From Acidobacteriota bacterium (GTDB lineage Bacteria; Acidobacteriota; UBA890; WLXD01): a stretch of DNA of 64,000 nt. Both the position numbers and the translations under genes were made by a program. Location of the stretch: positions 2,724 through 66,723 of the forward strand of contig JAJCXT010000108.1 in the NCBI GenBank assembly GCA_029263295.1, in the 5' to 3' direction. Below the pieces are notes generated by a model. The model saw only the letters and a list, made by a program, of their open reading frames with translations. It was not told the origin of the DNA and did no database searches. Positions 1 through 64,000 of this stretch are shown piece by piece (position 1 is the first letter of the stretch; the number at the start of each line of letters is the position of its first letter).

Positions 1-1
1 G

Positions 2-262
2 CTGCAGAGATCGGTCACGCCGCTGGTGAACTGCCAGTTGCCCCTCGTGGACGAGCGCTACGTGCGCAGTTCCGACGGCACGCGGGAACTGCGCCCTGTC
101 GTCGAGACGTCCGTGCAGCTTGGCGATCTCACCTGGTCCATCGAACTGACGTTGACCAACAGGGCGCTCATGGGGTTTCGTTTGCTGCTGGGGCGGCGAG
201 CCCTGCGCAAGAAGTTCGTTGTCGATCCGGGCCGATCTTGGATCCGGTCGGAGCGTCAGTAG
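2..262 (+). CDS. RimK-associated putative ATP-dependent zinc protease, C-terminal part (5' end outside window)
   Basis: Frame open from the window edge; [17 protein letters not shown]...[22 protein letters not shown]...VDPGRS matches this family; lies directly upstream of rimK. Confidence 0.8.
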
Positions 263-278
263 TCCCATGCACCGGCCC

Positions 279-1190
279 ATGCGTATTCTGATCATGTCGC
301 GCAAGCGCTCGCTGTATTCGACGAGCCGACTGGTCGAAGCGGCGGAGCAGCGCGGTCACGAAGTGGTCGTGGTGGACTATCTGCGCTGCTACATGAACAT
401 CACGTCGCGCAGGCCGCAGGTGATGTATTCGGGAGAGTCGATTCGCGGAATCGACGCGGTGATCCCGCGCATCGGCGCCACCTACACGTTCTACGGCGCC
501 TCGGTCGTTCGTCAGTTCGAGTCCATGGGCGTGCTGTGTGCCAACGACTCGGACCCGATCATCCGCTCGCGCGACAAGCTCAAATCGATGCAGATCCTCG
601 CGCAGAAGGGTGTCGGGTTGCCGATCACCAGCTTCGCGCACTCCACCAAAGACGTGGATAGCCTCATCAAGGTGGTTGGCGGCACGCCGCTGGTGATCAA
701 GCTGCTCGAAGGAACCCAGGGACTGGGAGTCGTTCTGGCGGAAACAAAGAAGGCGGCCACCTCGGTCATCGAGGCCTTCCGTGCGCTCGACGCGAACATC
801 TTGGTGCAGGAGTTCATCAAGGAATCAGAAGGGTCGGACGTTCGCGCGCTGGTGGTCGGCCGCAAGGTCGTCGCAGCCATCCACCGGCAGGGGGCGCCGG
901 GCGAGTTCCGCTCGAACCTTCACCGCGGCGGCTCCGCAACAGCGATCAAGCTGACCAAGGTCGAGCGGCGAACGGCAGTTGATGCCGTCCACGCGCTCGG
1001 CCTCAAGGTTGCCGGTGTCGACATGCTTCGCTCCGACCGCGGCCCGCTAGTTCTCGAGGTCAACTCCTCGCCCGGGCTCGAAGGCATCGAGAACGCTAGC
1101 GGCGTTGATGTCGCGGCCGAAATATACGCACATCTCGAGCGCCGTCACGCCCAGCGCGAAAGCCGCCGGTCCCGCGCGAGCCGCAACTAG
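279..1190 (+). CDS. rimK: RimK family ATP-grasp alpha-L-glutamate ligase
   Basis: [63 protein letters not shown]; start may be ATG 267 or 279. Confidence 0.93.
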
Positions 1191-1302
1191 CTCGGCGCTG
1201 CCCAGGCGGGTCAGAGACCGAAGGTTCTGGCATCTGCTACCCCGTTCGTCGGAACTTCCTCGCCACTACCTCGCATCGAGAGAGGCCTGTCGCTACAGTG
1301 CG

Positions 1303-2907
1303 ATGGTCATGTTGCGCCACCGTCTCGATCCGACCTCCGCTCGAAGAACTCTCACGGCCGCGTGCTTCGCGGCCGCGGGTGTCCTAGCCGGGTGCGGACC
1401 CGCGCCGGACGGCGCCGGCCCGCCCAACATCCTGCTGATCATCGCCGACGATCATGCCTACCAGGCCATCGGTGCGTACGGATCGGTCTTGAACGAGACG
1501 CCCAATATCGATCGCATCGCGAACGCCGGCATCCGCTTCGACCGCGCACTTGTCACCAACTCGATCTGCGCTCCGGCCCGCGCCGTCATCCTCACAGGCA
1601 AGTACAGCCACGTGAATGGCGTCCTGGACAACGTTGACGACTTCGACGGCACCCAGGCGACGTTCCCGAAGCTTCTCCAGTCGGCCGGTTATCGGACGGC
1701 GGCGTTCGGTAAGTGGCACCTGAAGAGCGAACCGACCGGCTTCGACGCCTGGGAGGTGCTGCCCGGGCAGGGCCACTACTACAACCCCGACTTCCGTACG
1801 CTGGAAGGCGTCGTACGGCGTGAAGGCTACGTCACCGACATCACCACGGATCTGGCGCTCGACTGGCTCCGGTCCGGCCGCGACGACGAGCGCCCCTTCT
1901 TCGTCTGGCTTGGCCAGAAGGCGCCGCATCGCAACTGGATGCCCGGGCCGGATCATCTGACAACCTACTCCGATACGACGTTCCGGGAGCCGCCGACCCT
2001 GTTCGACGACTACAGCGGCCGCGCTCCGGGCGCAGCGACGCAGGAGATGGAGATCGATCGTCACATGACGCTGATGTACGACCTCAAGCTCCGGCCTGCC
2101 GGTCCGACACCGCTCAGCGCAGGTCCAGGGGCCCTACCGTGGGAGCAGAGTTTCTGGAGCGAAATGGACGCGCGCATGACCCCACAGCAGACGATGGCGT
2201 GGGACTCAGCTTATGGCCCGCGCAACGCCGCGTTTCTATCCGACCCACCGGAGGGCAACGAACTCATTCGCTGGAAGTACGACGAGTACCTCAAGGACTA
2301 CCTGCGAACCATCGCCTCGGTCGACGACAACGTCGGCCGGGTGCTCGACTACCTCGACGAGTCGGGCCTGGCCGACAACACGCTCGTCATCTACACCTCC
2401 GACCAGGGCTTCTATCTTGGCGAGCACGGCTGGTTCGACAAGCGCTGGATCTACGAGGAGTCCCTTCGCACGCCGCTGCTGATGCGATGGCCTGGCAGGA
2501 TCGAGGCCGGGAGCACAACGACCGCCCTTGCTGCCAACCTCGACTTCGCCCCGACCTTCCTCGACGTCGCCGGCGCGCAGGTGCCCGACGATCTTCAGGG
2601 CACGAGCCTGGCCCCACTACTGCGCGGCGAACCCGACGCAAGCCCGCGCGACTCCTTCTACTACCACTACTACGAATCCGAAGGCCCGCATGCCGTGCCC
2701 GTGCACTACGGCGTCGTAACCGGTCGCTACAAGCTGATCCGCTACCCCGAACTCGACGCGTGGGAGCTGTTCGATCTCCAGACAGACCCACGCGAGCTTG
2801 CGAGCCAGTACGGCGACCCGGAGATGACTGACGTCCAGAGCCGCCTGGCCGATGAGTTGCGGCGGCTACGAGCTCAGTTCGGTGTTCCGCGCGAGATCGG
2901 GGAGTAA
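1303..2907 (+). CDS. Sulfatase, probable lipoprotein
   Basis: PNILLIIADDH, CxPxR signature NSICAPARAVILTG, GKWHL, SDQGFYLGEHGWFDKR; lipobox LAGC; start 1303 or 1309. Confidence 0.9.
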   Translation: MVMLRHRLDPTSARRTLTAACFAAAGVLAGCGPAPDGAGPPNILLIIADDHAYQAIGAYGSVLNETPNIDRIANAGIRFDRALVTNSICAPARAVILTGKYSHVNGVLDNVDDFDGTQATFPKLLQSAGYRTAAFGKWHLKSEPTGFDAWEVLPGQGHYYNPDFRTLEGVVRREGYVTDITTDLALDWLRSGRDDERPFFVWLGQKAPHRNWMPGPDHLTTYSDTTFREPPTLFDDYSGRAPGAATQEMEIDRHMTLMYDLKLRPAGPTPLSAGPGALPWEQSFWSEMDARMTPQQTMAWDSAYGPRNAAFLSDPPEGNELIRWKYDEYLKDYLRTIASVDDNVGRVLDYLDESGLADNTLVIYTSDQGFYLGEHGWFDKRWIYEESLRTPLLMRWPGRIEAGSTTTALAANLDFAPTFLDVAGAQVPDDLQGTSLAPLLRGEPDASPRDSFYYHYYESEGPHAVPVHYGVVTGRYKLIRYPELDAWELFDLQTDPRELASQYGDPEMTDVQSRLADELRRLRAQFGVPREIGE

Positions 2908-2945
2908 GGAACCACCACGGATTCTTCCGTGAGAGCGTGGGACTG

Positions 2946-3344
2946 TCAGTTCTCCCAATCCTCCAGGCTCAGACCAGGGACGCGAGCGAACTCCCGCACG
3001 TTGTGTGACACCAAGACGGCGCCGTGGGCCACCGCGGTCGCAGCGATCAGAAGATCGTTGGCCCCGATCGGCAGACCCGAACGCTCCAGTTCAAAACGAA
3101 TTGCTCCGTAGGCCTCCGCACTGGCGTCATCCAACGGCAGGCTGACGAGGGGCGCGAAGAAGCGCCGGAGAACGCGTTGATTGCGGGCCGGGTCACTACT
3201 CTTGCGGGCACCGAACAACAGTTCGGCCTTGACCACCGAGCATAGGCGCAATTCGGAAGGCCGTCGCTGGCGTAGCCTTTCTATCAGCCGCGGTGAGCTG
3301 TCGTTCAGCACGCGAATGCAGGCGTTCGTGTCGAGCAGGTACAC
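2946..3344 (-). CDS. vapC: PIN-domain (VapC) toxin
   Basis: YLLDTNACI, VVKAELLFGA, IGANDLLIAATA, SHNVREF. Confidence 0.92.
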   Translation of the reverse strand: MYLLDTNACIRVLNDSSPRLIERLRQRRPSELRLCSVVKAELLFGARKSSDPARNQRVLRRFFAPLVSLPLDDASAEAYGAIRFELERSGLPIGANDLLIAATAVAHGAVLVSHNVREFARVPGLSLEDWEN

Positions 3345-3358
3345 CGTTACTCCGTGAA

Positions 3359-3586
3359 CTAGTCGAGTGACTCGCGGTCTTCCAGCGACGGCTGTGGCGG
3401 CCGCTCCAGAGGACTCCCCTGCCAGCCCCCGACGACCTGATCGAAGTACGCGTCTGGCCAGCTGTCAGCCACCGCACCCCGGACCACTGCGGCAAGGTAC
3501 TGAGAGATCGTTTGGCCTGATTTGGTCGCGCGGCGGCGCACTTCTTCGGCGATCTCCTTCGGTACGTAAAGGTGCATCTGCGGCAT
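3359..3586 (-). CDS. CopG/ribbon-helix-helix type antitoxin
   Basis: 75 aa, MPQMHLYVPKEIAEEVRRRATKSGQTISQYLAAVV; directly upstream of vapC; GAGGAGAG RBS. Confidence 0.8.
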   Translation of the reverse strand: MPQMHLYVPKEIAEEVRRRATKSGQTISQYLAAVVRGAVADSWPDAYFDQVVGGWQGSPLERPPQPSLEDRESLD

Positions 3587-3629
3587 TTCCCTCTCCTCTA
3601 GAGACGGTCGGGGGAGCATCGTTTTCTGG

Positions 3630-3660
3630 ACGTCGATTCGACGTATATTCTAGCAAATAC
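3630..3660 (-). promoter_or_regulatory. Candidate promoter/operator of TA pair 1
   Basis: Palindrome ACGTCGA-T-TCGACGT 3630-3644; GTAT...ATAC 3643-3660; TAGAAT -10-like hexamer on minus strand 3647-3652. Confidence 0.45.
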
Positions 3661-3797
3661 ACCTGATCCGGAGAATCCCTGCAACGCGCCTCGCCTAAGG
3701 GCAGACTTCGGGAGAAGCGCTCGTTCGCCAGTTGACGGCGACTCGGGAGTCGGAAAATGGTTACAGTTCGCTCGTCTTGAACCGACGGAGTGAACTC

Positions 3798-5528
3798 ATG
3801 CAGAAGCGGGCTCTCTTTCGTAGTCGCGGTGCCCTGATCGCCTCCTCTCTCGTGCTGGCCTCGGCGCTGTTGCTCGGCTCCGTCGCGCCCGCTGCGGCTG
3901 ATACTTATCCGCGGCAGCCGGGCGTTGATGTCGAGGAATACGTCTTCAGGATTTCACTGCTCGACGAAACGGACGAGATCCGTGGGCTGACCACGCTCGC
4001 GATTCGTTTCGTCGAGGATGGTGTGGTCTCGCTGGTTCTCGACCTGACCGGCCGCACTGGTGGGCGAGAGACCGGCATGACAGTCGATGGCGCCTGGGTG
4101 GCGTCCGGCGACACCGAGGCCACTGCCATGGCGCACGCTCCCGACACCGCCGACCTCGGGGCGAGCGCGCAGTTCTCGCACACCGGCGACCGTCTGCGGA
4201 TCACGCTGCCCGAACCGTCTGCAGCTGGGGAGCGCGCCTTCATCACCGTGTCCTACAGCGGTGCGCCGGACACGGGCCTGGAGATCGGCCCCAACAAGTA
4301 CGGCGACCGCACGTTCTTCTCCGACAACTGGCCGAGCAAGGCACGAAACTGGCTGCCGACCATCGACCACATCTCGGAAAAGGCCCGCACGCAGATGGTC
4401 GTCACGGCACCGAGCCAGTACCAGGTGATCTCGAACGGGCTACTGGTCGAGGAGACCGACATCGCGCCCGGCCTGCGGAGGACTCACTGGCGCCAGTCCG
4501 TGCCCATCCCGCCATGGCAGTACATGGTCGGCGTCGCTCGCTTTGCAGTCGATCACCTCGGCGTCTACCGTGGAGTCCCGGTGCAGACCTGGGTCTACGC
4601 GCAAGACCGCGACGCCGGTTTCTACGACTTCTCGTATCCGACCATCGAGGTGCTGGACTTCTACTCCGACAAGGTCGGGCCCTACGCCTACGAGAAGCTG
4701 GCCAACGTGCAATCCAACAGCGTCCGCGGTGGCATGGAGGCGGCGAGCGCGATCCTCTACGGCGACGACTCCGTCAGCGGCACCCGCAGCCTGCGCTGGC
4801 GCAACGTCATCATCCACGAAATCGCGCACCAGTGGTTCGGCAACGCCGTGACCGAGGCCGACTGGGATGACGTCTGGCTTAGCGAGGGCTTCGCCACCTA
4901 CTTCACATCACTGTTCGTCGAGCATGCCTATGGGCGCGACGAATTCGCCGCTCGGATGGCCGACACCCGCGAGGGTATCTTCCGCTTCTACGACTCCCGC
5001 CCCGAGTACCGCATCGTCCACGACAACCTGGCCGACACCTCCCAGGTCACAACGGGCATGCAGTACGTCAAGGGTGCCTGGGTGCTGCACATGCTGCGAC
5101 ATCGCATCGGCACCGAGACGTTCTGGGAAGGCATCCGCCGCTACTACGCCCGCTACTTCAACGGGCAAGCCACTACCGCGCAGTTCCGTGAGGCCATGGA
5201 GGAAGTCTCGGGCGAGGACCTGACCGAGTTCTTCCAGCAGTGGCTGTACCAGGGCAGCGCCGGGCTCCTGCTCCACGGCGACTGGCGCTACGAGAACGGC
5301 AACGTCGAACTGAACCTCGCTCAGCGCCAGGTCGGTGGCACCGTGTACCGGATGCCGATCACGCTGGAGTTTGTGGCAGCCGATGGCACCGCGACACGCA
5401 CCGAGATCGAGATCTCCGACGCGGAACGCGCCTACTCCATTCCGGTGGAATTCGAACCCACCGAGATCGTGGTCGATCCGGATGTCTGGCTCCTCCACGG
5501 AGGCTCGCTCACCCATCGGCAGGAATAA
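3798..5528 (+). CDS. M1 family zinc aminopeptidase, secreted
   Basis: GGMEAAS (GAMEN variant), HEIAHQWFGN...WLSEGFATY (HEXXH-18x-E), YVKGAWVLHML; hydrophobic N-terminus. Confidence 0.9.
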   Translation: MQKRALFRSRGALIASSLVLASALLLGSVAPAAADTYPRQPGVDVEEYVFRISLLDETDEIRGLTTLAIRFVEDGVVSLVLDLTGRTGGRETGMTVDGAWVASGDTEATAMAHAPDTADLGASAQFSHTGDRLRITLPEPSAAGERAFITVSYSGAPDTGLEIGPNKYGDRTFFSDNWPSKARNWLPTIDHISEKARTQMVVTAPSQYQVISNGLLVEETDIAPGLRRTHWRQSVPIPPWQYMVGVARFAVDHLGVYRGVPVQTWVYAQDRDAGFYDFSYPTIEVLDFYSDKVGPYAYEKLANVQSNSVRGGMEAASAILYGDDSVSGTRSLRWRNVIIHEIAHQWFGNAVTEADWDDVWLSEGFATYFTSLFVEHAYGRDEFAARMADTREGIFRFYDSRPEYRIVHDNLADTSQVTTGMQYVKGAWVLHMLRHRIGTETFWEGIRRYYARYFNGQATTAQFREAMEEVSGEDLTEFFQQWLYQGSAGLLLHGDWRYENGNVELNLAQRQVGGTVYRMPITLEFVAADGTATRTEIEISDAERAYSIPVEFEPTEIVVDPDVWLLHGGSLTHRQE

Positions 5529-5555
5529 GAGACCGCTGTTCCGACGTAGAGATCG

Positions 5556-6080
5556 CTATGCCGGAGGCACCTTCGCCAGGCCAGGGAACCGACCGGGCGC
5601 GTACTCTGCGTGACAGTTGATGCACCCCTCGACGAGGCGTGAGAAGTGGTGGGCTGCGATCTCCGCGTCACCAGCCGCGGCGGCGCGAGAGAGGGCGGCG
5701 GCGCGACCGTGGAACGCCATGTCCATCTCCACGAACCGAGACGGCAGCGTGGAGTGCAGGATCTCGCCCTGTTCAGGCGTGAGGGACTGCTTCAGGATGA
5801 AGCTCTCTTCGATACTCGTCGCGATCGTGGCCACGTCCTCCCAGTCACCGACGGCTATCGCCGAGCCGAGTTCACCCATCGCGCCGTCGATGAGCCGCAT
5901 CTCCTCGTTGAGCAACGCCCGGAGATCGGCTGGAAGCGCATCCGCCGCGTCTCCGTGCATGCCGGCGCCGGCTTCGGGAGATCCATGCTCATGTTGCCCT
6001 GTGCCCTCGACGGGCGCCGACCACGAGACCAGGAGGATCATCAGGACAACGCATAAGCTCCAGCGACTTCCGGTTCTCAT
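5556..6080 (-). CDS. Cytochrome c'-like (class II) secreted monoheme protein
   Basis: Signal peptide, helical body, single C-terminal CXXCH (GCINCHAEY); HEH/MH-containing N-terminal segment. Confidence 0.7.
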   Translation of the reverse strand: MRTGSRWSLCVVLMILLVSWSAPVEGTGQHEHGSPEAGAGMHGDAADALPADLRALLNEEMRLIDGAMGELGSAIAVGDWEDVATIATSIEESFILKQSLTPEQGEILHSTLPSRFVEMDMAFHGRAAALSRAAAAGDAEIAAHHFSRLVEGCINCHAEYAPGRFPGLAKVPPA

Positions 6081-6443
6081 ACTCTCGGCCTCGTCTCTCG
6101 GTTCAGCCGCGGTGGGCGGCGATGGGATCATCCTTCGCTCATGCTCCCACAGCGCGGCGTTGCCTGAAGGCAGTTCACGCGACCACCACGGCGTGTGCCG
6201 GCTGAAGGCCTCCCCGGCTCGACGGCCCGCGTCAACGTTTGAGAGTACGATCTCGACAGTGTTGAGCCGCGTGGAAACCACGACGCCCACTCGGAGGAGC
6301 CTGCACACCATGGCCGATTGGCCGCGACCTCAGAGAGCCCTACACGCGAGCGCGACACCAGAGTCTTTCTCATGCGCGTCGGCGCAATGTACGAGATGGT
6401 CGGCGGCGGTGCGGCGTGAGCGTTACGAGAGGGGCGACACAGA

Positions 6444-7310
6444 GTGAAGAGCTGGTTGCGCGAGCCGCTGGTTCATTTTCTCGTGCTGGGCGCGCTGCTG
6501 TTCATCCTCAACGGCATGTTCGGAAGCTCGGCGCCGGCCGATCCGACCATCAGGGTCTCGGAACCGGCGATCGCCCGACTGGCACAGCTGTTCAGCGCAC
6601 AGTGGCAACGGCCGCCGACACGCGCGGAACTCGATGGGCTAGTCGAACAACAGATCCGCGAAGAGGTTCTGTATCGCGAAGCGGTAGCTCTGGGGCTGGA
6701 CCAGAACGACACGATCGTGCGGCGAAGATTGGTCCAGAAGCTCGAGTTCCTGTCACAGGACCTGGTCGACGAGAATCCGTCGGAGGCCGATCTGCGCGGC
6801 TTCTTCCAGGAGAACGCGGAGCGTTTTGAAGAGCCGGCCGTGCTCACGTTCACCCACGTCTACCTGAACCCGGACCGCCGCGGAGACTCGCTGCGTGGGG
6901 ATGCCGAACTGCTATTGGACGACCTTCGAGCTGACTCAGCCGGCGACGCAGCTGACCTCGGCGACACGTTTCTGTTGCCGCTGACCTTCGCGCAGCGCTC
7001 CCAACGTGAAGTCGCCGGCCTGTTCGGGGCGGACTTTGCCGCCGACCTGGCTACTCTGGAAGTCGGCTCGTGGCAGGGCCCAGTGGCGTCGGGATACGGC
7101 CTCCACCTCGTGCTGGTGCAGGAGCGCATCAACGCCCGTGTGCCGGAGTTCGGCGCCGTCCGCGACAAGGTCCGTCTCGAGTACCTGAGCGTGCAGCGGC
7201 GCGATGCCGACGAGACGATGTATCAGCGGCTCCGCGAGCGCTACCGCATCGATGTCATGTGGCCCGCCGAGATCGAAGCTGCGGGCGAGGCGGCAGGGAG
7301 GTCCGACTGA
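6444..7310 (+). CDS. PpiC/rotamase-type peptidyl-prolyl isomerase family protein
   Basis: WLREPLVHFLVLGALLF, QWQRPPTRAEL, REEVLYREAVALGLDQNDTIVRRRL, WQGPVASGYGLHLV. Confidence 0.8.
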   Translation: MKSWLREPLVHFLVLGALLFILNGMFGSSAPADPTIRVSEPAIARLAQLFSAQWQRPPTRAELDGLVEQQIREEVLYREAVALGLDQNDTIVRRRLVQKLEFLSQDLVDENPSEADLRGFFQENAERFEEPAVLTFTHVYLNPDRRGDSLRGDAELLLDDLRADSAGDAADLGDTFLLPLTFAQRSQREVAGLFGADFAADLATLEVGSWQGPVASGYGLHLVLVQERINARVPEFGAVRDKVRLEYLSVQRRDADETMYQRLRERYRIDVMWPAEIEAAGEAAGRSD

Positions 7311-8341
7311 TGGCCGGCCAGGTGGCGGCCCGACACCGCGCGAGGGCGCGCACCCTCAGCATCGTTATCGCGCTCGGCGCTCTCCTCGCCCCGGTCGTCG
7401 CCACCGCTCACGAGCTCGACCCAGGATTCCTGGAGCTGCGCGAGACGACGCCCGGCGAGTACTCGGTGCTATGGAAGGTCCCGTTGAAAGCCGGCCGTCG
7501 GATGTCTCTCGACCCGGTCTTCCCGACCGAGTGCAGCGCGACCACACCGGTCTCGTCGCGACCTTCAGGGCGCGGAGTTATGGAGCGCTGGCGCCTCGAG
7601 TGCCCTTCCGGCCTGGCCGGCGCCTCCATCACCATCGGCGGCCTGGAACGCACCTACACCGACGTGATGATCCGGATCGAACTCACGGAGGCCGAACCGC
7701 TCACCTACCTCGTAGGGTCAACCAACCCGACTGTCGTGGTAGGCGCCGAGGGACAGGCTAGCCAGGGCGCACTCGGATACCTCTGGCTTGGCTTCGAACA
7801 CATCCTGCTAGGCATCGACCACTTGCTCTTCGTGCTCGGTCTGCTGCTCATCGTGCAGAACCCCTGGACGCTGCTGAACACCGTCACCGCGTTCACGGTG
7901 GCGCACAGCATCACGCTGGCCATCGCGACTCTCGGGTGGGCCTCCGCTCCGGCGGCGCCCCTCAACGCCGCCATCGCTCTGAGCATTCTGTTCCTCGGGC
8001 CAGAGATAGTGCGCGTGTGGCGGGGCGAGACCAGTTTCACGATTCGGCACCCATGGGTCGTTGCGTTCGCGTTCGGGCTGCTGCACGGGTTCGGTTTTGC
8101 CAGCGGACTTTCCACCGTCGGTTTGCCGCAGGCCGAGATCCCGCTGGCGCTGCTGCTGTTCAACCTCGGCGTCGAGGCCGGCCAGCTCTTCTTCGTGCTG
8201 CTGATCCTGGCGCTCGAACGTGCGTTCCGGGTGCTCGAGATCCACTGGCCACGATGGGCGGAGATGTTCCCGGGCTACGCCGTCGGCTCGCTGGGCGCGT
8301 TCTGGTTCATCCAGCGCACCTGGATGCTCCTGGGAGGTTGA
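7310..8341 (+). CDS. HupE/UreJ-like membrane protein with soluble N-terminal domain
   Basis: TGATG coupling; mature N-terminus AHELDP; LGFEHILLGIDHLLFV, TAFTVAHSITL, FGLLHGFGFA. Confidence 0.85.
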   Translation: MAGQVAARHRARARTLSIVIALGALLAPVVATAHELDPGFLELRETTPGEYSVLWKVPLKAGRRMSLDPVFPTECSATTPVSSRPSGRGVMERWRLECPSGLAGASITIGGLERTYTDVMIRIELTEAEPLTYLVGSTNPTVVVGAEGQASQGALGYLWLGFEHILLGIDHLLFVLGLLLIVQNPWTLLNTVTAFTVAHSITLAIATLGWASAPAAPLNAAIALSILFLGPEIVRVWRGETSFTIRHPWVVAFAFGLLHGFGFASGLSTVGLPQAEIPLALLLFNLGVEAGQLFFVLLILALERAFRVLEIHWPRWAEMFPGYAVGSLGAFWFIQRTWMLLGG

Positions 8342-8343
8342 CT

Positions 8344-8991
8344 GTGTTGTTCCGGCGCCTTCCGATACTCGGGTTCCCACCGCGCGCATGGACGACACCT
8401 GGGCGTGCGTTCCTGCTCGCCGGCTCGGGCATCGTAGTGCTCGCGTGGCCTCTGCTCGCCTGGGCGCACGAGGAAACCGGGCAGGCGGCCGGATTCCTGG
8501 CCGGGATGCTGCACCCCGTATCGGGGCTCGACCACGTGCTCGCGATGGTCGCCGTCGGTTTCTGGGGCGCCCAGCTGGGTGCGCCCGCACTGTGGATGCT
8601 TCCCGTCGCCTTTCCCATGGTGATGGCTGTCGGGGGCATGCTCGGGCTGATGGGGATACTGCTGCCCGGTGTGGAACTCGGGATTGCCGTATCGGCTGTG
8701 GCGCTCGGAGCGATGGTGCTGGGCGAGGTCAAGGCTCCGCTCGGTGCCGCCGCCGCTCTAGTCGGTTTCTTCGCGATTTTCCACGGCCACGCGCATGGAA
8801 CCGAGTTGCCGGACGGAACTAGCGGGCTCTACTACTCCATCGGGTTCGTCACCGCGACAGGGCTGCTGCACGCTGCCGGCATCGGTTTTGGCATGATCCA
8901 CAGCCGGCCTCGCGGCCCCGCGATCCTGCGCGCGGCGGGTGGCCTGGTGCTTCTCGGCGGCCTCTACTTCTTGTGGCGGGTGATGGCGTGA
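8344..8991 (+). CDS. HupE/UreJ family protein
   Basis: AHEETG, GMLHPVSGLDHVLAMVAVG, FAIFHGHAHGTELP, ATGLLHAAG; start 8338 or 8344. Confidence 0.88.
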   Translation: MLFRRLPILGFPPRAWTTPGRAFLLAGSGIVVLAWPLLAWAHEETGQAAGFLAGMLHPVSGLDHVLAMVAVGFWGAQLGAPALWMLPVAFPMVMAVGGMLGLMGILLPGVELGIAVSAVALGAMVLGEVKAPLGAAAALVGFFAIFHGHAHGTELPDGTSGLYYSIGFVTATGLLHAAGIGFGMIHSRPRGPAILRAAGGLVLLGGLYFLWRVMA

Positions 8992-9641
8992 GGGCCGCGC
9001 TCCGCTTGCCCGTAGGCATCACCCGGGCGCGCGGCGAGGTCGCCACCAGCCGCCTAGCGCCGGCTGCATTCCTGACGGCCCTGCTCGTACCCGGCCGTGC
9101 CGATGCCCACCTGGTCAACACCGGCTTCGGTCCCTTCTACGACGGCATCTCGCACCTGTTCGTGACCGCCCCCGACCTTCTGGTGGTCGCCGCGCTGGCG
9201 CTCTTGGCCGGTCTCCGCGGCCACGCGACCGCGCGCGGCACGCTGCTCGCGGTGATCATCGCCTGGGGGCTCGGTGGCTTCGCCGGTCTACTGACGGCGC
9301 CCGCAGTTGTCTGGACCGCGATCACAACCGGCAGCTTCCTCCTGCTCGGCGCACTGCTGGCGGCTGATCGCGAACTGCCCGTCGGGGTGGTCATCGGGCT
9401 CGGTGCCCTCGTCGGGCTGATCCACGGCTTCCTCAACGGCGCCGAGTCCGCAGCCGCGGGTATTGGCTTCGTGGGCCTGGTCGGCAGCCTCGCGGCGGTC
9501 GCGGTTCTGGCGACCCTGATTAGCGCGGCCGCTGTTTCGCTCGCCGAGGGCTCGACCCGCGTCGCCGTGCGGGTGGCCGGGTCGTGGATCGCGGCAATCG
9601 GCATTCTGATGCTGGGCTGGCTGTTCCGGCCCGGCGCGTAA
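8988..9641 (+). CDS. HupE/UreJ family protein, divergent type
   Basis: GTGA overlap; AHLVNTGFGPFYDGISHLF, GLIHGFLNG, RVAVRVAGSWIAAIG. Confidence 0.75.
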   Translation: MRAALRLPVGITRARGEVATSRLAPAAFLTALLVPGRADAHLVNTGFGPFYDGISHLFVTAPDLLVVAALALLAGLRGHATARGTLLAVIIAWGLGGFAGLLTAPAVVWTAITTGSFLLLGALLAADRELPVGVVIGLGALVGLIHGFLNGAESAAAGIGFVGLVGSLAAVAVLATLISAAAVSLAEGSTRVAVRVAGSWIAAIGILMLGWLFRPGA

Positions 9642-9677
9642 GACGACCACAAGAAAATCGCCCCCCGGCGCCCGCGG

Positions 9678-10145
9678 CTACATCTTCCAGCGTTCCGGGA
9701 AATCTTCGAGGCCTTCAACCTCGTCGGCCGGGCGCTGGCCGTGCAGACGCCGGCCCTGCCAGAGCATGGTGAGCAGCGCGACCCAGAACATCGCGCCGCC
9801 CAGCGCGACGGCCGTCGGCGGGAGCAAACTGCCGACCCGCATCCGTTCCCAGAGAACCTCGAAGGAACCCGCCACGGTCGGATGCATCTCCAGCTTCAGC
9901 AACCACGCCCCGGTGAGGGTCGCGTAGATGAAGATGTAGTTGCGGCGCAACCGGAACCCGATGGTCGGCAGCATCTTCGACTTGTACCTGGGCTGATTGA
10001 GGTCCTGGCATATCTGCTAGCGCCAGATTGTCGATCGGTGCGTCTCGCCGCGATAGAAATGCACCATCACGCTGAGATATTCAGGGCGCGATAGCGGCGC
10101 TTCTTCGAGTGCGGCCGCGGCGGCAGTTTCGTCGGCATCATTCAT
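9678..10145 (-). pseudogene. DUF2270 family membrane protein, apparent internal deletion plus in-frame TAG
   Basis: N-terminal MVHFYRGETHRSTIWR, TAG at 10017-10019, then same frame QDLNQPRYK...RLRRNYIFIY...AWLLKL (C-terminal motifs); central part absent. Confidence 0.7.
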
Positions 10146-10193
10146 CGACGGAGGGTCTAGGCGGTGTGCGTGATCTTCACCGTCGTCATCGCG

Positions 10194-10236
10194 AAAAGCC
10201 GGCCCCAGGTCGGATCGCGACCCGGGCCGGCTCTTC
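10194..10236 (-). terminator. Intrinsic terminator after the spondin gene
   Basis: Minus strand: GCCGGCCCGGGTCG/CGACCTGGGGCCGGC stem followed by TTTT. Confidence 0.6.
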
Positions 10237-10289
10237 TACGAAACCGGTCGGGAGCTACTCCCGAGCCGGGCGCCTCGGGGAGCGGCGAC

Positions 10290-10937
10290 TTACTTGGCGG
10301 GGATAATCTCGACGCGCATCACGGGGTTGCGCCAGTCGTACGTCATCTTGGGAAGGTCACCATCGCCGCGGATGCCCGCGTGAATGTGAACGAAGCCCTC
10401 GCGATCGCTCCGCGCACGTGCGCCACCACTTCCGCACGGCGGACCGGGGATCTTGGCGCAGCTTTCGTTGTTGGCTTCGCTGCCCGCGTCGTAGGCAGGA
10501 ATCGTGAAGTGGCGGCGTCCGGCGAGGGTCGACAGGTCGTAGCTGTCGAGGCCCGCGAACGCATCGTTGGTCGTCACCAACATGGAGGCCAGACTCAGAA
10601 AGTCGCCGTCCGCGATCGTGATCTCGACGCTCTGCGTGGCTCCCGGAAGCAGCGGGCCAGCCGCCATTACCCACTCTGTGACCTCGGCGCCGGCATCGTC
10701 GAGCGCCGCCGTCAATCCGGACGCGTCGGCGTCCTCCGCCAGCGCTGCGAGCCCGGCGCTGGCCTTCTTGCCAACCTTGAACATGCGGACTCTGTTCGAG
10801 TGGGTCGCGATGACCGCCGGACTCATGATCTGACCGCGGGTCAGGTTGGTGATGCGAATCTCGTAGGTCTGGGCGCTGGCGTTGCCAGCGACGATCATCG
10901 CCGCGGCGATCGCCATGAAACTGAGTAGCTTGCGCAT
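10290..10937 (-). CDS. Secreted spondin_N domain protein
   Basis: Signal peptide; YEIRITNLTRGQIMSP, LAEDAD, ASMLVTTNDAFAGLD, YDAGSEANNE. Confidence 0.82.
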   Translation of the reverse strand: MRKLLSFMAIAAAMIVAGNASAQTYEIRITNLTRGQIMSPAVIATHSNRVRMFKVGKKASAGLAALAEDADASGLTAALDDAGAEVTEWVMAAGPLLPGATQSVEITIADGDFLSLASMLVTTNDAFAGLDSYDLSTLAGRRHFTIPAYDAGSEANNESCAKIPGPPCGSGGARARSDREGFVHIHAGIRGDGDLPKMTYDWRNPVMRVEIIPAK

Positions 10938-11007
10938 TCTGGTGCACTCCTTGAGGCGTCAGTCCACGGGGAATCCGTCAACTAACCACGACTATGGGGT
11001 GACCGAC

Positions 11008-11045
11008 TCACGCGGCGCTCACGCGTTCATCACGAAAGCATCACG
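11008..11045 (-). promoter_or_regulatory. Four direct repeats at 11-bp period, candidate OmpR-family binding array
   Basis: TCACG (plus strand) at 11008, 11019, 11030 and 11041, upstream of the spondin gene. Confidence 0.7.
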
Positions 11046-11068
11046 GCTGGCACCAGGTGTGCTCGCGC

Positions 11069-12520
11069 TTACGCCAGCGGCAGCTGAATCCTGAACGTGG
11101 TGCCCTGACCGGGCGCGCTGGAGAAGTCGATCCGGCCACGATGGAGTTCGATCGCACGCTTGGCAATAGCCAGCCCCAGACCGCCACCACCCTGGCCGGT
11201 GTCGCTGGTACCGCGATAGAAGCGTTCGAACACGTGGGCCTGGTGCTCGGGCGGAATACCGTCGCCGGTATCCCTCACCGAGAGTTCAACGCCGCCGGGC
11301 TCGCGGCCCGCGGCGATGTCCACACTGCCGCCGTCGGGCGTGTGATGCAGCGCGTTGTCCAGCAGATTGGACAACGACCGCTCGATGAGGCGCGGATCGC
11401 CGACGATCTCACAGTCGGCGATCGCGAGGTCGGTGCCGAGATCCACGCCCCGGCGCTCGGCGACCACGCGATAGCGCCGAGCAACATCACGGACGAGTTC
11501 CTCGAGACCGAACGTCTCCGTCATGGCGGGCACCTCGAGCGCATCGAGACGGGCGAGTTCGAACAGTTCGTCGATCAAGCGGCTGAGCCGCTCGCCGTGA
11601 CGAATTGCGACTCCCAGATGCTCGTCCCTCTCGACGTCGGTCAGGCGGTTCCCCTGCAGACGAACTGTCTCGATGTAGCCGGTCAGATGCGCCAGCGGCG
11701 TACGCAGGTCGTGCGAGACATTGGCGACGAGCTCGCGGCGCGACCGGTCGGCGCGACTCAACGCTTCCACCTGCGAACGAATGCGCTCGGCCATGCCGCG
11801 GAACGATGCCTGCAGGCTGGCAACCTCGTCCCCACTGGCTGGCCGCTGCTCTGTTGGCGTGCCCGCCAACGCGGCGGTGAAGTCGCGCACCTCCTGTTCA
11901 AGACCGACTAACGGTCGCGTCAGTCGGTGCACGAGCGTCGTACCCACGACGAGCGTGATCGCTACGATGGCAAGCCCGATCCAGGCGGCAAGGCGCAGCA
12001 TGTAGTTGCGGCCCAGCATGGCGGCCACGCCGTCATAGGCTTCGCCCGCCAGTACGATGTAGACGTACCCGAACTGCACACCGTCGCTGGCAAGGGCTGC
12101 CGCCGAGAACACCTTGCGCCCCTGCGAACGCGGATCGTCGCCCAAGACCGGTCCATCGCCCTCGCCCTCGAGCAGGCGCTGCACGGGCGCCAACGACACG
12201 CGGCGTCGCTCCACGTGCCCCTCGGGTGCGGAGAACGCCAGGATCTCGCCGGTCGCGTCCAAGAGGTAGACCTCGATGGCCGGATTCACATGCATCAGTT
12301 CGGTGAACAGCGTGGCGAGCGACTCCTGATTCACCTCCTCGCCATCGACCAGCGCGTACGTATCGGCGATGTGGGTCGCCAGCTCCGCATTCAGCCGCTG
12401 CTGCACTTCCTGCTCGTACATGCGGCTCGTCCGCACGGTGAGCGCCAGAAACCCCGCGCCGGCAATGACGAGGAGTGCCGCCAGGCCGGCCGTGAGTTTG
12501 GCCAGGAGTGATCTACCCAT
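11069..12520 (-). CDS. Sensor histidine kinase (HAMP-HisKA-HATPase)
   Basis: Two TM segments; VSHDLRTPL H-box; NLLDNALHH, DTGDGI, GLGLAIAK. Confidence 0.93.
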   Translation of the reverse strand: MGRSLLAKLTAGLAALLVIAGAGFLALTVRTSRMYEQEVQQRLNAELATHIADTYALVDGEEVNQESLATLFTELMHVNPAIEVYLLDATGEILAFSAPEGHVERRRVSLAPVQRLLEGEGDGPVLGDDPRSQGRKVFSAAALASDGVQFGYVYIVLAGEAYDGVAAMLGRNYMLRLAAWIGLAIVAITLVVGTTLVHRLTRPLVGLEQEVRDFTAALAGTPTEQRPASGDEVASLQASFRGMAERIRSQVEALSRADRSRRELVANVSHDLRTPLAHLTGYIETVRLQGNRLTDVERDEHLGVAIRHGERLSRLIDELFELARLDALEVPAMTETFGLEELVRDVARRYRVVAERRGVDLGTDLAIADCEIVGDPRLIERSLSNLLDNALHHTPDGGSVDIAAGREPGGVELSVRDTGDGIPPEHQAHVFERFYRGTSDTGQGGGGLGLAIAKRAIELHRGRIDFSSAPGQGTTFRIQLPLA

Positions 12521-12521
12521 G

Positions 12522-13250
12522 TCAGGCCTCCGCCCGCGGATCGTGGAAGCGGTAGCCGACACCCCAGACTGTGTGCACGTAGCGGGGCGCACCCGGATCC
12601 GGCTCGATCTTGGCCCGGAGCCGGTTTACGTGCGCATTCACAGTGTGCTCCTGGGCGCCATAGGAGCCGCCCCACACGAGGTCCAGCAACTGGGTGCGCG
12701 TGTAGACGCGTCCCGGGTTGGACGCGAGTTGCAGCAGCAGATCAAACTCAGTGGCCGTCAGCTCCGCGCGTTGCCCGTCCACGGTCACGCCGCGACTCGT
12801 TGGATCAACGACGAGACCACCGACTACCAGTCGCTTGTCCGGGTCGGCCTGAATGCTGCGCGCGAGTTCCACCCGCCGCAGGATCGCCTTCACCCGCGCG
12901 GTGAGCTCGCGGATGGCGAACGGTTTCACGAGATAGTCATCGGCGCCGAGTTCGAGCCCGACGACCCGATCCGTCTCGTCTGCGCGCGCCGTCAGGATCA
13001 GGATCGGCGTGTAGTCCTGCCGCTGGCGTAGTTCGCGACACAGGTCCAGCCCGTCGCCATCCGGCAGCGTCAGATCCAGGATCACCAGCACCCGCTCTCG
13101 CGCCCGCAGCGCGCGGCGCGCCGATCCGAGATCAGGCGCAACGTCCACTTCGAAGCCCAGTGGCGTCAGGTTCAACTGGAGCAGGCGGCCCAAGTCCGGT
13201 TCGTCTTCGACGACCAGGACCGAGGGGTGACTCTGTGTGGCAGTAGGCAT
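12522..13250 (-). CDS. OmpR-family response regulator
   Basis: VLVVEDEP, DLTLPDGDG, GADDYLVKPF, TVWGVGYRF. Confidence 0.94.
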   Translation of the reverse strand: MPTATQSHPSVLVVEDEPDLGRLLQLNLTPLGFEVDVAPDLGSARRALRARERVLVILDLTLPDGDGLDLCRELRQRQDYTPILILTARADETDRVVGLELGADDYLVKPFAIRELTARVKAILRRVELARSIQADPDKRLVVGGLVVDPTSRGVTVDGQRAELTATEFDLLLQLASNPGRVYTRTQLLDLVWGGSYGAQEHTVNAHVNRLRAKIEPDPGAPRYVHTVWGVGYRFHDPRAEA

Positions 13251-13262
13251 CGCGACAGCGTA

Positions 13263-13289
13263 TGACGTGCTTATCACGAAAGGTTCACA
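13263..13289 (-). promoter_or_regulatory. 11-bp-period repeat upstream of the response regulator, candidate autoregulatory box
   Basis: TGACG 13263, TCACG 13274, TCACA 13285; ATCACGAAAG at 13273-13282 is identical to 11029-11038. Confidence 0.65.
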
Positions 13290-13408
13290 TTCCGGCGGTT
13301 TCCGCGCACGAGCATTGGCGCCTTCATCCTGCCCGCGGAGCAGGGCAGACCTTCCGCCACTCAACCTTGCGTGGTATCCCTAGGGTCCCCCTGCTGCCGG
13401 GAGACTGT

Positions 13409-14755
13409 ATGCGCGAAACCTGGGCCAGCCGCTTCGGGTTCATCATGGCCACCGCCGGATTCGCCGTGGGGCTCGGCAATATCTGGCGCTTCCCGTACAT
13501 CACGGGAATGAACGGCGGCGGAGCGTTCCTGCTGCTGTACCTGGTGATCGTCTTGTTCATCGGTGTGCCGCTGATGACCGCCGAGATCAGCCTGGGGCGG
13601 CGCACGCAGCTGACGCCGATCGCCGGCATGTGGAAGCTCACCGGCAGGCGCTGGCATCCGTGGAACCTGTTGTCGTGGCTGGGCGTTGCCGCTGCCGTGA
13701 TCATCAATGCGTACTACATCATGCTGGTGGCGTGGATCGTCGGCTACTTCTTCATGATTGCCAGCGGCCGCTTCGCCGGTGCCAGTCAGGAGGAAGTGGC
13801 CACGACCTACGCGGTGTTCACGACGAGTCTGGGGCCGATGTTCCTGTACTCGTTCCTGCTGATCGCCTTGATGGCAACGCTCGCCGCACGCGGGCTGCGC
13901 GATGGCCTCGAACGCATGGCGCGGGTGGCGATGCCGCTCCTGTTCGTACTGATGGTCGCCCTGGCGGGGTGGTCGATGACCTTCCCCGGAGCACGCGAAG
14001 GACTGGCGTGGTTCCTCACGCCGAATTTCAGAGCCATCACTCCCGCCACGGTTCTCGCCGCGCTTGGCCAGGCTTTCTACTCGATCGGCATCGGCATGGC
14101 CGCGGCCTTCGCGCTCGGGAGCTTTCTGGATCGCGACTCGTCCGACGTGCCCGGCAACGCGGCCATAGTGGTCGCCTGCGACACCGCCGTGGCCGTACTG
14201 GCGGGGCTGGTGATGTTCCCCGCGCTCTTTGCCTTCGGGCTCGAGCCCGACGCCGGCCCGAGTCTGCTGTTTCTCACCATGACCAACCTGTTCGCGCAGA
14301 TGCCGGGAGGAGCCCTCTTCGGCGGCGTGTTCTTCCTGCTACTGATCCTGGCCGGGATGACGTCGCTGGCGGCCATGTACGAAGTCTTGACGGCCACGCT
14401 CATCGACGCCACCGGGATGCCTCGTCGCGTCGCAATCGCCGTGGTGGCCGTGGGGTGGGCGGTGCTCGTCACGCCAGTGCTGCTGGCGCAGGGACCCTGG
14501 GCGGGGACCTGGGCCTTCGGCATGGGTCTGTTCGCTCTCATGGACCACGCTTCAGGACAGATCATCCTGCCAGCGGCCGGACTCATGGTGGCACTCTTCA
14601 CTGCGTACGGCTGGGGCTACTCCGCTTTCCGCGACGAAACGAACCGCGGCGCCAGCAGGTTCCAGGTCAACGCCGCGTGGCGGCCGCTGGTCGTGATCCT
14701 GATACCACTCGCCGTAGCCGTCGTGGCGTTGGTGGGTTGGGGCCTGATCGGCTAG
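13409..14755 (+). CDS. Sodium-dependent transporter (NSS/SNF family)
   Basis: WASRFGFIMATAGFAVGLGNIWRFPY, ALGQAFYS; many TM helices. Confidence 0.92.
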   Translation: MRETWASRFGFIMATAGFAVGLGNIWRFPYITGMNGGGAFLLLYLVIVLFIGVPLMTAEISLGRRTQLTPIAGMWKLTGRRWHPWNLLSWLGVAAAVIINAYYIMLVAWIVGYFFMIASGRFAGASQEEVATTYAVFTTSLGPMFLYSFLLIALMATLAARGLRDGLERMARVAMPLLFVLMVALAGWSMTFPGAREGLAWFLTPNFRAITPATVLAALGQAFYSIGIGMAAAFALGSFLDRDSSDVPGNAAIVVACDTAVAVLAGLVMFPALFAFGLEPDAGPSLLFLTMTNLFAQMPGGALFGGVFFLLLILAGMTSLAAMYEVLTATLIDATGMPRRVAIAVVAVGWAVLVTPVLLAQGPWAGTWAFGMGLFALMDHASGQIILPAAGLMVALFTAYGWGYSAFRDETNRGASRFQVNAAWRPLVVILIPLAVAVVALVGWGLIG

Positions 14756-14786
14756 GCGGCGAGGGCCCGTCGGTTAGCTCGGACGC

Positions 14787-15128
14787 CTACTCGGCGGGGG
14801 CGGCCTGCTCGGCAGGTTCGCTCCCCCTCTTCTTCTTGGGCGGACGACGCGTGTTCCAGTTGATGACTAGCTTGGCAACGGCGATCACGATGGGAGCCAA
14901 CGCGGCCAGTCCGACGACGCCTCCGGCTCGTGCCTTGCTGGCGCCCACGGCTCCGGCAGCGGTCGCCGCGACCGTACCGACCTGCGGCAGGAAGCCTGCT
15001 CCCACCTTGACCAGGCTCCGGACCGTGTCGAATTTGCCGCGTACGGCGTCGACCTCCAGCCGCAACATTTCCCGGTTCGCACGCACGCGCTCCAGCAGCA
15101 GTTGTTTTCGCAGAGCTTGCTCGCTCAT
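14787..15128 (-). CDS. YqjK-like small protein
   Basis: LRKQLLLERVRANREML; ATGA-coupled third gene after DUF883 and YqjE-like genes. Confidence 0.55.
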   Translation of the reverse strand: MSEQALRKQLLLERVRANREMLRLEVDAVRGKFDTVRSLVKVGAGFLPQVGTVAATAAGAVGASKARAGGVVGLAALAPIVIAVAKLVINWNTRRPPKKKRGSEPAEQAAPAE

Positions 15129-15502
15129 TCGGCACCTCCACCACTGCGAAACGCCTCTGCGTCCTTGCGCAACTCATCGAGCGTACTCGTGAACGGCTGC
15201 GGCGCGTTCCTGATCCGGCTGCGGGCGGTAAGACCCAGGCCAGCACCAAGGCCAAGGTAGACCACGGCCATGATCACGCTGACCAGTAGGCGCTGCTCCC
15301 AGAAGGCCAGGACCAGCACGACATTGAGGCTCAGCAACCCGGCGAACAGAAACACGACGGCAACCAGCGCGGCGATGATGGTGGCCAGTAGCCGATCGCG
15401 CTCCTCTCCAAGTTCGAAACCGAACAGATCGAACCGGGTCTCGAGCGCTTCCAGCAACCGGTTTCCGAGGCCGCTGCCGCGCGCGGCCCGCTCAGACGTC
15501 AT
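15125..15502 (-). CDS. YqjE-like (phage holin 3_6 family) membrane protein
   Basis: ETRFDLFGFELGEERDRL, two TM segments, PFTSTLDELRKDAE. Confidence 0.8.
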   Translation of the reverse strand: MTSERAARGSGLGNRLLEALETRFDLFGFELGEERDRLLATIIAALVAVVFLFAGLLSLNVVLVLAFWEQRLLVSVIMAVVYLGLGAGLGLTARSRIRNAPQPFTSTLDELRKDAEAFRSGGGAE

Positions 15503-15851
15503 CGCTCTGGCCGGAACCGCGTAGCAGCAGACCGAGTACGAACCCCACACCGGCTGCTATGCCGACAGCCAGGAGCGGATGCTGCCGGATGGTTCCCTCT
15601 GCCTCTTCCAACCCTGCACGAACCGCGGCTTCACCATCGCCGACAGTGTCGGACAATGACGACGCCGTGTCCTTCGCCGCGTTGCCGAGATCTGTCAGAA
15701 GATCCGCGAAGTTCATCCCCTCAGCGGCCTCTGCGGTCTCGGCGGTACTCGGGGCCTCCGCGCTATCGTTGGCCTCAGTGGAACTCGTGGCCTCGGGGAC
15801 GCCGCTATCCTCGGCATCAGAACCCTGGTCGCGAACATCTTCGGCGTTCAT
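15492..15851 (-). CDS. DUF883 / YqjD-ElaB family tail-anchored protein
   Basis: C-terminal IRQHPLLAVGIAAGVGFVLGLLLR; AAGGAGG RBS. Confidence 0.78.
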   Translation of the reverse strand: MNAEDVRDQGSDAEDSGVPEATSSTEANDSAEAPSTAETAEAAEGMNFADLLTDLGNAAKDTASSLSDTVGDGEAAVRAGLEEAEGTIRQHPLLAVGIAAGVGFVLGLLLRGSGQSDDV

Positions 15852-16116
15852 CGTCGCCTCCTTGATCGTGGACCTGACACTCCTATTATGAGCTAGCCTG
15901 ACGGCCAGCGCCCGCGTCGGCCCCCTCTTTCCCACCTTTGCCTCGCCGGGAATCCGCCGGCGCGCGGCTGGACCGTGGTCAGCATGCGCGACGACTGGAC
16001 CCGGTCTTTGCCGAGCCGTTGGCACGAACGAGACCGGAGACCAGTAGTTCCGGACCTCGAGACGGGCTCTTCCCGGCTGCTCAGGACGACGTGACAATTT
16101 GAGTCCGGTTCGGTAA

Positions 16117-16145
16117 TATCGGTTTCCGATAATCAAAATCCGATA
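16117..16145. promoter_or_regulatory. Candidate operator of padR #1
   Basis: TATCGG-TTT-CCGATA 16117-16131, extra CCGATA 16140-16145. Confidence 0.65.
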
Positions 16146-16158
16146 CAGGGAACCACGC

Positions 16159-16500
16159 ATGTCACCCCGTACTGTGCTGCCGCTGCCGGCTACCAGCTTT
16201 CACATCCTCCTGGCCCTGGTCGACGGACCCGCCCACGGCTACGGCATCAAGCGCGTCGTCGAGGAGCGCACCCATGGTCGTATTCGACTGGCGGCGGGCA
16301 CTCTGTACGAAGCCATGCAACGACTGAGCCGGCAGGGACTGATTGAGAATACGGAAGCGCCCGAGGAGTTCTCGGGTTCGGGCCGAGTGCGCTTCTATCG
16401 CATCACGGACACGGGCGAGGCCGAGCTTGGCGACGAACTCCGCCGCCTCGAGCAGGACGTCGCCTTCGCACGCACGAAGGTGCCGGCGGAGCAGGGCTAG
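16159..16500 (+). CDS. PadR-family regulator #1
   Basis: HILLALVDGPAHGYGI, GTLYEAMQRL, FYRITDTG. Confidence 0.92.
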   Translation: MSPRTVLPLPATSFHILLALVDGPAHGYGIKRVVEERTHGRIRLAAGTLYEAMQRLSRQGLIENTEAPEEFSGSGRVRFYRITDTGEAELGDELRRLEQDVAFARTKVPAEQG

Positions 16501-19259
16501 TGGCTCACGGCCCCGCGACACGTCTGCACCGCTGCCTGTTGCGGCTCTACCCGGCCGGCTTCCGGCGATTGCACGGAGATCAGATCCTCGAGTTCTGGAC
16601 GACGCAGCGACGCGAGCGACGCTACGCGTTGCCGCTGTTCGGCACCGTGCGCTATTGGACCGACCTGCTCGGTGACGCGCTTGGCAGCGGCTTTCGTCAG
16701 CGGCGCGCTCCTGACCACGACGATCGGGGCAATCTGCCGCGCGCGCCGCAACGACGATCGCCGGGCAACCGCCCCACAACACCGTCCTCCTCCACAGTCC
16801 TCGGGAGATTCGACTTGCTCCGACAGGATCTTCGCTACGCGTATCGTTCACTTCGCCGTCAGCCGCTGTTCACGGTAGTAGCCATCGCGACGCTGGCTGT
16901 GGGCATCGGCAGCACCACGGCGGTATTCAGCATCGTCGACACGGTGCTGTTCCGGCCGCTGCCCTATACCGACCCTGCCGGACTCGTTCTTCTCGGCCGG
17001 CTCTCGGAGTCGAACGATCTCGACAGCCTGGCGCTCCCGGAGGTGCAGGCGCTGGCCCGTCTGGGCGCATTCGAAGGCGTTGCCGCTGGTCTCCACTACG
17101 GCGTGGATGTCCAGTGGGACGAGAGCGCCGAGGTGCTCAACGGGGCGAGCGTCGGCCATCAGCTATTCGATGTGCTGGGCGTCCAGCCGCTGTTGGGGCG
17201 TGTGTACTCTGCGGAAGAAGATGTTCCGGGCGGACCGCCAGTCATTCTGATCAGCGAGCGACTCTGGCGACGTCAGTTCGCGGGCGCGCCCGACGCCGTG
17301 GGCTCGACGATGGCGTTGAACCGCGAGCCGCACGTGATTCTCGGAGTCATGCCCGACAACATCAACTTCCCGGAGGCGGGCGCGGACTTCTGGACGCCAT
17401 TCCGCGACGCCGAGATTATTCGCGATCTCGACCTGAACCCCGACAGCCGCGGCATCACTTTCTTCAGCGCTGTCGCGAGGCTGGCGCCCGGAATTACACC
17501 CCAGATCGCTCGCCTTGGAGTTCAGACTCTCTTTCGCACGTTGGACGGAGAGGAAGAGGGCGAGGGCGAGGAGGTTCGTGGCTGGACAGAGTCGCTGCAC
17601 GAGGCAACGGTCGGTGGCTCGCGCACCGGACTGCTGCTATTCCTCGGCGCGGTCGGGCTGGTCTTCGTCATCGCCTGTGCCAATGTCGCGGGCCTGTGGC
17701 TGACCCGCATCGCTGGACGTTCTACCGAGGTCGCCGTACGCACCGCGCTCGGCGCGAGTCGACGCCGCATCGTGTCGCAGCTGCTCACCGAGAGCCTGGC
17801 GCTCGCCGCTGTAGGTGGTGCTGGCGGCGTGGTCGTGGCCATGGCCGTGCAGCGTGCTCTGCTCACCATCATCCCGGCGACGATCCCGCGCCTCGACGCT
17901 GTGGAGCTCGACGGACGGGTCATGTTGTTTGCGTTCGGCCTGTCGCTGTTGGCGGCCGTCGTATTCGGCGCGCTGCCTGCGCTGAGCGCGGCAAGCCGGG
18001 GAAGCGCCGAGATTCTGCGCGAGGGCGGACGCGGCGGAGCTGCGAGCACGAAGACGACGGCCCAGCGGCTACTCGTGATCGGTCAGGTTGCCATCGCCGT
18101 CGTACTGCTCGCCGGCGCTGGGCTGTTCGCCAACAGCTACGCCCGACTGCTCAACGTCGAACTCGGCATGCGTTCCTCGGGACTCATCGTAGCCCGCCTC
18201 TCGCCGACGCTCGGCGACGACGGGACGGAGGTCATTCGCAACTTCTACGCACAGGTGCTGCAGCGAGTCACCGCACTGCCCGGCGTTGATAGCGCGGCCA
18301 TCACCTACTCGCCGCCGATGGGGCAAAGCAACTTCCGCCAGACCGTGATGACCGAGACCATGGCCGAGGACGAGGATGGGATCTGGGCGGGCAACGTCAT
18401 CATCAGCCCCGGCTATCTCGAGGTCGTTGGCGTGCCCTTGCGGCGCGGCCGGGACTTCAACGCAGGCGACATCCTTGCCGCCCCCTACGTGGCCATCGTC
18501 AACGAGCAGATGGCCGCCGAGTTGTGGCCTGGAGAAGATCCGCTCGGCAAGCGCTTCAAGTGGGGCAACGGCCTGCAAGGGTCGCTCGATTCTTTCGAGC
18601 GGGAGTTCTTTCCCCGCGACTGGCTCACCGTGGTTGGCGTCGCGGGCAACGTTCGTCGCCGCAGTCTGGCCGAAGAGCCGATTGGCGAGTACTACCGTCC
18701 GCACGCTCAGATGTCGTGGCCGTCGATGGCGCTGATGGTCTCGACAACGGGCACGAATCCGAACCTGGCAACCGACTTGCGCCGTGCCGTCGCGGAAGTC
18801 GACGGCATGGTGCCGATCTCGGACGTACGTTCGGTGCAGCAGAACGTCGCCACTTCGGTGTCCGAGCCCCGCTTCCGCCTGCTGCTCGTCGGTGGCTTCG
18901 CCGTGGTGGCATGTCTGCTGGCCATGCTGGGCGTGTACGCCGTCATGGCCTTGACCGTGTCGCGACAAACGCACGACATCGGCATCCGCATGGCGCTCGG
19001 CGCCGCGCGCGCCAGCGTGAGGAGGCAGGTCGTTGTCGACGGCATGCGCCTCGCGATCATCGGCGCGGTCGTTGGCCTTGTTGGGGCGATCGGCGCGTCG
19101 CAGTTGATCGCGACGATGCTGTACGGCGTGGGACCCACCGACCCTCTGACGTTCGCCGGCGTATTCGTCGTGACTCTGCTGGTCGCGGGCGCCGCCTGCT
19201 ACTTCCCGGCACGCCGCGCCTCGCGACTGGACCCCCTCGCCGCCCTGCGCAGCGACTGA
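16500..19259 (+). CDS. ADOP-type duplicated MacB-like ABC permease #1
   Basis: QDLRYAYRSL, LAVGIGSTTAVFS, IACANVA, RTALGASR, IRMALGA, DPLAALRSD. Confidence 0.92.
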   Translation: MAHGPATRLHRCLLRLYPAGFRRLHGDQILEFWTTQRRERRYALPLFGTVRYWTDLLGDALGSGFRQRRAPDHDDRGNLPRAPQRRSPGNRPTTPSSSTVLGRFDLLRQDLRYAYRSLRRQPLFTVVAIATLAVGIGSTTAVFSIVDTVLFRPLPYTDPAGLVLLGRLSESNDLDSLALPEVQALARLGAFEGVAAGLHYGVDVQWDESAEVLNGASVGHQLFDVLGVQPLLGRVYSAEEDVPGGPPVILISERLWRRQFAGAPDAVGSTMALNREPHVILGVMPDNINFPEAGADFWTPFRDAEIIRDLDLNPDSRGITFFSAVARLAPGITPQIARLGVQTLFRTLDGEEEGEGEEVRGWTESLHEATVGGSRTGLLLFLGAVGLVFVIACANVAGLWLTRIAGRSTEVAVRTALGASRRRIVSQLLTESLALAAVGGAGGVVVAMAVQRALLTIIPATIPRLDAVELDGRVMLFAFGLSLLAAVVFGALPALSAASRGSAEILREGGRGGAASTKTTAQRLLVIGQVAIAVVLLAGAGLFANSYARLLNVELGMRSSGLIVARLSPTLGDDGTEVIRNFYAQVLQRVTALPGVDSAAITYSPPMGQSNFRQTVMTETMAEDEDGIWAGNVIISPGYLEVVGVPLRRGRDFNAGDILAAPYVAIVNEQMAAELWPGEDPLGKRFKWGNGLQGSLDSFEREFFPRDWLTVVGVAGNVRRRSLAEEPIGEYYRPHAQMSWPSMALMVSTTGTNPNLATDLRRAVAEVDGMVPISDVRSVQQNVATSVSEPRFRLLLVGGFAVVACLLAMLGVYAVMALTVSRQTHDIGIRMALGAARASVRRQVVVDGMRLAIIGAVVGLVGAIGASQLIATMLYGVGPTDPLTFAGVFVVTLLVAGAACYFPARRASRLDPLAALRSD

Positions 19260-19394
19260 TCCGCCCGGCCGCAAGGAGAGCGCGCCGCGCATCTGCCGAC
19301 AAGAACGGTCGCGGCGTTGGCCGGCAGGTGCGCGCGTCGAAGATCGGCGTAGACTCAGCGTGAACCTCGCCGTCGCCCACCCGGAGTACCGACC

Positions 19395-22300
19395 ATGCGA
19401 CCAGCACGCCGCGCCTATCTGCTGCCCACATCCCTTGCGCTCGTCGCGTTGCTGGCGCTCGCCGGAAGCACCGTTCCGAGCGTAGCGACGGCGTCGCCTG
19501 GAGCGCAGGATCACGGCCAAGAGGACGCCGAGACCTGGGATGTGAGCAATCCCCCGGGTTGGGACGAGACGGCCACGTTCACAGTCGACCAGGGGACCTG
19601 GATGAGTGTCGACGTCAGCCCCGACGGTGGAACGATCGCCTTCGACATGCTCGGCGACATCTACACCATGCCCATCGGGGGCGGACAGGCGACGCGGATC
19701 CTCGGTGGGATCGCGTGGGAGATGCAGCCACGATTCAGTCCGGACGGCGAGTGGATCGCCTTCACGTCAGATCGCGACGGAGGCGACAACATCTGGATCG
19801 CGCGCCCCGATGGCAGCGACCCGCAGCAGGTGTCCGACGAGTCCTTCCGCCTGCTCAACAGTCCCAACTGGAGCCCCGACGGCGAGTACCTCATCGGACG
19901 CAAGCACTTCACCGGGACCCGCTCGCTCGGCGCCGGCGAGATCTGGATGTACCACCGCTCCGGCGGCGCCGGAGTGCAGTTGACCGAGCGCCCCAACCAG
20001 CAGCAGGACGTCGGCGAACCGGTGTTCGCACCCGACGGCCGCTACGTGTACTTCAGCCAGGACACGACCCCAGGGCCGTTCTTTCAGTACAACAAGGATC
20101 CCAACGGGGGCATCTACACGATCCGACGCCTCGACCTCGAGCGTGGCGAGATCGAGAACTACATCGGCGGCGCTGGCGGCGCGGCGCGACCGACGCCCTC
20201 ACCCGACGGCAAGACCATCGCCTTCGTCAAGCGGGTCCGTCTGAACTCCGTGTTGTATCTGCAAAACACCGAGAGTGGGCGTGAATGGCCGCTCTATGAA
20301 GCCCTCGACCACGACATGCAGGAGACCTGGGCTATCCACGGTGTCTACCCGGCCTTCGCCTGGACTCCCGATGGCAACCGCATGGTGGTCTGGGCCGGCG
20401 GCAAGATCCGTTGGGTCGACGTGGCGACCGGCAACTCCCGCGTGATCCCCTTCACGGCCGACGTCGAGCTGAACACGGCGCCAGCCGTCCGCTACGCGCA
20501 GGACGTCGCGCCCGCGACCTTCGACGCCAAGATGCTGCGCTGGGTGAGCGTCTCGCCCGACCAGAGCCAGGTACTGTATGGCGCCGTAGGTGGCGTCTGG
20601 GTCCGTAACCTCCCGGACGGCGAGCCGCGCATGCTCACCGATGAGGACGAGCTCGCCTACTACCCCTCCTGGCACCCCGATGGAAAGAGGATCGTCTACG
20701 TCGGCTGGGACGACCAGGAGCTCGCCGAAATCCGGCTGCGCGATATCGCCGGTGGAGCCGCTGAGATCGTGGCGGCGGGAATGGGTCACTTCGTCGATCC
20801 GGTCTTCACGCCCGATGGCACCCGCGTCGTCTATCGCAGGGTCGGTGGCGGCGGACTCGTCAGCCCGCTGTGGTCGCGCGATCGTGGCCTCTACGTCATC
20901 GGTCTGTACGACGACAAACCGAAACTCGTCGCACGATCCGGGCAGAGGCCGCACTTCGGCCCCGATCCTGAGCGCGTCTTCCTGTTCGACTTCGAAGACG
21001 GCGCGCGGGTCCTGGCAAGCGTGAGCCTCGACGGCGGCGAGCGGCGCGTTCACCTGACCTCGGAGAACGCCACCGATTTCACCGTTTCGCCCGATGGTCG
21101 TTGGGTAGCCTACGCCGAGCGATTCAAGGCGTACATCGTGGCCCTGCCACGGTCAGGCCGGCCGATGAAGGTCGGGCCCGGCAGCGCTCCCGTGCCGCTC
21201 AAACAGGTGTCGCGCGGCGCCGGCAACTACCTCCACTGGTCCGGCGATTCGAGCACGCTCCACTGGAGCCTCGGCCCCGAACTGTTCTCGCGCACGCTCA
21301 CCGACGCCTTCGCCTTTCTCGATGGCGCCCCGGACGAGCTACCGGAGCCCGCAACTGAGGGACTCCACATCGGACCGACGCTCGATACGGGTGTTCCTGC
21401 TGGCATCGTGGCGTTCGTTGGCGGCCGCATCGTGACAATGGACGGCGACCGAGTGATCGAAGACGGCACGCTGCTGGTTGATGGCAACCGCATCGTTGCG
21501 GTCGGCGCGCGCTCCGAGGTCGACGTTCCAGACGGCGCCCATGTCGTGGATGCGGCCGGCGACACCCTCTTGCCTGGCTTCGTCGACGTACACGCCCACG
21601 GCGGCGCGGCCGCCAACGGCATGATCCCGGAGCAGAACTGGCAGCACCTCGCCACACTGGCCTTCGGCGTCACGACTACCCACGATCCGTCCAACGACAC
21701 AGCCACCATCTTCACGGCTTCGGAGATGGGCAAGGCCGGGCGCATCGTCACCCCGCGTGTCTTCTCCACCGGCACGATCCTGTACGGCGCGCAGGGGTCC
21801 TTCCGCGCCGAGATCGATAGCTACGACGACGCTCTCTCGCACCTGCGGCGCATGAAAGCTGTCGGCGCTTTCAGCGTGAAGTCATACAACCAGCCGCGGC
21901 GCGACCAGCGCCAGCAGGTCATCGCGGCCGCGCGCGAACTCGAGATGATGGTCGTGCCGGAGGGCGGGTCGCTCTATCAGCACAACATGACGATGATCAT
22001 CGATGGCCACACGGGCGTAGAGCATTCGGTACCGCTAGCGAATCTCTACGACGACGCGTTCTCGCTCTGGGCCGGCAGTGGCACTGGCTACACACCCACG
22101 CTGGTCGTTTCGTATGGCGGCCTGTCCGGCGAGAATTACTGGTACCAGAAGACGAACGTCTGGGAGCATGAACGACTACTGGAGTTCGTTCCGAGCGAGC
22201 TGATCGATGCGCGGTCGCGCCGTCGCCTGATGGCGCCGGATGGCGACTTCAATCACGTCAGCATCTCCAAGGGCGCGGCCGAACTGGTCCGCCGCGGGGG

Positions 22301-22649
22301 CAAAGTGCAGATCGGCGCCCACGGGCAGTTGCAGGGAATGGCGCCCCACTGGGAGATCTGGATGCTCGGGCAGGGCGGAATGACCCCGATGCAAGCGCTG
22401 CGCAGCGCCACGCTCTCGGGCGCCGAGTACCTCGGCCTGGACGGCGACATCGGCTCGCTCGAGGTCGGCAAGCTCGCCGACCTGATTGTGCTCGACGGTA
22501 ACCCGCTCGACGACCTCCGCAACACCGACACAACGCGCATGGTGATGGCCAATGGCCGCCTGTTCGACGCCGTGACGATGAACGAGATCGGCAACCACCC
22601 CCGGCAGCGGGAGCCGCTGCACTGGGCGAACGAGGATACCGAGCGCTGA
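19395..22649 (+). CDS. Secreted amidohydrolase with N-terminal TolB/PD40 beta-propeller repeats
   Basis: Repeated P.FSPDG motifs; C-terminal PGFVDVHAHG, KSYNQP, GVEHS, GSLEVGKLADL. Confidence 0.88.
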   Translation: MRPARRAYLLPTSLALVALLALAGSTVPSVATASPGAQDHGQEDAETWDVSNPPGWDETATFTVDQGTWMSVDVSPDGGTIAFDMLGDIYTMPIGGGQATRILGGIAWEMQPRFSPDGEWIAFTSDRDGGDNIWIARPDGSDPQQVSDESFRLLNSPNWSPDGEYLIGRKHFTGTRSLGAGEIWMYHRSGGAGVQLTERPNQQQDVGEPVFAPDGRYVYFSQDTTPGPFFQYNKDPNGGIYTIRRLDLERGEIENYIGGAGGAARPTPSPDGKTIAFVKRVRLNSVLYLQNTESGREWPLYEALDHDMQETWAIHGVYPAFAWTPDGNRMVVWAGGKIRWVDVATGNSRVIPFTADVELNTAPAVRYAQDVAPATFDAKMLRWVSVSPDQSQVLYGAVGGVWVRNLPDGEPRMLTDEDELAYYPSWHPDGKRIVYVGWDDQELAEIRLRDIAGGAAEIVAAGMGHFVDPVFTPDGTRVVYRRVGGGGLVSPLWSRDRGLYVIGLYDDKPKLVARSGQRPHFGPDPERVFLFDFEDGARVLASVSLDGGERRVHLTSENATDFTVSPDGRWVAYAERFKAYIVALPRSGRPMKVGPGSAPVPLKQVSRGAGNYLHWSGDSSTLHWSLGPELFSRTLTDAFAFLDGAPDELPEPATEGLHIGPTLDTGVPAGIVAFVGGRIVTMDGDRVIEDGTLLVDGNRIVAVGARSEVDVPDGAHVVDAAGDTLLPGFVDVHAHGGAAANGMIPEQNWQHLATLAFGVTTTHDPSNDTATIFTASEMGKAGRIVTPRVFSTGTILYGAQGSFRAEIDSYDDALSHLRRMKAVGAFSVKSYNQPRRDQRQQVIAAARELEMMVVPEGGSLYQHNMTMIIDGHTGVEHSVPLANLYDDAFSLWAGSGTGYTPTLVVSYGGLSGENYWYQKTNVWEHERLLEFVPSELIDARSRRRLMAPDGDFNHVSISKGAAELVRRGGKVQIGAHGQLQGMAPHWEIWMLGQGGMTPMQALRSATLSGAEYLGLDGDIGSLEVGKLADLIVLDGNPLDDLRNTDTTRMVMANGRLFDAVTMNEIGNHPRQREPLHWANEDTER

Positions 22650-22673
22650 GATCCCGGGTCGGCGACCCTTGGG

Positions 22674-23183
22674 CTACTCGGAGGCGCAGGGGTTGCCGAG
22701 TTCCTGAAAGATCACGCGTAGACCGGCGAGTTCGAAATGATTGCGGTCGAGAGTGTTTCTGCGGGAGTTGCCCTGCACCCTCACGTATAGCCGCTCGTGC
22801 TGGAGCATGTTGGCTATGAGTTCGCCCGAGTCGGCGAAGTGCCGCATAGGAATGCGGTTGCTGTCCCGAGGTTGTTCCACGAGCTGGCCGTTGCTGTCGA
22901 TCGCGAACCCGTAGGTGTCCCCGGTGAACGTCCCCAGCATCATCGGACCATCGTCGAACTGCAGCCGGATGCTCTCCGCATACGGCTTGAAGAAGACGCG
23001 TGCCTCCCCGGCCTTGCAGTGGAGGTGGACGAGGGGACGGAAGTCTCCGCGGTACTCCGCGGCGGCGATCAACAACAGCATCTCGTCATCCGCGGCGTAG
23101 ATGATCTCCCAGCCGCCGAGGTCCTGCGCTGACGCCGACAGGCCCAAACTCATCGCCAGCAGCAGGCTGACCGCCAATCGCAT
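22674..23183 (-). CDS. Secreted hypothetical protein
   Basis: Signal peptide ending SASA-QD; GGAGG RBS; loose VasI-like layout (LHC...RLQFDD...F.L.GL...C). Confidence 0.6.
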   Translation of the reverse strand: MRLAVSLLLAMSLGLSASAQDLGGWEIIYAADDEMLLLIAAAEYRGDFRPLVHLHCKAGEARVFFKPYAESIRLQFDDGPMMLGTFTGDTYGFAIDSNGQLVEQPRDSNRIPMRHFADSGELIANMLQHERLYVRVQGNSRRNTLDRNHFELAGLRVIFQELGNPCASE

Positions 23184-23320
23184 GTTGCCTCCGGTGTGAG
23201 GTGTCCGCGGCAGTGTCTCCCCTGCGCGGAGACTTTGCAACGGAGCGCGCTGACCGCCAGACTCGGAGTTGCTCCCTACGGACTCTTCGCTGCTCCAGCC
23301 TCCCCGACGACAGGACTCCT

Positions 23321-25360
23321 ATGACTCGTTCGCGACTGCTCTCGACGATGATACTCGTCTCTGTGGCGTGCACGGCAGGGTTCGCGCGGCCGCAAATCGC
23401 CACGCGGTCCGACCGGCGCGTGGCCATCACGATCGACGACTTGCCCGCGAACATCTTCCGTGGCGAGCTCTCGGACTGGGAGGAGATGACCGAGACGCTG
23501 CTTGATGGTCTGGTGCGGCATGAGGTTCCGGCCATCGGCTTCGTCAACGAGGGGAAGCTCTACGTCGGCGGCGCGGAGCCTGACCCGGCCTACGTCGCGT
23601 TGTTGCAGGCGTGGCTGGATGCGGGGCTGGAGCTTGGCAACCACTCTTTCTCACACCCCGATCTGCACGGGACACCCCTCGCCGAGTACGAGAGAGACAT
23701 CCTGCGCGGCGAGCTGGTAACACGCGAGTTGCTCGCGTCCAGCGGCGACGTGCCTCGCTACTTCCGCCATCCCTTCCTGCACACGGGGAACGACCTCGAG
23801 ACGCGAGACGCGTTGCATGGGTTCCTCGCGGAACACGGCTATCGCGTAGCGCCAGTGACGATCGACAACCAGGAGTACATCGCCGCGCGCGCCTACGACC
23901 ATGCGCTGCTGCGCCGCGATCAGGAACTCGCGACGCGCATCGCCGCAAACTACCTCGACTACATGGACGACATGTTCGCCTACTACGAGCAGCAGTCCGA
24001 GGCGCTACTCGGGTACGAGGTCGCGCAGTCGTTGCTGATTCACGCCAACCAGCTCAACGCCGCAGTCATCGACGAGTTGCTGGAGATGATCCAGGCTCGC
24101 GGGTACCAGTTCGTCACACTCGACCAAGCGCTGGAGGATCCCGCGTATCAATCGAAAGACGAGTTTTCGGGGCGGGCGGGTATCACCTGGCTGCATCGGT
24201 GGGCGATCACCGCAGGCAAACGCGGCGAGTTCTTCGGCACTGAGCCCGATCTCGCCCCGTTCGTGCACGAGGTCTATGCGAGCCCACCTGCCGCGACGCC
24301 CGCCGTGGCGCAGGGCCAGACCAGCGCTGTGCCTATGCAAGAGGACGCCTGGGAGTTCGTTGGCGACGCGCACGGATTCGTCAACTTCGGCGGCCGCGAG
24401 GCTCTTCATATCGAGCGCGGTCGCGCCTGGGTGAACGGTGCCGATCTGCGCGATGGAACGATCGAGTTCGACCTCTGGGTCGAAGAGGAGCGGGATTTCT
24501 CTGGCGTGTACTTCCGCGCTGTCGACAACGCAAACAACGAGCACTTCTATGTGCGCCAGCACCAGAGCGGCAATCCCGACGCTACCCAGTACACGCCCGT
24601 GTACAACGGCGTCTCGGGTTGGCAGATATATGTGGGCGCGGGATTCACGATTCCGCTGGAGCTGACTTTCGATCGCTGGATGCATCTGCGACTCGACATC
24701 AACGGCGATCGGGCGGCTGTTTACCTGGACAGCACGGAGCCCGTGCTGATCATCGACGATCTGCAGCGCGACGCCGTGTCCGGCGGCGTGGGCTTCAACG
24801 CCGGTAACGCGCGATTCTCCAACATCACGATCACCCCGGGATCCCCCACGATCCCCGAGGCGGACGCGTCGGATGATGCGGCGACCGAGCCTATCAACAC
24901 TGTTGCGAACTGGCGCGTGTCCAGTCCGTTCGCCGAGAGCCTCGTGGAGGCCGCCACGACAGTGTCGGCAACCGACCTCGGCATCACGGCGTGGAGCGAC
25001 CTCGACTCGACCGAACGAGGGATAGCCAACCTCGCCCGCGTGGCTTCCCCGGCGGACGGCCACAACACGGTGGTTGCCGCGCTGACTCTTCGTTCAGACG
25101 GTGAAAAGGTGGTCCGTGCCCGATTCGGCTTCAGCGACCGCGTGCGCGTCTTCCTGAACGGCCGCCTGCTGTACGCGGGTGACGACGGCTACACCTCTCG
25201 CGACTACCGATTCCTGGGAACGATGGGCCTGTTCGACGAGGTGGCACTGCCGCTCGAAGCCGGAGACAACGAGCTGTGGTTCGCGGTCAGTGAGGATTTC
25301 GGTGGCTGGGGCATCTCCGCTGAGATCGCGCCCGTCAACGGCGTGGAGGTCATGGAGTAG
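23321..25360 (+). CDS. Polysaccharide deacetylase (NodB-like) fused to beta-sandwich domains
   Basis: AITIDDLP, GNHSFSHPDLH, YFRHPFL; C-terminal half DGTIEFD, FSGVYFR, WMHLRLDI, FGFSDRVRVFLNG. Confidence 0.8.
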   Translation: MTRSRLLSTMILVSVACTAGFARPQIATRSDRRVAITIDDLPANIFRGELSDWEEMTETLLDGLVRHEVPAIGFVNEGKLYVGGAEPDPAYVALLQAWLDAGLELGNHSFSHPDLHGTPLAEYERDILRGELVTRELLASSGDVPRYFRHPFLHTGNDLETRDALHGFLAEHGYRVAPVTIDNQEYIAARAYDHALLRRDQELATRIAANYLDYMDDMFAYYEQQSEALLGYEVAQSLLIHANQLNAAVIDELLEMIQARGYQFVTLDQALEDPAYQSKDEFSGRAGITWLHRWAITAGKRGEFFGTEPDLAPFVHEVYASPPAATPAVAQGQTSAVPMQEDAWEFVGDAHGFVNFGGREALHIERGRAWVNGADLRDGTIEFDLWVEEERDFSGVYFRAVDNANNEHFYVRQHQSGNPDATQYTPVYNGVSGWQIYVGAGFTIPLELTFDRWMHLRLDINGDRAAVYLDSTEPVLIIDDLQRDAVSGGVGFNAGNARFSNITITPGSPTIPEADASDDAATEPINTVANWRVSSPFAESLVEAATTVSATDLGITAWSDLDSTERGIANLARVASPADGHNTVVAALTLRSDGEKVVRARFGFSDRVRVFLNGRLLYAGDDGYTSRDYRFLGTMGLFDEVALPLEAGDNELWFAVSEDFGGWGISAEIAPVNGVEVME

Positions 25361-25474
25361 ACCGCGGGCCGCGACGGTTCGCTGCGCTCTTCTTCGGCTG
25401 AGGGCCAACGGCCGTCCGCGGCTCCTGTTACCTTTCGCCGATCACCGGGAGCCCACCCGCGGAAGAGTGCAGCT

Positions 25475-27307
25475 ATGCAACACGATGCCATCGCCGTCAT
25501 CGACTTTGGTGGGCAGTACGCGCACCTGATCGCCAACAAGGTCCGCCGCATCGGCGTTCTCGCCGAGATCTGCCAGCCAGAAGACCCGATCGAGGTCTTC
25601 GAGCGCTACCGCGGCATCATCATCTCGGGTAGCCCGAGCTTCGCGTCCCATGGGCAAGACTCGGAGTACACGCGAGCGATCTACGACCTCGACATTCCCA
25701 TCGTCGGTTTCTGCTTCGGCCATCAACAGATCGCCGAGCACTACGGCGGCGAGCTGATCCACGGCGGACGCGAATGGGGCAAAGCTATGCTCCATGTTGT
25801 CGGTGACTCGCCGATCTTCAGGGGGCTCGGGGAGGTCGAACAGGTCTTCATGAGTCACTACGACTCCGTCGTATCGGTGGGCGATGGTTTTGTCGAGATC
25901 GGCTACTCGCAGACGGCAGAAGGCCAGGAAGGGCATCGCTTCGCCGCCATCGCCAACGAGGAGCTGAAGCGTTACGGCTTCCAGTACCACCCGGAGGTGG
26001 ACGACACGCTCAACGGCGAGACCATGCTGTCGAACTTCGTACTCGACATCTGCGGCTGCTCGCCCGACTGGAGCATGGAAGGGTTCCTCGACGAGGAGAT
26101 TGCTCGCATCCGCGAACAGGTGGGCGACGGCTCCGTCTTCCTGCTCGCTTCCGGTGGCGTCGACTCGACCGTCGCAGCGGCGATTCTCGGCCGTGCGCTC
26201 GGCCCCGAACGGCTGCTGATGCTGCACATCGACAACGGCCTCATGCGTAAGGACGAGAGCCGGCGGGTAGTCGCGGCGTTCGACGAGATCGGTCTCGGCG
26301 ACCAGCTCCACTTCGTCGATGCCAGCGACGTCTTCCTCGACGCACTCGCAGGAGTGATCGAGCCTGAGCGCAAGCGCACGATCATCGGCAATACCTTCAT
26401 CGAGGTATTCAACGCCGAGGCCGCGCGCCTGGGCATCGAAGATCACCTGCTCGCGCAGGGAACGATCTACCCGGACACGGTCGAGACCGGCGGCACGAAG
26501 CGCGCCCATACGATCAAGACCCATCACAACCGGGTACCGATCATCGAAGAGCTGATCGCGGCGGGCCGGGTGGTCGAACCTCTCGCTGACCTCTACAAGG
26601 TGGAGGTTCGCGATCTTGGTGAGAAGCTCGGCGTGCCGCACGATCTGGTCTGGCGGCACCCATTCCCCGGTCCGGGCCTCGGCGTGCGTTGCCTGTGCTC
26701 CGACGGCACGCCCGATGACGAAGGCCTCGACGCTATTGCTGAACAGCTCGCTCACGCATCCGAGCGCTTTGGTATCCGTGCGCAGGCATTGCCGCTCCGT
26801 TCTGTGGGAGTGAAAGCTGACCTGCGAGCCTACGAACATCCAGTGCTGCTACACGGCGATGCGGACTGGGACCGCTTGATCGACGCGACCTCGTTCATCA
26901 CGGCGGACATCCCCGGGTTGAATCGCTGCATCTGGAATCTCGGTCCGCAGATGCCGTCGGAAGTTCGCCCCATCGCCGCCACCATGACTCGCGAGCGACT
27001 CGACGTGTTGCGCGAAGCCGACCAGCTGGTGATGGATGCCCTACGACATCACGACCTCTACTCCACCGTATGGCAGTGCCCCACGGTTCTCGTGCCGATC
27101 GAATTCGTCGACGCTGGTGGTCAAGCGGGCGGTGAGCTGGTGGTCCTGAGGCCGGTGCACTCGGCACGCGCGATGACCGCCACACCGGTGGAGCTGCCGA
27201 TGCCGTTGCTCGACGAGTTACGGGGGGGGATCCTCGCGCTCGATGGCGTCTCGGGTCTAGCTCTCGACGTGACGTCGAAGCCGCCCGGCACCATCGAGTG
27301 GGAATAA
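25475..27307 (+). CDS. guaA: GMP synthase (glutamine-hydrolysing), long form
   Basis: IDFGGQYAHLIA, GFCFGHQ, QYHPEV, SGGVDSTV, QGTIYPD, IKTHHN, HPFPGPGLGVR, DVTSKPPGTIEWE. Confidence 0.95.
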   Translation: MQHDAIAVIDFGGQYAHLIANKVRRIGVLAEICQPEDPIEVFERYRGIIISGSPSFASHGQDSEYTRAIYDLDIPIVGFCFGHQQIAEHYGGELIHGGREWGKAMLHVVGDSPIFRGLGEVEQVFMSHYDSVVSVGDGFVEIGYSQTAEGQEGHRFAAIANEELKRYGFQYHPEVDDTLNGETMLSNFVLDICGCSPDWSMEGFLDEEIARIREQVGDGSVFLLASGGVDSTVAAAILGRALGPERLLMLHIDNGLMRKDESRRVVAAFDEIGLGDQLHFVDASDVFLDALAGVIEPERKRTIIGNTFIEVFNAEAARLGIEDHLLAQGTIYPDTVETGGTKRAHTIKTHHNRVPIIEELIAAGRVVEPLADLYKVEVRDLGEKLGVPHDLVWRHPFPGPGLGVRCLCSDGTPDDEGLDAIAEQLAHASERFGIRAQALPLRSVGVKADLRAYEHPVLLHGDADWDRLIDATSFITADIPGLNRCIWNLGPQMPSEVRPIAATMTRERLDVLREADQLVMDALRHHDLYSTVWQCPTVLVPIEFVDAGGQAGGELVVLRPVHSARAMTATPVELPMPLLDELRGGILALDGVSGLALDVTSKPPGTIEWE

Positions 27308-27451
27308 CACTCGCTTCAATCCGCGCGTTCTTCCTGGCCTCCCTATCCCGCGCGACCTTTATCGTGCAGAATCGCCAACGCTTACGGCTGACGGCGATCT
27401 CGAACAGCAGTTGAAGAACGCGTGCCGCGGCATCAAGCTAACGGAGGCACG

Positions 27452-29044
27452 ATGGCTCATTCTCCGCTGTTTCGCAGGCTCGTTCGTCTGCTCCACGATG
27501 CGAACCGGGCCGAGCTTCGTGCCCAAGGGAGACGAGCCCCGATCGCCGGGGCGGGCTCGGGCACATGGTCGCGGCGGGAGTTCGTCGCGTCGGCTGCCGC
27601 GGCGGGAGCCGCGTGCTCGGTTCTGCCCGGCAGCGCCGCAGCCTGGGCAGACAGTAAGCCTCCCAGAATAGCGATCATCGGAGCCGGGATCGCCGGGTTA
27701 CGAGCGGCATACGAACTCGAGAAACATGGCCATACCGCGACGATCTGGGAGGCGCGCGCGCGGACCGGCGGCCGCATGCTCACCATCGAACAGGACGGCC
27801 TCTTTCTGGATCTCGGCGGACATCTTGTAAACCGGGATCACAAGGACATGCGCGCCCTGGCGAAAGAACTCGGCGTGCCGCTGTTCGATCGTGCCGCGGA
27901 GTTGGCGAAGCCGTCGCAACTCCCCGAAGCGGCGTACTTCTTCGACGGTCGGAGGTTCTCCGAGGTCGCCTTGGCGCGGCGGCTGCGACCCATCGCACGG
28001 CAGATCTCCAAAGACGCCGCTCGCCTGGATGACGACTACGACGCTGTCGCCACGGAACTCGATTCACTGTCGGTGGCCGACTACCTGGACCTCCATGCAA
28101 AGAAACTCCGCCGGCCTGCCCGGGCGCTGATCAAGGCTAGTATCCGCTCGGAATACGGCGTGGAACCCGAGGATTCCTCGGCGCTGCAGTTGATCTTCAA
28201 CCTGCCCACCGTAGATGGAGGCACGGTCGATCTCGCGAGCGCCAGCGACGAGAGTCTCCTGGTCGAGGGAGGTTCGGCGCGAATCACCGATGCGCTGGCG
28301 GCACGGATCGAGAGCCCGATCAGGACAGGGAAGCGACTGCGACGAATCGATAGGACAGCCGCGGGTGCGTACCAGTTGGAGTTCCTCGGCCGCAACGCTC
28401 GCGCGGTCTCGGACGAGGCCGACTTCGTGATCGTCGCGATTCCCTTCCCACCCTTGCGACGCGTCCGAATGGCCGCCGAGCTACCCGACGAGTTCAAGGC
28501 GTTCGTTCGTCAGGCCGGCCTCGGCCGCAACGAGAAGGTCCTGACGCGGTTCGGCGACCGGGTCTGGCGCCAGGCGAAGGGATTCAGCGGCGAAGTCTGG
28601 AGCGACCTCGGCTTCTCGGTGGCGTGGGACGCGACCGTCCGGCAGACGGCCCGCACCGACGGCGCGCTCACGTTCTACCTCGGAGGTGACGAAGTCGATG
28701 CCGCCTCGGTGGGACCAGCCAACGACGTGAGCGAGGCCTTCGTGGCGCAGCTGTCGAAGGTTGTTCCTGGAGCACAGGGCGCCGCGGAGGCGGATGCCGT
28801 GCGCACGAGATGGACTAGCGAGCGCTTCACCGGAGGCGGATACGCCAGTTTCGCACCAGGGCAGCTAACTCGATTCGAAGATTACTTCTGGATAGAGTCC
28901 AGCAACCCGCAGCGGCGCCAGGAGGTCGTGTTCGATCGCCTGATCTTCGTCGGCGAGCACCTCAGTGATTCCTTTTCGGGATTCATGAACGGTGGGGCCG
29001 AGACGGGTCGTCTCGGCGCCGAGGCTCTCGTCCGCATGCTGTAG
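27452..29044 (+). CDS. Flavin monoamine oxidase family protein
   Basis: IAIIGAGIAGL, EARARTGGR, VGEHLSDSFSGFMNGGAETG; Tat-like SRREF near residue 30. Confidence 0.88.
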   Translation: MAHSPLFRRLVRLLHDANRAELRAQGRRAPIAGAGSGTWSRREFVASAAAAGAACSVLPGSAAAWADSKPPRIAIIGAGIAGLRAAYELEKHGHTATIWEARARTGGRMLTIEQDGLFLDLGGHLVNRDHKDMRALAKELGVPLFDRAAELAKPSQLPEAAYFFDGRRFSEVALARRLRPIARQISKDAARLDDDYDAVATELDSLSVADYLDLHAKKLRRPARALIKASIRSEYGVEPEDSSALQLIFNLPTVDGGTVDLASASDESLLVEGGSARITDALAARIESPIRTGKRLRRIDRTAAGAYQLEFLGRNARAVSDEADFVIVAIPFPPLRRVRMAAELPDEFKAFVRQAGLGRNEKVLTRFGDRVWRQAKGFSGEVWSDLGFSVAWDATVRQTARTDGALTFYLGGDEVDAASVGPANDVSEAFVAQLSKVVPGAQGAAEADAVRTRWTSERFTGGGYASFAPGQLTRFEDYFWIESSNPQRRQEVVFDRLIFVGEHLSDSFSGFMNGGAETGRLGAEALVRML

Positions 29045-29129
29045 GTCAGGCAACTTGGCTGCGGACCAACGTGCGACCCTCACCTCACCTCAAGGCCGCC
29101 CGGCGCGATTGAGTGCGGATCGCGCTATC

Positions 29130-29167
29130 CCGGCGCGCTTCGCAGTACCGGCGCGCTTCGCAGTACC
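29130..29167. repeat. 18-bp tandem duplication
   Basis: CCGGCGCGCTTCGCAGTA twice, intergenic. Confidence 0.85.
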
Positions 29168-29261
29168 CTCGACCGAAATCACCACGGTGGCGTCTAACAA
29201 CGCTAGAGCCACCACCGTCCAGGTTCGCGTGAGCGAACCGTCCCCGTGAGGTATCTCGACC

Positions 29262-29669
29262 GTGCACCGCTTCAATCGCAGCATAATCGCCCTTGTCGCC
29301 CTTGTCGGAACCACCGCAGCACTGAGCGCTAGCGCGCAGCAGCCCGATCCCGATTCGCCCCGCTACAAGGGCGTCCTGGCGCTACAGGAATTCTTCGCCG
29401 ACAAGAGCGAGGACGCGGTGCAGACCTTCTTCGACGAGAAGATCGCCGCCAGCTATGGTGAAGAAGCGGGCGCCGAAGCGGTTCTCGAGATACTGCGCGG
29501 GCTGCACGATGAGTTCGCCGGGCTGGAACCTCGTGGCGCCCGGCCGGTCGGTGCGCTGAGCGCGACGATCACGTTCGACACCGACATGGGTAGTCGAGCG
29601 ATCACGTTCGAGATGTCAGGCGACGACACCTCGCGCTTCGCCTCGATCACCACGTCGGGCGGAAGCTAG
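29262..29669 (+). CDS. Small secreted hypothetical protein
   Basis: Signal peptide ending SASA-QQ; 135 aa with ordinary globular composition. Confidence 0.6.
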   Translation: MHRFNRSIIALVALVGTTAALSASAQQPDPDSPRYKGVLALQEFFADKSEDAVQTFFDEKIAASYGEEAGAEAVLEILRGLHDEFAGLEPRGARPVGALSATITFDTDMGSRAITFEMSGDDTSRFASITTSGGS

Positions 29670-29712
29670 GAGCCAGACCCTCCCGCTAGGCTCTCGTTCG
29701 CTCCACGACTTG

Positions 29713-29760
29713 ATATGTCCAACGTTGTTGGTTTACTGTTGCCAACATTGTTGGACATAT
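29713..29760. promoter_or_regulatory. Candidate double operator of padR #2
   Basis: 19-bp inverted repeat ATATGTCCAACGTTGTTGG / CCAACATTGTTGGACATAT (2 mismatches); each arm holds CCAAC-N3-GTTGG; TACTGT between them. Confidence 0.75.
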
Positions 29761-29779
29761 TTCTTGGAGCGATGGATCA

Positions 29780-30112
29780 GTGAGTCGTAGCGACTACCTC
29801 GGCGAATTCGAACAGATGGTGCTGTTGAGCGTTCTGCGCCTCGGCGAGAACGCCTACGGCGTGACGGTGCACGAGGAAATCAGGCGAACGGCAGGCCGGG
29901 AAGTCCGCCGCGGCGCCGTCTATGTCGCGCTGGAGCGGCTCCAGGCCAAGGGCCTCGTCAGCTCCACCTTCGGCAGTCCTTCCACCGAGCGCGGCGGGCG
30001 CGCCAAGCGCTTCTACACCGTGGAAGCCTCGGGTCGTGCTGCCCTGCGCGCGTCGCGCGACGCCCTGATGAATCTGTGGAATGGCGTCGAGCCTGAACTG
30101 GAGAAGCTGTGA
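29780..30112 (+). CDS. PadR-family regulator #2
   Basis: LGEFEQMVLLSVLRLGENAYGV, GAVYVALERL, GGRAKRFYTV. Confidence 0.92.
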   Translation: MSRSDYLGEFEQMVLLSVLRLGENAYGVTVHEEIRRTAGREVRRGAVYVALERLQAKGLVSSTFGSPSTERGGRAKRFYTVEASGRAALRASRDALMNLWNGVEPELEKL

Positions 30113-32772
30113 GGGCGGCGACCTGGTTGATCGGCAGGCTTGTCGGCACTCCTGCCGCGCAGGCGATCGTAGGAGACCTGGTGGAGTCGGCGGGCGGCCA
30201 CGGCAGCCTGTGGCGCTCCTCCGAGGCGTGGCGTGTCGTCTTCAGTTTGATGAGCTATCAACTGCGGCGTTCTGGCCAAGAAGACCAGGGAGCCCCCGGA
30301 CCACTGCGGCCGCGTCCAGGAATGCCCGAGCACTCTGGCAGCTCCGCGCTTCAGGACGTGCGCTTCGCCTTGCGGATCTTTCGACGGCGACCGGTGAGCA
30401 CCGCCGTGGCGATTCTCTCGCTGGCGCTGGGCATCGGCGCCAACACGGCGATCTTCAGCCTCCTCGACGGAATCCTGCTGCGTCCCCTGCCGGTACCCCG
30501 GCCGGAAGAGCTTGTGACCACCGCCACGGTGTTCTCCTTCCCCGACTACGAAGACCTGCGTGACGCCTCCACCGACGAGTTGACCGGGCTGGCCGCGTGG
30601 TCGGCGTCGTCTCGGCCGTACAGCCTGGCCACCGACAATGGCGCGTGGCCCGCACTCACGGAGCTGACCACGGGCAACTTCTTCGACCTTCTCGAGTTCC
30701 GCCCGGCCGCCGGCCGGTTCCTGACTCTCGACGACGAATCCCGCCGCCTGCCCGTCGCAGTTCTCAGCCATCGCCTCTGGCAATCGGCGTTCTACGGCGA
30801 CCCGCTCGTGATCGGATCCGACGTGCGCGTCAACGGACTACCCGCCACGATCATCGGCGTCGCTCCGCCAGGCTTCCGCGGTACGCGAGTGAACAGGTCG
30901 GTGGATCTGTGGATGCCGCTTTCTCTCCACGCACAGCTGGCGCCCGGCTCGTTCGGGCGCCTCCGGCTCGATAGCCGCGAGACCCAGTGGCTTCGCGTGA
31001 TGGGTCGACTGCGCCCGAACACCGGGCTGGCCCAGGCCGAGGCATCGATGCTCGCGGCAGCAACTCGGCTACTCGAGCAACAGCCCAGCCCCTATCTCGA
31101 AGACTTCGAGAGTCTGCGCACGGCCACGCAGGCCGCAATCCCGCGGGAAGAGGAGGTTCGCGGCTTCTTGACCCTCATGATCGCGATGGTCGCAGTCGCG
31201 CTCCTCGTCGCCTGCACCAACGTCGCGAATGTCCTGCTCACCCGCACCACGGAGCGACGACGCGAGATCGGCCTACGCATGGTGCTTGGGGCGTCGCGGG
31301 GCCGCCTGGTGCGCCAGTTGTTCATCGAAAGTCTGCTGCTGTCACTGGCCGGTGGCGTGGCGGCGCTGTTCTTCGCGCGCTGGACGCTGGCCAGCGTGCA
31401 CTTGCTGCAAATCCCGGGTCGCATCGTCCTCGGCGACGTTCCGACCAGCATCAACGCTACGACCCTGGCGTTCACGATGGCCGTCGCCTTCGCCTGCTCG
31501 CTACTGTTCGGGGTTGGCCCCGCCCTCGCGGGGACCCGGCCGGACCCGGCGCGAATGATCAACGGGTCTGCGCCGCGTCGCGGCAACTGGAACGCACCCG
31601 TCACCCTGGCCACTATCCAGGTCGGCCTCACGCTGGCGCTGGTGTTCAGCGGCGGCTTGTTCCTGCGCAGCCTCTCGACGGTCCTCGAGGTCCCGCTCGG
31701 GTTCGATCCCACCGACGTTTACGTCGCTAGCGTCGACATCGGTGTAGTCGGGTATGACAACGACTCGGCCGCCACGTTCCGTCGCGAGGCGCTTGCCGGG
31801 CTCGAGAGCCTCCCGACGATCGAGCGCGCCGCGTGGGGCGTGTTCGTACCCGTGCAGGGCGGTATGCGAATGGAGTCGTTTCGCGTGGTCGGGCACGAAC
31901 TTCAAGAAGAGGAACCCGGCGACGTGGCTTTGAATTACGTGTCCGACGGATTCTTCGAAGCGCTCCGGGTGCCGCTCCTTGCCGGGCGTGCCTTCGCTGC
32001 CACCGATCGCGAAGGAACCGCGCCCGTCACCATTGTGAACGAGGCACTCGCCGACATCTTCTTCCCCTCCGGGGACACCGTCGGGGCGCGTCTGATCATG
32101 CCCGGGCCCGCGGGCATCCTCGAGATGGAAATCATCGGCGTCGCGGGTAACACCAAGCGCCGCGACCTGCGCGAGGAGTCCTCGCCCTACCTGTACCTGC
32201 CCCTCGCTCAGTGGAACTGGCTGGTAGGAACCGACCGCATGAAGATCGCCGTACGCGCGACACCGGGTGCCGCCGACACGATCGATTCGATGCGCCAGCG
32301 CCTGGCCCAGATCGATCCGGCGCTACCCATTACCGAATTGCGAACGCTCGATGACCAGCTCTTCGATCAGGCCATGCCGCAACGCGTCGGCGCCACGCTC
32401 CTCGGGATGTTCGGCGCCCTGGCGCTGGTGCTCGCAGCGGTTGGCGTCTATGGCGTGGTCGCTGCCGCGATGCTGAGTCGGGTCCGAGAAATCGGCATCC
32501 GTCGGGCCGTAGGCGCGAACGATCCGGACGTTCTCCGGCTCGTGCTGCGCCGCGGACTGCTCCCTGTAGTCCTCGGCCTTCCTCTAGGCTGGTTCCTCGC
32601 GTTCGCTGTCGCGCGGCTAATCGCTGGCTTCCTGCCCGGTCTGAGTCCGACCGATCCCACGACATTCGTGGCCGCCACCGTGCTCGTGTTCGTCGCATCG
32701 GCCGTCGCCTGCCTGCCTCCCGCGCTGCGGGCGGCGCGCCGCGACCCTGTTACCGCCCTCCGATCGGACTGA
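30109..32772 (+). CDS. ADOP-type ABC permease #2
   Basis: GTGA overlap; QDVRFALRIF, LALGIGANTAIFS, VACTNVAN, DPVTALRSD. Confidence 0.92.
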   Translation: MRAATWLIGRLVGTPAAQAIVGDLVESAGGHGSLWRSSEAWRVVFSLMSYQLRRSGQEDQGAPGPLRPRPGMPEHSGSSALQDVRFALRIFRRRPVSTAVAILSLALGIGANTAIFSLLDGILLRPLPVPRPEELVTTATVFSFPDYEDLRDASTDELTGLAAWSASSRPYSLATDNGAWPALTELTTGNFFDLLEFRPAAGRFLTLDDESRRLPVAVLSHRLWQSAFYGDPLVIGSDVRVNGLPATIIGVAPPGFRGTRVNRSVDLWMPLSLHAQLAPGSFGRLRLDSRETQWLRVMGRLRPNTGLAQAEASMLAAATRLLEQQPSPYLEDFESLRTATQAAIPREEEVRGFLTLMIAMVAVALLVACTNVANVLLTRTTERRREIGLRMVLGASRGRLVRQLFIESLLLSLAGGVAALFFARWTLASVHLLQIPGRIVLGDVPTSINATTLAFTMAVAFACSLLFGVGPALAGTRPDPARMINGSAPRRGNWNAPVTLATIQVGLTLALVFSGGLFLRSLSTVLEVPLGFDPTDVYVASVDIGVVGYDNDSAATFRREALAGLESLPTIERAAWGVFVPVQGGMRMESFRVVGHELQEEEPGDVALNYVSDGFFEALRVPLLAGRAFAATDREGTAPVTIVNEALADIFFPSGDTVGARLIMPGPAGILEMEIIGVAGNTKRRDLREESSPYLYLPLAQWNWLVGTDRMKIAVRATPGAADTIDSMRQRLAQIDPALPITELRTLDDQLFDQAMPQRVGATLLGMFGALALVLAAVGVYGVVAAAMLSRVREIGIRRAVGANDPDVLRLVLRRGLLPVVLGLPLGWFLAFAVARLIAGFLPGLSPTDPTTFVAATVLVFVASAVACLPPALRAARRDPVTALRSD

Positions 32773-32884
32773 GATCGACGGCCCAGCGCGACTCATCTGA
32801 GCGGCGCCCTGGTTGAAGTCGAACGCGGATCGCGGCAAGTTTCTGGTTTGCCGATGTCCATGTCGACTTTCCGGAGGTCCCCTC

Positions 32885-35800
32885 ATGTCTCGCCTACTGC
32901 GCCTGTTCACCTTGCTCCTGACGATCGTCATGGTTGGTTCGACTCCGCTTTCGGGAGCATTCGCTCAGGAAGACGCGGCAGAGACAGAGACGCCGCCACC
33001 CGTGGATCCCGAATTGTTCGGGACGATGAACTACCGTTTCATCGGCCCGCTCCGGGGCGGCCGGTCGACGGCGGTGACGGGCATCCCGGGCAAGCCGAAG
33101 GAGTACCTGATGGGCTCCACCGGCGGCGGGGTGTGGAAGAGTTCCGATGTGGGCCTGAGCTGGAGCAATATTTCTGACGGACAGTTCGACGTTGCATCGA
33201 TCGGGGCCATCGCGGTGGCACCCTCCGATCTGAACGTCCTCTACGTCGGCACCGGCTCAGCGTGTATTCGCGGCAACGCCACGACGGGCGACGGCATGTA
33301 CCGCTCGCTCGACGGCGGGGATACGTGGTCGCACATCGGACTGCCCGACGCCGGCACCGTCGCCCGGGTCGTGGTGCACCCCGACAACCAGGAGCTCGTG
33401 TACGCGGCCGTCTTCGGGCATCCCTTCGGACCGAGCGAGGAGCGCGGCGTGTACCGCTCGTCTGATGGCGGCGACAACTGGGAGCAGGTGAAGTTCATCA
33501 GCAACGAGGTGGGCGCCGTCGACCTGTCGATGAACCCGGACAACCCGCGCGAGATGTACGCGGCGTTCTGGCGCTTCGAGCGCAAGCCGTGGACCACCTA
33601 CGACGCCTCCGAAGACGGCGGTATCTACAAGACCAAGGACGGCGGCGACACATGGGAAAAGCTCGGCGGCGGCCTGCCGGAGGGGCTCACTGGCCGCATC
33701 GGCGTGAGCGTTTCGCCGGCCGATCCGACGCGCGTGTATGCGTTCGTGTCGGCGCTCGATCCCGACGGCGGCCTCTATCGCTCCGACGACTCGGGCAAGA
33801 GCTGGAACAAGATCAACCGCGACCGTAATCTGCGCCAGCGCCACTGGTACTACTCGCACGTACAGGCCGACCCGAACGACCGCGACACTGTGTACGTGCT
33901 CAACACGACGGTGTGGAAGTCGATCGATGGCGGCAAGTCCGTCACCCGGATCCGCCCGAACCACGGTGACACCCACGCGCTGTGGATCAACCCCGACGAC
34001 TCCGACAACATGATCCTCGGCGACGACGGTGGGGGCGAGGTCACGATGAACGGCGGCGCCACGTGGTCGAGCGTGCAGAACCAGCCGACCGCCGAAATCT
34101 ATCGGGTGGTCGTCGACAACAGCTGGCCGTACCGCGTGTATGGCGCCCAACAGGACAACTCCACGCTGAGCCTGCGCAGCGACGGGCGCGGCGGGCCGCA
34201 GGACTGGTACACCGTGGGCGGCTGCGAGAGCGGCCATATCGCGGTCGACCCGCGCAACAACGACATCGTCTACGCGGGCTGCTACATCGGCGAGATCAGT
34301 CGTTACGACCACAGCACCGGCGAGCGTCGACCCGTCACGGTGTATCCCGTGCTGGTGGACGGCATGGCGCCACGCGACCTCGAGCACCGGTTCCAGTGGA
34401 ACGCACCGATTCTGATCTCGCAGCACGACCCCGGCCTGCTCTACCACACCTCCCAGACCGTCAACCGCAGCCGCGACGAGGGCTCCACCTGGGAAGTGAT
34501 CAGCCCGGACCTCACACGCAACGACAAGGAAAAGCAGGATCTCCCGGGAGGCCCGCTGCAGCACGATCACACCTCGGTGGAGGTCTACGGCACGGTGTTC
34601 GCGCTCGCCGAATCGCCGCACGACGCGAACGAACTCTGGGCCGGTAGCGACGACGGCCTGATCCACGTGAGCCGCGACGACGGGGCCACCTGGAACGACG
34701 TCACGCCGGGCGACCTGCCCGTGGACGGCACGGTCAACACGATCGATGTGTCGTCGCATCAGCCGGGCAAAGTCACGGTGGCCGTGCACCGCTACCGCAT
34801 GGACGACTGGACTCCATACATCTTCCAAACCACCGACGGCGGTGCCAGCTGGCAGCGCCTCGCCGACGGCAGCAACGGCATCCCCGACGACCACCCCGTG
34901 CGCGTCGTACGTGAGGACCCCGACCGCGAAGGCCTGCTCTATGCCGGCACCGAGTTCGGCATGTTCATCTCGTTCGACAACGGCGCCAACTGGCAGACGT
35001 TCCAGCGCAACCTGCCGCTCACGTCGATCACCGAGATGCTCGTGCACGAGCAAGATCTCGTGGTCTCCACCCAGGGTCGCGGTATCTGGATTCTCGACGA
35101 CCTGACCCCGCTGCACCAGACTGACGACATCGCCGCGGCGGAAACTACGCTCTTGAAGCCACGCGACGCGATCCGCACCCCCGGTGGCGGCGGCTTCCGC
35201 GGCCCCAGAGCGCCCTACGGCACGGGCGGCACACGCAACGCAGCCCTGACCTACAGGCTGCCCACGGCCGATGGCGAGGAAGGCGGTGACGACAGCGCTT
35301 CGGACGATGCCGAGGCTGCTGAAGACGCTGACGTTGTTACCAGCCTCGAGGTACTCGACAGCGCTGGCAATGTGGTTCGCAGATGGAGCACGGACGGCGA
35401 GAACAGCTACGACAAGCTGCCCACCAAGAAGGGCCTCAACCGGATGATGTGGGATCTGCGACATACGCGCCCGGACATTCTCAGCGACGGCAACATCTAC
35501 CTCGGCTACGCCGGCGGACAGGCGGCTGTTCCGGGTGAGTACACGGTCCGGCTGACGGTGGGTGAGACCGTGCACGAGCAGGCGCTCACGGTCCACGCCG
35601 ACCCGCGCCGCGATGACGTCACGGTGGCCGACCTACAGGCCAACTACGACATGTCGGTTGAGCTCGCCGGGATGCTGGCCCGAGCCCACGACACGATTGG
35701 CCGACTGCGCACTGTGCGTGAGCAGGCCAAGGGTGTCGCCAAACGCGCCGAAGAAGCTGAGCTCGACGGCGCCGATGGCCTCACCGAGATGGCCGAGACC

Positions 35801-36100
35801 CTAGCCGAGAAGCTCACCGCCATCGAGGACGTGCTGATCCAGACCAAGGCCGAATCAGGGCAGGATCCGATCAACTTCCCGCCGATGCTCGATACTCAGA
35901 TCGGCTATCTGTATCGCTACGTGGCCGGCAACTACGGCGCCCCGAGCGCAGCGGCGGAAGCTCGCATCGCGGACCTCCGCGTGCAGCTACAGGAACAGGA
36001 GGAAGCCCTGGCAGCGGTCCTCGCTGCTGATGTCGCGCCGTTCAACGAGGCCGTCGACGCGGCTGGCGCCGGCGGTATCGTGCTGGTAAAGAAACAGTAG
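32885..36100 (+). CDS. Secreted VPS10/BNR-repeat beta-propeller protein (glycosyl hydrolase-like)
   Basis: RFIGPLRGGRSTAV; many Asp-box S.DGG.TW repeats; helical C-terminus. Confidence 0.85.
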   Translation: MSRLLRLFTLLLTIVMVGSTPLSGAFAQEDAAETETPPPVDPELFGTMNYRFIGPLRGGRSTAVTGIPGKPKEYLMGSTGGGVWKSSDVGLSWSNISDGQFDVASIGAIAVAPSDLNVLYVGTGSACIRGNATTGDGMYRSLDGGDTWSHIGLPDAGTVARVVVHPDNQELVYAAVFGHPFGPSEERGVYRSSDGGDNWEQVKFISNEVGAVDLSMNPDNPREMYAAFWRFERKPWTTYDASEDGGIYKTKDGGDTWEKLGGGLPEGLTGRIGVSVSPADPTRVYAFVSALDPDGGLYRSDDSGKSWNKINRDRNLRQRHWYYSHVQADPNDRDTVYVLNTTVWKSIDGGKSVTRIRPNHGDTHALWINPDDSDNMILGDDGGGEVTMNGGATWSSVQNQPTAEIYRVVVDNSWPYRVYGAQQDNSTLSLRSDGRGGPQDWYTVGGCESGHIAVDPRNNDIVYAGCYIGEISRYDHSTGERRPVTVYPVLVDGMAPRDLEHRFQWNAPILISQHDPGLLYHTSQTVNRSRDEGSTWEVISPDLTRNDKEKQDLPGGPLQHDHTSVEVYGTVFALAESPHDANELWAGSDDGLIHVSRDDGATWNDVTPGDLPVDGTVNTIDVSSHQPGKVTVAVHRYRMDDWTPYIFQTTDGGASWQRLADGSNGIPDDHPVRVVREDPDREGLLYAGTEFGMFISFDNGANWQTFQRNLPLTSITEMLVHEQDLVVSTQGRGIWILDDLTPLHQTDDIAAAETTLLKPRDAIRTPGGGGFRGPRAPYGTGGTRNAALTYRLPTADGEEGGDDSASDDAEAAEDADVVTSLEVLDSAGNVVRRWSTDGENSYDKLPTKKGLNRMMWDLRHTRPDILSDGNIYLGYAGGQAAVPGEYTVRLTVGETVHEQALTVHADPRRDDVTVADLQANYDMSVELAGMLARAHDTIGRLRTVREQAKGVAKRAEEAELDGADGLTEMAETLAEKLTAIEDVLIQTKAESGQDPINFPPMLDTQIGYLYRYVAGNYGAPSAAAEARIADLRVQLQEQEEALAAVLAADVAPFNEAVDAAGAGGIVLVKKQ

Positions 36101-36115
36101 CAAGTAGGAGGCTAG

Positions 36116-37504
36116 ATGGTGATGCGAACGGTCGTGGGCGCGGCGCTTGCCGGTGGGATCGCCCTGGTATCGGGCTTTGCCAAGCCGGCCCAGGACCCGC
36201 CCAATATCGTTCTGCTGTTCACCGACGACGCCGGTTATGCCGACTTCGGCTTCCAGGGAGGCTCGGATCACGCGACGCCGCACATCGATTCGCTCGCGGC
36301 GCAGGGTGTTCGCTTCAACCAGGCGTACGTGACGGCTTCGGTCTGCAGCCCTTCGCGCGCCGGTCTGCTGACGGGCCGGTATCAGCAGCGCTTCGGACAC
36401 GAGTACAACCTGCCTGGGCAGGATGACCCCGAGTTACCGGGATCACGACGCGGTCTACCGCTCGACCAGACAACGATTGCCGACGTGATGCGCCGCGCCG
36501 GTTACGCCACCGGCATCGTCGGCAAGTGGCACCTCGGGCGGCACCCGCGGTTCCGGCCTCTGCAGCGCGGCTTCGACGAGTTCTTCGGCATGGTTCGCGG
36601 GGGCAGCCCGTACCTCGCCGGGACCGCCACCGGCATCTTCGAGGGTGAAGACCCGGTCGCCGCGGATTCGCTCCCCTACCTGACCGACGCCTTCGGTGAT
36701 CGTGCGGTGCAATTCATCGAACAGCACCGCGACGAAGCGTTCTTCCTCTTCGTCTCGTTCAACGCCCCGCACACGCCGATGGAGCCACGACCCGGCGAGT
36801 TCGCTCAAGTGCGAGGATCGTTCGAGAGCGACGAGCGCGCGGCCAACGTGGCGATGACCCGTACGGTCGACGACAACGTCGGCAAGGTCCTCGCCGCACT
36901 CGACGAACACGGGTTGACCGAGAACACGCTGGTCATCTTCACCAACGACAACGGTGGGGCGATGCCCTACAACGGCTCGCTCAACGCACCGCTCCGCGGC
37001 ACCAAGGGGACGGTCCTGGAAGGCGGCAATCGTGTCCCCATGAGCATCCGCTGGCCTGCCCGGCTGGAGGCGGGCAGCGCCTACGAGAATCCCGTGAGCA
37101 CGCTCGACTTCCTGCCCACGTTCGCGGCCGCGGCCGACGCCGACACGACCGGCCTCGACCTCGATGGCGTCGACCTATTGCCCTACCTCAGCGGCGACCG
37201 TGGCGAACGGCCACACGACGATCTCTACTGGAAGCTCAACTGGGGCGCCGCGATTCGCAGCGGCGACTGGAAGCTCGTGCGCACGCCGGCCGATGAAGTC
37301 TGGCTCTTCGACCTCGGCTCCGATCCGGGCGAACGCGACGATCTCAACCCCTCCGAGCCAGCGCGCGTGGCCGATCTGCGCGCCCGTCTGGCGCAGTGGG
37401 AAGCATCGTTGCCGCCCCCGATCTGGACCTCCGCCGCCATGTGGCGCGCGCACAGCCTGCTGCGCTACGACCAAACCACCGTCGACAGCTACCGCCGCCG
37501 CTGA
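36116..37504 (+). CDS. Sulfatase (arylsulfatase A family)
   Basis: PNIVLLFTDDAGY, CSPSRAGLLTGRY, GKWHLG, NDNGG, LRGTKGTVLEGG. Confidence 0.92.
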   Translation: MVMRTVVGAALAGGIALVSGFAKPAQDPPNIVLLFTDDAGYADFGFQGGSDHATPHIDSLAAQGVRFNQAYVTASVCSPSRAGLLTGRYQQRFGHEYNLPGQDDPELPGSRRGLPLDQTTIADVMRRAGYATGIVGKWHLGRHPRFRPLQRGFDEFFGMVRGGSPYLAGTATGIFEGEDPVAADSLPYLTDAFGDRAVQFIEQHRDEAFFLFVSFNAPHTPMEPRPGEFAQVRGSFESDERAANVAMTRTVDDNVGKVLAALDEHGLTENTLVIFTNDNGGAMPYNGSLNAPLRGTKGTVLEGGNRVPMSIRWPARLEAGSAYENPVSTLDFLPTFAAAADADTTGLDLDGVDLLPYLSGDRGERPHDDLYWKLNWGAAIRSGDWKLVRTPADEVWLFDLGSDPGERDDLNPSEPARVADLRARLAQWEASLPPPIWTSAAMWRAHSLLRYDQTTVDSYRRR

Positions 37505-37559
37505 TTGGGATCGCCTGCGGCCTCGCGCGCGGGCCTTGCCTGCGCCCTACGATACGCGA

Positions 37560-37946
37560 CTACCAGATGGTACGCACCGGATACTGCGCGATCTGACGGT
37601 CCGGGGTCACGATCGCGAGACCATGCACGACGGCCTGGCAGATCAGCATCCGATCGAAGGGATCGCGATGGATATCGGGGAGACGGCTCAAGTACAGCGT
37701 CGACTCCTCATCGAGCGCCAGCGGTTCGATACCGTGCTGTTCGCGAACGCCTGGCAGGAAGCGCTCGGGCACGTCCGGAAGATCCAGCCGGCCCAGTCTG
37801 CGCTTGAGCGTGATCTCCCACGCGGACACGGAACTCAGGAGCACGTCGTTCGCTGGGTCGCATATCTGATCGCGGATCTCTTCGGAGATCTCGCTCGCTC
37901 CCGTGACCGTCCAGATGAACGAACAGGTGTCGAGCAGCAGTTTCAT
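37560..37946 (-). CDS. vapC: PIN-domain (VapC) toxin
   Basis: LLLDTCSFIW, SSVSAWEITLK, HRDPFDRMLICQA. Confidence 0.92.
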   Translation of the reverse strand: MKLLLDTCSFIWTVTGASEISEEIRDQICDPANDVLLSSVSAWEITLKRRLGRLDLPDVPERFLPGVREQHGIEPLALDEESTLYLSRLPDIHRDPFDRMLICQAVVHGLAIVTPDRQIAQYPVRTIW

Positions 37947-38182
37947 TCCTTACCCTCGAACGCATCGAGAATGTCGTCCGGCAGAGGCTCGAAGAACGCC
38001 TCCGTGAGCTCGAACTTTCCCTTCGCGAGTCCGAAGGGCCGCGGCTCTGTGCGGCGAGGGATGCCGCGGATCTCGGCGATCGGGACGTTGCGGCGGCAGA
38101 GCAGGATGACCTCGCCTTGCTCGACCATCGTCAGGTAGCGCGACAGGTGTGTCTTCGCTTCGTGCACGTTCAATCGAATCAT
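37943..38182 (-). CDS. Phd/YefM family antitoxin
   Basis: MIRLNVHEAKTHLSRYLTMVEQGEVILLCRRNVPIAEI; ATGA overlap with toxin. Confidence 0.9.
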   Translation of the reverse strand: MIRLNVHEAKTHLSRYLTMVEQGEVILLCRRNVPIAEIRGIPRRTEPRPFGLAKGKFELTEAFFEPLPDDILDAFEGKE

Positions 38183-38192
38183 GATTCGATTG
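38171..38192. promoter_or_regulatory. Perfect 22-bp palindrome centred on the antitoxin start codon
   Basis: CAATCGAATCATGATTCGATTG. Confidence 0.7.
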
Positions 38193-38318
38193 TGAACTAA
38201 CTTTTGACTCAAGTCGAACCTCGAGACAAGCGAATGTGTCGGTTCATCTCAGTTAGACGGCCCGCATGAGTCGACTTCGGACCCTCCTCGGCGGAGCCGC
38301 ATGTCCTCTCAGAGAGAG

Positions 38319-39197
38319 CTAGTCCGGAACCACTGCGAAGAGGCGAACCTGGCCGCCGGAACCGTCTTTGATCTTGATCGGCGCGACGATCAGATAGGCC
38401 CCGATGGCGGGGATCTGGTGCAGGTTCGCGACGTTCTCGAGGTGGTACTTGCCGTGGCCGTTGACTACGCGGTGCGCACCGAAGCCCGCGACAGCCGCAT
38501 CGACACTCAACGTATCGATGCCGATCCCACGGATGTTGCGTCCCTCGACCAGTAGGCGCCCGGCCCCCTCCGAGAACCCCGGAAAGTGCATACGCCCCTC
38601 ATCGTCCTGGTTCTTGTAGGCGTCAAAATCGTCCCACTTGAGACTCCAGCCGGTGTACATGAGCACCACTGCGCCCTGCGGCAAGGTTCCGTGCGTGGCT
38701 TCCCAGGTCTGGATGTCTTCCACGCTCAACTGATAGTCCGGATCCGCCGCGCACTGGGCCGAGGCGTCGATCAGAGCGATAGGGCCGAACAGGTCCTGCG
38801 CCGTAAGGTCGTCGACGTCGGGCTGGCCGTCGACCGAATGAATCGGCGCGTCGATGTGGGTGCCGTGATGCTCGGGGGTGGAATAGGCACCCATCGAGAC
38901 GGCGCCGGAGTCGTGCGCCGAGCGCACCTCGTAGGAAAACGGGTTGCCGGAATCGCTCGGCCAGTGGGGGCCTTCGGGGCTGAGCGCGTGCGTCAGGTCG
39001 ATCACCGGCAAGGTGCCGTCGAACAGCTGCTGGAGGCGATCCGCCCCTGCCGCGTGATCGGTTGGCGGGGCCGCGTCATCTTGCGGGGCCGTGTTGCACC
39101 CGGACGCGAGGACGAGAACCGCAACCGTGATCAGCTGCAGCAGGCGGGCGGCATCGGGAATGGGGACGGCGCGCGTCGGTGGCGTTGACGAAGTCAT
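38319..39197 (-). CDS. Cyclase family (kynurenine formamidase-like) protein, probable lipoprotein
   Basis: EHHGTHIDAPIH, HFPGFS, GIGIDTLSVD, YHLENVANL; lipobox LASGC. Confidence 0.87.
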   Translation of the reverse strand: MTSSTPPTRAVPIPDAARLLQLITVAVLVLASGCNTAPQDDAAPPTDHAAGADRLQQLFDGTLPVIDLTHALSPEGPHWPSDSGNPFSYEVRSAHDSGAVSMGAYSTPEHHGTHIDAPIHSVDGQPDVDDLTAQDLFGPIALIDASAQCAADPDYQLSVEDIQTWEATHGTLPQGAVVLMYTGWSLKWDDFDAYKNQDDEGRMHFPGFSEGAGRLLVEGRNIRGIGIDTLSVDAAVAGFGAHRVVNGHGKYHLENVANLHQIPAIGAYLIVAPIKIKDGSGGQVRLFAVVPD

Positions 39198-39306
39198 CAC
39201 AGGGGCTCCTTTTCCGCTCACCCCGGCTGGGGCGAGCTGATCTCGATCAGCGGCACAGGTGTCGAAACTGTCTTGTTCCGTTCCGGGTGCGCTGCTACGT
39301 TACACG

Positions 39307-39430
39307 CACTCATCGAGACCGGCTGAGGGAAAGGCCCTTTGACGTCGGGGCAACCTACAAGCAGCTACCTGGCTGTGCGCAAGGTGCCAACTCCTACGGA
39401 GGGCTTCGGCTCTCCGACAGATGAGGGTGT
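39307..39430 (+). ncRNA. SAM-I (S-box) riboswitch
   Basis: CTCATCGAGA...GAGGGAAAGGCCC..TGA...GGCAACC...AGGTGCCAACTCC...AGATGAG, the SAM-I consensus order, upstream of Met genes. Confidence 0.92.
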
Positions 39431-39517
39431 CAGACGCGCACTCGCTGGTAACAGCACCGCGCGCCTCGACTCTCCAGGAGTTGGTACCTGACCAACTCGC
39501 AACAAGGAGAGAACGAG

Positions 39518-41725
39518 ATGACACTGCAACAGGCTCCAGCCTCCACCCCGAACGACGGCTCTGCTGACGCTTTTTGTGCGAGCGGCTCATCGCCGACCCG
39601 CGCTGAGTCGCTGCCCGAAGCCCGGCGCGGCAGCGTTGAACTCCGCTCCACCCACCTCACAAACCCCGCCGGCAAAGCGCCACACGTCGCCTACGAAATC
39701 GCTGGCAATCCCACTGGAAGACTCGTTGTCGTCCTCGGCGGCATCTCCGCCAATCGACACGTCGTGGCCAACCGCGCCGATGAAACTGCCGGGTGGTGGC
39801 AGCAGATCGTCGGCCCCGGCCAGACCATCGACACGAACACGTGTCGGGTCCTCGCCCTCGACTACATCGGGGGTCCCACCGTACCGATAGCACCCGGGCA
39901 GTCGGTTTCCACGCACGATCAGGCTGCCGCGCTGCTGTGCGTTCTCGATCATCTGAATCTTGGTCGTGTCGACGATTTCGTCGGCTCCTCGTATGGCGGC
40001 ATGGTCGCACTGGCTTTCGCCGAGCGCCACGCTGACCGCGTGGACCACCTGATCCTCGTCGGCGCCGCCCATCGTTCCCACCCGATGGCCACGGCGTGGC
40101 GCGCGCTGCAGCGCAACATCGTTCGGCTCGGTGTGGAAGGCGACGACGCTAAGCGCGGCCTGCAGCTGGCGCGCGGACTGGCGATGACCACGTACCGGAG
40201 CGCGGCGGAGTTCGACGAGCGCTTCGCTACTCGCAACGGTCCGGCGTTCCCGGTCGAGTCTTATCTCGATGCCCGCGGCAGTACCTTTGCCGACACGTTC
40301 CCTCCTGACGCTTTCGCTACGCTCTCCGAGTCGATCGATCGCCACGGCGTGGATCCGGCGAGCGTTGCGGTGCCGACCGGTCTGATCGCCGTCGACTCCG
40401 ACGCCCTGGTACCACCTTGGCTCGTGGAGGAACTGCGCGACGGTCTCGGCGGGCCGGTACGACTGCGGCACGTCGAGTCGAAGGTCGGACACGATGCCTT
40501 CCTGGCCGACCACGAACCGATCGGGCGCGCCATCACCGAGTTTCTCTCCGCCCCGAACGACGGCCCGACCTCGTCGCCGGTAACCCGAACCGTGCGCGCC
40601 GCGGTCGGAACCGACCAGGAGCACGGCGCAGTCATGCCGCCGTTGTACCTGTCGTCGAACTACACCTTCGCCGGCCTTGGCGTGAAGCGACAACACGACT
40701 ACAGCCGCACATCCAACCCGACGCGTGGCCATCTCGCCGACGCGATCGCCGATCTCGAAGGGGCCGCCGGTGCGGCGGTGACCTCATCGGGAATGTCGGC
40801 GGTGGCGCTGGTATTGCAGCTGCTCGAGCCCGATGACCTGGTGGTGATGACCCACGACTGCTACGGCGGCACACACCGGCTGGCGTCACGTCTGGCGAAA
40901 CGCGGCGCCTTCAGGCTCGCGTACGCCGACCTCACCGACGAGGCTGGCGTCACGGCCGCCGCGGCCCAGAACCCGCGTATGATCTGGGTCGAGACGCCGA
41001 GCAATCCACTGCTGCGGATCACCGACCTTGCGGCCGTCGCTCGCGCCTCGCGGGCCTGCGGAGCGCTCCTCGCTGTGGACAACACGTTTCTGTCACCTGC
41101 CCTCCAACGTCCAATCGAGCACGGCGCCGATCTCGTCGTGCATTCGACGACGAAGTTCATCAACGGTCACAGCGACGTCGTGGGTGGAGCGGTCGCCGCG
41201 GCGACGCCGGCTCTCCTCGAGGAGGTCGCGTGGTGGGCCAATGCGCTCGGTCTGTGCGGTAGTCCGTTCGACAGTTATCTGACCCTGCGGGGGCTGCGAA
41301 CTCTGGACGCTCGCGTTCGGATTCACCAGGACAATGCCAGGGCTATCGCCGATGCCTTGGCCGGCCACCCGGCCGTGGAAGCTGTCTTCTATCCTGGCCT
41401 CGCCGACCACCCCGGCTACACGACGGCGTGCCGCCAGCAGGAAGGGCCGGGAAGCTTGCTGAGCTTCGAGCTGGCCGGCGGGCAGGCGGCTGTGGCGGCC
41501 TTCGTGGACGGTCTGCGGCACTTCGCCCTCGCCGAGTCGCTCGGCGGCGTAGAGAGCCTGATTGCGCAGCCAACCACAATGACCCACGCGGCGATGGATC
41601 CGGCAGCCCGGGCAGCGGCGGGAATCCACGACAGCCTGCTCCGCTTGTCGGTCGGTATTGAAGATCCCGCCGATCTGCTGACCGACATCCAGCGCGGTCT
41701 CGACCGTGCGGGACGCGTCCGATGA
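39518..41725 (+). CDS. metX-metB: Fusion of homoserine O-acyltransferase (MetX type) and cystathionine gamma-synthase (MetB type)
   Basis: N-part GGISA, GWW, GSSYGGM, GHDAFL; C-part YSRTSNPTR, SSGMSA, ETPSNP, VDNTF, HSTTKFINGHSDV, LAESLGGVESL; no stop at the junction. Confidence 0.88.
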   Translation: MTLQQAPASTPNDGSADAFCASGSSPTRAESLPEARRGSVELRSTHLTNPAGKAPHVAYEIAGNPTGRLVVVLGGISANRHVVANRADETAGWWQQIVGPGQTIDTNTCRVLALDYIGGPTVPIAPGQSVSTHDQAAALLCVLDHLNLGRVDDFVGSSYGGMVALAFAERHADRVDHLILVGAAHRSHPMATAWRALQRNIVRLGVEGDDAKRGLQLARGLAMTTYRSAAEFDERFATRNGPAFPVESYLDARGSTFADTFPPDAFATLSESIDRHGVDPASVAVPTGLIAVDSDALVPPWLVEELRDGLGGPVRLRHVESKVGHDAFLADHEPIGRAITEFLSAPNDGPTSSPVTRTVRAAVGTDQEHGAVMPPLYLSSNYTFAGLGVKRQHDYSRTSNPTRGHLADAIADLEGAAGAAVTSSGMSAVALVLQLLEPDDLVVMTHDCYGGTHRLASRLAKRGAFRLAYADLTDEAGVTAAAAQNPRMIWVETPSNPLLRITDLAAVARASRACGALLAVDNTFLSPALQRPIEHGADLVVHSTTKFINGHSDVVGGAVAAATPALLEEVAWWANALGLCGSPFDSYLTLRGLRTLDARVRIHQDNARAIADALAGHPAVEAVFYPGLADHPGYTTACRQQEGPGSLLSFELAGGQAAVAAFVDGLRHFALAESLGGVESLIAQPTTMTHAAMDPAARAAAGIHDSLLRLSVGIEDPADLLTDIQRGLDRAGRVR

Positions 41726-42492
41726 ACGCCCCGAACAACGGTCGCGCGGCTCTTGTCGTTCTGAAGTTCGGAAGTTCCGTGCTCGAGGGAGCAGCGGGCT
41801 TCCGCCGCGCCGTCGAGCAGATCCACGCCGAACTGGCGAGCGGTAGCAAGGTCTGCGCGGTGGTCTCGGCAACACCGGGGACAACGAACGACCTGTGGCG
41901 TTCGGCGCACGAACTCGCCCTCGACCCGCAGCCGGGTCTCCTCGGGGCCTTGATGGCGACAGGCGAACACGCCTCGGTTGGGCTACTCAGCATCGCGCTC
42001 GTCGCGAGAGGCGCGGTGGTAACTCCGCTAACGGCGGCCGAACTCGATCTGCGCACCGCGGGGCCGTCGCTCGACGCCCACCCGGTGGCCCTCGATTCCG
42101 GTGCGTTGCGAGCGGCGTTCGAGACGGCAGACGTCATCGTCGTTCCCGGCTTCGTTGGGCGCGATGCAACCGGCTCGACGAGTCTTCTCGGCCGCGGCGG
42201 CTCCGACCTCACCGCGCTGTTCATCAGCCGCGAGCTCGGCGCCGACTGCTGCCTGGTGAAGGACGTTGACGGACTCTACGACGGCGATCCGAACTGCCCG
42301 CGCAACCCGGCGCAACGGCGTTACGTGCGGGCGTGCTGGGACGAACTCGCCCGGGTGGGCGACGTCGTGGTGCAACCGAAGGCTGTGCGCTTCGCGCGGC
42401 AACATGCCATCCGGTTTCGCATCGCGGCAGTAGGCAGGCGAGGCACCGAGATCGGGCCTGGCCCCAACGTGCTCGAGCGGGTGGCGTCATGA
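41722..42492 (+). CDS. Aspartokinase-like amino-acid kinase, catalytic domain only
   Basis: VVLKFGSSVL, VVSA, LMATGE, VVPGFVG, LGRGGSDLTA, KDVDGLYDGDP; 256 aa, no ACT domains. Confidence 0.82.
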   Translation: MNAPNNGRAALVVLKFGSSVLEGAAGFRRAVEQIHAELASGSKVCAVVSATPGTTNDLWRSAHELALDPQPGLLGALMATGEHASVGLLSIALVARGAVVTPLTAAELDLRTAGPSLDAHPVALDSGALRAAFETADVIVVPGFVGRDATGSTSLLGRGGSDLTALFISRELGADCCLVKDVDGLYDGDPNCPRNPAQRRYVRACWDELARVGDVVVQPKAVRFARQHAIRFRIAAVGRRGTEIGPGPNVLERVAS

Positions 42493-43589
42493 GGGCACCC
42501 GGCGCAACCAGGTCGAGCCAGACCCAGGGCGCCGACTCGATGGCGCGCACGCCTGGACAACCCGAGAGCGCCGGAGTGGCGCTGCTGGGGGCCACTGGTG
42601 TTGTCGGCCAGAACATCGTTCGCCTGCTACGCGACCACCCGTTTCTCCGGCTCGACGAGGTAGTGGCCTCCCGGGCGTCGGCCGGGCAAGCGTACGGCGA
42701 TGCTGTCGGGAGCGGGGCCGGCGATCCTGCGGCATCGTTGCGGCTCAAGGTTCCCGGCGACCGCCTGGCCTCACCCATTGTTCTCTCAGCGCTGCCCGGA
42801 GGCGTGGCGCTGGAACTCGAGCCCGAATACGCGCGACGCGGGCACCTCGTGTGCTCGAACGCCTCGGCCTTCCGCGACGATCCGCGCGTGCCGTTGCTGG
42901 TGCCCGAGATCAACGCCCAGGCGCTGTCACTGCTCGACGCCCAGGAGTGGTCTGGCGGTCTGGTCGCGAACCCGAACTGCGTCGTCTCGGGACTCAGTCT
43001 GGCCCTGGCGCCGCTGCACGCTCGGCACGGAATCGAGGCGGTCACCATCGTCACGATGCAGGCGCTTTCCGGCGCCGGGCGGCGCGGACTGAGCGCGTGG
43101 GAAACGAACGCCAACGTGATTCCGAACATCGCCGGCGAGGCCGAGAAGATCCCGGTGGAGATCCGCAAGATCCTCGGCGCGGACTTTCCCGTGTCGGTAC
43201 AGGTGAACCGCGTACCCGTACTCGACGGCCACCTGGCTTCGGTGTTCGTGAAACTGCAGGACGGCGCCAAGCTGGAAACGACCAAGGCAACCCTGCGCGA
43301 GTTCGAGTCCCCCGAGCACGTCGTTTGCCTGCCGACCGCACCCAGCGCTCCGCTCCGATTGCTCGATGCTCCCGATCGTCCGCAGCCACGGATCGATCTC
43401 GAAGCTGGTGCAGGAATGTCGGTAAGCGTTGGGAGCTTCGCTGCCGACCCCGTCTACGACGCCTGCTTCACCGTGTTGGTGCACAACCTGGTGCGCGGCG
43501 CCGCCGGTGCCTGCGTGCTGAACGCGGAGCTCGCCGTCGCCGCCGACGGGTGCAGGAGACCTCGGACCTGCGTGGTGAGCTTGGCCTGA
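42489..43589 (+). CDS. asd: Aspartate-semialdehyde dehydrogenase (archaeal/eukaryote-like type)
   Basis: LLGATGVVGQ..LL.DHP, SNASAFR, VPEIN, ANPNC, MQALSGAG, RVPVLDGH, HNLVRGAAG. Confidence 0.9.
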   Translation: MRAPGATRSSQTQGADSMARTPGQPESAGVALLGATGVVGQNIVRLLRDHPFLRLDEVVASRASAGQAYGDAVGSGAGDPAASLRLKVPGDRLASPIVLSALPGGVALELEPEYARRGHLVCSNASAFRDDPRVPLLVPEINAQALSLLDAQEWSGGLVANPNCVVSGLSLALAPLHARHGIEAVTIVTMQALSGAGRRGLSAWETNANVIPNIAGEAEKIPVEIRKILGADFPVSVQVNRVPVLDGHLASVFVKLQDGAKLETTKATLREFESPEHVVCLPTAPSAPLRLLDAPDRPQPRIDLEAGAGMSVSVGSFAADPVYDACFTVLVHNLVRGAAGACVLNAELAVAADGCRRPRTCVVSLA

Positions 43590-44563
43590 CCCCCGAATAC
43601 GGGTCCAGATGTAGTCTCGCGATCTGGATCGCAACCGGCCCAGCCCGGCGTCTTTCGACCGAGATAGGGGCCTTGGAGGACTGCGACTTCCTCTTGACTA
43701 TCGGCCTTGAGGGTCTCGATAACGCGCGCATCCACCCAGTAGATGTCCACATTCTCACCATCGTCATCTATGCCTCTGTTGAAGAGAATGTACTTGCCGT
43801 CAGGGGTGACGCTCGCATAGGCATCCCATCTATCGGAATTGACATTGTCACCCATGTTGATGGCAGGGCCCCATGAGCCATCATCTTGTCGGAAACTGAT
43901 GTAAAGATCGGAGTCTCCGTATCCGCCTTCGCGCTCGCTATCCCAGATCAGATAGCTCTCGTCTGGCGCGATGAAGGGGTGGGCTGTCAATTTGCCTGCG
44001 TTGACCGCCGAGCCCATCACCTCTGGGGTCTGGCGTTCGCCGTTTTCGAGCGTTGATATGAGGATTCCGTCGTCGCTTCTATAGTCGTCAAAGACATAGG
44101 TGCCCCTCGCGGATGCCGACAGGCGCATGATACCCATGTCTTCCCGGTCAAACATGGGACCGAGGCTCTTGCGTTCTGACCATCCGTCGCCCACGCGGTC
44201 CTTATAACCTTCCGCCATATGCATGCGGTTGCCGTCGGGCGAAAACACAACTTCACCGCGCCGCGTGAATTCCGTGTATTTCTTCCAGACGTTGTCCTGC
44301 TGGCGGAAGCCGATAACTGTGGGGCGGGTGCGGTCCGCATCCGTGGTGAAGTAAAACTCCGTCATGCCAGGAGCGAACACGCCCTCAAGCTCCCACCCTT
44401 CTTTGGAGATGATGCCCGGTGCGAACGGTTCCGCCACCATGCCCGGTGGCTCTTGCCCCATATAGGGACCTACGAGGGCTGGAAACTCCTCTTGAAGAGA
44501 GTTGTTGCCACTCATGAACAGACCATGAAGCAGCAGGCCTGCGAACGTATAGATACGCGTCAT
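43454..44563 (-). CDS. Secreted PD40/beta-propeller protein with truncated second repeat; 3' end runs antisense into asd
   Basis: GPYMGQEPPG, HPFIAPDESYLIWDS, SDLYISF, ASVTPDGKYILF; second LQGPYLGRKTPG then unrelated sequence; visibly lower GC. Confidence 0.72.
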   Translation of the reverse strand: MTRIYTFAGLLLHGLFMSGNNSLQEEFPALVGPYMGQEPPGMVAEPFAPGIISKEGWELEGVFAPGMTEFYFTTDADRTRPTVIGFRQQDNVWKKYTEFTRRGEVVFSPDGNRMHMAEGYKDRVGDGWSERKSLGPMFDREDMGIMRLSASARGTYVFDDYRSDDGILISTLENGERQTPEVMGSAVNAGKLTAHPFIAPDESYLIWDSEREGGYGDSDLYISFRQDDGSWGPAINMGDNVNSDRWDAYASVTPDGKYILFNRGIDDDGENVDIYWVDARVIETLKADSQEEVAVLQGPYLGRKTPGWAGCDPDRETTSGPVFGGQAKLTTQVRGLLHPSAATASSAFSTQAPAAPRTRLCTNTVKQAS

Positions 44564-44990
44564 AGTTTCTTATCTCTTCTCAGGTCATGAGTAGGTAGAG
44601 TGTTGCCACAGATGCGGTATGCCACTCCACCCGTGCTTAGGGATGCGGATGGCACTGGAGTTACTTCACTTTGATGGACACCTGAACGCTTGGAGTTTGG
44701 GTACTCGTAGCAGTCGTGAGGTGGGAACTCGTGGGAAACGCGGAGCGTATTGCACAGTTTCCACGGCGAGCGGCCCCTGCAAGAAAAGTGGCCACTGATC
44801 GATCCTTGGTTTGAACCAGAAAAACTCCTGCCAAGGAGAACAGCCAGTGGCCGATACCAAGATGCCCGCCGAGCAGTGGGTTAGCAAGGGGCTCGTGGTG
44901 AGGAGGCGCTGTGCCGGCTGGGCGGCAGTCCAGTCCACCGCCGCGGGCGCTGGCGCCCGCTGTTCGTTGACGGACACGACCTTCGCTGAT

Positions 44991-45022
44991 TCCACCGAAC
45001 CTTTCGGTGGACAGGTACGTTA
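44991..45022 (+). promoter_or_regulatory. Candidate ECF-type promoter overlapped by a 9-3-9 palindrome
   Basis: GAAC 44997-45000, 17 nt, CGTTA 45018-45022; TCCACCGAA-CCT-TTCGGTGGA 44991-45011. Confidence 0.45.
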
Positions 45023-45087
45023 GTGACATAGACAGCAACGCTGACCGTGGGGACACGCCTCGCGGCAGCCAAACAAGGAAGCCGAGC

Positions 45088-45648
45088 GTGGAGCTCGACA
45101 CTCTGGTAGCGCAGTGCAAGGCAGGCGACGAGATCGCCTGGGAGGCACTGGTGCGCCGTATCCAGGGTCGTGTGTTCGGCCTGTGCTTCCACTATTTGCG
45201 CGACCGCGAAGAGGCTAGAGAAGTGGCTCAGGAAACGTTCATCCGCATCTATCGAGGCATGAAGAGCTTCGACGGCAGCGGCAGCTTCCTGGCCTGGTCC
45301 GTGCGTATCGCACGCAACTGCTGCTTCGACCGGTTGCGCAAGCAGAAGACGCTCGCCACTCACGGTGCGGCCACGATCGACGATCCCGACTACGGACGCG
45401 AACTGGTCGAGAAGCGCGAGGGCTTCGTGGACACCCAGGTGCGCAACCAGCTCCTGCGCAAGGCGCTCGACGGCATGAGCGCAATCAACCGCGAGATGAT
45501 CCTGCTCAAAGACATTCAGGGGCTGAAGCAACGCGAAATCGCGGACCTGCTCTCTATTCCGCTCGGCACCGTGAAGGCGCGCTCGAATCGCGCTCGCACC
45601 GAGCTGGCCGAGCGCGTGCTCGACCTCGACCCCTCCTACGGAGCCTGA
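45088..45648 (+). CDS. ECF sigma-70 factor
   Basis: AWEALVRR, EVAQETFIRIY, FLAWSVRIARN, GLKQREIADLLSIPLGTVKARSNRAR; GTG after AAGGAAG (alternative start 45007). Confidence 0.9.
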   Translation: MELDTLVAQCKAGDEIAWEALVRRIQGRVFGLCFHYLRDREEAREVAQETFIRIYRGMKSFDGSGSFLAWSVRIARNCCFDRLRKQKTLATHGAATIDDPDYGRELVEKREGFVDTQVRNQLLRKALDGMSAINREMILLKDIQGLKQREIADLLSIPLGTVKARSNRARTELAERVLDLDPSYGA

Positions 45649-45651
45649 GCG

Positions 45652-46485
45652 ATGGAATGCACGCGCTTCGAGGAGTTGCTGTTCGAGCGGCTCGAGGGGT
45701 CGCTCGATGAGGCGCGCAGCGAAGAACTCACCGCCCACGCGACCGCGTGCGATCGCTGCGGCGATCTCGAGAACCTGCTCACAAGCCCAGCACAGGCCGG
45801 CACCGGCGGCGCGGTGGTCCCTGACGATCTGGCGGAGTCGGTCCTGGCGCTCACCAGCGCACGCGAGCCGCTGCAGCGCGCGCTGCGACAACTAGATCTC
45901 GACTTGCCCGCGATGGCGAGCATGGTTCCGGACGACGACTTCGTAGCCGACGTGATGGCCGCGACGACGGTGGCGGACAAACAGCGCTTCTGGTACCGCG
46001 CCCGCGAGTTCTGGCACGGCCTGGCCCAGCGGCCGCGTTTCGCACTAGAGGGCGCCTACCTGGGAGCTGTCACCGTTGTCCTGCTCGTCGGCATGCCGTG
46101 GTCACCGTTCGCCGACATGCGCGAACAGGTGCTCACTGAACTGCGCGGCCAGGACAGCATCGTCCGCACCACCCTCGCCGAGGGCACCTCACGGATCGGC
46201 CGGATCAGCACCGTCACCTGGTCGCGCGCCAGCGAAATCATGAGCGGCGAGGTTGAGCTTCCGGAACTGGCTCTACACCCGACGATCGCCCGCCCGCTGG
46301 CCGCCTGGCGCGACCGCGTGGCCGGCTGGTTCGCCGCCGTCTGGACCAGTGTTTTCAAGCCCACTTTCGACTGGATCGTCGGTCCCTGGACCACCAACGC
46401 CGGCGACCTGAGCTCCGACGCTCCAGCACCGCCTGAACTCTCGGACGAAGACAACAATGAACACCCCACTAGACGATCTGCCTGA
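45652..46485 (+). CDS. Zinc-finger (ZAS) anti-sigma factor
   Basis: HATACDRC (HxxxCxxC), one TM segment, directly after the sigma gene. Confidence 0.8.
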   Translation: MECTRFEELLFERLEGSLDEARSEELTAHATACDRCGDLENLLTSPAQAGTGGAVVPDDLAESVLALTSAREPLQRALRQLDLDLPAMASMVPDDDFVADVMAATTVADKQRFWYRAREFWHGLAQRPRFALEGAYLGAVTVVLLVGMPWSPFADMREQVLTELRGQDSIVRTTLAEGTSRIGRISTVTWSRASEIMSGEVELPELALHPTIARPLAAWRDRVAGWFAAVWTSVFKPTFDWIVGPWTTNAGDLSSDAPAPPELSDEDNNEHPTRRSA

Positions 46486-47092
46486 GGAGAACACCATGAA
46501 CCACACCGATGAGCACCCAGCAGCGCCAGAGCCGCAGGTCGCGCCTCCCGCAGACCCGCCGCAGGCGGCCGGGCCGGTCACTACGGCCGGCGCAGCCGGA
46601 GCGAGTTGGCCCCATGGGCGCCAGCCGTTTGACCCGCGCGACAAATCGCCCCGCCTGGCGGCCCTTCTGTCGGTAATCCCGGGACTCGGGCAAATCTACA
46701 TCGGCTACTACCAGCGCGGCTTCATGTTCGCAGCAACGATGCTCCTGCTTGGAATGGCTGCGGGCACCGCGCCCAACAACATCGGGCCCGTGTTTGGCTT
46801 CTCGATGTTCTTCGTCTGGCTGTTCAATGTGGTCGACTCCGGCCGCATGGCGGCGCTCTACAACCACGCGATGGCCGGCAGCGACAAGGTGGAGTTCCCC
46901 GAGAACTTCGAGATGCCGGGGCTTGGCGGCACCATCGCCGGCGGCACGCTCCTGTTGCTGTTCGGGCTCATCGCCCTCTCGAACACCGCGCTCGGGTTCC
47001 GTCTCGACTGGCTCGAGATCTGGTGGCCACTGTTCCCGACCCTGATGGGCGCCTATCTGTTGGCGCGCGGCATCATGGACCGTATGGAGTGA
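46457..47092 (+). CDS. Membrane protein with LiaF/DUF5668-like C-terminal TM region
   Basis: AALLSVIPGLGQIYIG, FVWLFNVVDS, LLLLFGLIAL...WWPL. Confidence 0.62.
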   Translation: MNTPLDDLPEENTMNHTDEHPAAPEPQVAPPADPPQAAGPVTTAGAAGASWPHGRQPFDPRDKSPRLAALLSVIPGLGQIYIGYYQRGFMFAATMLLLGMAAGTAPNNIGPVFGFSMFFVWLFNVVDSGRMAALYNHAMAGSDKVEFPENFEMPGLGGTIAGGTLLLLFGLIALSNTALGFRLDWLEIWWPLFPTLMGAYLLARGIMDRME

Positions 47093-47110
47093 GCACCGCG
47101 AAGGCGGCGG

Positions 47111-48616
47111 CTAGGAGCCGTCGTATAGACGGCCTACTACGGGGCGGCCTGGGAAGACGTCTTCCACAGTCGCCCCGTCGCGTACTACCAGGACACCGTT
47201 CACCAGGACGTACTGCACTCCCTCGGACTTCGACAGGTCTTTCTCGAAGGTAGCCCTGTCGATTACGCGGCCCGGATCGAACACCGTGATGTCCGCGTCG
47301 GCGCCGGCCTGGATGCGGCCCTTCCGCGCCATGCCAGGGGCGAAACGCTCGAGGCGCTGCGCGGGCATGAAGCTCATGCGAGAGACGGCCTCCATCAAGG
47401 GCAACATCTCTTCCTCGCGCGCGTACTTGCCAAGTACCCGGGTGAAGGTGCCGGCGCTGCGCGGATGCGCGCCTGGTGCGTAGGGCATGCCATCCGAGGC
47501 GATCATCACCCAGGGCGTCTTCATCCACTGCTCGATCCACTCGTCCTTCATCATGTGGATGATGACCGTGCCGCCCTTCTCGCGGTGCAGGTTGAAGGTC
47601 TCTTCAGTCAGGCGCTCGCCGGTCTCCTGGAGTTGGATGTCCCCGTAGCTGATCCGCAGCCTTTCCTGCCAGCCCGGGTCGAAGATCGCGGACGCGATTC
47701 CGGTCGAGGCCGCAGTGTAGGGGTACGCCTCGCCAGTCACGTCGACACCCTGCGCCTGGGCCCCGGCGATGAGATCGAGCACGGTGCCGATGTTCCAAAG
47801 GCTCATGCTGTTGATGTGGACTATGTGCAGGGGAGCGCCCGTCGCCGCGGAGTTCGCAATGACCTCCTGAAAGGCAGAGATCCCCATGCCGCGCACGTGG
47901 GTGTAGATCGGCATGTACCACTCGGCGGCCATCTCGAAGACGCGGAAGATCTCGTCGTACGAGGCCCCGGGGTAGTACTGGTGCGGCACGCCAAGACCTA
48001 GGCCTCCTGCCTCCAGATTCTGCAGGAGCAGAGCCTTCATCTGCCCGTATCGTGCCGGATCGACCGGTTCATACCCGGCTGTGCTCAATAACGAGAACAG
48101 TGCGTCCAGTTCATCGCCTTCGCCGATATTGCCACTGCCGAGTTGGGTCAACGCGTCGGCGTACTCAGGCATGGCGCCGATGCGCAACTGACCGTGCGCA
48201 ACCGAGGCCCCGAAGTTCAGGAGCGACGTACCCGTGCGACCCTCCAGGAAGGCGGGCAGGTCGCCGACACCTCCTTCGAGCTCGAGAGCGGTGGTCACCC
48301 CATCGTGCGCCTGAAAGACGTTGGCCTCATAGGTCTGGCCGTGTGCGTGCATGTCGATGAAACCGGGCGCCACGATCAGCCCTGAGACATCGATAGTCTC
48401 GGTGCCCACGAGCGACTCTTCGGTGACGATCACGATGCGATCGCCGCGAATGCCCACGTTGCGCACGTCGTTGAGGCCGGATTCGGGGTCCATCACGGTG
48501 CCGCCGACCAGCACAACGTCGTACGTCTCCTGCGCGCTCGCGGGAGACCCGCCGGTGAACAGGGCCGTCGCAGCCAGCGACAGCAGGACGGTGGCCAGGA
48601 GACAACGTCGGGGCAT
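47111..48616 (-). CDS. Secreted amidohydrolase (N-acyl-D-amino-acid deacylase-like)
   Basis: APGFIDMHAHG, IYTHVR, ASDG, HPRSAGTF, KGRIQAGADADITVFDP. Confidence 0.85.
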   Translation of the reverse strand: MPRRCLLATVLLSLAATALFTGGSPASAQETYDVVLVGGTVMDPESGLNDVRNVGIRGDRIVIVTEESLVGTETIDVSGLIVAPGFIDMHAHGQTYEANVFQAHDGVTTALELEGGVGDLPAFLEGRTGTSLLNFGASVAHGQLRIGAMPEYADALTQLGSGNIGEGDELDALFSLLSTAGYEPVDPARYGQMKALLLQNLEAGGLGLGVPHQYYPGASYDEIFRVFEMAAEWYMPIYTHVRGMGISAFQEVIANSAATGAPLHIVHINSMSLWNIGTVLDLIAGAQAQGVDVTGEAYPYTAASTGIASAIFDPGWQERLRISYGDIQLQETGERLTEETFNLHREKGGTVIIHMMKDEWIEQWMKTPWVMIASDGMPYAPGAHPRSAGTFTRVLGKYAREEEMLPLMEAVSRMSFMPAQRLERFAPGMARKGRIQAGADADITVFDPGRVIDRATFEKDLSKSEGVQYVLVNGVLVVRDGATVEDVFPGRPVVGRLYDGS

Positions 48617-48745
48617 CGTGGGGACTCCTTCTGAGGGCTGGCGGAGTGGTCCCGAGACCATAGCAGTCTTCAATGGTCCGTCCGTCAGCCCACGAGGCAC
48701 TCCCGACCGAGGCTCATCCGAACCCTTGACCATCGCCCCTTCATA

Positions 48746-51433
48746 TCACTCCGCCCGCAGCGCCTCGACCGGATCGACTCGCTGGGCGCGGCGTCCAGGG
48801 AGGACACAGGCGACCACTGCGATCGCTGCCAGCAGAACAGCTACCGCTGCGTAGGTGAGCGGGTCACGCACTGCCACCCCGAACACGAAGCCGCTGAGGA
48901 CACCGGCGCCGGCGAGGGTTATCGAAAGCCCCGCCGTCACGCCGAGCAGTACCGGCATCATGCCGCGGACCATGACGGTGCGCATGATGTCGGCGCCGCG
49001 CGCCCCGAGCGAGACGCGGACTCCGATTTCTCGTGTTCTGCCGGCGGTCGCGTAGGCGACCACGCTGTACACGCCGAATGCGGCGAGAAGCGTGGCGATC
49101 AGAGCGAAGGCCCCAAACAATCCGCTCACGCGCCTTTCGCCACCCCCGCTGCCGCCACCGACGGCTTCCATCGTCGTGACGGTATGGAACGGCAAGGCGC
49201 TGTCGAGACCACGCACAGCGACGCCGACGGCGCTGATCACGTCGTCGGTCGGTAGTTCGCTTCGCACCAGAAGGAACCCGCTCGCGCTTCCGTTCTGCGC
49301 CATGGAACCGTAGATGCTGGGCTCCTCCTCCGAAGTCAGACTCGACCGTCGAACATTGCCAGCGACGCCAACGACCGTGTACCAGTAGCGACAGTCCTCG
49401 GCGACTCGATCGAAACAGAGTCTCTCGCCTACCGGGCTGCGATCGGGGAAGTACAGATCGGCCAGCGCCCGGTTGACGATCGCAACTGGCTCCCCGTCGA
49501 GTTCCGCGCGTTCGAAGTCACGACCCTCTCGAATCGGCACGCGCATGGTGGCGAACAGTTCACGCGAGATCTCATCATGTCTCACGCCGACGCCGAACTC
49601 GTCGGGCGCCCAGCTTTCGGCACGAAAGTCGCTGCTCCAGCGTTGGTTGACGAATGGCAGGCGAGTGCTCATGCCGGCGCCGTCGATTCCTGGCAACTGC
49701 CGCAGCGAGGTCAGAAGTTCGTCAAAAAACGCTGCGCGCGACTCGCCGTCGACGTAGCCTGTGCGAGGCAACGAAAGGCCGAACACGGTTGTATCGTCGA
49801 CTTCGAAGCCCGGCTCGACGTGCGCGATCTCATCGAGTGTGCGGACCATCAGAGTCGCTGCAATCGCTACCGGGAGCACCAGCGCGACCTCTGCCGCGAC
49901 CAACAGAGCAGCGACGCGACGCGTGGAGCTACCGGCGGTCCCGCGCGTGGCGCCGCCAAGGTCAACGCCAGGCTCGCTACTCGTCGCTCTTAGTGCAGGC
50001 GCAAGGCCGAAGGCGATCCCGGTAACCAGGGCAGCGGCGAGGGCGAAGCCCAGCACGCGCCAGTCGAGCCCCACTCCCTGCATCCTCGGAAAGTCGGCGG
50101 GCAGGAGCCCGACGACGGCGCGCACACCAACCAGCGCGAGCGCGAGACCCGCCGCGCCACCTGCCGCGGCTAGCACCAGGCTCTCGATCAACGACTGGCG
50201 AATGAGCCTCAACCGCTGCGCGCCCAGGGCGCCCCGCAGCGCCATCTCCGCGCGCCGGTCTGTTGCTCGTGCCAGCTGCATACTCGCGACGTTGGCGCAC
50301 GCGATGAGCAGCACGAAGCCCACCGCAAGGAACAGCATGCCGAGCGGCGTTCGGGTGTCGCCCACTATCCAGTCGTGCAGCGGGATCGCACCGTTGCCCA
50401 TCGCCATGTTGGTGTCCGGGTACTCCCCCTGCAGCTGCGTGGCGATGGTAGCGAGTTCGCTTACCGCCGCCTGACGACTGGTCCCCTCGCTCAGTCGTGC
50501 GATCGCGCGCATCCCGTGCGCTCGGCGAAAGAAGGTCGCTGTTCGATTGGCCGGGTCCCATCCCAGGGGAGCCCAGGCGTCGACCGCGGCAAACGGGAAC
50601 TGCATCTCCGGAGCCGCGACCCCGACAACCGTGTACGGCTCCGCGTCGAGTGCTAGCGTGCGCCCGATGATCGCTTCGTCACCGCCTTGCTGTAACCAGT
50701 AGGCGTGGCTGAGCACGATCTTGCGTTCCTCGCCGGCCCACTCGTCACCGGCGTCGAAGCCGGTGCCCAGAATCAGTCCACTCCCGAGAACCCGAAAGAA
50801 GTTGCCGGTCACTTCGTTGACGTTCACTACCGTGGGTTCGCCCGCCACGAGGGTCGTGCGTTCGACCAGCCAGTCGTTGTGCGCCGCGATGTCGGTGAAT
50901 GTCTCCGCGCGATCGCGCCAATCGAGATAGTTGGCCGCTGCCACCTGGGCGCGATCCCAGCCGCGCTCCGGGTTGGTCTCGAAGAGCGCCATGAGCCGAT
51001 CCGGCTCGTGGAACGGCAGCGGCTTGAGCAGCACCGCGTCGATGACTGAGAACATCGCGGCGGTTGCGCCGATACCCACGGCCAAGACGATGATGGCCGC
51101 GAAGGCGAAGCCTGGAGCCGAACGCAGCGTGCGCACGGCGAACCGCAAGTCCTGAAGGATCGATTCCATGGCAGTAAGCAGCCTGTCGTAGGGAGATTCG
51201 GGCGCGGGTGGTTGGAACATCGAAGGCACCGGCTGGCCACCGCGACGAGCGCGGAAGCCGGAGACGGCCGCGTCTGTTATTTCGGACCAGCAAAGGCGTA
51301 CAACAGCACTCAGCCCGTGTGCCCGCGCGGCGGATAGTCGAATGTGGAAGACATCCTGGATTTCGTGGAGGTACTCGCGGCGCAACGAAGCCGGGTAGGC
51401 GAATAGCAGCAGCCTGTGCATGGCCCGGACCAT
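48746..51433 (-). CDS. ADOP-type ABC permease #3
   Basis: QDLRFAVRTL, LAVGIGATAAMFS, IACANVA, DPVEALRAE. Confidence 0.92.
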   Translation of the reverse strand: MVRAMHRLLLFAYPASLRREYLHEIQDVFHIRLSAARAHGLSAVVRLCWSEITDAAVSGFRARRGGQPVPSMFQPPAPESPYDRLLTAMESILQDLRFAVRTLRSAPGFAFAAIIVLAVGIGATAAMFSVIDAVLLKPLPFHEPDRLMALFETNPERGWDRAQVAAANYLDWRDRAETFTDIAAHNDWLVERTTLVAGEPTVVNVNEVTGNFFRVLGSGLILGTGFDAGDEWAGEERKIVLSHAYWLQQGGDEAIIGRTLALDAEPYTVVGVAAPEMQFPFAAVDAWAPLGWDPANRTATFFRRAHGMRAIARLSEGTSRQAAVSELATIATQLQGEYPDTNMAMGNGAIPLHDWIVGDTRTPLGMLFLAVGFVLLIACANVASMQLARATDRRAEMALRGALGAQRLRLIRQSLIESLVLAAAGGAAGLALALVGVRAVVGLLPADFPRMQGVGLDWRVLGFALAAALVTGIAFGLAPALRATSSEPGVDLGGATRGTAGSSTRRVAALLVAAEVALVLPVAIAATLMVRTLDEIAHVEPGFEVDDTTVFGLSLPRTGYVDGESRAAFFDELLTSLRQLPGIDGAGMSTRLPFVNQRWSSDFRAESWAPDEFGVGVRHDEISRELFATMRVPIREGRDFERAELDGEPVAIVNRALADLYFPDRSPVGERLCFDRVAEDCRYWYTVVGVAGNVRRSSLTSEEEPSIYGSMAQNGSASGFLLVRSELPTDDVISAVGVAVRGLDSALPFHTVTTMEAVGGGSGGGERRVSGLFGAFALIATLLAAFGVYSVVAYATAGRTREIGVRVSLGARGADIMRTVMVRGMMPVLLGVTAGLSITLAGAGVLSGFVFGVAVRDPLTYAAVAVLLAAIAVVACVLPGRRAQRVDPVEALRAE

Positions 51434-51434
51434 C

Positions 51435-51821
51435 TCAGTCGTGTCCGCCCGAGGCGGCCTCGGGGGCCACGTCGCTAGGAAGCAGCAACTTGAGTCGGGC
51501 GTCGCTGACGCGCGCGGCGAGGCGCTCTGCCTCTGCCGCCGCCACCTCGCGTCCCAGTCGCGTCAACCCGTAGGTTCTACCTCTGGACGCCTTCGCGCCG
51601 TTCTCCTCGGCCGCCGCGAGCAGTCCATTCTTCTGCAGTCGTTGAATGGCCAGGTAAAGCGTGCCGGTGCTCGAGCGCAACGGCTCGCCACTGCGCTCCT
51701 CCACTTCCTTGATGATTCCGTAGCCATGCCGGGCCCCGTCGGCGAGGGACAGCAGGATCTCGAACGACAGTGGCGTCAGTGGCAGGAAGTCTGCGGGGAC
51801 TGCGTGGTTGGCGGAGCTCAT
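51435..51821 (-). CDS. PadR-family regulator #3
   Basis: EILLSLADGARHGYGI, GTLYLAIQRL, YGLTRLG. Confidence 0.92.
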   Translation of the reverse strand: MSSANHAVPADFLPLTPLSFEILLSLADGARHGYGIIKEVEERSGEPLRSSTGTLYLAIQRLQKNGLLAAAEENGAKASRGRTYGLTRLGREVAAAEAERLAARVSDARLKLLLPSDVAPEAASGGHD

Positions 51822-51844
51822 GGCGGGACCTTCCGAAGGGAAAC

Positions 51845-51876
51845 AGGTTGAATATCAATATGTTGAAATTCAACCT
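51845..51876. promoter_or_regulatory. Candidate double operator of padR #3
   Basis: AGGTTGAAT...ATTCAACCT outer inverted repeat; GTTGA-ATA-TCAAT 51847-51859 and GTTGA-AAT-TCAAC 51862-51874. Confidence 0.72.
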
Positions 51877-51934
51877 ATTCCAGATCCCTCTACCGCGTCA
51901 AGTCCGCAGCAGGAGGCGCAGCGCGGCTCCTCTG

Positions 51935-52010
51935 CAGACAATCTACAAGAAAATGACCCTTCCCCTTGACAATCTACAAGAACCCGCCACACTCTTGTAG
52001 ACGATCTAGG
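51935..52010. promoter_or_regulatory. Candidate triple operator and promoter of padR #4
   Basis: GACAATCTACAAGAA at 51937-51951 and 51968-51982; inverted TCTTGTAGA 51993-52001; TAGA-CGA-TCTA 51998-52008; TTGACA 51966-51971. Confidence 0.72.
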
Positions 52011-52075
52011 GAAGAATGTGCTTTCCTTACTCGACCAACGAATCCCCACTGTCACCATCACGCCACGAGGCACCC

Positions 52076-52408
52076 ATGACCAAGGCCAACGTCGACCTGC
52101 TTCAGGGAACCCTGGACATGCTCGTTCTCAAGACTCTGCAGCTCGAGGCCCAGCATGGCTGGGGAATCTCGCAGCGTATCCAGCAGATGTCCAAGGACGT
52201 GCTGCAGGTCAACCAAGGCTCGTTGTACCCGGCGCTGCATCGACTGCAGCGGCAAGGGCTCATCGGGGCCGAATGGGGAACGTCGGAGAACAACCGACGC
52301 GCGAAGTACTACAGCCTGACCGCCAAGGGTCGAACCCAGCTCACCGCTGAAAGGGCGAACTGGGAGCGCTTGTCCGCGGCGGTCACCGACATCCTGCAAA
52401 CCGTCTAG
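52076..52408 (+). CDS. PadR-family regulator #4 (acidobacterial type)
   Basis: [51 protein letters not shown]. Confidence 0.94.
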
Positions 52409-52418
52409 AGGCACTGCC

Positions 52419-55073
52419 GTGAGCACGGGGAGCTGGAAGAACTGGTTGACGCGCCTGCGCGGCGAAGGTCGCCCCGGTGCCGACCGCGAACTCGAGGACG
52501 AGGTCGCGTTCCACCTGGAAATGGAAACCAGGAAGTACGTCGAGCAGGGCTACGAACAAGATGAGGCGGAGCGACGCGCGCGCATGGACTTCGGCGCAAT
52601 CCAGAAACACAAGGAATCGTGCCGTGATGAACGACAGGGAAATCACTTCGACATGTTGATGCAAGACGTCCGCTACGCCCTCCGCACACTGGGCAAAAAC
52701 TGGGGATTCGCCACTGCGGCGATTCTGACGCTGGCGCTGGGAATCGGCGCCAACACCGCCATTTTCAGCGTCATCTACGGGGTTCTCGTGCGGCCGCTGC
52801 CCTACGAGAACGGCTCGCGTCTGGTGCTGCTAAAACCGGAGATCGCTGGCACCGGCGCGGTCCAGACCTCGATTCCGGAGCTATACGATCTGCGCGAGCA
52901 GACGTCGACGCTCGACGAACTCGTCGAGTACCACAGCATGTTCTTCGTGCTCCTGGGCCGCGACGAACCGGAGCGTGTTCAGACCGGCGTCGTCTCGGAT
53001 AACTTCTTCGACACCCTGGGCGTCGCACCACTGCATGGTCGAACGTTCGTCGAAGGTGAGGACGCCCTCGATTCCGACGCAGTGCTCGTCTTGACCTACG
53101 ACTACTGGCAACGCGCTTTCGGCGGTGACCCCGACGTCGTCGGCCAGGTCTTCGAGATGAACACCCGGCCACACACGGTCGTCGGAATCCTCCCGCAGAT
53201 TCCGCAGTTTCCCGTCACCGTGGACGTGTACATGCCAACCTCGGCCTGTCCGTTCCGGGCGAACGCCGAGCGCAACATGGCCGGCGACCGCAGTGCTTTT
53301 CGCAATCTCTTCGTCTTCGGGCGACTCGCAGAAGACGGCTCGGCAGCGACCGCAAACGCGGAAATATCCAACCTCGCGCAACGCTTCGCGGACGAGTATC
53401 CCGATGACTACACCGACGAAGTCGGCTACCGGGCGGGCGTCGTCGACCTCAAAGAGGAACTCACCCGCAACGCCCGGCCTGTGCTTCTCATGCTCGTGGC
53501 GACCGCAGGACTCGTGCTCCTGATCGCCTGTGCCAATGTAGCGAACTTGAGCCTCGCCCGCGTGATGAGCCGCGAGTCCGAAGTGGCCGTACGCGCGGCG
53601 CTGGGAGCCAGCCGCGCACGCCTCATCCGCCAGTTCCTGACCGAGAGCACGGTTCTCGCGCTGCTCGGAGGAGCCCTGGGCCTGGTATTTGCCTACGCAG
53701 GACTCGACATGCTGGTCAACTTCGCGGCGGGCTACACGCCGCGAGCGCCGCAAGTGAACATCGACGGCTGGGTGTTGCTGTTCACCCTTCTCGTGTCCGT
53801 AGGCACAGGATTGGTGTTCGGCACCTTCCCCGCGCTACCGGGTACGCGCGACCTGGGAAGCGCGATCAAGGAAGGCGGGCGAACCACGGCTGCTGGCGGC
53901 CTGCGTTTGCGCCGGGCGCTGATCGTATTGCAGGTGGCGCTATCGTTCGTCTTGTTGGTCGGCGCGGGGCTAACGCTTCGCAGCCTGTCGGCACTGCAGG
54001 CGATCGACCCGGGCTTCGAGACAGAGCAGGTTCTCACCGCCCGAATTTCGATCGACTTCACTGCCTATAATGACGGGGTCGACCGGCACGCCTTCCTCGG
54101 AGAGTTAGCGCGAGTAGTGGGGGGTCTGCCGATCGCTCGCAACGCCGCGCTGACCGACCGGCCGCCATATCGGGCCAACAACCCGCGCTTCGGCCAGTTC
54201 ATCATCGACGGTCGCGCGGTCGAGGAGACGGCAACTCCGCCTCGGTTCCAGCGAACCGTCGTGACATCACAATACTTCGACGCCCTCGACATCCCGGTGT
54301 TGGACGGTCGTGCCTTCACGGACAACGACAGCACCGGCGAGGCCGCGGAGGTGGCCATCATCAACGAGAGTCTCGCGCAGGAGTATTGGTCCTCGGAGAA
54401 CGCGATCGGCTCGCGGATTTCGTTCGATCAAGGCGAGACGTGGATCAGCATCGTCGGCGTCGTCGGCAACACACGAGTGGACGGCCCGGAGACGCCCGTC
54501 ACGCCGGAATTCTACCGACCCTTCAACCAGGCCGGCATGCCCACCTGGCTGGTGGTGCGCACGGTAGGTGACCCCGACAGCGCCGCGCGGGCAATCAAGG
54601 ACGCAGCCTACTCGCTGGCTGCCAACCCGATTAGCGACATCCAGTCGTTGGCCACCCTGCGCGACGACGCCGTCGCCTCGCCGCGTCTTACAGCGTCGCT
54701 ACTAGGCGTGTTCGCACTGCTAGCGCTCGCCGTCACGCTTACGGGGATCGCGGGAGTGATGGCATTCGCCGTGTCGCAGCGAACCCGCGAGATGGGACTT
54801 CGGCTGGCACTCGGCGCGCAGCCGCGCGGCCTTCTCAACATGGTGGTGCGGCAGGGCATGGGCCAGGTCGTGGCCGGCTTGGCTCTCGGTGTCGCCGGCG
54901 CCTTCGCGTTCGGCCAGATTCTGACCGACTTGTTGTTCGAGGTGAACGCCAGCGATCCGGCTACCTTCGTAGCAGTGATCATCGTGCTCGCGGCGGCGGG
55001 CCTGGTCGCGGTGGTGATTCCGGCACGTCGCGCCGTCACCATCGACCCGGCAACAGCCTTGCGCTCAGACTGA
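52419..55073 (+). CDS. ADOP-type ABC permease #4
   Basis: Prefix ELEDEVAFHLEMET...ARMDFG; QDVRYALRTL, LALGIGANTAIFS, DPATALRSD. Confidence 0.94.
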   Translation: MSTGSWKNWLTRLRGEGRPGADRELEDEVAFHLEMETRKYVEQGYEQDEAERRARMDFGAIQKHKESCRDERQGNHFDMLMQDVRYALRTLGKNWGFATAAILTLALGIGANTAIFSVIYGVLVRPLPYENGSRLVLLKPEIAGTGAVQTSIPELYDLREQTSTLDELVEYHSMFFVLLGRDEPERVQTGVVSDNFFDTLGVAPLHGRTFVEGEDALDSDAVLVLTYDYWQRAFGGDPDVVGQVFEMNTRPHTVVGILPQIPQFPVTVDVYMPTSACPFRANAERNMAGDRSAFRNLFVFGRLAEDGSAATANAEISNLAQRFADEYPDDYTDEVGYRAGVVDLKEELTRNARPVLLMLVATAGLVLLIACANVANLSLARVMSRESEVAVRAALGASRARLIRQFLTESTVLALLGGALGLVFAYAGLDMLVNFAAGYTPRAPQVNIDGWVLLFTLLVSVGTGLVFGTFPALPGTRDLGSAIKEGGRTTAAGGLRLRRALIVLQVALSFVLLVGAGLTLRSLSALQAIDPGFETEQVLTARISIDFTAYNDGVDRHAFLGELARVVGGLPIARNAALTDRPPYRANNPRFGQFIIDGRAVEETATPPRFQRTVVTSQYFDALDIPVLDGRAFTDNDSTGEAAEVAIINESLAQEYWSSENAIGSRISFDQGETWISIVGVVGNTRVDGPETPVTPEFYRPFNQAGMPTWLVVRTVGDPDSAARAIKDAAYSLAANPISDIQSLATLRDDAVASPRLTASLLGVFALLALAVTLTGIAGVMAFAVSQRTREMGLRLALGAQPRGLLNMVVRQGMGQVVAGLALGVAGAFAFGQILTDLLFEVNASDPATFVAVIIVLAAAGLVAVVIPARRAVTIDPATALRSD

Positions 55074-55085
55074 GTCGGCTGGCCG

Positions 55086-55505
55086 GTGGACCGCCCGAGA
55101 AAGCCTCATCTGCGGGCCGGACAGCGCCGCGCAGCGATCTTCGTGTGCGTGGCGCTGGCCGCGACGCTCGGCTACGCGCCGCTCAAGGCGGGAGCGGTTG
55201 CGGCGCTCCATGTCGGGGCGCGCGCCGGGTACGCGCTGACCCGGGGGGCGCCGGGGCTCGAATCGGAATCGTTGCGCCGGCAGACGGCGGCCGGTGCTGA
55301 TTGGCTGGAGGCGATGTCGACGCCACCGGAGGCGGATACCGCCTCCAGCCACTCAGGCGGCCTGTTCCAGCCAGCGTACACCCCGGCTGACGATCTGCGA
55401 CCCGAGAGATGGCGCGAGTGGCGCTTCGTGGACGGAGTCACGGGCGCCGCATTCCGCGAGTCGCTAACGCTGGTAGGTGACGCCGACCGCAATCGTCCGC
55501 GATAA
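55086..55505 (+). CDS. Possible hypothetical protein
   Basis: Fills the gap; hydrophobic N-terminal stretch; no motif; 3' end overlaps the TonB receptor gene, may be spurious. Confidence 0.3.
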   Translation: MDRPRKPHLRAGQRRAAIFVCVALAATLGYAPLKAGAVAALHVGARAGYALTRGAPGLESESLRRQTAAGADWLEAMSTPPEADTASSHSGGLFQPAYTPADDLRPERWREWRFVDGVTGAAFRESLTLVGDADRNRPR

Positions 55506-57758
55506 TCCGGGCCGCACGCCGGCGGGACGCCGCGCGGCCACGTGGGCGACATCGAAGACGTTCTGCAGCGTGGCGTTGAGCCGAGTGTCGGTGCCAAGGT
55601 TCCAGCCGGCGGTCAGATCGACCACGGCGAACGCCTCCGTTCCGGTGCCCAGTTCGATGGGCCCGCGGCCCGCCACGGTCCGCATCGCGCTACCGGCGGT
55701 CAGCGTCGCATACGCGTCCCAGGCAGATCCTTGCACGCCACCGGATATGTGCACCTGGTGCTCCGGTAGGTACGGGATCTCGTCGCCCGCTTCGACCTCG
55801 CCCCAGGGCTCGTAGTCGCTCTCGAAACTCGAGAGGAACTCGCCGCGAGTCCACGTGTATCCGAGTGATACCGGCACGCCCACAGAGGCCTGGGCCGGCG
55901 CGATGTTCCACGTGCCCGAGACCTCGGCGCCCCACACGCGAGCCTTGCCGCCGTTGAACTGATCGCCCGTGCCCTGGCCGCCGCCCGAGAGCGTGTCGTT
56001 CCCCAGCAAATTCACGTAGCCGTTGAAAAAACCGGCAGCGGAGAACGCCCCGCCGAGGCCACGGTAGCGGCCTCCCAACTCGTAGTTCACGCTGGTTTCC
56101 GCCTCGACTTCGGCAGCAGCGCCCGGTGCCGGCGGCGCGAACCCGCGGTGCACGCCGGCGAACAGCATCCCGTCATCGCCCACCCGGTAGTCGAGACCGA
56201 TGCCCGGCACCAGCACGTTGACGCGTGAATCGCGGACGCGACTGGCCGCGCTTCGATCCGGATCGTCCTTCTCATAGTCGGTTCGTGTCATACCAATCGT
56301 CTCGAAGCGCAGGCCCGGAGTGATCCCCAGTTTCCCGAGGACTGCGCGATCCTGAGCAAACAACGCCCATGCACGGGCATCGCTAACGCGATTGGATTGG
56401 CTGCCGGGGGCACCGACACTGGTGAGCAGTTTCTGGCCGCCGATCATCTGATAGCCGTCTTCCGACTGGAAGCGATCCTCCCGATCGACGTGGTAGCGCA
56501 CGCCGACTTCCAGATCGTGGCTAGTCGCCGCCCCGCCCGTATGCAGGCCGACGACGGTCTGGATCCCTTCCCCGAAGTAGCTGCGATTGTTGTGCCGCTG
56601 CTTGAGAGCGTCCGGCGTGCTCTCAGCGCCGCGCAGGATGGCCAGTTCGTCCGCGTACACGTCAGGGGTGTCGAGCACCGAACTCAGACTGGCCCCGGCC
56701 ACACTCTGTAACTTGTACCAGTCGCGCCGAAAGTCGTTGCGGTAAACCACCGTGGTGACGTCCACCGCCGCGCTGAGGACTCCGTAGTGACGAAGCTGGA
56801 CCTGGCTGTGTTCCAGGTCGATCTGGTCGTGCTGCGAAGCGGCGTAGCGCCGGTTGGGCTGGGCGGCGAAGTCGAGATCGGTAAGGCCGAGATAGGTCTC
56901 GTCGCTGACCTGATCCGTGTAGCCCACCTTCGCCTCGATCTCATGGAACGAAGTGCCCCGTCCGACGCTGCGATAGCGCATCTTGCCGAGGTAGTCGCTC
57001 AGGCGAAAGCCGGCGTCGCCGCCGCCGTCAACCTGTTTGAAACCGTCGGTGCGAATCTGGTAAGTCTCCAACATCCAGCCCCAGCGACCCGAGTTGCCTC
57101 CGACCGTGAGACGGCCGCGCGCTGTCGCGTTGTTGCCACCGCCGACATTGGCGAGCAAATCGAGATTGGCGTCAGGAACACGCGTCGAGACCAGGTTCAG
57201 CGCGCCGCCGTTGGTGCGCGGTCCGAACTTGATCTGGCTGCTCCCCTTGCGAACCTCCACGGCTTCCATCCGCGCGGCCGTCGGGAAGTAGTAGGCCGAC
57301 GGCGCCGCGTACGGCGCGGGCGAGATCAGCACCCCATCTTCCATCAGCGTGATGTTGGCCGAGCGCTCGCCGCCCGATCCGCGCATGCCGATGTTGGGCC
57401 GCAGTCCGTAGCCATCCTCCTCCTGGATGTTCACTCCCGGAACCGAGCGCAGGATCCGGTGGATATCGGCAAATCCCGCCTGCGCACGAAGCAGTTCGGC
57501 GCCTTCCAGTCGGTCGGCGGAGCCGCCGATGAGTTCGAGGTTCTCGGCGCTGCCGACGACCATGATCATCTCGTCAACGCGCGCCGTGGAGGGCTTCTCG
57601 CCGGACTGCCCCTCCCTGGCTTGCGGCGGTTCAGACTCCTGCTTCGCAGGCTCCTCCGTCCGTGCAGGTTGCTCCTGCGCAGCGGTGGGAAACGCGATGG
57701 CGGCGGCAAGAAGCGTGTACGAGACACCGCGCGGAATGACCGTCCTCAGCCTGAACAT
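55464..57758 (-). CDS. TonB-dependent receptor, FecA-like
   Basis: Plug VPGVNIQEEDGYGLRPNIGMRG, LMEDGVLISPAPY, IKFGPRTNGGALN; barrel ending RPGLSRTIAVGVTYQR. Confidence 0.88.
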   Translation of the reverse strand: MFRLRTVIPRGVSYTLLAAAIAFPTAAQEQPARTEEPAKQESEPPQAREGQSGEKPSTARVDEMIMVVGSAENLELIGGSADRLEGAELLRAQAGFADIHRILRSVPGVNIQEEDGYGLRPNIGMRGSGGERSANITLMEDGVLISPAPYAAPSAYYFPTAARMEAVEVRKGSSQIKFGPRTNGGALNLVSTRVPDANLDLLANVGGGNNATARGRLTVGGNSGRWGWMLETYQIRTDGFKQVDGGGDAGFRLSDYLGKMRYRSVGRGTSFHEIEAKVGYTDQVSDETYLGLTDLDFAAQPNRRYAASQHDQIDLEHSQVQLRHYGVLSAAVDVTTVVYRNDFRRDWYKLQSVAGASLSSVLDTPDVYADELAILRGAESTPDALKQRHNNRSYFGEGIQTVVGLHTGGAATSHDLEVGVRYHVDREDRFQSEDGYQMIGGQKLLTSVGAPGSQSNRVSDARAWALFAQDRAVLGKLGITPGLRFETIGMTRTDYEKDDPDRSAASRVRDSRVNVLVPGIGLDYRVGDDGMLFAGVHRGFAPPAPGAAAEVEAETSVNYELGGRYRGLGGAFSAAGFFNGYVNLLGNDTLSGGGQGTGDQFNGGKARVWGAEVSGTWNIAPAQASVGVPVSLGYTWTRGEFLSSFESDYEPWGEVEAGDEIPYLPEHQVHISGGVQGSAWDAYATLTAGSAMRTVAGRGPIELGTGTEAFAVVDLTAGWNLGTDTRLNATLQNVFDVAHVAARRPAGVRPGLSRTIAVGVTYQR

Positions 57759-57810
57759 CGTGGAATCCTCAGCGTGTACTCGGAAGTTGGCGTCTCTTCG
57801 TCGGGCGCTT

Positions 57811-57829
57811 ATTGAGACTGCGTCTCAGT
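57811..57829. promoter_or_regulatory. Fur-box-like site
   Basis: ATTGAGACTGCGTCTCAGT, near 7-1-7 inverted repeat, 53 bp upstream of the receptor start. Confidence 0.6.
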
Positions 57830-57987
57830 TGCAATATCGACTGTAGCCCATTCACGCCGGACCCGAGCTGACTTCCGGGCTCACCTGTCATGCAGCTGTC
57901 ACATCGAGGTCCACGCCGGGTTTCGAGGCTACGTCCTCGGCGTTTCTTCAGGGTCCTCGGGGGCTGCGCGGGAGGTCGGCTGGACGG

Positions 57988-59745
<1,758 letters not shown>

Positions 59746-59864
59746 GCGGTCCTCTCGTGCGGGGCCGGTCGGGGTTCCGACGTCGGCCGAATCTATTCAA
59801 CCGGCGCCTGAGACTCAAACCGCTGACTTTCCCTCCGGACACAGTGTGCTCCGGCGCCGTGGAC

Positions 59865-60677
59865 TCAGAGGTGGCGCAGAAAGGCTTCCGGGCGGTTGAG
59901 GAAATCGCGGGTCAGGGTCACATGCTCGAGGTCGTCGTATCCGACCTCGCCTATCGGCGCCTGATCGAAGCTCAGGATGCGAGCGCCCGACGCCGCCATG
60001 AGAATCGGCGAATGCGTGCAGACGATGAACTGGCAGTCGCGCTCTGCCGCTGCCGTCATCAGGACCGACAGCAGCGTCAGTTGCCTCATCGGTGAGAGGG
60101 GCGCCTCTGGCTCGTCGAGGAGGTACAAACCACCCGGCGCCAGTCGCTGCTCGAAGAAGTTGAGAAACTGCTCGCCGTGCGAGCCGGCATCAGGATCCGC
60201 GCCATACCGGCGGCGCAGTTCGGCGATCGACTTTGTGTAGGGAGCACAGCGCCGGGCGAGCTCGACCTCCGGAAGATCGGCATGTTCGGTTCGCACGCGG
60301 TGAACCTCCGCCTCGAGTTCCGCGATCTCCTCCTTCGTGCGGTTGACGAAGCCGAAGAAGTCCTCAGCGCGCAGGAAGAAGCCGCGCCGGGTTCGCCGGG
60401 TCCAGATCAGGCGCATCGCTTCACCCAGTGGTCGCACGTGGCGCAGGGAGGCGTCGAGGTCGATCGACTCGCTACCGGCTGCCACCGACTCCGTGGCCCA
60501 GGCCAGCGCCTCGAGGAAGGTGGACTTCCCGGAACCGTTCTCGCCGACCAGAAAAGTGATGGGTGTTGTCAGGGCGACGCAATCGAGCTCGCGCAAGGTC
60601 GGAACGTGGAACGGGTACACGTCGGCCGGACTGTTCTCATGCTCGATGCGAACTTCGCGAAGATGAATCGTCGGCAC
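59865..60677 (-). CDS. Stand-alone ABC-like AAA ATPase (COG3910-like)
   Basis: GENGSGKST, LRAEDFF, SHGEQF, LYLLDEPEAPLSP, FIVCTHSPIL. Confidence 0.85.
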   Translation of the reverse strand: MPTIHLREVRIEHENSPADVYPFHVPTLRELDCVALTTPITFLVGENGSGKSTFLEALAWATESVAAGSESIDLDASLRHVRPLGEAMRLIWTRRTRRGFFLRAEDFFGFVNRTKEEIAELEAEVHRVRTEHADLPEVELARRCAPYTKSIAELRRRYGADPDAGSHGEQFLNFFEQRLAPGGLYLLDEPEAPLSPMRQLTLLSVLMTAAAERDCQFIVCTHSPILMAASGARILSFDQAPIGEVGYDDLEHVTLTRDFLNRPEAFLRHL

Positions 60678-60817
60678 TCACTCTCTCCCCTACTGCAGGA
60701 TCGCCTCAGCACTGTGGCGGAGCATTATGGCTGCTGGCGTCGCCAGAGGCTCGTGGCTCACGCGGAATACCTGGCGTCCTTGCAGCCGACCAACGTCAAG
60801 CCCTATAGTGGTCGCTG

Positions 60818-60840
60818 TTTACTTAACTGAGTTAACTAAA
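60818..60840. promoter_or_regulatory. Candidate operator of padR #5
   Basis: TTTA-C-TTAAC-TGA-GTTAA-C-TAAA, ending at the first ATG (60840). Confidence 0.7.
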
Positions 60841-61181
60841 TGGCCATGAACAAGAATTCAGAGAGCCTGGGTGAAATCGAAGAACTGGTGCTTCTGGCCA
60901 TCCTGCGATTGGGGGACGACGCCTATGGCGTTCCGATCATCAGCGAGATCGCCGGGAGGGCCGGCCGCGAGGTGGCACCGGCCGCCGTCTATGTCGCGCT
61001 GCGCCGACTGCGGCACAAGGAACTCGTAACGTCGTGGACCTCCGAGCCGGAACCGGTGCCAGGTGGGCGAGCGCGACGTTACTTCAGCGTCACCGAGGCC
61101 GGCGTCGAGTTGCTGGCACACTCGCGCCAAAAGATGCTTCGCATGTGGGATGGCCTGCAGCCGATGCTCGAGAAACGATGA
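60840..61181 (+). CDS. PadR-family regulator #5
   Basis: LGEIEELVLLAILRLGDDAYGV, AAVYVALRRL, GGRARRYFSV; start 60840 or 60846. Confidence 0.92.
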   Translation: MAMNKNSESLGEIEELVLLAILRLGDDAYGVPIISEIAGRAGREVAPAAVYVALRRLRHKELVTSWTSEPEPVPGGRARRYFSVTEAGVELLAHSRQKMLRMWDGLQPMLEKR

Positions 61182-63859
61182 GTGCCGGCCGCTGGCTCCT
61201 GCGCCACACCCTGCCCTCCGATGAACTCGTTATCGTCGGCGAGATCGAGGAGATGTGCGCGGATCGCTACCGCGACGCCCGTCCCTGGCGCGCCCACCTC
61301 GGGTACTGGCAACAGGTTCTGGCGCTCGCCTTGCATTTCACACTCGAAAAACGCCGCGAACGGCGACGCTCCTCTGGTCGCCGCGTTTCCGGCGGCCCGC
61401 TACTACCCGGCCCCGGATTCCCCACCGAGAGAAACTTCACCATGAGCACCTTGCTCGATGATGCTCGTCAAGCCCTCCGCCATCTCCTGCGCCGCCCCGG
61501 CTTCTCAGCGACGGTGGTCCTGATCCTCACTATCGGTATCGGGCCCGCGGTCGCCATCTTCACGGTCGTGAACGGCCTCCTGCTCCGACCTTTGCCCTAC
61601 GAGGACCCCGATCGTCTCGGGCTCGTACGGATCGACCTCAGCGGGCTGGTGGCGCACCCCGGAATCTCCCATGGCGAGATCGTCGACCTGCGCGAGGGTA
61701 TGCGCAGTGCCGCCGGGGTGGAGGCGGTCAACCGCGAGTTCACCACCATCCTCGGCGAAGGATCCGAGATGGTGCCGCGCAAGGGCACGACGGCGACGCT
61801 CGGCTTCTTCGATCTGCTCGGCGTCCAGCCGGTACTCGGCAGGAGCTTCATCGAAGCGGACCGCGAGGAGCGCGTCGCGCTGATCAGTCACCGCCTGTGG
61901 ACTGACCACTTCGGCGCCGATGCCGCGATCGTTGGCGATACCACCATCATCAACGCGACGGCGTACACGATCGTCGGGGTGCTGCCGCCGGACTTTGAAC
62001 TCATGCTCGGACCAGGGGGAGGAGTCTCGACCGAGGTCGACTTGTGGTTCCCGCTACTCCTGGACCCGGAATTCCGCAACTTCTGGGGCTTCCGGACGCT
62101 AGTACGACTCGCTCCGGAGACTTCGTTCGCCGAGGCCCGCGCCGAGATCGAACGACTCGGCGGGGAGATGGTGCGCAACTTCCCCGCGATCTATGAGGAC
62201 GCGGGCATCCGCTTCGACCTGCATCCGCTGCACGATGACCTGGTGGCGCCCGTTCGCCCAGCCCTGCTGGTCCTCTTCGGTGCCGTCGCGATGGTCCTGC
62301 TGATCGCCTGCAACAACGCCGCGGGCTTGCTACTCGCCGGAACGCTGGCCCGGGCCAAGGAATTGGCCGTGCGGCAGGCACTGGGCGCACACCGTTATCG
62401 GGTGCTGAGCCAGGTGATGATCGAGAGCCTGTTGCTGGCCAGCGCCGCGGGTGCGCTCGGCGTGCTGGTCGCGCGCGTCGGTCTGCAGAGTCTTCTGGCC
62501 TTCCAGCCGGGAAACCTGCCACGAGTCGGCGCCATGGTCGTCGATGCGACGGTGCTGGGATTCGCCATCGCCGTGACCTTCCTGGCCTGTCTAGCCTTCG
62601 GAATCATCCCGGCCTGGCAGGGGTCCCGGGCCGAGGCCGCTGACGTGTTGCGCCAGGGCGGCCGCACCGGTGGCACTGTGCGCGGACGCGCGCGCAACGG
62701 CCTGGTCGTTGCCCAGGTTGCCTTCTCGGTAATGCTCCTGATCGGTGCGGGACTGCTAATCCGCACGATGCAGCAGTTGCAGGCGGTCGACCTCGGCTTC
62801 GATCCGACCAACGTCCTTGCGCTGCGCGTGCCTCTGGACGGCGCCGCGGTAGAGCGCGAGGAACGCTGGGCGAAGTTCCGGACCGTGGCGGACGAGGTGC
62901 GCGCGCTTCCCGGAGTGACCGCGGTGGGTGGCATGCAGGAGACGCCGCTCAGTGGGCGCGGATTCCGCTCGAGCTACTCGCCCGATGTCGATTCGACCGA
63001 CGAGTGGAACGGCACCACCGCAGATTACCGCTGGGTCCTCCCCGACACGCTCGAAGCACTGGGCGGGCGTCTGCTTGCCGGGCGCGATATCAGCCGCGCG
63101 GACGTCGATCAGAATCGTCCGGTCGCGGTCATCGACCAGGCGCTCGCCGCGGACACGTGGCCCGGTGAGAGTCCAATCGGCAAACGTCTCAAGGTGATGA
63201 TCGAATCGCCGAACCTCGATCCCGTCGTGGAGATCATCGGGGTCATGGAGCACCCGAAGATCATCGACGGCCGGACTGTTCCGATGCCGATCGTCCTGCT
63301 TCCCTACAGTTCCACGCGACGCAGCGAGATGACCCTGCTTGTGCGGGCCGAACGCGATCCCGCAGCGCTCGCCGACGCGATTCGCGTCGCCGTCTACGCC
63401 GCAGGAACCGGACGTCCGGTCCACACCATCCAGCCCCTAGATGCACTCGTGGTTGATGCGCGCGCGGACGCGCGGTTCATTCTCCTCCTGATGAGCACCC
63501 TCGCCGGCGTTGCCGTAGTCCTGTCGGCGGCCGGCATCTATAGCGTGCTCGCCTACTTGGTTCGCCAGCGTAGCCACGAGACTGGTGTGCGTATGGCCCT
63601 TGGCGCGGCGGCACGCGACATCCTCAGGCTGAACCTGGGTACGGGGTTGCTGTTGGCGGCCGGCGGCGTTGCGTTCGGTCTACTGGGCGCACTGTTGCTC
63701 TCGGGGTTCCTCGAGAGCGTGTTGTTCGGTGTCGCGCCGCGCGACCCGATCACGTTCTTCGGAGTGGCGCTGGTGGTGTCTCTGGTCGCGACCTTGGCAT
63801 CGCTGGTCCCGGCGCTGCGCGCGGCCAGAAGCGACCCTGCCCACGCGCTGCGCTCGTAG
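61178..63859 (+). CDS. ADOP-type ABC permease #5
   Basis: ATGA overlap; DDARQALRHL, LTIGIGPAVAIFT, VRMALGA, DPAHALRS. Confidence 0.92.
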   Translation: MSAGRWLLRHTLPSDELVIVGEIEEMCADRYRDARPWRAHLGYWQQVLALALHFTLEKRRERRRSSGRRVSGGPLLPGPGFPTERNFTMSTLLDDARQALRHLLRRPGFSATVVLILTIGIGPAVAIFTVVNGLLLRPLPYEDPDRLGLVRIDLSGLVAHPGISHGEIVDLREGMRSAAGVEAVNREFTTILGEGSEMVPRKGTTATLGFFDLLGVQPVLGRSFIEADREERVALISHRLWTDHFGADAAIVGDTTIINATAYTIVGVLPPDFELMLGPGGGVSTEVDLWFPLLLDPEFRNFWGFRTLVRLAPETSFAEARAEIERLGGEMVRNFPAIYEDAGIRFDLHPLHDDLVAPVRPALLVLFGAVAMVLLIACNNAAGLLLAGTLARAKELAVRQALGAHRYRVLSQVMIESLLLASAAGALGVLVARVGLQSLLAFQPGNLPRVGAMVVDATVLGFAIAVTFLACLAFGIIPAWQGSRAEAADVLRQGGRTGGTVRGRARNGLVVAQVAFSVMLLIGAGLLIRTMQQLQAVDLGFDPTNVLALRVPLDGAAVEREERWAKFRTVADEVRALPGVTAVGGMQETPLSGRGFRSSYSPDVDSTDEWNGTTADYRWVLPDTLEALGGRLLAGRDISRADVDQNRPVAVIDQALAADTWPGESPIGKRLKVMIESPNLDPVVEIIGVMEHPKIIDGRTVPMPIVLLPYSSTRRSEMTLLVRAERDPAALADAIRVAVYAAGTGRPVHTIQPLDALVVDARADARFILLLMSTLAGVAVVLSAAGIYSVLAYLVRQRSHETGVRMALGAAARDILRLNLGTGLLLAAGGVAFGLLGALLLSGFLESVLFGVAPRDPITFFGVALVVSLVATLASLVPALRAARSDPAHALRS

Positions 63860-63881
63860 CCTCGGGGCCACGCCAGGCGCA

Positions 63882-64000
63882 TCAGTCCATGCGCAGGGCG
63901 CTGACTGGATCCATGCGGGCTGCGCGCAGCGCGGGCAGGAAACTCGCCAGTGCGGTGGAGGCCAGGAGCACCAGCGCCACGACGAGAGCCGTCATCGGAT
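63882..64000 (-). CDS. 3' end of ADOP/MacB-like permease #6 (rest outside window)
   Basis: Hand translation DPMTALVVALVLLASTALASFLPALRAARMDPVSALRMD*, same C-terminal motif as the other five; not in the ORF track. Confidence 0.85.
   Translation of the reverse strand, partial: PMTALVVALVLLASTALASFLPALRAARMDPVSALRMD

What the first reader, a model, noticed from the sequence alone, without database searches (positions are those of the whole stretch)
10290..13289. Self-contained OmpR-type circuit with an 11-bp-period TCACG array controlling a spondin-domain gene
TCACG occurs at exactly 11008, 11019, 11030 and 11041 upstream of the spondin gene. The same period appears upstream of the regulator (13263, 13274, 13285), in the same orientation and with an identical ATCACGAAAG. 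OmpR/PhoB-family proteins are known to bind direct repeats of about 11-bp period. Inference: the regulator controls itself and the secreted spondin protein, a domain better known from animal extracellular matrix proteins. The signal is unknown.
Basis: partly seen in the sequence, partly recalled or inferred. Interest (0 to 1): 0.72.

Follow-up and report, generated by a model that had tools for sequence, protein, structure and literature searches.

The report
Response-regulator boxes controlling bacterial spondin gene
A sensor-regulator pair in an uncultured Acidobacterium very probably switches on itself and the neighbouring exported, calcium-site-bearing "spondin" protein through conserved 11-bp-spaced CGTGA repeats; the mechanism is textbook, but this three-gene module, found in many bacterial phyla, did not turn up in the literature I searched.

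Summary
Four TCACG pentamers, exactly 11 bp apart (11008-11045), lie between the kinase stop and the spondin gene. A two-copy box (13274-13289) precedes the regulator. All three genes are on the minus strand, so the motif in gene orientation is YGTGA.

The regulator-kinase-spondin order recurs across Acidobacteriota and at least five other phyla. At both promoters the GTGA cores and a -10-like hexamer exactly 11 nt downstream are the only invariant columns. The box sits next to the kinase-regulator pair (20/25 versus 4/41 loci). It is almost confined to these two promoters genome-wide. Where the regulator's recognition helix differs (Chloroflexota), the box changes to GTAA.

No -35 element is present, so this most likely works as pho-box/CiaR-type activation with positive autoregulation. 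The regulator mRNA is probably leaderless.

The target protein is a genuine F-spondin-domain fold that keeps both calcium-site motifs. The signal and the protein's role are unknown.

This is a new member of a known kind of system, with MtrAB-LpqB and CpxRA-CpxP as the closest analogues. Binding itself is untested.

The parts
12522..13250 (-). Response regulator, 242 aa, OmpR/PhoB family (receiver plus winged-helix Trans_reg_C). Phospho-acceptor D59, T87 and K109 are present. Recognition helix EHTVNAHVNRLR.
   Evidence: Pfam Response_reg 93 bits and Trans_reg_C 95 bits. No NCBIfam equivalog cut-off is reached; best hits are MtrA 208/300 and PhoB 205/296. Residues located.
11069..12520 (-). Sensor histidine kinase, 483 aa. 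TM1 about 9-29, periplasmic domain of about 145 aa with no Pfam match, TM2 about 175-197, then HAMP, HisKA (H270 in SHDLRTPL) and HATPase_c. Its ATG lies 1 nt after the regulator's stop, so the two form one operon.
11008..11045 (-). Four direct repeats of CGTGA (TCACG on the + strand) at exact 11-bp period. They start 23 nt after the kinase stop and are the proposed binding site for two regulator dimers at the spondin promoter.
   Evidence: The GT(G)A of each repeat is invariant in a 9-genome alignment.
10991..10996 (-). Putative -10 hexamer CATAGT of the spondin promoter, exactly 11 nt downstream of the proximal CGTGA. No -35-like hexamer is present.
   Evidence: Its A2 and T6 are invariant across 9 relatives at fixed spacing. 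The consensus scan finds no sigma-70 promoter in 10000-13500.
10290..10937 (-). Exported spondin (FS) domain protein, 215 aa. Sec signal peptide ending ASAQ; SD AAGGAG at 10947-10952. It keeps both FS hallmark motifs (TNDAF and YDAGSE) and adds a bacterial C-terminal Cys-loop/HIH segment.
   Evidence: Pfam Spond_N 34.7 bits. NF038123 158 bits against cut-off 40. PDB profile hit to mindin 3d34, E 2.4e-11. AF2 pLDDT 76 and Foldseek 3d34 E 9e-12, TM 0.68. Invariant D125, D150, E154.
10194..10231 (-). GC-rich hairpin followed by UUUU after the spondin stop: a probable intrinsic terminator.
   Evidence: Fold -67.7 kcal/mol, z = -4.7 for 10170-10295. The pattern scan missed it because the tract has only 4 U.
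13274..13289 (-). Regulator-promoter box TGTGAacctttCGTGA: two repeats at 11-bp period.
   Evidence: GTGA, TT and GT.A are invariant in a 16-locus, multi-phylum alignment.
13263..13267 (-). Weak third in-register copy CGTCA (TGACG on the + strand), conserved only within the genus.
13257..13262 (-). Putative -10 hexamer TACGCT, 11 nt after the proximal CGTGA and 6 nt before the ATG (13250). This predicts a leaderless regulator mRNA; no SD is present.
   Evidence: TA is invariant at this position in 16 loci. The same 6-nt distance to ATG is seen in both same-genus relatives.

Best explanation
The locus is a three-gene module on the minus strand: an OmpR/PhoB-family response regulator, its membrane histidine kinase, and an exported spondin-domain protein.

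Proposed mechanism:
1. The kinase senses an unknown extracytoplasmic signal through its 145-aa periplasmic domain and phosphorylates the regulator at D59.
2. The phosphorylated regulator binds head-to-tail to YGTGAW half-sites spaced 11 bp apart. One dimer binds at its own promoter (2 repeats). Two dimers bind at the spondin promoter (4 repeats).
3. In both promoters the proximal half-site ends 11 nt upstream of the -10 hexamer (10 nt if the half-site is read as a hexamer), and there is no -35 element. The bound regulator therefore stands where sigma region 4 would need a -35 and recruits RNA polymerase. This is class-II activation, as at pho boxes and CiaR boxes.
4. The outcome is positive autoregulation plus induction of the spondin protein. 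The circuit is almost closed on itself.

Shown here: the repeats, their conservation, spacing, orientation, genome-wide specificity and covariation with the regulator.
Inferred: binding, activation rather than repression, the leaderless regulator mRNA, and the role of the protein.
For: (1) The repeats are real and non-random.
(2) Synteny: regulator-kinase-spondin is kept in 9 of 10 acidobacterial relatives. About 40 of 80 spondin loci from many phyla also carry the pair. The regulator and kinase are the only recurrent neighbours of spondin.
(3) Phyletic coupling in 40 relatives: 10 have both, 1 has the kinase only, 2 have spondin only, 27 have neither (Fisher p = 8e-7).
(4) Footprint: at both promoters the invariant columns are exactly the GTGA cores plus A/T of a -10 hexamer at fixed 11-nt spacing, while spacers drift.
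(5) The box tracks the kinase-regulator pair: 20 of 25 collinear loci against 4 of 41 loci without an adjacent pair (p = 9e-9).
(6) Orientation follows the gene when the arrangement is divergent (L066) or permuted (L104).
(7) Covariation: regulators with helix EHTVN[SA]H[IV]NRLR go with GTGA boxes in all phyla. Chloroflexota regulators with TSTVTVHIRRLR go with GTAA boxes.
(8) Specificity: YGTGANNNWWTYGTGA hits 13 places in 8 module-bearing genomes, 11 of them at module promoters. Three of 4 module-less genomes have 0 hits. The reversed control gives 1 hit.
(9) PWM scan of this genome: the two module sites score 29.2 and 27.6 bits, one other site 25.5, and the next 17.7.
(10) No sigma-70-like -35/-10 pair exists in the region.
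(11) In Glaciecola sp. MH2013 the orthologous regulator-kinase pair is unlinked, yet the spondin gene keeps TGTGAttgtttCGTGA + 11 nt + TAGTAT.
Against: The -10 hexamers are weak (CATAGT, TACGCT) and were assigned by conservation only.

At the regulator promoter the box lies 13-40 nt from the ATG. If the true start site were further upstream, the box would act as a repressor site.

One relative with the same recognition helix (G029, L020) shows no clear GTGA box. Five of 25 collinear loci lack the strict pattern.

The PWM training set included the window's own two boxes.
Confidence: 0.8

Rival explanations
1. The regulator binds the boxes but represses, at least at its own promoter, by occluding the core promoter (negative autoregulation). 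Spondin would then be transcribed mainly by read-through from the operon.
For: The regulator box is only 13-40 nt upstream of the ATG. No terminator is seen between the kinase and spondin.
Against: The fixed 11-nt distance to a conserved TAnnnT is kept across phyla even where the box lies 50-110 nt from the start codon. No -35 element is present. The same geometry at the spondin promoter, with its own SD and terminator, points to an activator-dependent promoter.
Confidence: 0.1
2. The repeats are bound by some other DNA-binding protein, or are a structural or repeat element unrelated to the adjacent regulator.
For: Binding is untested.
Against: The box co-occurs with the kinase-regulator pair. 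It covaries with the regulator's recognition helix. It follows gene orientation. It is essentially absent elsewhere in the genomes.
Confidence: 0.05
3. The periodic TCACG array is a chance feature of GC-rich intergenic DNA.
For: Pentamers are short and the genome is 65% GC.
Against: 0 of 100 shuffles reach the observed count. The only in-register triple in 3.36 Mb is here. The columns are invariant across genomes with 42-86% protein identity.
Confidence: 0.01

Closest known systems
MtrA-MtrB-LpqB of Actinomycetota
   Same: Same three-gene order: OmpR-family regulator, kinase, exported protein. The best NCBIfam hit of the regulator is MtrA. The mycobacterial MtrA site is a direct repeat of GTCACAgcg, whose complement TGTGAC matches YGTGA(C). 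MtrA binds its own operon promoter at -34, consistent with autoactivation (PMC13189361).
   Different: Scores are far below the equivalog cut-offs (MtrA 208/300, MtrB 175/450). The third gene is a Spond_N protein with a Sec signal peptide, not the LpqB lipoprotein. The third gene here has its own four-repeat promoter. The host is Acidobacteriota and the module is scattered over many phyla.
PhoB / pho box, and CiaR boxes (TTTAAG-N5-TTTAAG about 10 bp upstream of -10)
   Same: Direct repeats at 11-bp period replace the -35 element at a fixed short distance from -10. Strong promoters carry two tandem boxes (four repeats). The regulator operon is autoactivated.
   Different: The half-site sequence differs (YGTGAW against CTGTCAT or TTTAAG). 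PhoB equivalog models are not reached (205/296). There are no phosphate-related genes in the regulon.
WalR/VicR (TGTWAH-N5-TGTWAH)
   Same: Hexamer half-sites with a 5-bp spacer. The consensus differs from YGTGAW at a single position (PMC4168254). The kinase's best NCBIfam hit is WalK, over the catalytic half only. The Chloroflexota versions of the module use TGTAAt/CGTAAg, which fits WalR-type sites.
   Different: YycF model 196/340 and WalK 202/725. The kinase has no PAS domains. The regulon is one or two promoters rather than cell-wall hydrolases.
CpxR-CpxA with CpxP; ZraSR with ZraP
   Same: This is the functional analogue: an envelope kinase-regulator pair whose adjacent, most tightly controlled target is a small periplasmic protein, with regulator boxes at both promoters. 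In those systems the protein feeds back on the kinase (my own knowledge).
   Different: The protein folds are unrelated (C2-like beta-sandwich here). ZraR is sigma-54-dependent. The CpxR site is GTAAA-N5-GTAAA. Feedback by the spondin protein is untested.
F-spondin / mindin FS domain of animals (PDB 3q13, 3d34)
   Same: Same fold (Foldseek E 9e-12, TM 0.68). Both hallmark motifs that build the Ca2+ site (PSPDW and DAGTD; PMC3117680) are kept as TNDAF and DAGSE, with D125, D150 and E154 invariant.
   Different: It is a stand-alone 190-aa mature protein without reelin-N or TSR domains. It has an extra conserved C-terminal segment (NNExC..IPGPPCGSGG...HIH) that is modelled poorly (pLDDT below 50 for residues 155-179). 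It lacks the disulfides and glycosylation of F-spondin.

Membership tests
OmpR/PhoB-family two-component response regulator | N-terminal receiver domain with acidic pocket, phospho-acceptor Asp, and conserved Thr and Lys | tested here: met
   Response_reg 93.2 bits. E15-D16, D59, T87 and K109 located.
OmpR/PhoB-family two-component response regulator | C-terminal winged-helix Trans_reg_C DNA-binding domain | tested here: met
   PF00486 94.7 bits, full length 1-77/77.
OmpR/PhoB-family two-component response regulator | Binds tandem direct repeats at about 10-11-bp period | not testable with these tools
   Sequence evidence only: conserved 11-bp-period YGTGA repeats that covary with the recognition helix.
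MtrAB-LpqB | Regulator reaches the MtrA equivalog model NF040689 | tested here: not met
   208.2 bits against cut-off 300.
MtrAB-LpqB | Kinase reaches the MtrB equivalog model NF040691 | tested here: not met
   175.2 bits against cut-off 450.
MtrAB-LpqB | Third gene encodes the LpqB lipoprotein | tested here: not met
   The third gene is Spond_N/NF038123 with a non-lipoprotein signal peptide.
PhoBR phosphate regulon | PhoB/PhoR equivalog models reached | tested here: not met
   PhoB TIGR02154 205.5/296.2; PhoR TIGR02966 192.7/334.2.
Heavy-metal kinase-regulator pairs (CusRS/CzcRS/CopRS) | TIGR01387 (regulator) and TIGR01386 (kinase) subfamily cut-offs reached | tested here: not met
   168.9/279.2 and 185.5/292.55, although the kinase aligns end to end.
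WalRK | YycF and WalK equivalog models reached | tested here: not met
   196.3/340 and 202.2/725, with only the C-terminal half of the kinase aligned.
Spondin_N / FS domain (PF06468; NF038123) | Profile match above the curated cut-off | tested here: met
   PF06468 34.7 bits against 24. NF038123 158.1 bits against 40.
Spondin_N / FS domain (PF06468; NF038123) | FS-domain fold (8-stranded C2-like beta-sandwich) | tested here: met
   AF2 model pLDDT 76.4. Foldseek top hits 3d34 and 3q13, E 9e-12 and 2e-9, TM 0.64-0.68; the next hit has E 0.04.
Spondin_N / FS domain (PF06468; NF038123) | Ca2+-site motifs PSPDW and DAGTD | tested here: met
   TNDAF (D125) and YDAGSE (D150, E154) are invariant in 10 orthologues and align to the mindin motifs. 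The site definition comes from PMC3117680. Metal binding itself is not tested.
Activator-dependent (class II, pho-box-like) promoter | Regulator box abutting or replacing -35 at fixed distance from -10, with no -35 consensus | tested here: met
   11-nt spacing to the conserved -10 at both promoters in up to 16 loci. No sigma-70 -35/-10 match.
Activator-dependent (class II, pho-box-like) promoter | Transcription depends on the phosphorylated regulator | not testable with these tools

The most novel reading that the evidence does not exclude
Regulator-kinase-spondin may be a widespread, undescribed three-component envelope-sensing system, seen here in at least 6 phyla. In this reading the exported FS-domain protein is not just the output. 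It would be a Ca2+ (divalent-cation) or anionic-lipid-binding co-sensor that feeds back on the kinase's periplasmic domain, as LpqB does on MtrB or CpxP on CpxA. The breadth of the bacterial family (more than 570 loci) would also make bacteria the likely source of the animal FS domain.
Probability: 0.25. Interest if true: 0.65.

Novelty: new member of a known kind. Interest (0 to 1): 0.45.

Why it matters
It gives a sequence-defined operator (YGTGAW-N5-YGTGAW, 10-11 nt from -10) and a minimal regulon for a two-component system that did not turn up in my literature searches and is spread over Acidobacteriota, Proteobacteria, Nitrospirota, Planctomycetota, Desulfobacterota and others.

It ties the bacterial relatives of the animal F-spondin/mindin domain, for which four full-text literature searches found no report, to a signal-transduction context.

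The circuit is nearly closed: two promoters and three genes. That makes it a compact, testable sensor-output pair. A cultured carrier, Glaciecola sp. MH2013, offers a way to find the signal and the function of bacterial spondin proteins.

The regulatory logic itself is textbook, so the advance is one of annotation and regulon definition, not of mechanism.

Tried and rejected
(1) A wider regulon in this genome. The only other strong box is at C104:5883, upstream of an Alginate_exp-like outer-membrane barrel. It is not conserved in 11 orthologous loci, so it is at most a lineage-specific target.

(2) Functional hints from neighbours. Three HupE/UreJ paralogs and an SNF symporter flank the module. 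Neither is conserved next to spondin in 80 loci.

(3) Assignment to a named system. MtrAB, PhoBR, WalRK, CreBC, BaeSR, CpxAR and CusRS all fall below their NCBIfam cut-offs.

(4) Literature on bacterial spondin proteins or on a kinase-regulator-spondin link. Nothing relevant was found.

(6) Consensus promoter and terminator scan. It found nothing. The terminator was found by folding instead.

It is not conserved outside the genus.
Full report
**Anatomy**

The finding lies in a 65%-GC Acidobacteriota MAG. The assembly is 78% complete; record titles of the nearest relatives name the phylum. All three genes are on the minus strand.
- Response regulator, 13250->12522, 242 aa: Response_reg plus Trans_reg_C.
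- Histidine kinase, 12520->11069, 483 aa: two TM segments flanking an unassigned periplasmic domain of about 145 aa, then HAMP, HisKA and HATPase_c. Its ATG lies 1 nt after the regulator's stop.
- A 131-nt intergenic region.
- Spondin-domain protein, 10937->10290, 215 aa, with a Sec signal peptide and an AAGGAG SD.
- A strong hairpin plus UUUU at 10231->10194 follows the stop (z = -4.7).

A sodium:neurotransmitter-family symporter diverges from 13409. Three HupE/UreJ paralogs converge from 7070-9641.

**Check of the observation**

TCACG starts at exactly 11008, 11019, 11030 and 11041.
- The N6-spaced pair gives 3 overlapping matches in the window, all here, against 0.22 expected. None of 100 shuffles reaches 3.
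- In the whole 3.36-Mb assembly an in-register triple of [CTG]GTGA occurs only here.
- ATCACGAAAG occurs at 11029 and 13273 only.
- Upstream of the regulator the three in-register pentamers read TCACA (13285), TCACG (13274) and TGACG (13263). Only one is exact.

Because the genes are on the minus strand, the motif in gene orientation is YGTGA.

**Comparative evidence**

*Synteny and co-occurrence.* The spondin protein has orthologues in 12 of 40 relatives. In 9 of 10 fetched loci the regulator-kinase-spondin order is kept, with protein identities from 86% down to 41%.

Of these, 573 encode a relative. They come from Acidobacteriota, Chloroflexota, Planctomycetota, Proteobacteria, Desulfobacterota, Nitrospirota, Myxococcota and others.

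Of the best 80 loci, about 40 have an orthologous regulator and kinase next to spondin. These are the only recurrent neighbours. Among 40 relatives, kinase and spondin co-occur: 10 both, 1 kinase only, 2 spondin only, 27 neither (p = 8e-7).

*Spondin promoter.* All eight aligned acidobacterial relatives have four in-register NGT(G/T)A units. In the alignment the only invariant columns are the GT(G)A of each unit plus the A and T of a CAnnnT hexamer. That hexamer begins exactly 11 nt after the proximal unit.

The same design holds in distant loci:
- a proteobacterial MAG: tttCGTGAcactttTGTGA + 11 nt + TATAAA
- a Nitrospirota MAG: ...TGTGA + 11 nt + TATCGT
- Glaciecola sp. MH2013: TGTGAttgtttCGTGA + 11 nt + TAGTAT

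*Regulator promoter.* Sixteen loci from three phyla share YGTGAnnnTT(T/C)YGTGA + 11 nt + TAnnnT. GTGA, TT, GT.A and TA are the invariant columns.

In the window and its two congeners the -10 hexamer (TACGCT, 13262->13257) ends 6 nt before the ATG and there is no SD. This predicts a leaderless mRNA.

*Link to the regulator.* Four observations tie the box to this regulator.
1. NGTGA-N6-NGTGA within 300 bp upstream of spondin is found in 20 of 25 collinear loci with the kinase-regulator pair. It is found in 4 of 41 loci without an adjacent pair (p = 9e-9). At least two of those four (Glaciecola, Exilibacterium) carry an unlinked orthologous regulator-kinase pair with the same recognition helix.
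2. Box orientation follows the gene in a divergent locus (L066) and a permuted one (L104).
3. Regulators with helix EHTVN[SA]H[IV]NRLR go with GTGA boxes in every phylum. The Chloroflexota modules have a WalR-like helix (TSTVTVHIRRLREKIE) and use TGTAA/CGTAA boxes instead.
4. The 16-nt pattern YGTGANNNWWTYGTGA hits 13 places in 8 module-bearing genomes, 11 of them at module promoters. Three of 4 module-less genomes have none. The reversed control pattern hits once.

A PWM built from 41 boxes scores the two window sites at 29.2 and 27.6 bits, one further site at 25.5, and the next at 17.7. The window's own sites were in the training set.

**Mechanism**

The consensus scan finds no sigma-70-type -35/-10 pair anywhere in 10000-13500. 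The boxes abut the -10 at a fixed distance. The most likely mechanism is therefore class-II activation.

The phosphorylated regulator would bind as head-to-tail dimers, one at its own promoter and two at the spondin promoter. It would substitute for the -35 contact, as PhoB does at pho boxes and CiaR at TTTAAG-N5-TTTAAG boxes about 10 bp from -10 (my own knowledge).

This gives positive autoregulation plus induction of the spondin protein. Spondin may also receive read-through from the operon, because no terminator separates it from the kinase.

What is shown: the sequence features and their evolutionary behaviour. What is inferred: binding, the sign of regulation and the transcription starts.

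**The target protein**

It matches Pfam Spond_N (34.7 bits) and NCBIfam NF038123 (158 bits). A profile of 10 orthologues hits mindin 3d34 (E 2.4e-11) and F-spondin 3q13. An AF2 model (pLDDT 76) hits the same two structures and essentially nothing else (E 9e-12 and 2e-9, TM 0.64-0.68).

The F-spondin Ca2+ site is built from D325 of PSPDW and D354/D358 of DAGTD (PMC3117680). The bacterial proteins keep TNDAF and YDAGSE, with D125, D150 and E154 invariant. A divalent-cation site is therefore probably retained.

A bacterial-specific segment follows (NNExC..IPGPPCGSGG...HIH.GI.G.GDL) with two invariant Cys. It is poorly modelled.

The function is unknown. I rate an induced periplasmic cation- or envelope-binding protein as the default reading. 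A feedback co-sensor is the more novel alternative.

**Comparison with known systems**

No NCBIfam equivalog cut-off is reached.

| Model | Regulator (bits/cut-off) | Kinase (bits/cut-off) |
|---|---|---|
| MtrA / MtrB | 208/300 | 175/450 |
| PhoB | 205/296 | not compared |
| OmpR | 201/331 | not compared |
| YycF / WalK | 196/340 | 202/725 |
| CreB | 189/273 | not compared |
| Heavy-metal subfamily | 169/279 | 186/293 |

The nearest analogue in layout and half-site is MtrA-MtrB-LpqB. It is also a regulator, a kinase and an exported modulator. The mycobacterial MtrA repeat GTCACAgcg is the complement of TGTGAC. MtrA binds at -34 of its own operon (PMC13189361). Membership nevertheless fails on all three genes.

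Functionally the circuit resembles CpxRA-CpxP.

Four full-text literature searches found nothing on bacterial spondin proteins or on their link to a two-component system.

**Limits**

- One relative (G029) with the same recognition helix lacks clear GTGA boxes. It has an 11-bp tandem GGATCGAATCG instead.
- Five of 25 collinear loci fail the strict pattern.
- The third strong site in this genome (C104:5883, 112 nt upstream of an Alginate_exp-like barrel) is not conserved in orthologues. It lacks the 11-nt/-10 geometry.

**Verdict**

The mechanism is ordinary for the OmpR/PhoB family. The module and its operator did not turn up in the literature I searched, so this is a new member of a known kind.

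Noticed in passing
window 7070-9641 (+): Three consecutive, partly overlapping ORFs all match HupE/UreJ (Ni/Co permease family): 7070-8341 (HupE_UreJ_2), 7936-8991 and 8973-9641. They converge on the spondin gene. This neighbourhood is not conserved in other spondin loci.
   Followed up: partly
G000 contig C104:5883-5898 (outside the window): A third strong box, CGTGAcggtttCGTGA (PWM 25.5 bits), lies 112 nt upstream of a 443-aa secreted Alginate_exp-like outer-membrane barrel. It is absent from the orthologous promoters of 11 relatives, so it is a possible lineage-specific extra target.
   Followed up: yes
L107-L111, about 100-180 nt upstream of the Alginate_exp-like gene: A different conserved element, tttTTAGCCnnnnCTAAAt (an imperfect palindrome), precedes this barrel gene in several relatives. 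It is probably the operator of another regulator.
   Followed up: no
L025 (G008:C15:1989500-1996500): In this relative all three module genes show a frame break (regulator near residue 141, kinase near 192-201, spondin at 70/71), yet four perfect CGTGA repeats remain. This is either decay of the whole module or indel errors in a long-read assembly.
   Followed up: no
L042 and L105 (Chloroflexota MAGs): The regulator-kinase-spondin module here uses a WalR-like recognition helix (TSTVTVHIRRLREKIE). Its boxes are TGTAAtcctttCGTAAgg instead of GTGA. This is a natural specificity swap within the same module.
   Followed up: partly
L020 (G029:C40), kinase-spondin intergenic region: This locus has a perfect 11-bp tandem, GGATCGAATCG x2.3, instead of GTGA repeats, although the regulator has the same recognition helix. 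Unexplained.
   Followed up: no
window 13248-13262: The regulator's predicted -10 ends 6 nt before its ATG and no SD is present. The same layout holds in both congeners, which suggests a leaderless mRNA in this acidobacterial genus.
   Followed up: partly
L089/L121 (Glaciecola sp. MH2013) and L077/L122 (Exilibacterium tricleocarpae): These cultured Gammaproteobacteria carry the spondin gene with the box. The orthologous regulator-kinase pair sits on another contig (47% and 45% regulator identity, same recognition helix). They are usable experimental hosts.
   Followed up: yes

Follow-up and report, generated by a model that had tools for sequence, protein, structure and literature searches.

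Putative operator dyads upstream of five padR–ADOP gene pairs in an acidobacterial contig

Does each padR gene on this contig carry a palindrome of its own, and what could such palindromes do? The window, that is, the whole stretch of DNA analysed, comprises 64,000 nt of Acidobacteriota bacterium GCA_029263295.1 (contig JAJCXT010000108.1, positions 2,724 to 66,723).

Five gene pairs and the dyads in front of them

All five genes (#1 to #5; C108:18927, 32545, 54263, 54847 and 63614) belong to the PadR family, scoring 40–76 bits with PF03551, above its curated cut-off of 27. Directly 3′ of each lies an ADOP permease gene (TIGR03434, 750–860 bits, cut-off 622), and at the five junctions the genes overlap or lie at most 10 nt apart. 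The whole genome holds about 90 such pairs. By length (110–128 aa) and by their closest solved relatives, LmrR (3F8B/3F8C), cdPadR1 (5DYM), Rv3488 (5ZHC) and bcPadR (4ESB/4ESF), the proteins are assigned to PadR subfamily 2 (PadR-s2, LmrR-like), defined by about 110 aa and a wHTH with a single C-terminal helix, without a large C-terminal domain.

PadR#4 alone passes TIGR03433 (padR_acidobact) with 156.3 bits; #1 (58.5), #2 (41.7), #3 (60.2) and #5 (28.8 bits) stay below the cut-off of 101.8 bits. We treat #4 as class A, the true TIGR03433 type, alongside class B (#1 and #3) and class C (#2 and #5); the dyads group in the same way, as the original prediction had proposed. Its recognition-helix strings (AGTLYEA, RGAVYVA, TGTLYLA, QGSLYPA, PAAVYVA) are also correct on reading the proteins. 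Among the five ADOPs, NF038403 (perm_prefix_1) matched only the N-terminus of that of #4, and no Pfam or NCBIfam model matched the 80–105-aa N-terminal prefixes of the ADOPs of #1, #2, #3 and #5. Nevertheless, the prefixes sort into class-specific types, and prefix type covaries with PadR class.

Each padR was said to have a palindrome of its own, and all five sites can indeed be read directly where they had been placed. They were also said to lie just upstream of the start codons, which does not apply to #4. A consensus promoter scan found the promoter of padR#1; at #2–#5 it did not recover the predicted −35/−10 boxes, which were read by eye from orthologues. With promoters so predicted, the dyads appear to lie on or adjoin the core promoters, that of #5 being downstream of its −10.

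Locus #1 contains:
16091..16119, plus strand, promoter-like site of padR#1, GTGACA-17-TAATAT (consensus scan)
16117..16131, unstranded, predicted operator dyad O1, TATCGG-ttt-CCGATA, 6-N3-6 (read directly, orthologue alignment)
16132..16146, unstranded, degenerate second site, ATCAAAATCCGATAC (read directly, G001 alignment)
16159-16500, plus strand, padR#1, class B, helix AGTLYEA (family profiles)
16500-19259, plus strand, ADOP permease of padR#1 (TIGR03434)

The dyad reads TATCGGtttCCGATA at 16117-16131. Its left arm overlaps the −10 box, and genome G001 has TATTAT at the same place. O1 is identical in the G001 orthologue (79% aa identity), with diverged flanks. The second site has a right half-site, CCGATA, at 16140-16145, and TCCGATAC is kept in G001.

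Locus #2 contains:
29710..29737, plus strand, predicted promoter of padR#2, −35 TTGATA (29710-29715), −10 TTTACT (29732-29737) (orthologue alignment by eye)
29719..29731, unstranded, predicted operator dyad O2a, CCAAC-gtt-GTTGG (read directly, orthologue alignment)
29742..29754, unstranded, predicted operator dyad O2b, CCAACA-t-TGTTGG (read directly, orthologue alignment)
29780-30112, plus strand, padR#2, class C, helix RGAVYVA (family profiles)
30109-32772, plus strand, ADOP of padR#2, 4-nt overlap with padR#2 (TIGR03434)

O2a (CCAACgttGTTGG, 29719-29731) sits between the predicted −35 and −10, and O2b (CCAACattGTTGG, 29742-29754) directly downstream of the −10; the orthologues have TTGATA/TATGCT and TTGCAT/TAGACT as promoter boxes. 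In G002 and G001 the counterpart of O2a contains CCAACAATGTT. Both dyads are enclosed (29713-29760) by ATATG (29713-29717) on one side and CATAT (29756-29760) on the other, flanks that are conserved as well.

Locus #3 contains:
51872..51901, minus strand, predicted promoter of padR#3, −35 TTGACG (51901-51896), 18-nt spacer, −10 TAGGTT (51877-51872) (orthologue alignment by eye)
51847..51874, minus strand, two adjoining dyads with centres 15 bp apart (read directly, orthologue alignment)
51435-51821, minus strand, padR#3, class B, helix TGTLYLA (family profiles)
48746-51433, minus strand, ADOP of padR#3 (TIGR03434)

On the minus strand, site 1 reads GTTGAAtTTCAAC (51874-51862; plus strand GTTGAaatTCAAC) and site 2 reads ATTGAtatTCAAC (51859-51847; plus strand GTTGAataTCAAT). 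The arms of site 2 are symmetric at 4/5 pairs, as the "Y" in its predicted arm implied. Both dyads lie upstream of the minus-strand padR and are kept in four genomes (63–81% full-length aa identity), and the promoter appears in orthologues as TTGACG-17-TATATT or TATCTT. In G002 the outer G..C of site 1 is exchanged for C..G on both arms together.

Locus #4 contains:
51939..51951, plus strand, distal third copy of the half-site, CAATCTACAAGAA (orthologue alignment)
51966..51971, plus strand, predicted −35 TTGACA of padR#4 (ccccTTGACA invariant in five genomes)
51973..52001, unstranded, main dyad, TCTACAAGA-N11-TCTTGTAGA, 9-N11-9 (orthologue alignment)
51998..52009, unstranded, TAGA-cga-TCTA (51998-52008), made of the right-arm end and a conserved ATCTAG (52004-52009) (read directly, orthologues)
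52073..55073, plus strand, padR#4, class A, true start 52073 with GAGG upstream, and its ADOP, 52419-55073 (family profiles, orthologues)

The prediction for this locus was TAGA-N3-TCTA plus two imperfect copies. The letters are present, and each of the five genomes has T[AC]GA-N3-TCTAG, its spacer being variable, but the copies are of a longer word, CAATCTACAAGA. The element with true symmetry, rather than TAGA-N3-TCTA, is the dyad 9-N11-9 (51973-52001). It is kept in five genomes and unique in this one; in G006 both arms changed together (TCTACA to TCGACA), and the distal half-site CAATCTACAAGAA is found in G002 and G001. The −10 box is probably [TC]ACTCT, overlapping the right arm. The conserved start codon, at 52073, follows some 70 nt downstream of this dyad.

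Locus #5 contains:
60780..60809, plus strand, predicted promoter of padR#5, TTGCAG-18-TATAGT (orthologue alignment by eye)
60823..60835, unstranded, site O5, predicted operator, TTAACT-g-AGTTAA (read directly, orthologue alignment)
60840-61181, plus strand, padR#5, class C, helix PAAVYVA (family profiles)
61178-63859, plus strand, ADOP of padR#5, ATG at 61178, 4-nt overlap with padR#5 (TIGR03434)

In the orthologues TATAGT is invariant and the −35 is TTGCAG or TTGCGG. O5 (TTAACtgaGTTAA, 60823-60835) lies between the predicted −10 and the ATG and is unique in the genome. The proposed palindrome TTAAC-N3-GTTAA is present here, but in both orthologues, where the right arm is ATTAA and only 4/6 symmetric, it is degenerate as an inverted repeat. 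A direct repeat, TTAACT-N2-TTAACT (60823-60838), fits the orthologues at least as well.

Excess, spacing and inheritance of the dyads

The 500-nt stretches in front of the five padR genes together contain 5 perfect 5-N3-5 dyads against 1.16 expected (Poisson P=0.007). With 5-bp arms, the same stretches have several dyads only at spacers N1 and N3, one at N5, one at N10, two at N11 and zero at all other spacers within N0–N11. This upstream DNA has 55% GC against 63% in control upstream DNA.

Genome-wide, perfect dyads with 5- and 6-bp arms at odd spacers exceed dinucleotide shuffles 3–6-fold, and in class B a perfect 6-N3-6 is found at 17/44 loci compared with 1.6 in shuffles. Upstream of the roughly 90 padR genes, the density of odd-spacer dyads is 2–3 times that of 694 control upstream stretches, versus 1.1–1.8 times (mostly about 1.2) for even spacers. 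The enriched dyads are those with a base pair at their centre (spacers 1, 3, 5, 7 and 11). The claim of a uniform 3-nt spacer does not survive this, since spacings are long in class A (9-N11-9), #4 among them, and even-numbered in a "PANLYR" subclade. A perfect AT-rich dyad is present in 41/86 paralogues and about half are without one.

The dyads are kept in G001, G002, G006 and G003 at 63–94% protein identity, with diverged flanks. Central triplets vary among orthologues (GTT/AAT, ATT/TTT, TAT/TCT, CGA/TGA/ACA/ATA/GTG), the arms being fixed. Across genera, too, the arms follow the PadR clades, as had been anticipated: PadRs of at least about 60% identity have a 15-mer alike at 13–15 of 15 positions within random flanks, and one cross-genus pair at 51% identity is likewise alike (TTAAACAATGTTTAA vs TTAAACATTGTTTAA). 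An "operator code" in the sense of residue-to-base rules was not borne out: for pairs below 60% identity, helix and arm identity correlate at a Mantel rho of about 0.1 (0.07–0.11, p 0.03–0.16). One hint of a code is that Arg after the conserved Tyr goes with CA-N3-TG arms.

Candidate operators, cross-binding and hairpins

We consider it likely that the palindromes serve as operators of the PadRs encoded immediately downstream, which would autorepress their own padR–ADOP operons. A PadR-s2-type dimer would sit on a dyad overlapping or abutting the −35/−10/start region, and two dimers would bind where two dyads lie 14–23 bp apart; with PadR at the promoter of its own operon, both padR and ADOP would therefore be repressed (negative autoregulation). 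In classes B (#1, #3) and C (#2, #5) the predicted target is a dyad of about 15 bp that has a base pair at its centre, arms of 5–6 bp and a central 3 bp free to vary, and in class A (#4, TIGR03433 type) it is 9-bp arms about two helical turns apart. The drive for derepression would probably come from the prefix at the cytoplasmic N-terminus of the cognate ADOP, in the manner of HAAS–PadR dyads. Autorepression is the expected type of switch, and the case is notable mainly for about 90 pairs in one genome with nearly all-different sites.

Are the circuits insulated, as originally proposed? Any 6-mer arm word is common to only 9/820 locus pairs, and most such words are ATATAT-like. Complete sites are unique to their own promoters in the genome except for #1: O2a occurs at this locus only, and complete #2–#5 sites are found nowhere else. 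Among sites of one layout the arms differ from paralogue to paralogue and follow the PadR clade in inheritance, so that most of the roughly 90 modules probably each have an address of their own. Strict insulation of #1 is doubtful, because the only other genomic copy of TATCGG-N3-CCGATA stands upstream of the paralogue C92_94071, which shares the helix core GTLYEA with PadR#1.

This shared site is also an argument for the view that the dyads are operators but related PadR paralogues cross-bind as a network, or that several modules answer to a single PadR. The arms of #1 and of #3 site 2 differ at only 2/6 positions (TATCGG vs TATTGA), AAC-N3-GTT is common to #2, #5 and C32_19070, and cdPadR1 binds many promoters in vitro (PMC5050560). 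Given how rarely arm words are shared, we regard such a network as unlikely.

Less probable still are RNA or DNA hairpins, which could terminate transcription of the gene before padR (#2) or hide the start codon in the leader (#5). Folding energies are −29.3 kcal/mol (z −7.0) at #2, −19.5 (z −5.7) at #3 and −8.8 (z −3.2) at #5, and a scan flagged both #2 dyads as terminator-like. However, these z-scores are a by-product, because a palindrome present twice will inevitably pair copy with copy, and #1 (z −1.1) and #4 (z −1.8) fold no better than shuffles. Site 1 of #3 in G002 keeps its internal symmetry (CTTGAttTTCAAG) but loses complementarity to site 2. Site 1 of #2, placed between −35 and −10, precedes the predicted transcription start and would therefore be absent from the padR mRNA; moreover, in G001 no U-tail follows the #2 structure. 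Conservation of the arms is at the level of sequence, and they covary with PadR clade. O5 can form a small hairpin whose stem takes in the AUG, and in its short leader it could act at the RNA level.

Functionless chance matches in AT-rich promoter DNA are hardly credible: the window as a whole does hold 148 perfect 5-N3-5 dyads, and 4-bp arms such as TAGA/TCTA are common by chance, but the enrichment and the parity of the spacers are particular to DNA upstream of padR genes, and conservation beside diverged flanks (up to five genomes), clade tracking, the class B excess and the comparison with control upstream stretches contradict this reading.

Relation to known PadR systems

The autoregulatory reading has precedents, as published PadR-s2 proteins autoregulate by way of inverted repeats that cover the promoters of their own genes (PMC5050560, PMC3506622). 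A standalone PadR encoded beside a membrane protein is known from the TIGR03433/TIGR03434 pairing and from the HAAS–PadR-like wHTH dyads of Ravi et al. 2024, in which the membrane protein has a three-helix domain at its N-terminus and for which fusions to FtsX-like/MacB permeases are listed (PMC11237479). Of the ADOPs here, that of #4 carries perm_prefix_1; the prefixes of the other four match no model. Neither PMC11237479 nor a full-text literature search with operator terms yielded a described operator for PadR–ADOP or HAAS–PadR pairs; a search by ADOP/TIGR names was swamped by unrelated matches. The system is of a known type, and new in it is a predicted operator layout of 15 bp centred on a base. 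Our logic, a paralogue's own dyad beside its gene found by comparing homologous loci, is that of Snowprint, a general tool that predicts operators of autoregulated repressors from conserved inter-operon inverted repeats (PMC10858194), there without application to the acidobacterial PadR expansion.

In the operator complex of B. subtilis PadR, the dimer reads a palindrome symmetrically; His38 contacts a base, and the parts that touch bases are the beginning of alpha2 and the residues just before and at the conserved Tyr of alpha3 (PMC5728393). These positions are the ones that vary among the five helices here, and the helix strings quoted above start at the equivalent of His38. B. subtilis PadR differs in being a PadR-s1 protein with a large C-terminal domain and a single regulator rather than a paralogue set, and its 18-bp operator, C-N-TG-N-A-N6-T-N-CA-N-G (6-N6-6), is unlike the present sites.

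cdPadR1 of Clostridioides difficile (PMC5050560) is a PadR-s2 autoregulator with AT-rich-core inverted repeats overlapping −35/−10. Its TACT-N11/12-AGTA spacing resembles the N11 of #4, although the arm sequences differ, and its motif has about 200 genomic matches (a broad regulon), in contrast to the promoter-unique sites described here.

LmrR of Lactococcus lactis, a short PadR-s2 protein (about 110 aa), is by sequence the closest solved relative of #1 and #4. Besides repressing its own gene, it controls a neighbouring membrane transporter, in both cases through inverted repeats over the lmrR/lmrCD promoters (PMC3506622, PMC5050560). LmrR senses drugs directly, whereas here the fused permease prefix is the likely signal input. 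The half-site centres of its box, ATGT-N8/10-ACAT, are about 12–14 bp apart around an even centre; in the base-centred class B/C dyads of about 15 bp they are about 9 bp apart. A scan for the canonical PadR box, ATGT-N8(-10)-ACAT with at most one mismatch, gave no match at #1, #2, #4 and #5, and at #3 a single N9 match with one mismatch that merely overlaps the dyad.

padR–ADOP modules and their upstream palindromes

Exactly five PadR-family genes (PF03551) lie in the window, numbered #1 to #5 here, and each is directly followed by a gene for an ADOP duplicated permease (TIGR03434, 750–860 bits), the two genes overlapping or standing at most 10 nt apart. The pairing is catalogued as TIGR03433/TIGR03434. 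Judged by their sequence relatives, all five proteins are PadR-s2-like; only #4 belongs to TIGR03433 (156 bits), the other four being under the cut-off. The genome as a whole is a MAG (3.36 Mb in 122 contigs, 78% complete, ~65% GC) in which PF03551 has 93 matches and ADOP genes number at least 67, an unusually large expansion of a single regulator family. After 69 of the 86 analysed PadR genes, an ORF of 700 aa or more begins at −25 to +40 nt, mostly with a 4-nt overlap.

When the padR#2 protein (29780–30112) was searched with phmmer, artificial multi-RecA fusion chains (3CMU, 3CMT and 3CMV) outranked PadR structures. Since no single stretch passes, this is probably an artefact, a summed weak repeat hit.

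According to the original prediction, each of the five padR genes has its own palindrome with a 3-nt spacer upstream. Direct reading of the sequence finds all five palindromes where they had been placed:

16117–16131: #1 dyad, TATCGGtttCCGATA, followed by a further CCGATA at 16140–16145
29719 and 29742: #2 dyads, CCAACgttGTTGG and CCAACattGTTGG, both nested in a larger inverted repeat, ATATGTCCAAC...GTTGGACATAT
51847 and 51862: #3 dyads, GTTGAataTCAAT and GTTGAaatTCAAC, upstream of a minus-strand padR
51998: #4 short element, TAGAcgaTCTA
60823: #5 dyad, TTAACtgaGTTAA, equally readable as a 6-N1-6 palindrome, TTAACTgAGTTAA

Upstream regions were aligned with those of orthologues in G001, a genome of the same genus in which all five modules are syntenic (C1:469–518 kb), and in the relatives G002, G006 and G003. 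Apart from a G002-like MAG (Acidobacteriota OFTM137), a search of the genome contigs with the ADOP of #2 returned only one distant locus, in Sulfopaludibacter, and thus no extra orthologues.

The #1 footprint, TATCGGTTTCCGATAATC-N4-TCCGATAC, is unchanged in G001 (79% amino acid identity), although its flanks differ; a promoter scan gives GTGACA-17-TAATAT, with the predicted −10 overlapping the left dyad arm. At #2, ATATGnCCAACAnTGTTGn-N9/10-CCAACATTGTTGnnCATAT is conserved in three genomes. A conserved −35 (TTGATA or TTGCAT) and a −10-like box (TTTACT, TATGCT or TAGACT) flank its first site, and its second site comes just downstream of the −10-like box. The #3 footprint, [GAC]TTGAwTTTCAA[CG]-rT-ATTGATmTTCAAC, is conserved in four genomes at 63–81% full-length identity, directly 3′ of a predicted promoter (TTGACG-17/18-TATATT/TATCTT/TAGGTT). 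In G002 the outermost pair of its site 1 is altered on both arms, from G..C to C..G.

For #4, five genomes conserve ccccTTGACA-ATCTACAAGA-N10/11-cTCTTGTAGA-NN-ATCTAG, with TCGACA on both arms in G006. The predicted TAGA-N3-TCTA joins the right-arm end to the conserved ATCTAG, and the true symmetric unit is a 9-N11-9 dyad at 51973–52001. The conserved padR#4 start codon is the ATG at 52073, with GAGG upstream, and not 52016, so that the element lies ~70 nt upstream of the gene. The intergenic DNA separating the divergent #3 and #4 genes also has a distal third copy of the #4 half-site, CAATCTACAAGAA (51939–51951), 31 bp farther upstream than the proximal one. G002 and G001 both retain this copy, which might permit looping or an additional dimer. 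In the ~65-nt padR#4 leader (52010–52072), four orthologues share a conserved stretch, AATCCCCnnTGTCACCATCAC...CGAGGCA, which is located between operator and ATG and has the GAGG ribosome-binding site at its 3′ end.

At #5, TATAGT-N8/9-TTTACTTAACTnnnTTAACTAAATG is conserved and preceded by TTGCAG-18. The right arm in both orthologues is ATTAA, not GTTAA; the inverted reading thus matches at only 4/6 positions, while the direct repeat TTAACT-N2-TTAACT is still perfect. At all sites the arms are fixed between orthologues and the central triplet varies, which supports the view that the central spacer is probably not read by the protein.

The palindromes might instead be terminators or RNA hairpins. 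Folding z-scores are indeed strong for #2 and #3, but a palindrome present twice will necessarily pair with its own copy, and what G002 keeps is symmetry within a site, not pairing between sites. Site 1 of #2 also lies upstream of the predicted transcription start, and #1 and #4 fold no better than shuffles. We reject this explanation for #1 to #4; for #5, where a small leader hairpin including the AUG is possible (z −3.2), we give it low odds.

Dyad excess and spacer length

Perfect 5-N3-5 dyads (5-nt arms around a 3-nt spacer) number 148 in the window, so that one such dyad alone means little. Of these, 5 are located within 500 nt upstream of one of the five padR genes, against 1.16 expected (P=0.007). 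Broken down by spacer, N1 and N3 alone give several dyads in these upstream stretches; there are two at N11, one each at N5 and at N10, and the remaining tested spacers have none. In the DNA preceding 92 padR genes, the frequency of perfect dyads with 5- or 6-bp arms is 3–6 times that of dinucleotide-preserving shuffles, an excess found mainly at odd spacers (1, 3, 5, 7 and 11). Odd-spacer dyads are 2–3 times denser there than in 694 control upstream stretches of the same genome, against 1.1–1.8 times (mostly ~1.2) for even spacers; the controls themselves have no spacer-parity effect. The predicted AT-rich setting was borne out (55% GC upstream of padR genes, 63% in controls). Chance, contradicted by both orthologue conservation and spacer parity, is excluded as the origin of the palindromes.

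A tree and the recognition helices divide the PadR proteins into four classes, listed here with the N-terminal prefix types of the ADOPs that go with them.

PadR classes and ADOP prefix types
Class A: #4-like; helix QGSLYPAL; prefix perm_prefix_1, ELxEExxFHLE...FG
Class B: #1 and #3; helix GTLYxA; prefix YRxLLxxYPxxFRR
Class C: #2 and #5; loop 2 residues shorter, GAVYVAL; prefix PPRLAxWLL...LGDLxEE...WYWRQ
Class D: DGTVYPIL; prefix WVPRxxRxxWRREWxAEL

In a set extended to 144 loci by paralogues and orthologues from relatives, perfect 6-N3-6 dyads occur at 17 of 44 class B loci, against 1.6 in shuffles. Class C is enriched 3–5-fold at N1, N3, N5, N7, N9 and N11, and class A mostly at N5 and N9–N11. 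A universal 3-nt-spacer rule was considered and rejected: the enrichment concerns odd spacers generally, class A prefers N5–N11, and a PANLYR subclade uses N0, N2 or N6. The common geometry originally proposed holds for four of the five window sites and is doubtful for #5.

The PANLYR proteins, a class B subclade named for its helix (C55:~47320, C4:~13690 and C2:~15610), have even-centred dyads, unlike their odd-centred relatives: ATATATGATCGCGATCATATAT (11-N0-11), GCATATATGT-N6-ACATATATGC, and TAGTCA-N2-TGACTA recurring every 15 bp. On contig C33, ~60–105 nt upstream of a class C padR at 8239, there is no dyad; instead, the 23-bp sequence GATATGTACTAGTTTGTAGAAAC stands twice as a perfect tandem direct repeat.

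Arm sequence, recognition helix and sharing between loci

PadR proteins of different genera with ~60% identity or more have 15-mers alike at 13–15 of 15 positions, whereas adjacent 15-mers in these comparisons match at random (about 2–6/15). Three examples, with protein identity:

TGCTACATTGTAGTA and TGCTACAATGTAGCA (G022 and G013): 64% identity
TTAAACAATGTTTAA and TTAAACATTGTTTAA: 51% identity
CTAGCATTGATAGTG and CTAGCATTGTTAGTG: 45% identity

The claim that motifs track PadR phylogeny thus stands at the level of clades; below ~50% identity nothing is held in common. What the arms of class C mostly have in common is an inner AC-N3-GT or GC-N3-GC, their outer positions being the variable ones; in class B the arms mostly start with T[AG] and vary at inner positions.

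A Mantel-type permutation test of helix against arm identity (pairs below 60% or below 45% identity) gave a weak correlation (rho 0.07–0.11, p 0.03–0.16), too weak for claiming a code, and the originally predicted operator code is, in the strong sense, not shown. One candidate rule did appear among class B proteins of this genome and its relatives. Where Arg follows the conserved Tyr, the arms end in CA (CA-N3-TG) in 5/5 cases (TAACCA, TTCACA, TAGACA, TCCGCA and TATCCA), against 0/8 of the others (Fisher p=8e-4, computed ignoring phylogeny). In the Bacillus subtilis PadR–DNA complex, the base-contacting residues are Tyr20 of alpha2 and, where alpha3 starts, His38, Ser39, Gln40 and Tyr42 (PMC5728393). 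The seven-residue helix strings proposed earlier start at the His38-equivalent position and are therefore reasonable candidates for specificity determinants.

The full sites of #2, #3, #4 and #5 each occur at a single locus in the genome. TATCGG-N3-CCGATA of #1 is also found, twice in tandem, upstream of the paralogue C92_94071, and both PadRs share the helix core GTLYEA; with these arms recurring, the insulated circuits that had been proposed are not established. Of 86 padR loci across the genome, 41 have a perfect AT-rich dyad whose arms are 6 bp or longer, and only 9 of 820 locus pairs have any 6-mer arm word in common. These words are mostly ATATAT-like, and the remainder belong to recent duplicates (C40/C66) or close paralogues. 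The #4 half-site ATCTACAAGA has 16 occurrences in the genome. A #4 regulon was considered and dropped because, judged by sequence context, the TCTACAAG core outside the #4 promoter always looks like coding sequence, typically encoding Ile-Tyr-Lys in repeat proteins.

ADOP prefixes, proposed regulation and known PadR systems

The N-terminal prefixes of the ADOPs (80–105 aa) fall into four sequence types that correspond one-to-one with PadR classes A–D in this genome, which suggests class-specific protein contacts between PadR and permease. The window's ADOP N-termini are:

16500–16820
30109–30350
51433–51160 (minus strand)
52419–52660
61178–61460

Pfam and NCBIfam searches with these five prefixes gave a match for #4 alone; the catalogued perm_prefix_1 is the class A type only.

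The dyads are present, in excess, conserved, positioned on or next to predicted promoters and track PadR clades; as putative PadR operators they are well supported. Binding, repression, orthogonality and the signalling route we infer. In the mechanism that seems most likely, a PadR dimer would bind its own dyad or dyads over the −10/start region, with two dimers where two dyads are 14–23 bp apart, and would repress its own padR–ADOP operon. The permease would sense an envelope signal, and its cytoplasmic N-terminal prefix would release PadR. It is a textbook principle that paralogous repressors each have a separate palindrome on their respective promoters.

Known PadR operators include ATGT-N8/10-ACAT of LmrR and others (PMC3506622), the 18-bp 6-N6-6 operator of B. 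subtilis PadR (PMC5728393) and TACT-N11/12-AGTA of cdPadR1 (PMC5050560). A scan of the five upstream regions found no ATGT-N8-10-ACAT box. Class B and C sites differ from the known operators in being shorter (~15 bp) and base-pair-centred, with half-site centres ~9 bp apart, whereas the N11 of #4 resembles the cdPadR1 spacing. The HAAS-PadR dyad concept covers the PadR–ADOP pairing and lists fusions to FtsX/MacB-type permeases (PMC11237479); a literature search for operators of acidobacterial PadR/ADOP pairs returned nothing specific. The kind of system is known; what we predict within it is a new layout of operators and a large set that looks orthogonal.

A broader joint reading seems to us rather doubtful as a whole: dozens of orthogonal repressor/operator pairs, with arms set by residues and wiring by prefixes, forming ~90 parallel insulated circuits. 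Two or three PadR scaffolds, base-pair-centred 6-N3-6 among them, would underlie the pairs. The arm bases would be determined by a few residues of the recognition helix, at its start and immediately following the conserved Tyr; Arg after Tyr, for example, would pair with CA-N3-TG. Each PadR would be linked to the class-matched prefix of its own ADOP, and these one-component transmembrane signalling circuits would replace two-component systems in these Acidobacteriota.

If the operators are real, one genome would hold tens of small (~110 aa) repressors with distinct 15–29-bp operators. They would be a test bed for the divergence of winged-helix specificity after duplication and for cross-talk avoidance among ~90 paralogues, and might supply synthetic circuits with orthogonal parts. 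The PadR operator repertoire would widen beyond ATGT-N8-ACAT, and the large, uncharacterised acidobacterial PadR–ADOP expansion would gain its first cis-regulatory map. In the same-genus G001, a query with padR#2 alone gave 59 matches at E≤1e-15.

Follow-up and report, generated by a model that had tools for sequence, protein, structure and literature searches.

A single gene joins MetX and MetB in a methionine operon headed by a SAM-I riboswitch in the Acidobacteriota lineage WLXD01

We analysed a 64,000-nucleotide stretch of DNA (the window) from an Acidobacteriota bacterium of the WLXD01 lineage (GenBank assembly GCA_029263295.1, contig JAJCXT010000108.1), a draft metagenome-assembled genome of 122 contigs that is 78% complete. 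The locus described here consists of a SAM-I riboswitch aptamer with a predicted expression platform, a fused metX-metB gene, an aspartokinase-like gene and asd (Table 1). We confirmed that one gene encodes both methionine-pathway enzymes as a chain of 735 residues.

Table 1. Features of the metX-metB locus, in window coordinates.
Feature	Position	Strand	Basis and remarks
SAM-I riboswitch aptamer (RF00162)	39307..39427	+	Rfam, 76.4 bits vs gathering score 44.4
Expression platform	39428..39517	+	Predicted fold (MFE and centroid)
metX-metB fusion gene	39518..41725	+	735 aa plus stop; ORF translation, Pfam, NCBIfam
N-terminal peptide D17-A-F-C-A-S-G-S-S-P-T27	39566..39598	+	Conserved among some homologues
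MetX domain, alpha/beta-hydrolase, predicted homoserine O-succinyltransferase	39605..40549	+	Residues ~30-344; NF006449, conserved residues
Inter-domain linker APNDGPTSSP	40550..40579	+	Residues 345-354; poorly conserved; pLDDT dip
MetB domain, PLP-dependent cystathionine gamma-synthase / O-succinylhomoserine (thiol)-lyase, PLP lysine K546	40580..41722	+	Residues 355-735; TIGR02080, structure, alignment
ACT-less aspartokinase-like gene, 256 aa	41722..42492	+	Pfam AA_kinase, 98.6 bits
asd, aspartate-semialdehyde dehydrogenase, archaeal-type	42540..43589	+	TIGR00978, 326.7 vs cut-off 301.2; start inferred, ATG 42540

The initial annotation had read the gene as one uninterrupted frame, and translation bears this out, with no internal stop before the terminal codon. 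A strong Shine-Dalgarno sequence, GGAGAG, is located at 39506-39511, and the ATG at 39518 comes six nucleotides later. In the protein, Pfam assigns residues 70-329 to Abhydrolase_1 and residues 356-728 to Cys_Met_Meta_PP (429 bits). A structure model of the single chain, in which both domains are predicted with confidence, has a mean pLDDT of 90.3 and a pTM of 0.67.

The N-terminal half scores 328.6 bits on the NF006449 model, 'homoserine O-succinyltransferase MetX' (cut-off 296), over residues 24-344, and the alignment spans profile positions 17-338 of 344. The earlier description of a compact MetX with serine and histidine motifs holds: S158 lies in GSSYGG and H325 in GHD, both intact, and together with D295 they make up a triad that is invariant in 96 fused sequences. 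The homoserine-binding residues R219, Y226 and D326, which align with residues of solved MetX-family proteins, are likewise invariant in these 96. The domain is modelled with pLDDT values of 90-99 and its PDB homologues are MetX-family enzymes; the nearest solved relative is 3VVL (5.5e-32), which we take to be the serine O-acetyltransferase DcsE and not a homoserine enzyme. Bastard et al. reportedly defined the specificity groups of MetX in 2017, with the succinyl-specifying arginine of G3 at logo position 11. The G2 position, two residues past the catalytic aspartate, is occupied by Leu297 and not by arginine, which places the MetX half outside G2. Tyr159, directly after the catalytic Ser158, fits the MetX-G3 pattern; Met or Tyr following the catalytic serine has been reported for some MetX-G3 succinyltransferases (PMC13683966). 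In common with MetX-G2/G3 enzymes and with CnMetXS of Cupriavidus necator, whose homoserine-binding residues are Arg238 and Asp367 (PMC13683966), the domain is an alpha/beta-hydrolase with a Ser-Asp-His triad and a homoserine-binding Arg and Asp. Unlike classical MetX, however, it is shorter and joined to MetB.

The C-terminal half had been taken for a complete PLP enzyme of the MetB type, and it indeed passes the cut-off of the TIGR02080 cystathionine gamma-synthase model (528.9 bits against 504.55) over residues 355-729. On NF006450, a narrower Xanthomonas-type model, it scores 552.8 and falls under the cut-off of 730. Sulfhydrylase models score much lower, with 313 on TIGR01325 against a cut-off of 510. 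The half is 61% identical to XometB of Xanthomonas oryzae (6LD7/6LD9; TM 0.97, rmsd 1.2 Å to 6LD9) and 52% identical to E. coli MetB (1CS1; TM 0.95), and the active-site residues checked are kept. Both of these enzymes stand alone at ~390-410 residues, whereas here a 354-residue N-terminal extension constitutes MetX. Alignment to E. coli cystathionine gamma-synthase (1CS1) pairs Y395 with Y46, R397 with R48, Y449 with Y101, R454 with R106, D521 with D173, K546 with K198, and R709 with R361, the E. coli residues forming an active-site set that includes the PLP lysine. This set is invariant in the 96 fused sequences except for Y449, which is nearly invariant. Provisionally, family scores and two residues point to succinyl as the acyl group used by the MetX half: the NF006449 cut-off is passed, Tyr159 is present, and the MetB half, which is of the O-succinylhomoserine type, has retained the equivalent of E. 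coli Arg106 (Arg454).

The segment APNDGPTSSP, which the initial annotation proposed as the joint, has the properties of a linker. It varies in length and is unconserved in alignments of fused homologues (3-69 residues, median 23, in 97 of them), and the confidence of the model dips at this point, to a pLDDT of 69 for the block 341-350. A different short segment, the peptide DAFCASGSSPT, sits in a stretch that the model leaves disordered (residues 1-29). It was found in 15 of 120 homologues and occurs only once in the organism's own genome. Its residues stay constant while the codons vary synonymously between relatives; selection acts on the peptide at the protein level, and it is retained even in a lineage that has lost the MetX core (see below). 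An RNA element or terminator at this place, prompted by a T-run in GCTTTTTGT, was ruled out by the synonymous codon variation and an F-to-Y change in relatives.

The aptamer upstream of the fusion gene covers the full RF00162 model (positions 1-108, E = 3.5e-16), and its stems P1-P4 are recovered in the MFE structure (z = -4.7). In the predicted fold of the adjoining platform, an anti-Shine-Dalgarno sequence, CUCUCC (39470-39475), pairs with the GGAGAG of the ribosome-binding site, and the region of the start codon is paired as well. A scan of the + strand between 39150 and 43900, which is uninformative for this phylum, gave no terminator-like site or sigma-70-like promoter. We predict from this fold that the platform is of the translational type and hides the ribosome-binding site. 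SAM-I elements were present upstream of the module in 11 of the 16 related loci tested.

Downstream, the ATG of the aspartokinase-like gene overlaps the TGA of the fusion gene (ATGA). Aspartate kinase models align to the product over their catalytic half only, in all cases with scores under the cut-offs. Relatives keep the order fusion, ask, asd. In the WLXD01 genome, hom is located on another contig. A tblastn search of this genome, at its 78% completeness, gave no further homologue of MetX, Ask or Asd.

A comparable arrangement is known from Xanthomonas campestris, where SAM-I(Xcc) precedes XC1251 (a MetX-type HST), XC1252 (MetB/CGS) and XC1253 (hom); the element controls mainly translation and the operon is essential for methionine synthesis (PMC7270179). 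The acidobacterial locus shares with it the aptamer, a following anti-Shine-Dalgarno platform without a terminator (here predicted), and the order of metX before metB. The two also share a short MetX subfamily (~44% identity to a Xanthomonas MetX) and a MetB subfamily (~62%). In contrast to the three separate genes of X. campestris, metX and metB here form one open reading frame, and this is followed by ask and asd and not by hom.

Separate, adjacent genes had been named as the normal arrangement of metX and metB. Classification of the 80 best reference-genome loci by tblastn frame analysis agrees, with metX directly upstream of metB as a separate gene in 53 of them. Fused homologues, for which a search had been proposed, are numerous as well, and we recovered at least 97 full-length fused protein clusters (90% identity) from other assemblies. 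Fused clusters 79-89% identical to the protein are known from other samples, two independent assemblies encode one and the same fused protein, 72% identical to that studied here, and another fused protein is present on seven contigs. Two strains of cultured Caulobacter also carry the fusion (WP_163259936.1 and WP_187449713.1). Within the genus, genomes G001 and G002 have the same in-frame junction, and a linker pattern, P..P.PS.VTR, is recognisably homologous in G002 (85% identity), G001 and G005. G001 carries a frameshift inside the MetB half, which may reflect either decay or a mistake in the assembly. The fusion is thus widespread and recurrent and is not peculiar to the WLXD01 genome, a point absent from the first reading.

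A tree of MetB domains requires at least 19 changes between the fused and unfused states, 13 of which are forced by well-supported branches. Placing every fused sequence in one clade is rejected by the AU test (p = 1.7e-9), and so is a grouping of the WLXD01 lineage with the large clade to which the fused proteins named Gemmatimonadales and Longimicrobiales belong (p = 2.7e-5). Since at least 13 changes are forced and a single origin is rejected, the fusion is easily made and recurs. In the two unfused relatives whose junctions were read, the metX stop and metB start form an ATGA overlap (G003) or lie in TGAGATG (G029). The ancestor was probably a translationally coupled metX-metB pair of this kind, with the stop of metX overlapping or nearly abutting the start of metB. 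Because the two codons overlap or abut, a small indel or the loss of the stop may have sufficed to merge the two frames. The MetX half can also be lost again: in G004/P0096, from a sister genus, an in-frame deletion removed the MetX core of a protein that was once fused, and MetB alone remains.

We consider it very probable that the gene encodes a bifunctional MetX-MetB enzyme that arose from such a coupled pair and is expressed from an operon governed by the SAM-I element. Judging by homology, the MetX domain, with its triad Ser158-Asp295-His325, would most likely transfer succinate from succinyl-CoA to L-homoserine. The MetB domain, with PLP on Lys546, would most likely then form cystathionine, cysteine displacing the succinate of O-succinylhomoserine. 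The catalytic and substrate-binding residues checked are invariant or nearly so in the 96 fused sequences, which argues that both halves are under selection. Fusion certainly tethers the two activities and fixes them in a 1:1 ratio. The riboswitch would head an operon of the fusion, the ACT-less aspartokinase and asd, and with SAM-I in this position the stretch from aspartate to cystathionine, minus the homoserine dehydrogenase encoded elsewhere, would answer to SAM. We found no enzyme assay on any fused member in the literature.

A different assignment of the MetB half deserves the most weight among the alternatives, although we judge it distinctly less likely. Here the half would act mainly as an O-succinylhomoserine sulfhydrylase, converting the substrate with sulfide to homocysteine, and no cystathionine beta-lyase would be needed. 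Consistent with this, no E. coli-type MetC (TIGR01324) exceeds the cut-off in the WLXD01 genome or in four relatives (G000 to G004; best 248 bits against 365.9). The genome has four further PF01053 paralogues, all of which stay below every NCBIfam cut-off, and the study of C. necator concludes that direct sulfurylation can be supplied by a succinyltransferase of the MetX type (PMC13683966). However, the MetB half passes the TIGR02080 equivalog while staying far under the TIGR01325 cut-off, and it has 61% identity to an enzyme crystallised with cystathionine. Moreover, a missing MetC is to be read against a genome only 78% complete, and the PF01053 paralogues could themselves provide a beta-lyase, a Bacillus-type beta-lyase model giving the C94 paralogue a score of 436 bits.

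A more elaborate form of the bifunctional enzyme can also be envisaged. A MetB tetramer bearing two MetX dimers would be a geometrically possible assembly, and we hypothesize, as had been suggested for the fusion from the outset, that O-acyl-homoserine might be channelled by the fused chain. That such a particle passes O-succinylhomoserine between its sites and has the cysteine-bearing DAFCASGSSPT tail as its regulatory element seems to us improbable as a whole. The tail in that case might be redox- or metabolite-sensitive, or might serve as a nascent-peptide signal, which would loosely recall how plant cystathionine gamma-synthase is controlled through its N-terminal region.

Still less credible is the idea that one domain is a relic, catalytically dead or now serving as a regulatory or scaffolding module. 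The in-frame loss of the MetX core in G004/P0096 lends it some substance, as the MetX half must be dispensable in some genomes. However, in the protein and its 96 fused homologues the MetB active site is invariant or nearly so, as are the triad and the homoserine-binding positions of MetX, and tblastn found no other MetX homologue in the genome. An artefact, in which a one-nucleotide error in a 122-contig draft merged two truly separate genes, is conceivable in that the frames of G003, the closest unfused relative, lie 1 nt apart in their ATGA overlap and a single-base error could mimic fusion, but it is close to refuted by the in-frame junction and homologous linker in G002, G001 and G005, the 79-89% identical clusters from other samples, the identical fused protein from two independent assemblies, and the 97 fused clusters, isolate genomes included.

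With the bifunctional MetX-MetB enzyme as the preferred reading, an analogy in design is offered by E. coli MetL and by further cases in which adjoining genes of the aspartate/methionine pathway are fused. MetL is aspartokinase II-homoserine dehydrogenase II; there, too, consecutive enzymes of the pathway are fused in a methionine-dedicated branch controlled at the level of expression, although the pair of enzymes differs. We found no description of a single-chain MetX-MetB architecture in the literature. As far as we found, the single-chain form is an uncharacterised variant of a known operon, and both of its enzymes are textbook ones.

Database entries for the fused proteins carry the name of the second half only ('cystathionine gamma-synthase'), so that metabolic reconstructions will overlook homoserine acylation in the genomes concerned. 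The fusion provides a natural test of kinetic channelling against fixed stoichiometry only, and such a test bears on methionine production strains in which metX or metA is engineered together with metB or metY. Finally, it is a case study of how operon neighbours with overlapping stop and start codons become multidomain proteins, and the same module contains other fusions, namely MetB-Hom, Hom-MetB, Hom-MetX, MetB-MetB, MetB-aminotransferase and Ask-Hom.

The metX-metB fusion gene is a single open reading frame whose ATG lies 6 nucleotides downstream of the sequence GGAGAG. The G+C content is even along the gene (63–69%), and the joint shows no compositional break. By Pfam, residues 70–329 of the fusion protein form an alpha/beta-hydrolase domain and residues 356–728 a Cys/Met-metabolism PLP domain. 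Among NCBI curated models, residues 24–344 match NF006449 ('homoserine O-succinyltransferase MetX') with 328.6 bits (cut-off 296), and residues 355–729 match TIGR02080 (cystathionine gamma-synthase / O-succinylhomoserine (thiol)-lyase) with 528.9 (cut-off 504.55). The initial annotation, which had described one reading frame joining MetX to a MetB-type PLP enzyme, was therefore correct in this observation and in its coordinates, and its interpretation is supported; the channelling of O-acyl-homoserine that it suggested is hypothetical.

Features of the metX-metB locus in the window
Feature	Position	Strand	Remarks
SAM-I aptamer	39307-39427	+	76.4 bits; gathering score 44.4
metX-metB fusion gene	39518-41725	+	735 codons plus stop
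Conserved peptide D-A-F-C-A-S-G-S-S-P-T	39566-39598	+	residues 17-27, within the disordered first 29
Amino-acid kinase, 256 aa	41722-42492	+	start overlaps fusion stop (ATGA); matches catalytic half of aspartokinases only
asd		+	47 nt after the aspartokinase-like gene; curated family model

Across 96 aligned fused proteins the MetX triad (S158, D295 and H325) is invariant; the Ser and His motifs are intact, as had been read from the sequence by eye. Equally invariant are R219, Y226 and D326, whose counterparts bind homoserine in solved MetX enzymes. In the MetB half K546, D521, R454, R709, Y395 and R397 are invariant and Y449 is nearly so; these align with K198, D173, R106, R361, Y46, R48 and Y101 of Escherichia coli cystathionine gamma-synthase. 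An AlphaFold2 model built from the 96-sequence alignment has a mean pLDDT of 90.3 and a pTM of 0.67, with residues 1–29 disordered and a drop in confidence at the linker. The modelled MetB half superimposes on the cystathionine-bound crystal structure of the Xanthomonas oryzae enzyme (TM 0.97, rmsd 1.2 Å, 61% identity), and the closest solved structures to the MetX half are MetX-family acyltransferases.

We infer that the MetX half is probably specific for a succinyl donor, because it passes the MetX-HST equivalog, carries Tyr after the catalytic Ser and is joined to an O-succinylhomoserine-type partner domain, which retains the counterpart of E. coli Arg106. Tyr in this position has been reported in some MetX-G3 succinyltransferases, whereas MetX-G2 enzymes have Leu there and Arg two residues past the catalytic Asp (PMC13683966), where the window MetX has Leu297. 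The MetB half might also carry out direct sulfhydrylation. We consider this unlikely, but it stays a live alternative because none of five family genomes (G000–G004) has an E. coli-type cystathionine beta-lyase that scores over the cut-off, and none of the four other PF01053 paralogues of the window's genome passed a curated cut-off.

When 5.8 billion protein clusters were searched for fused homologues, as the initial annotation had proposed, 97 full-length and 8 partial fused clusters at 90% identity came back, with linkers of 3–69 residues (median 23). The fusion is also present in two further genomes of the genus, one 85% identical (G002) and the other with a frameshift deeper within the MetB half (G001). 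Two independent assemblies encode one identical fused protein, 72% identical to that of the window, and another fused protein occurs on seven contigs. Linker homology is recognisable among the fused sequences of the genus and of G005 (PNDGPTSSPVTR, PRDIPTPSRVTR, PHETPVPSPVTK). RefSeq holds fused proteins from two cultured Caulobacter strains, labelled 'cystathionine gamma-synthase' only. On this strong comparative evidence, an artefact is all but excluded as the source of the fusion. In G005, from another genus of the family, the joint is in frame as in the window; its MetB half breaks off after about 60 residues and continues in a different frame beyond about 1.3 kb of intervening sequence, perhaps because of a mobile-element insertion or of misassembly.

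The two genes are usually separate and often adjacent, as initially noted: in the best 80 loci from species-representative genomes, metX lies directly upstream of a separate metB in 53, metB occurs without metX in 26, and one is fused. The 53 two-gene loci belong chiefly to Lysobacterales (including Xanthomonas), Rhodanobacter, Steroidobacteraceae and Brevundimonas, and some are from Gemmatimonadaceae. G003, the closest relative that is not fused, has an ATGA in which the metX stop overlaps the metB start; in a second genome of the phylum, 2 nucleotides separate the two codons. A one-base change is thus enough to join the genes. On a tree of 208 MetB domains at least 19 fused/unfused changes are needed; strongly supported branches force 13 of these, and the counts do not separate gains from losses. 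By the AU test on a 67-row maximum-likelihood tree, monophyly of the full set of fused sequences is rejected (lnL difference 486, p = 1.7e-9), and so is the joining of the window lineage with the large clade containing the fused proteins that bear Gemmatimonadales and Longimicrobiales names (p = 2.7e-5). The widespread state is a coupled pair of genes, so repeated fusion is the simpler reading. A 436-aa MetB from another genus of the family (P0096, at locus L083 of G004) still has a SAM-I riboswitch upstream and retains the N-terminal peptide, the last ~20 MetX residues (LAD..G..LSELL) and the linker, with the entire MetX core missing; it derives from a fused ancestor by in-frame deletion. Other fusions in the methionine module, at the 50%-identity level, are MetB-Hom, Hom-MetB, Hom-MetX, tandem PF01053 and MetB-aminotransferase (P0127, P0196, P0258, P0130/P0132/P0134, P0193), the class I/II aminotransferase possibly being a PatB/MalY-type beta-lyase.

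The conserved N-terminal peptide is present in 15 of 120 homologues and occurs once in the organism's own genome. Its codons differ synonymously among relatives, which points to selection at the protein level. A Cys-bearing N-terminus is also found in related operons of Brevundimonas and Lysobacterales.

In the predicted minimum-energy fold the Shine-Dalgarno sequence GGAGAG (39506–39511) pairs with CUCUCC (39470–39475), and the start codon is paired too. A scan of 39150–43900 on the forward strand found no terminator after the aptamer. Of the 16 related loci tested, 11 have SAM-I ahead of the module. At three Gemmatimonad loci (L021, L054 and L059; Gemmatimonadaceae/Gemmatimonadales) SAM-II (RF00521), scoring barely over its gathering score, replaces it, a swap of riboswitch class on a conserved operon. 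The fusion-ask-asd order is seen across the genus, in the 72%-identical metagenomic relative and in unfused G003. Elsewhere among fused relatives, hom lies upstream or ask lies downstream, and a divergent Ask-Hom gene, a further fusion within the methionine module, is present in Caulobacter sp. 17J65-9 (L099, 2844–4556). The 72%-identical relative (L094/L095, compared with window 36116–39221) has a Sortilin/BNR-repeat gene as the immediate upstream neighbour of its fusion; in the window the two are separated by a sulfatase, a VapBC-like pair (37560–38212, reverse strand) and a cyclase-family gene, which suggests that these are insertions.

The closest studied system is the met operon of Xanthomonas campestris, in which SAM-I is followed by genes for a MetX-type succinyltransferase and for MetB, and then by hom; methionine synthesis requires this operon, whose control is chiefly translational (PMC7270179). 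The window likewise has SAM-I, then MetX and MetB. However, ask and asd follow the fusion, and the homoserine dehydrogenase gene is on a different contig. Apart from the ACT-less enzyme of this operon, no aspartokinase homologue turned up in any of the three genomes of the genus, of which two are 92–95% complete; a canonical aspartokinase, in a frame of about 830 aa, is present in two other genera of the family. The genus may therefore depend for its entire aspartate-family synthesis on a SAM-repressed, feedback-insensitive kinase.

We found no description of a MetX-MetB fusion in the literature searched, where coverage of subscription journals was thin, and the architecture is under-annotated and apparently uncharacterised so far. 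It is widespread in uncultured Gemmatimonadota and present in the window lineage (including a same-genus MAG labelled Acidobacteria) and scattered Proteobacteria. Its chemistry is ordinary and the architecture alone unusual: the locus is a known operon in altered form.
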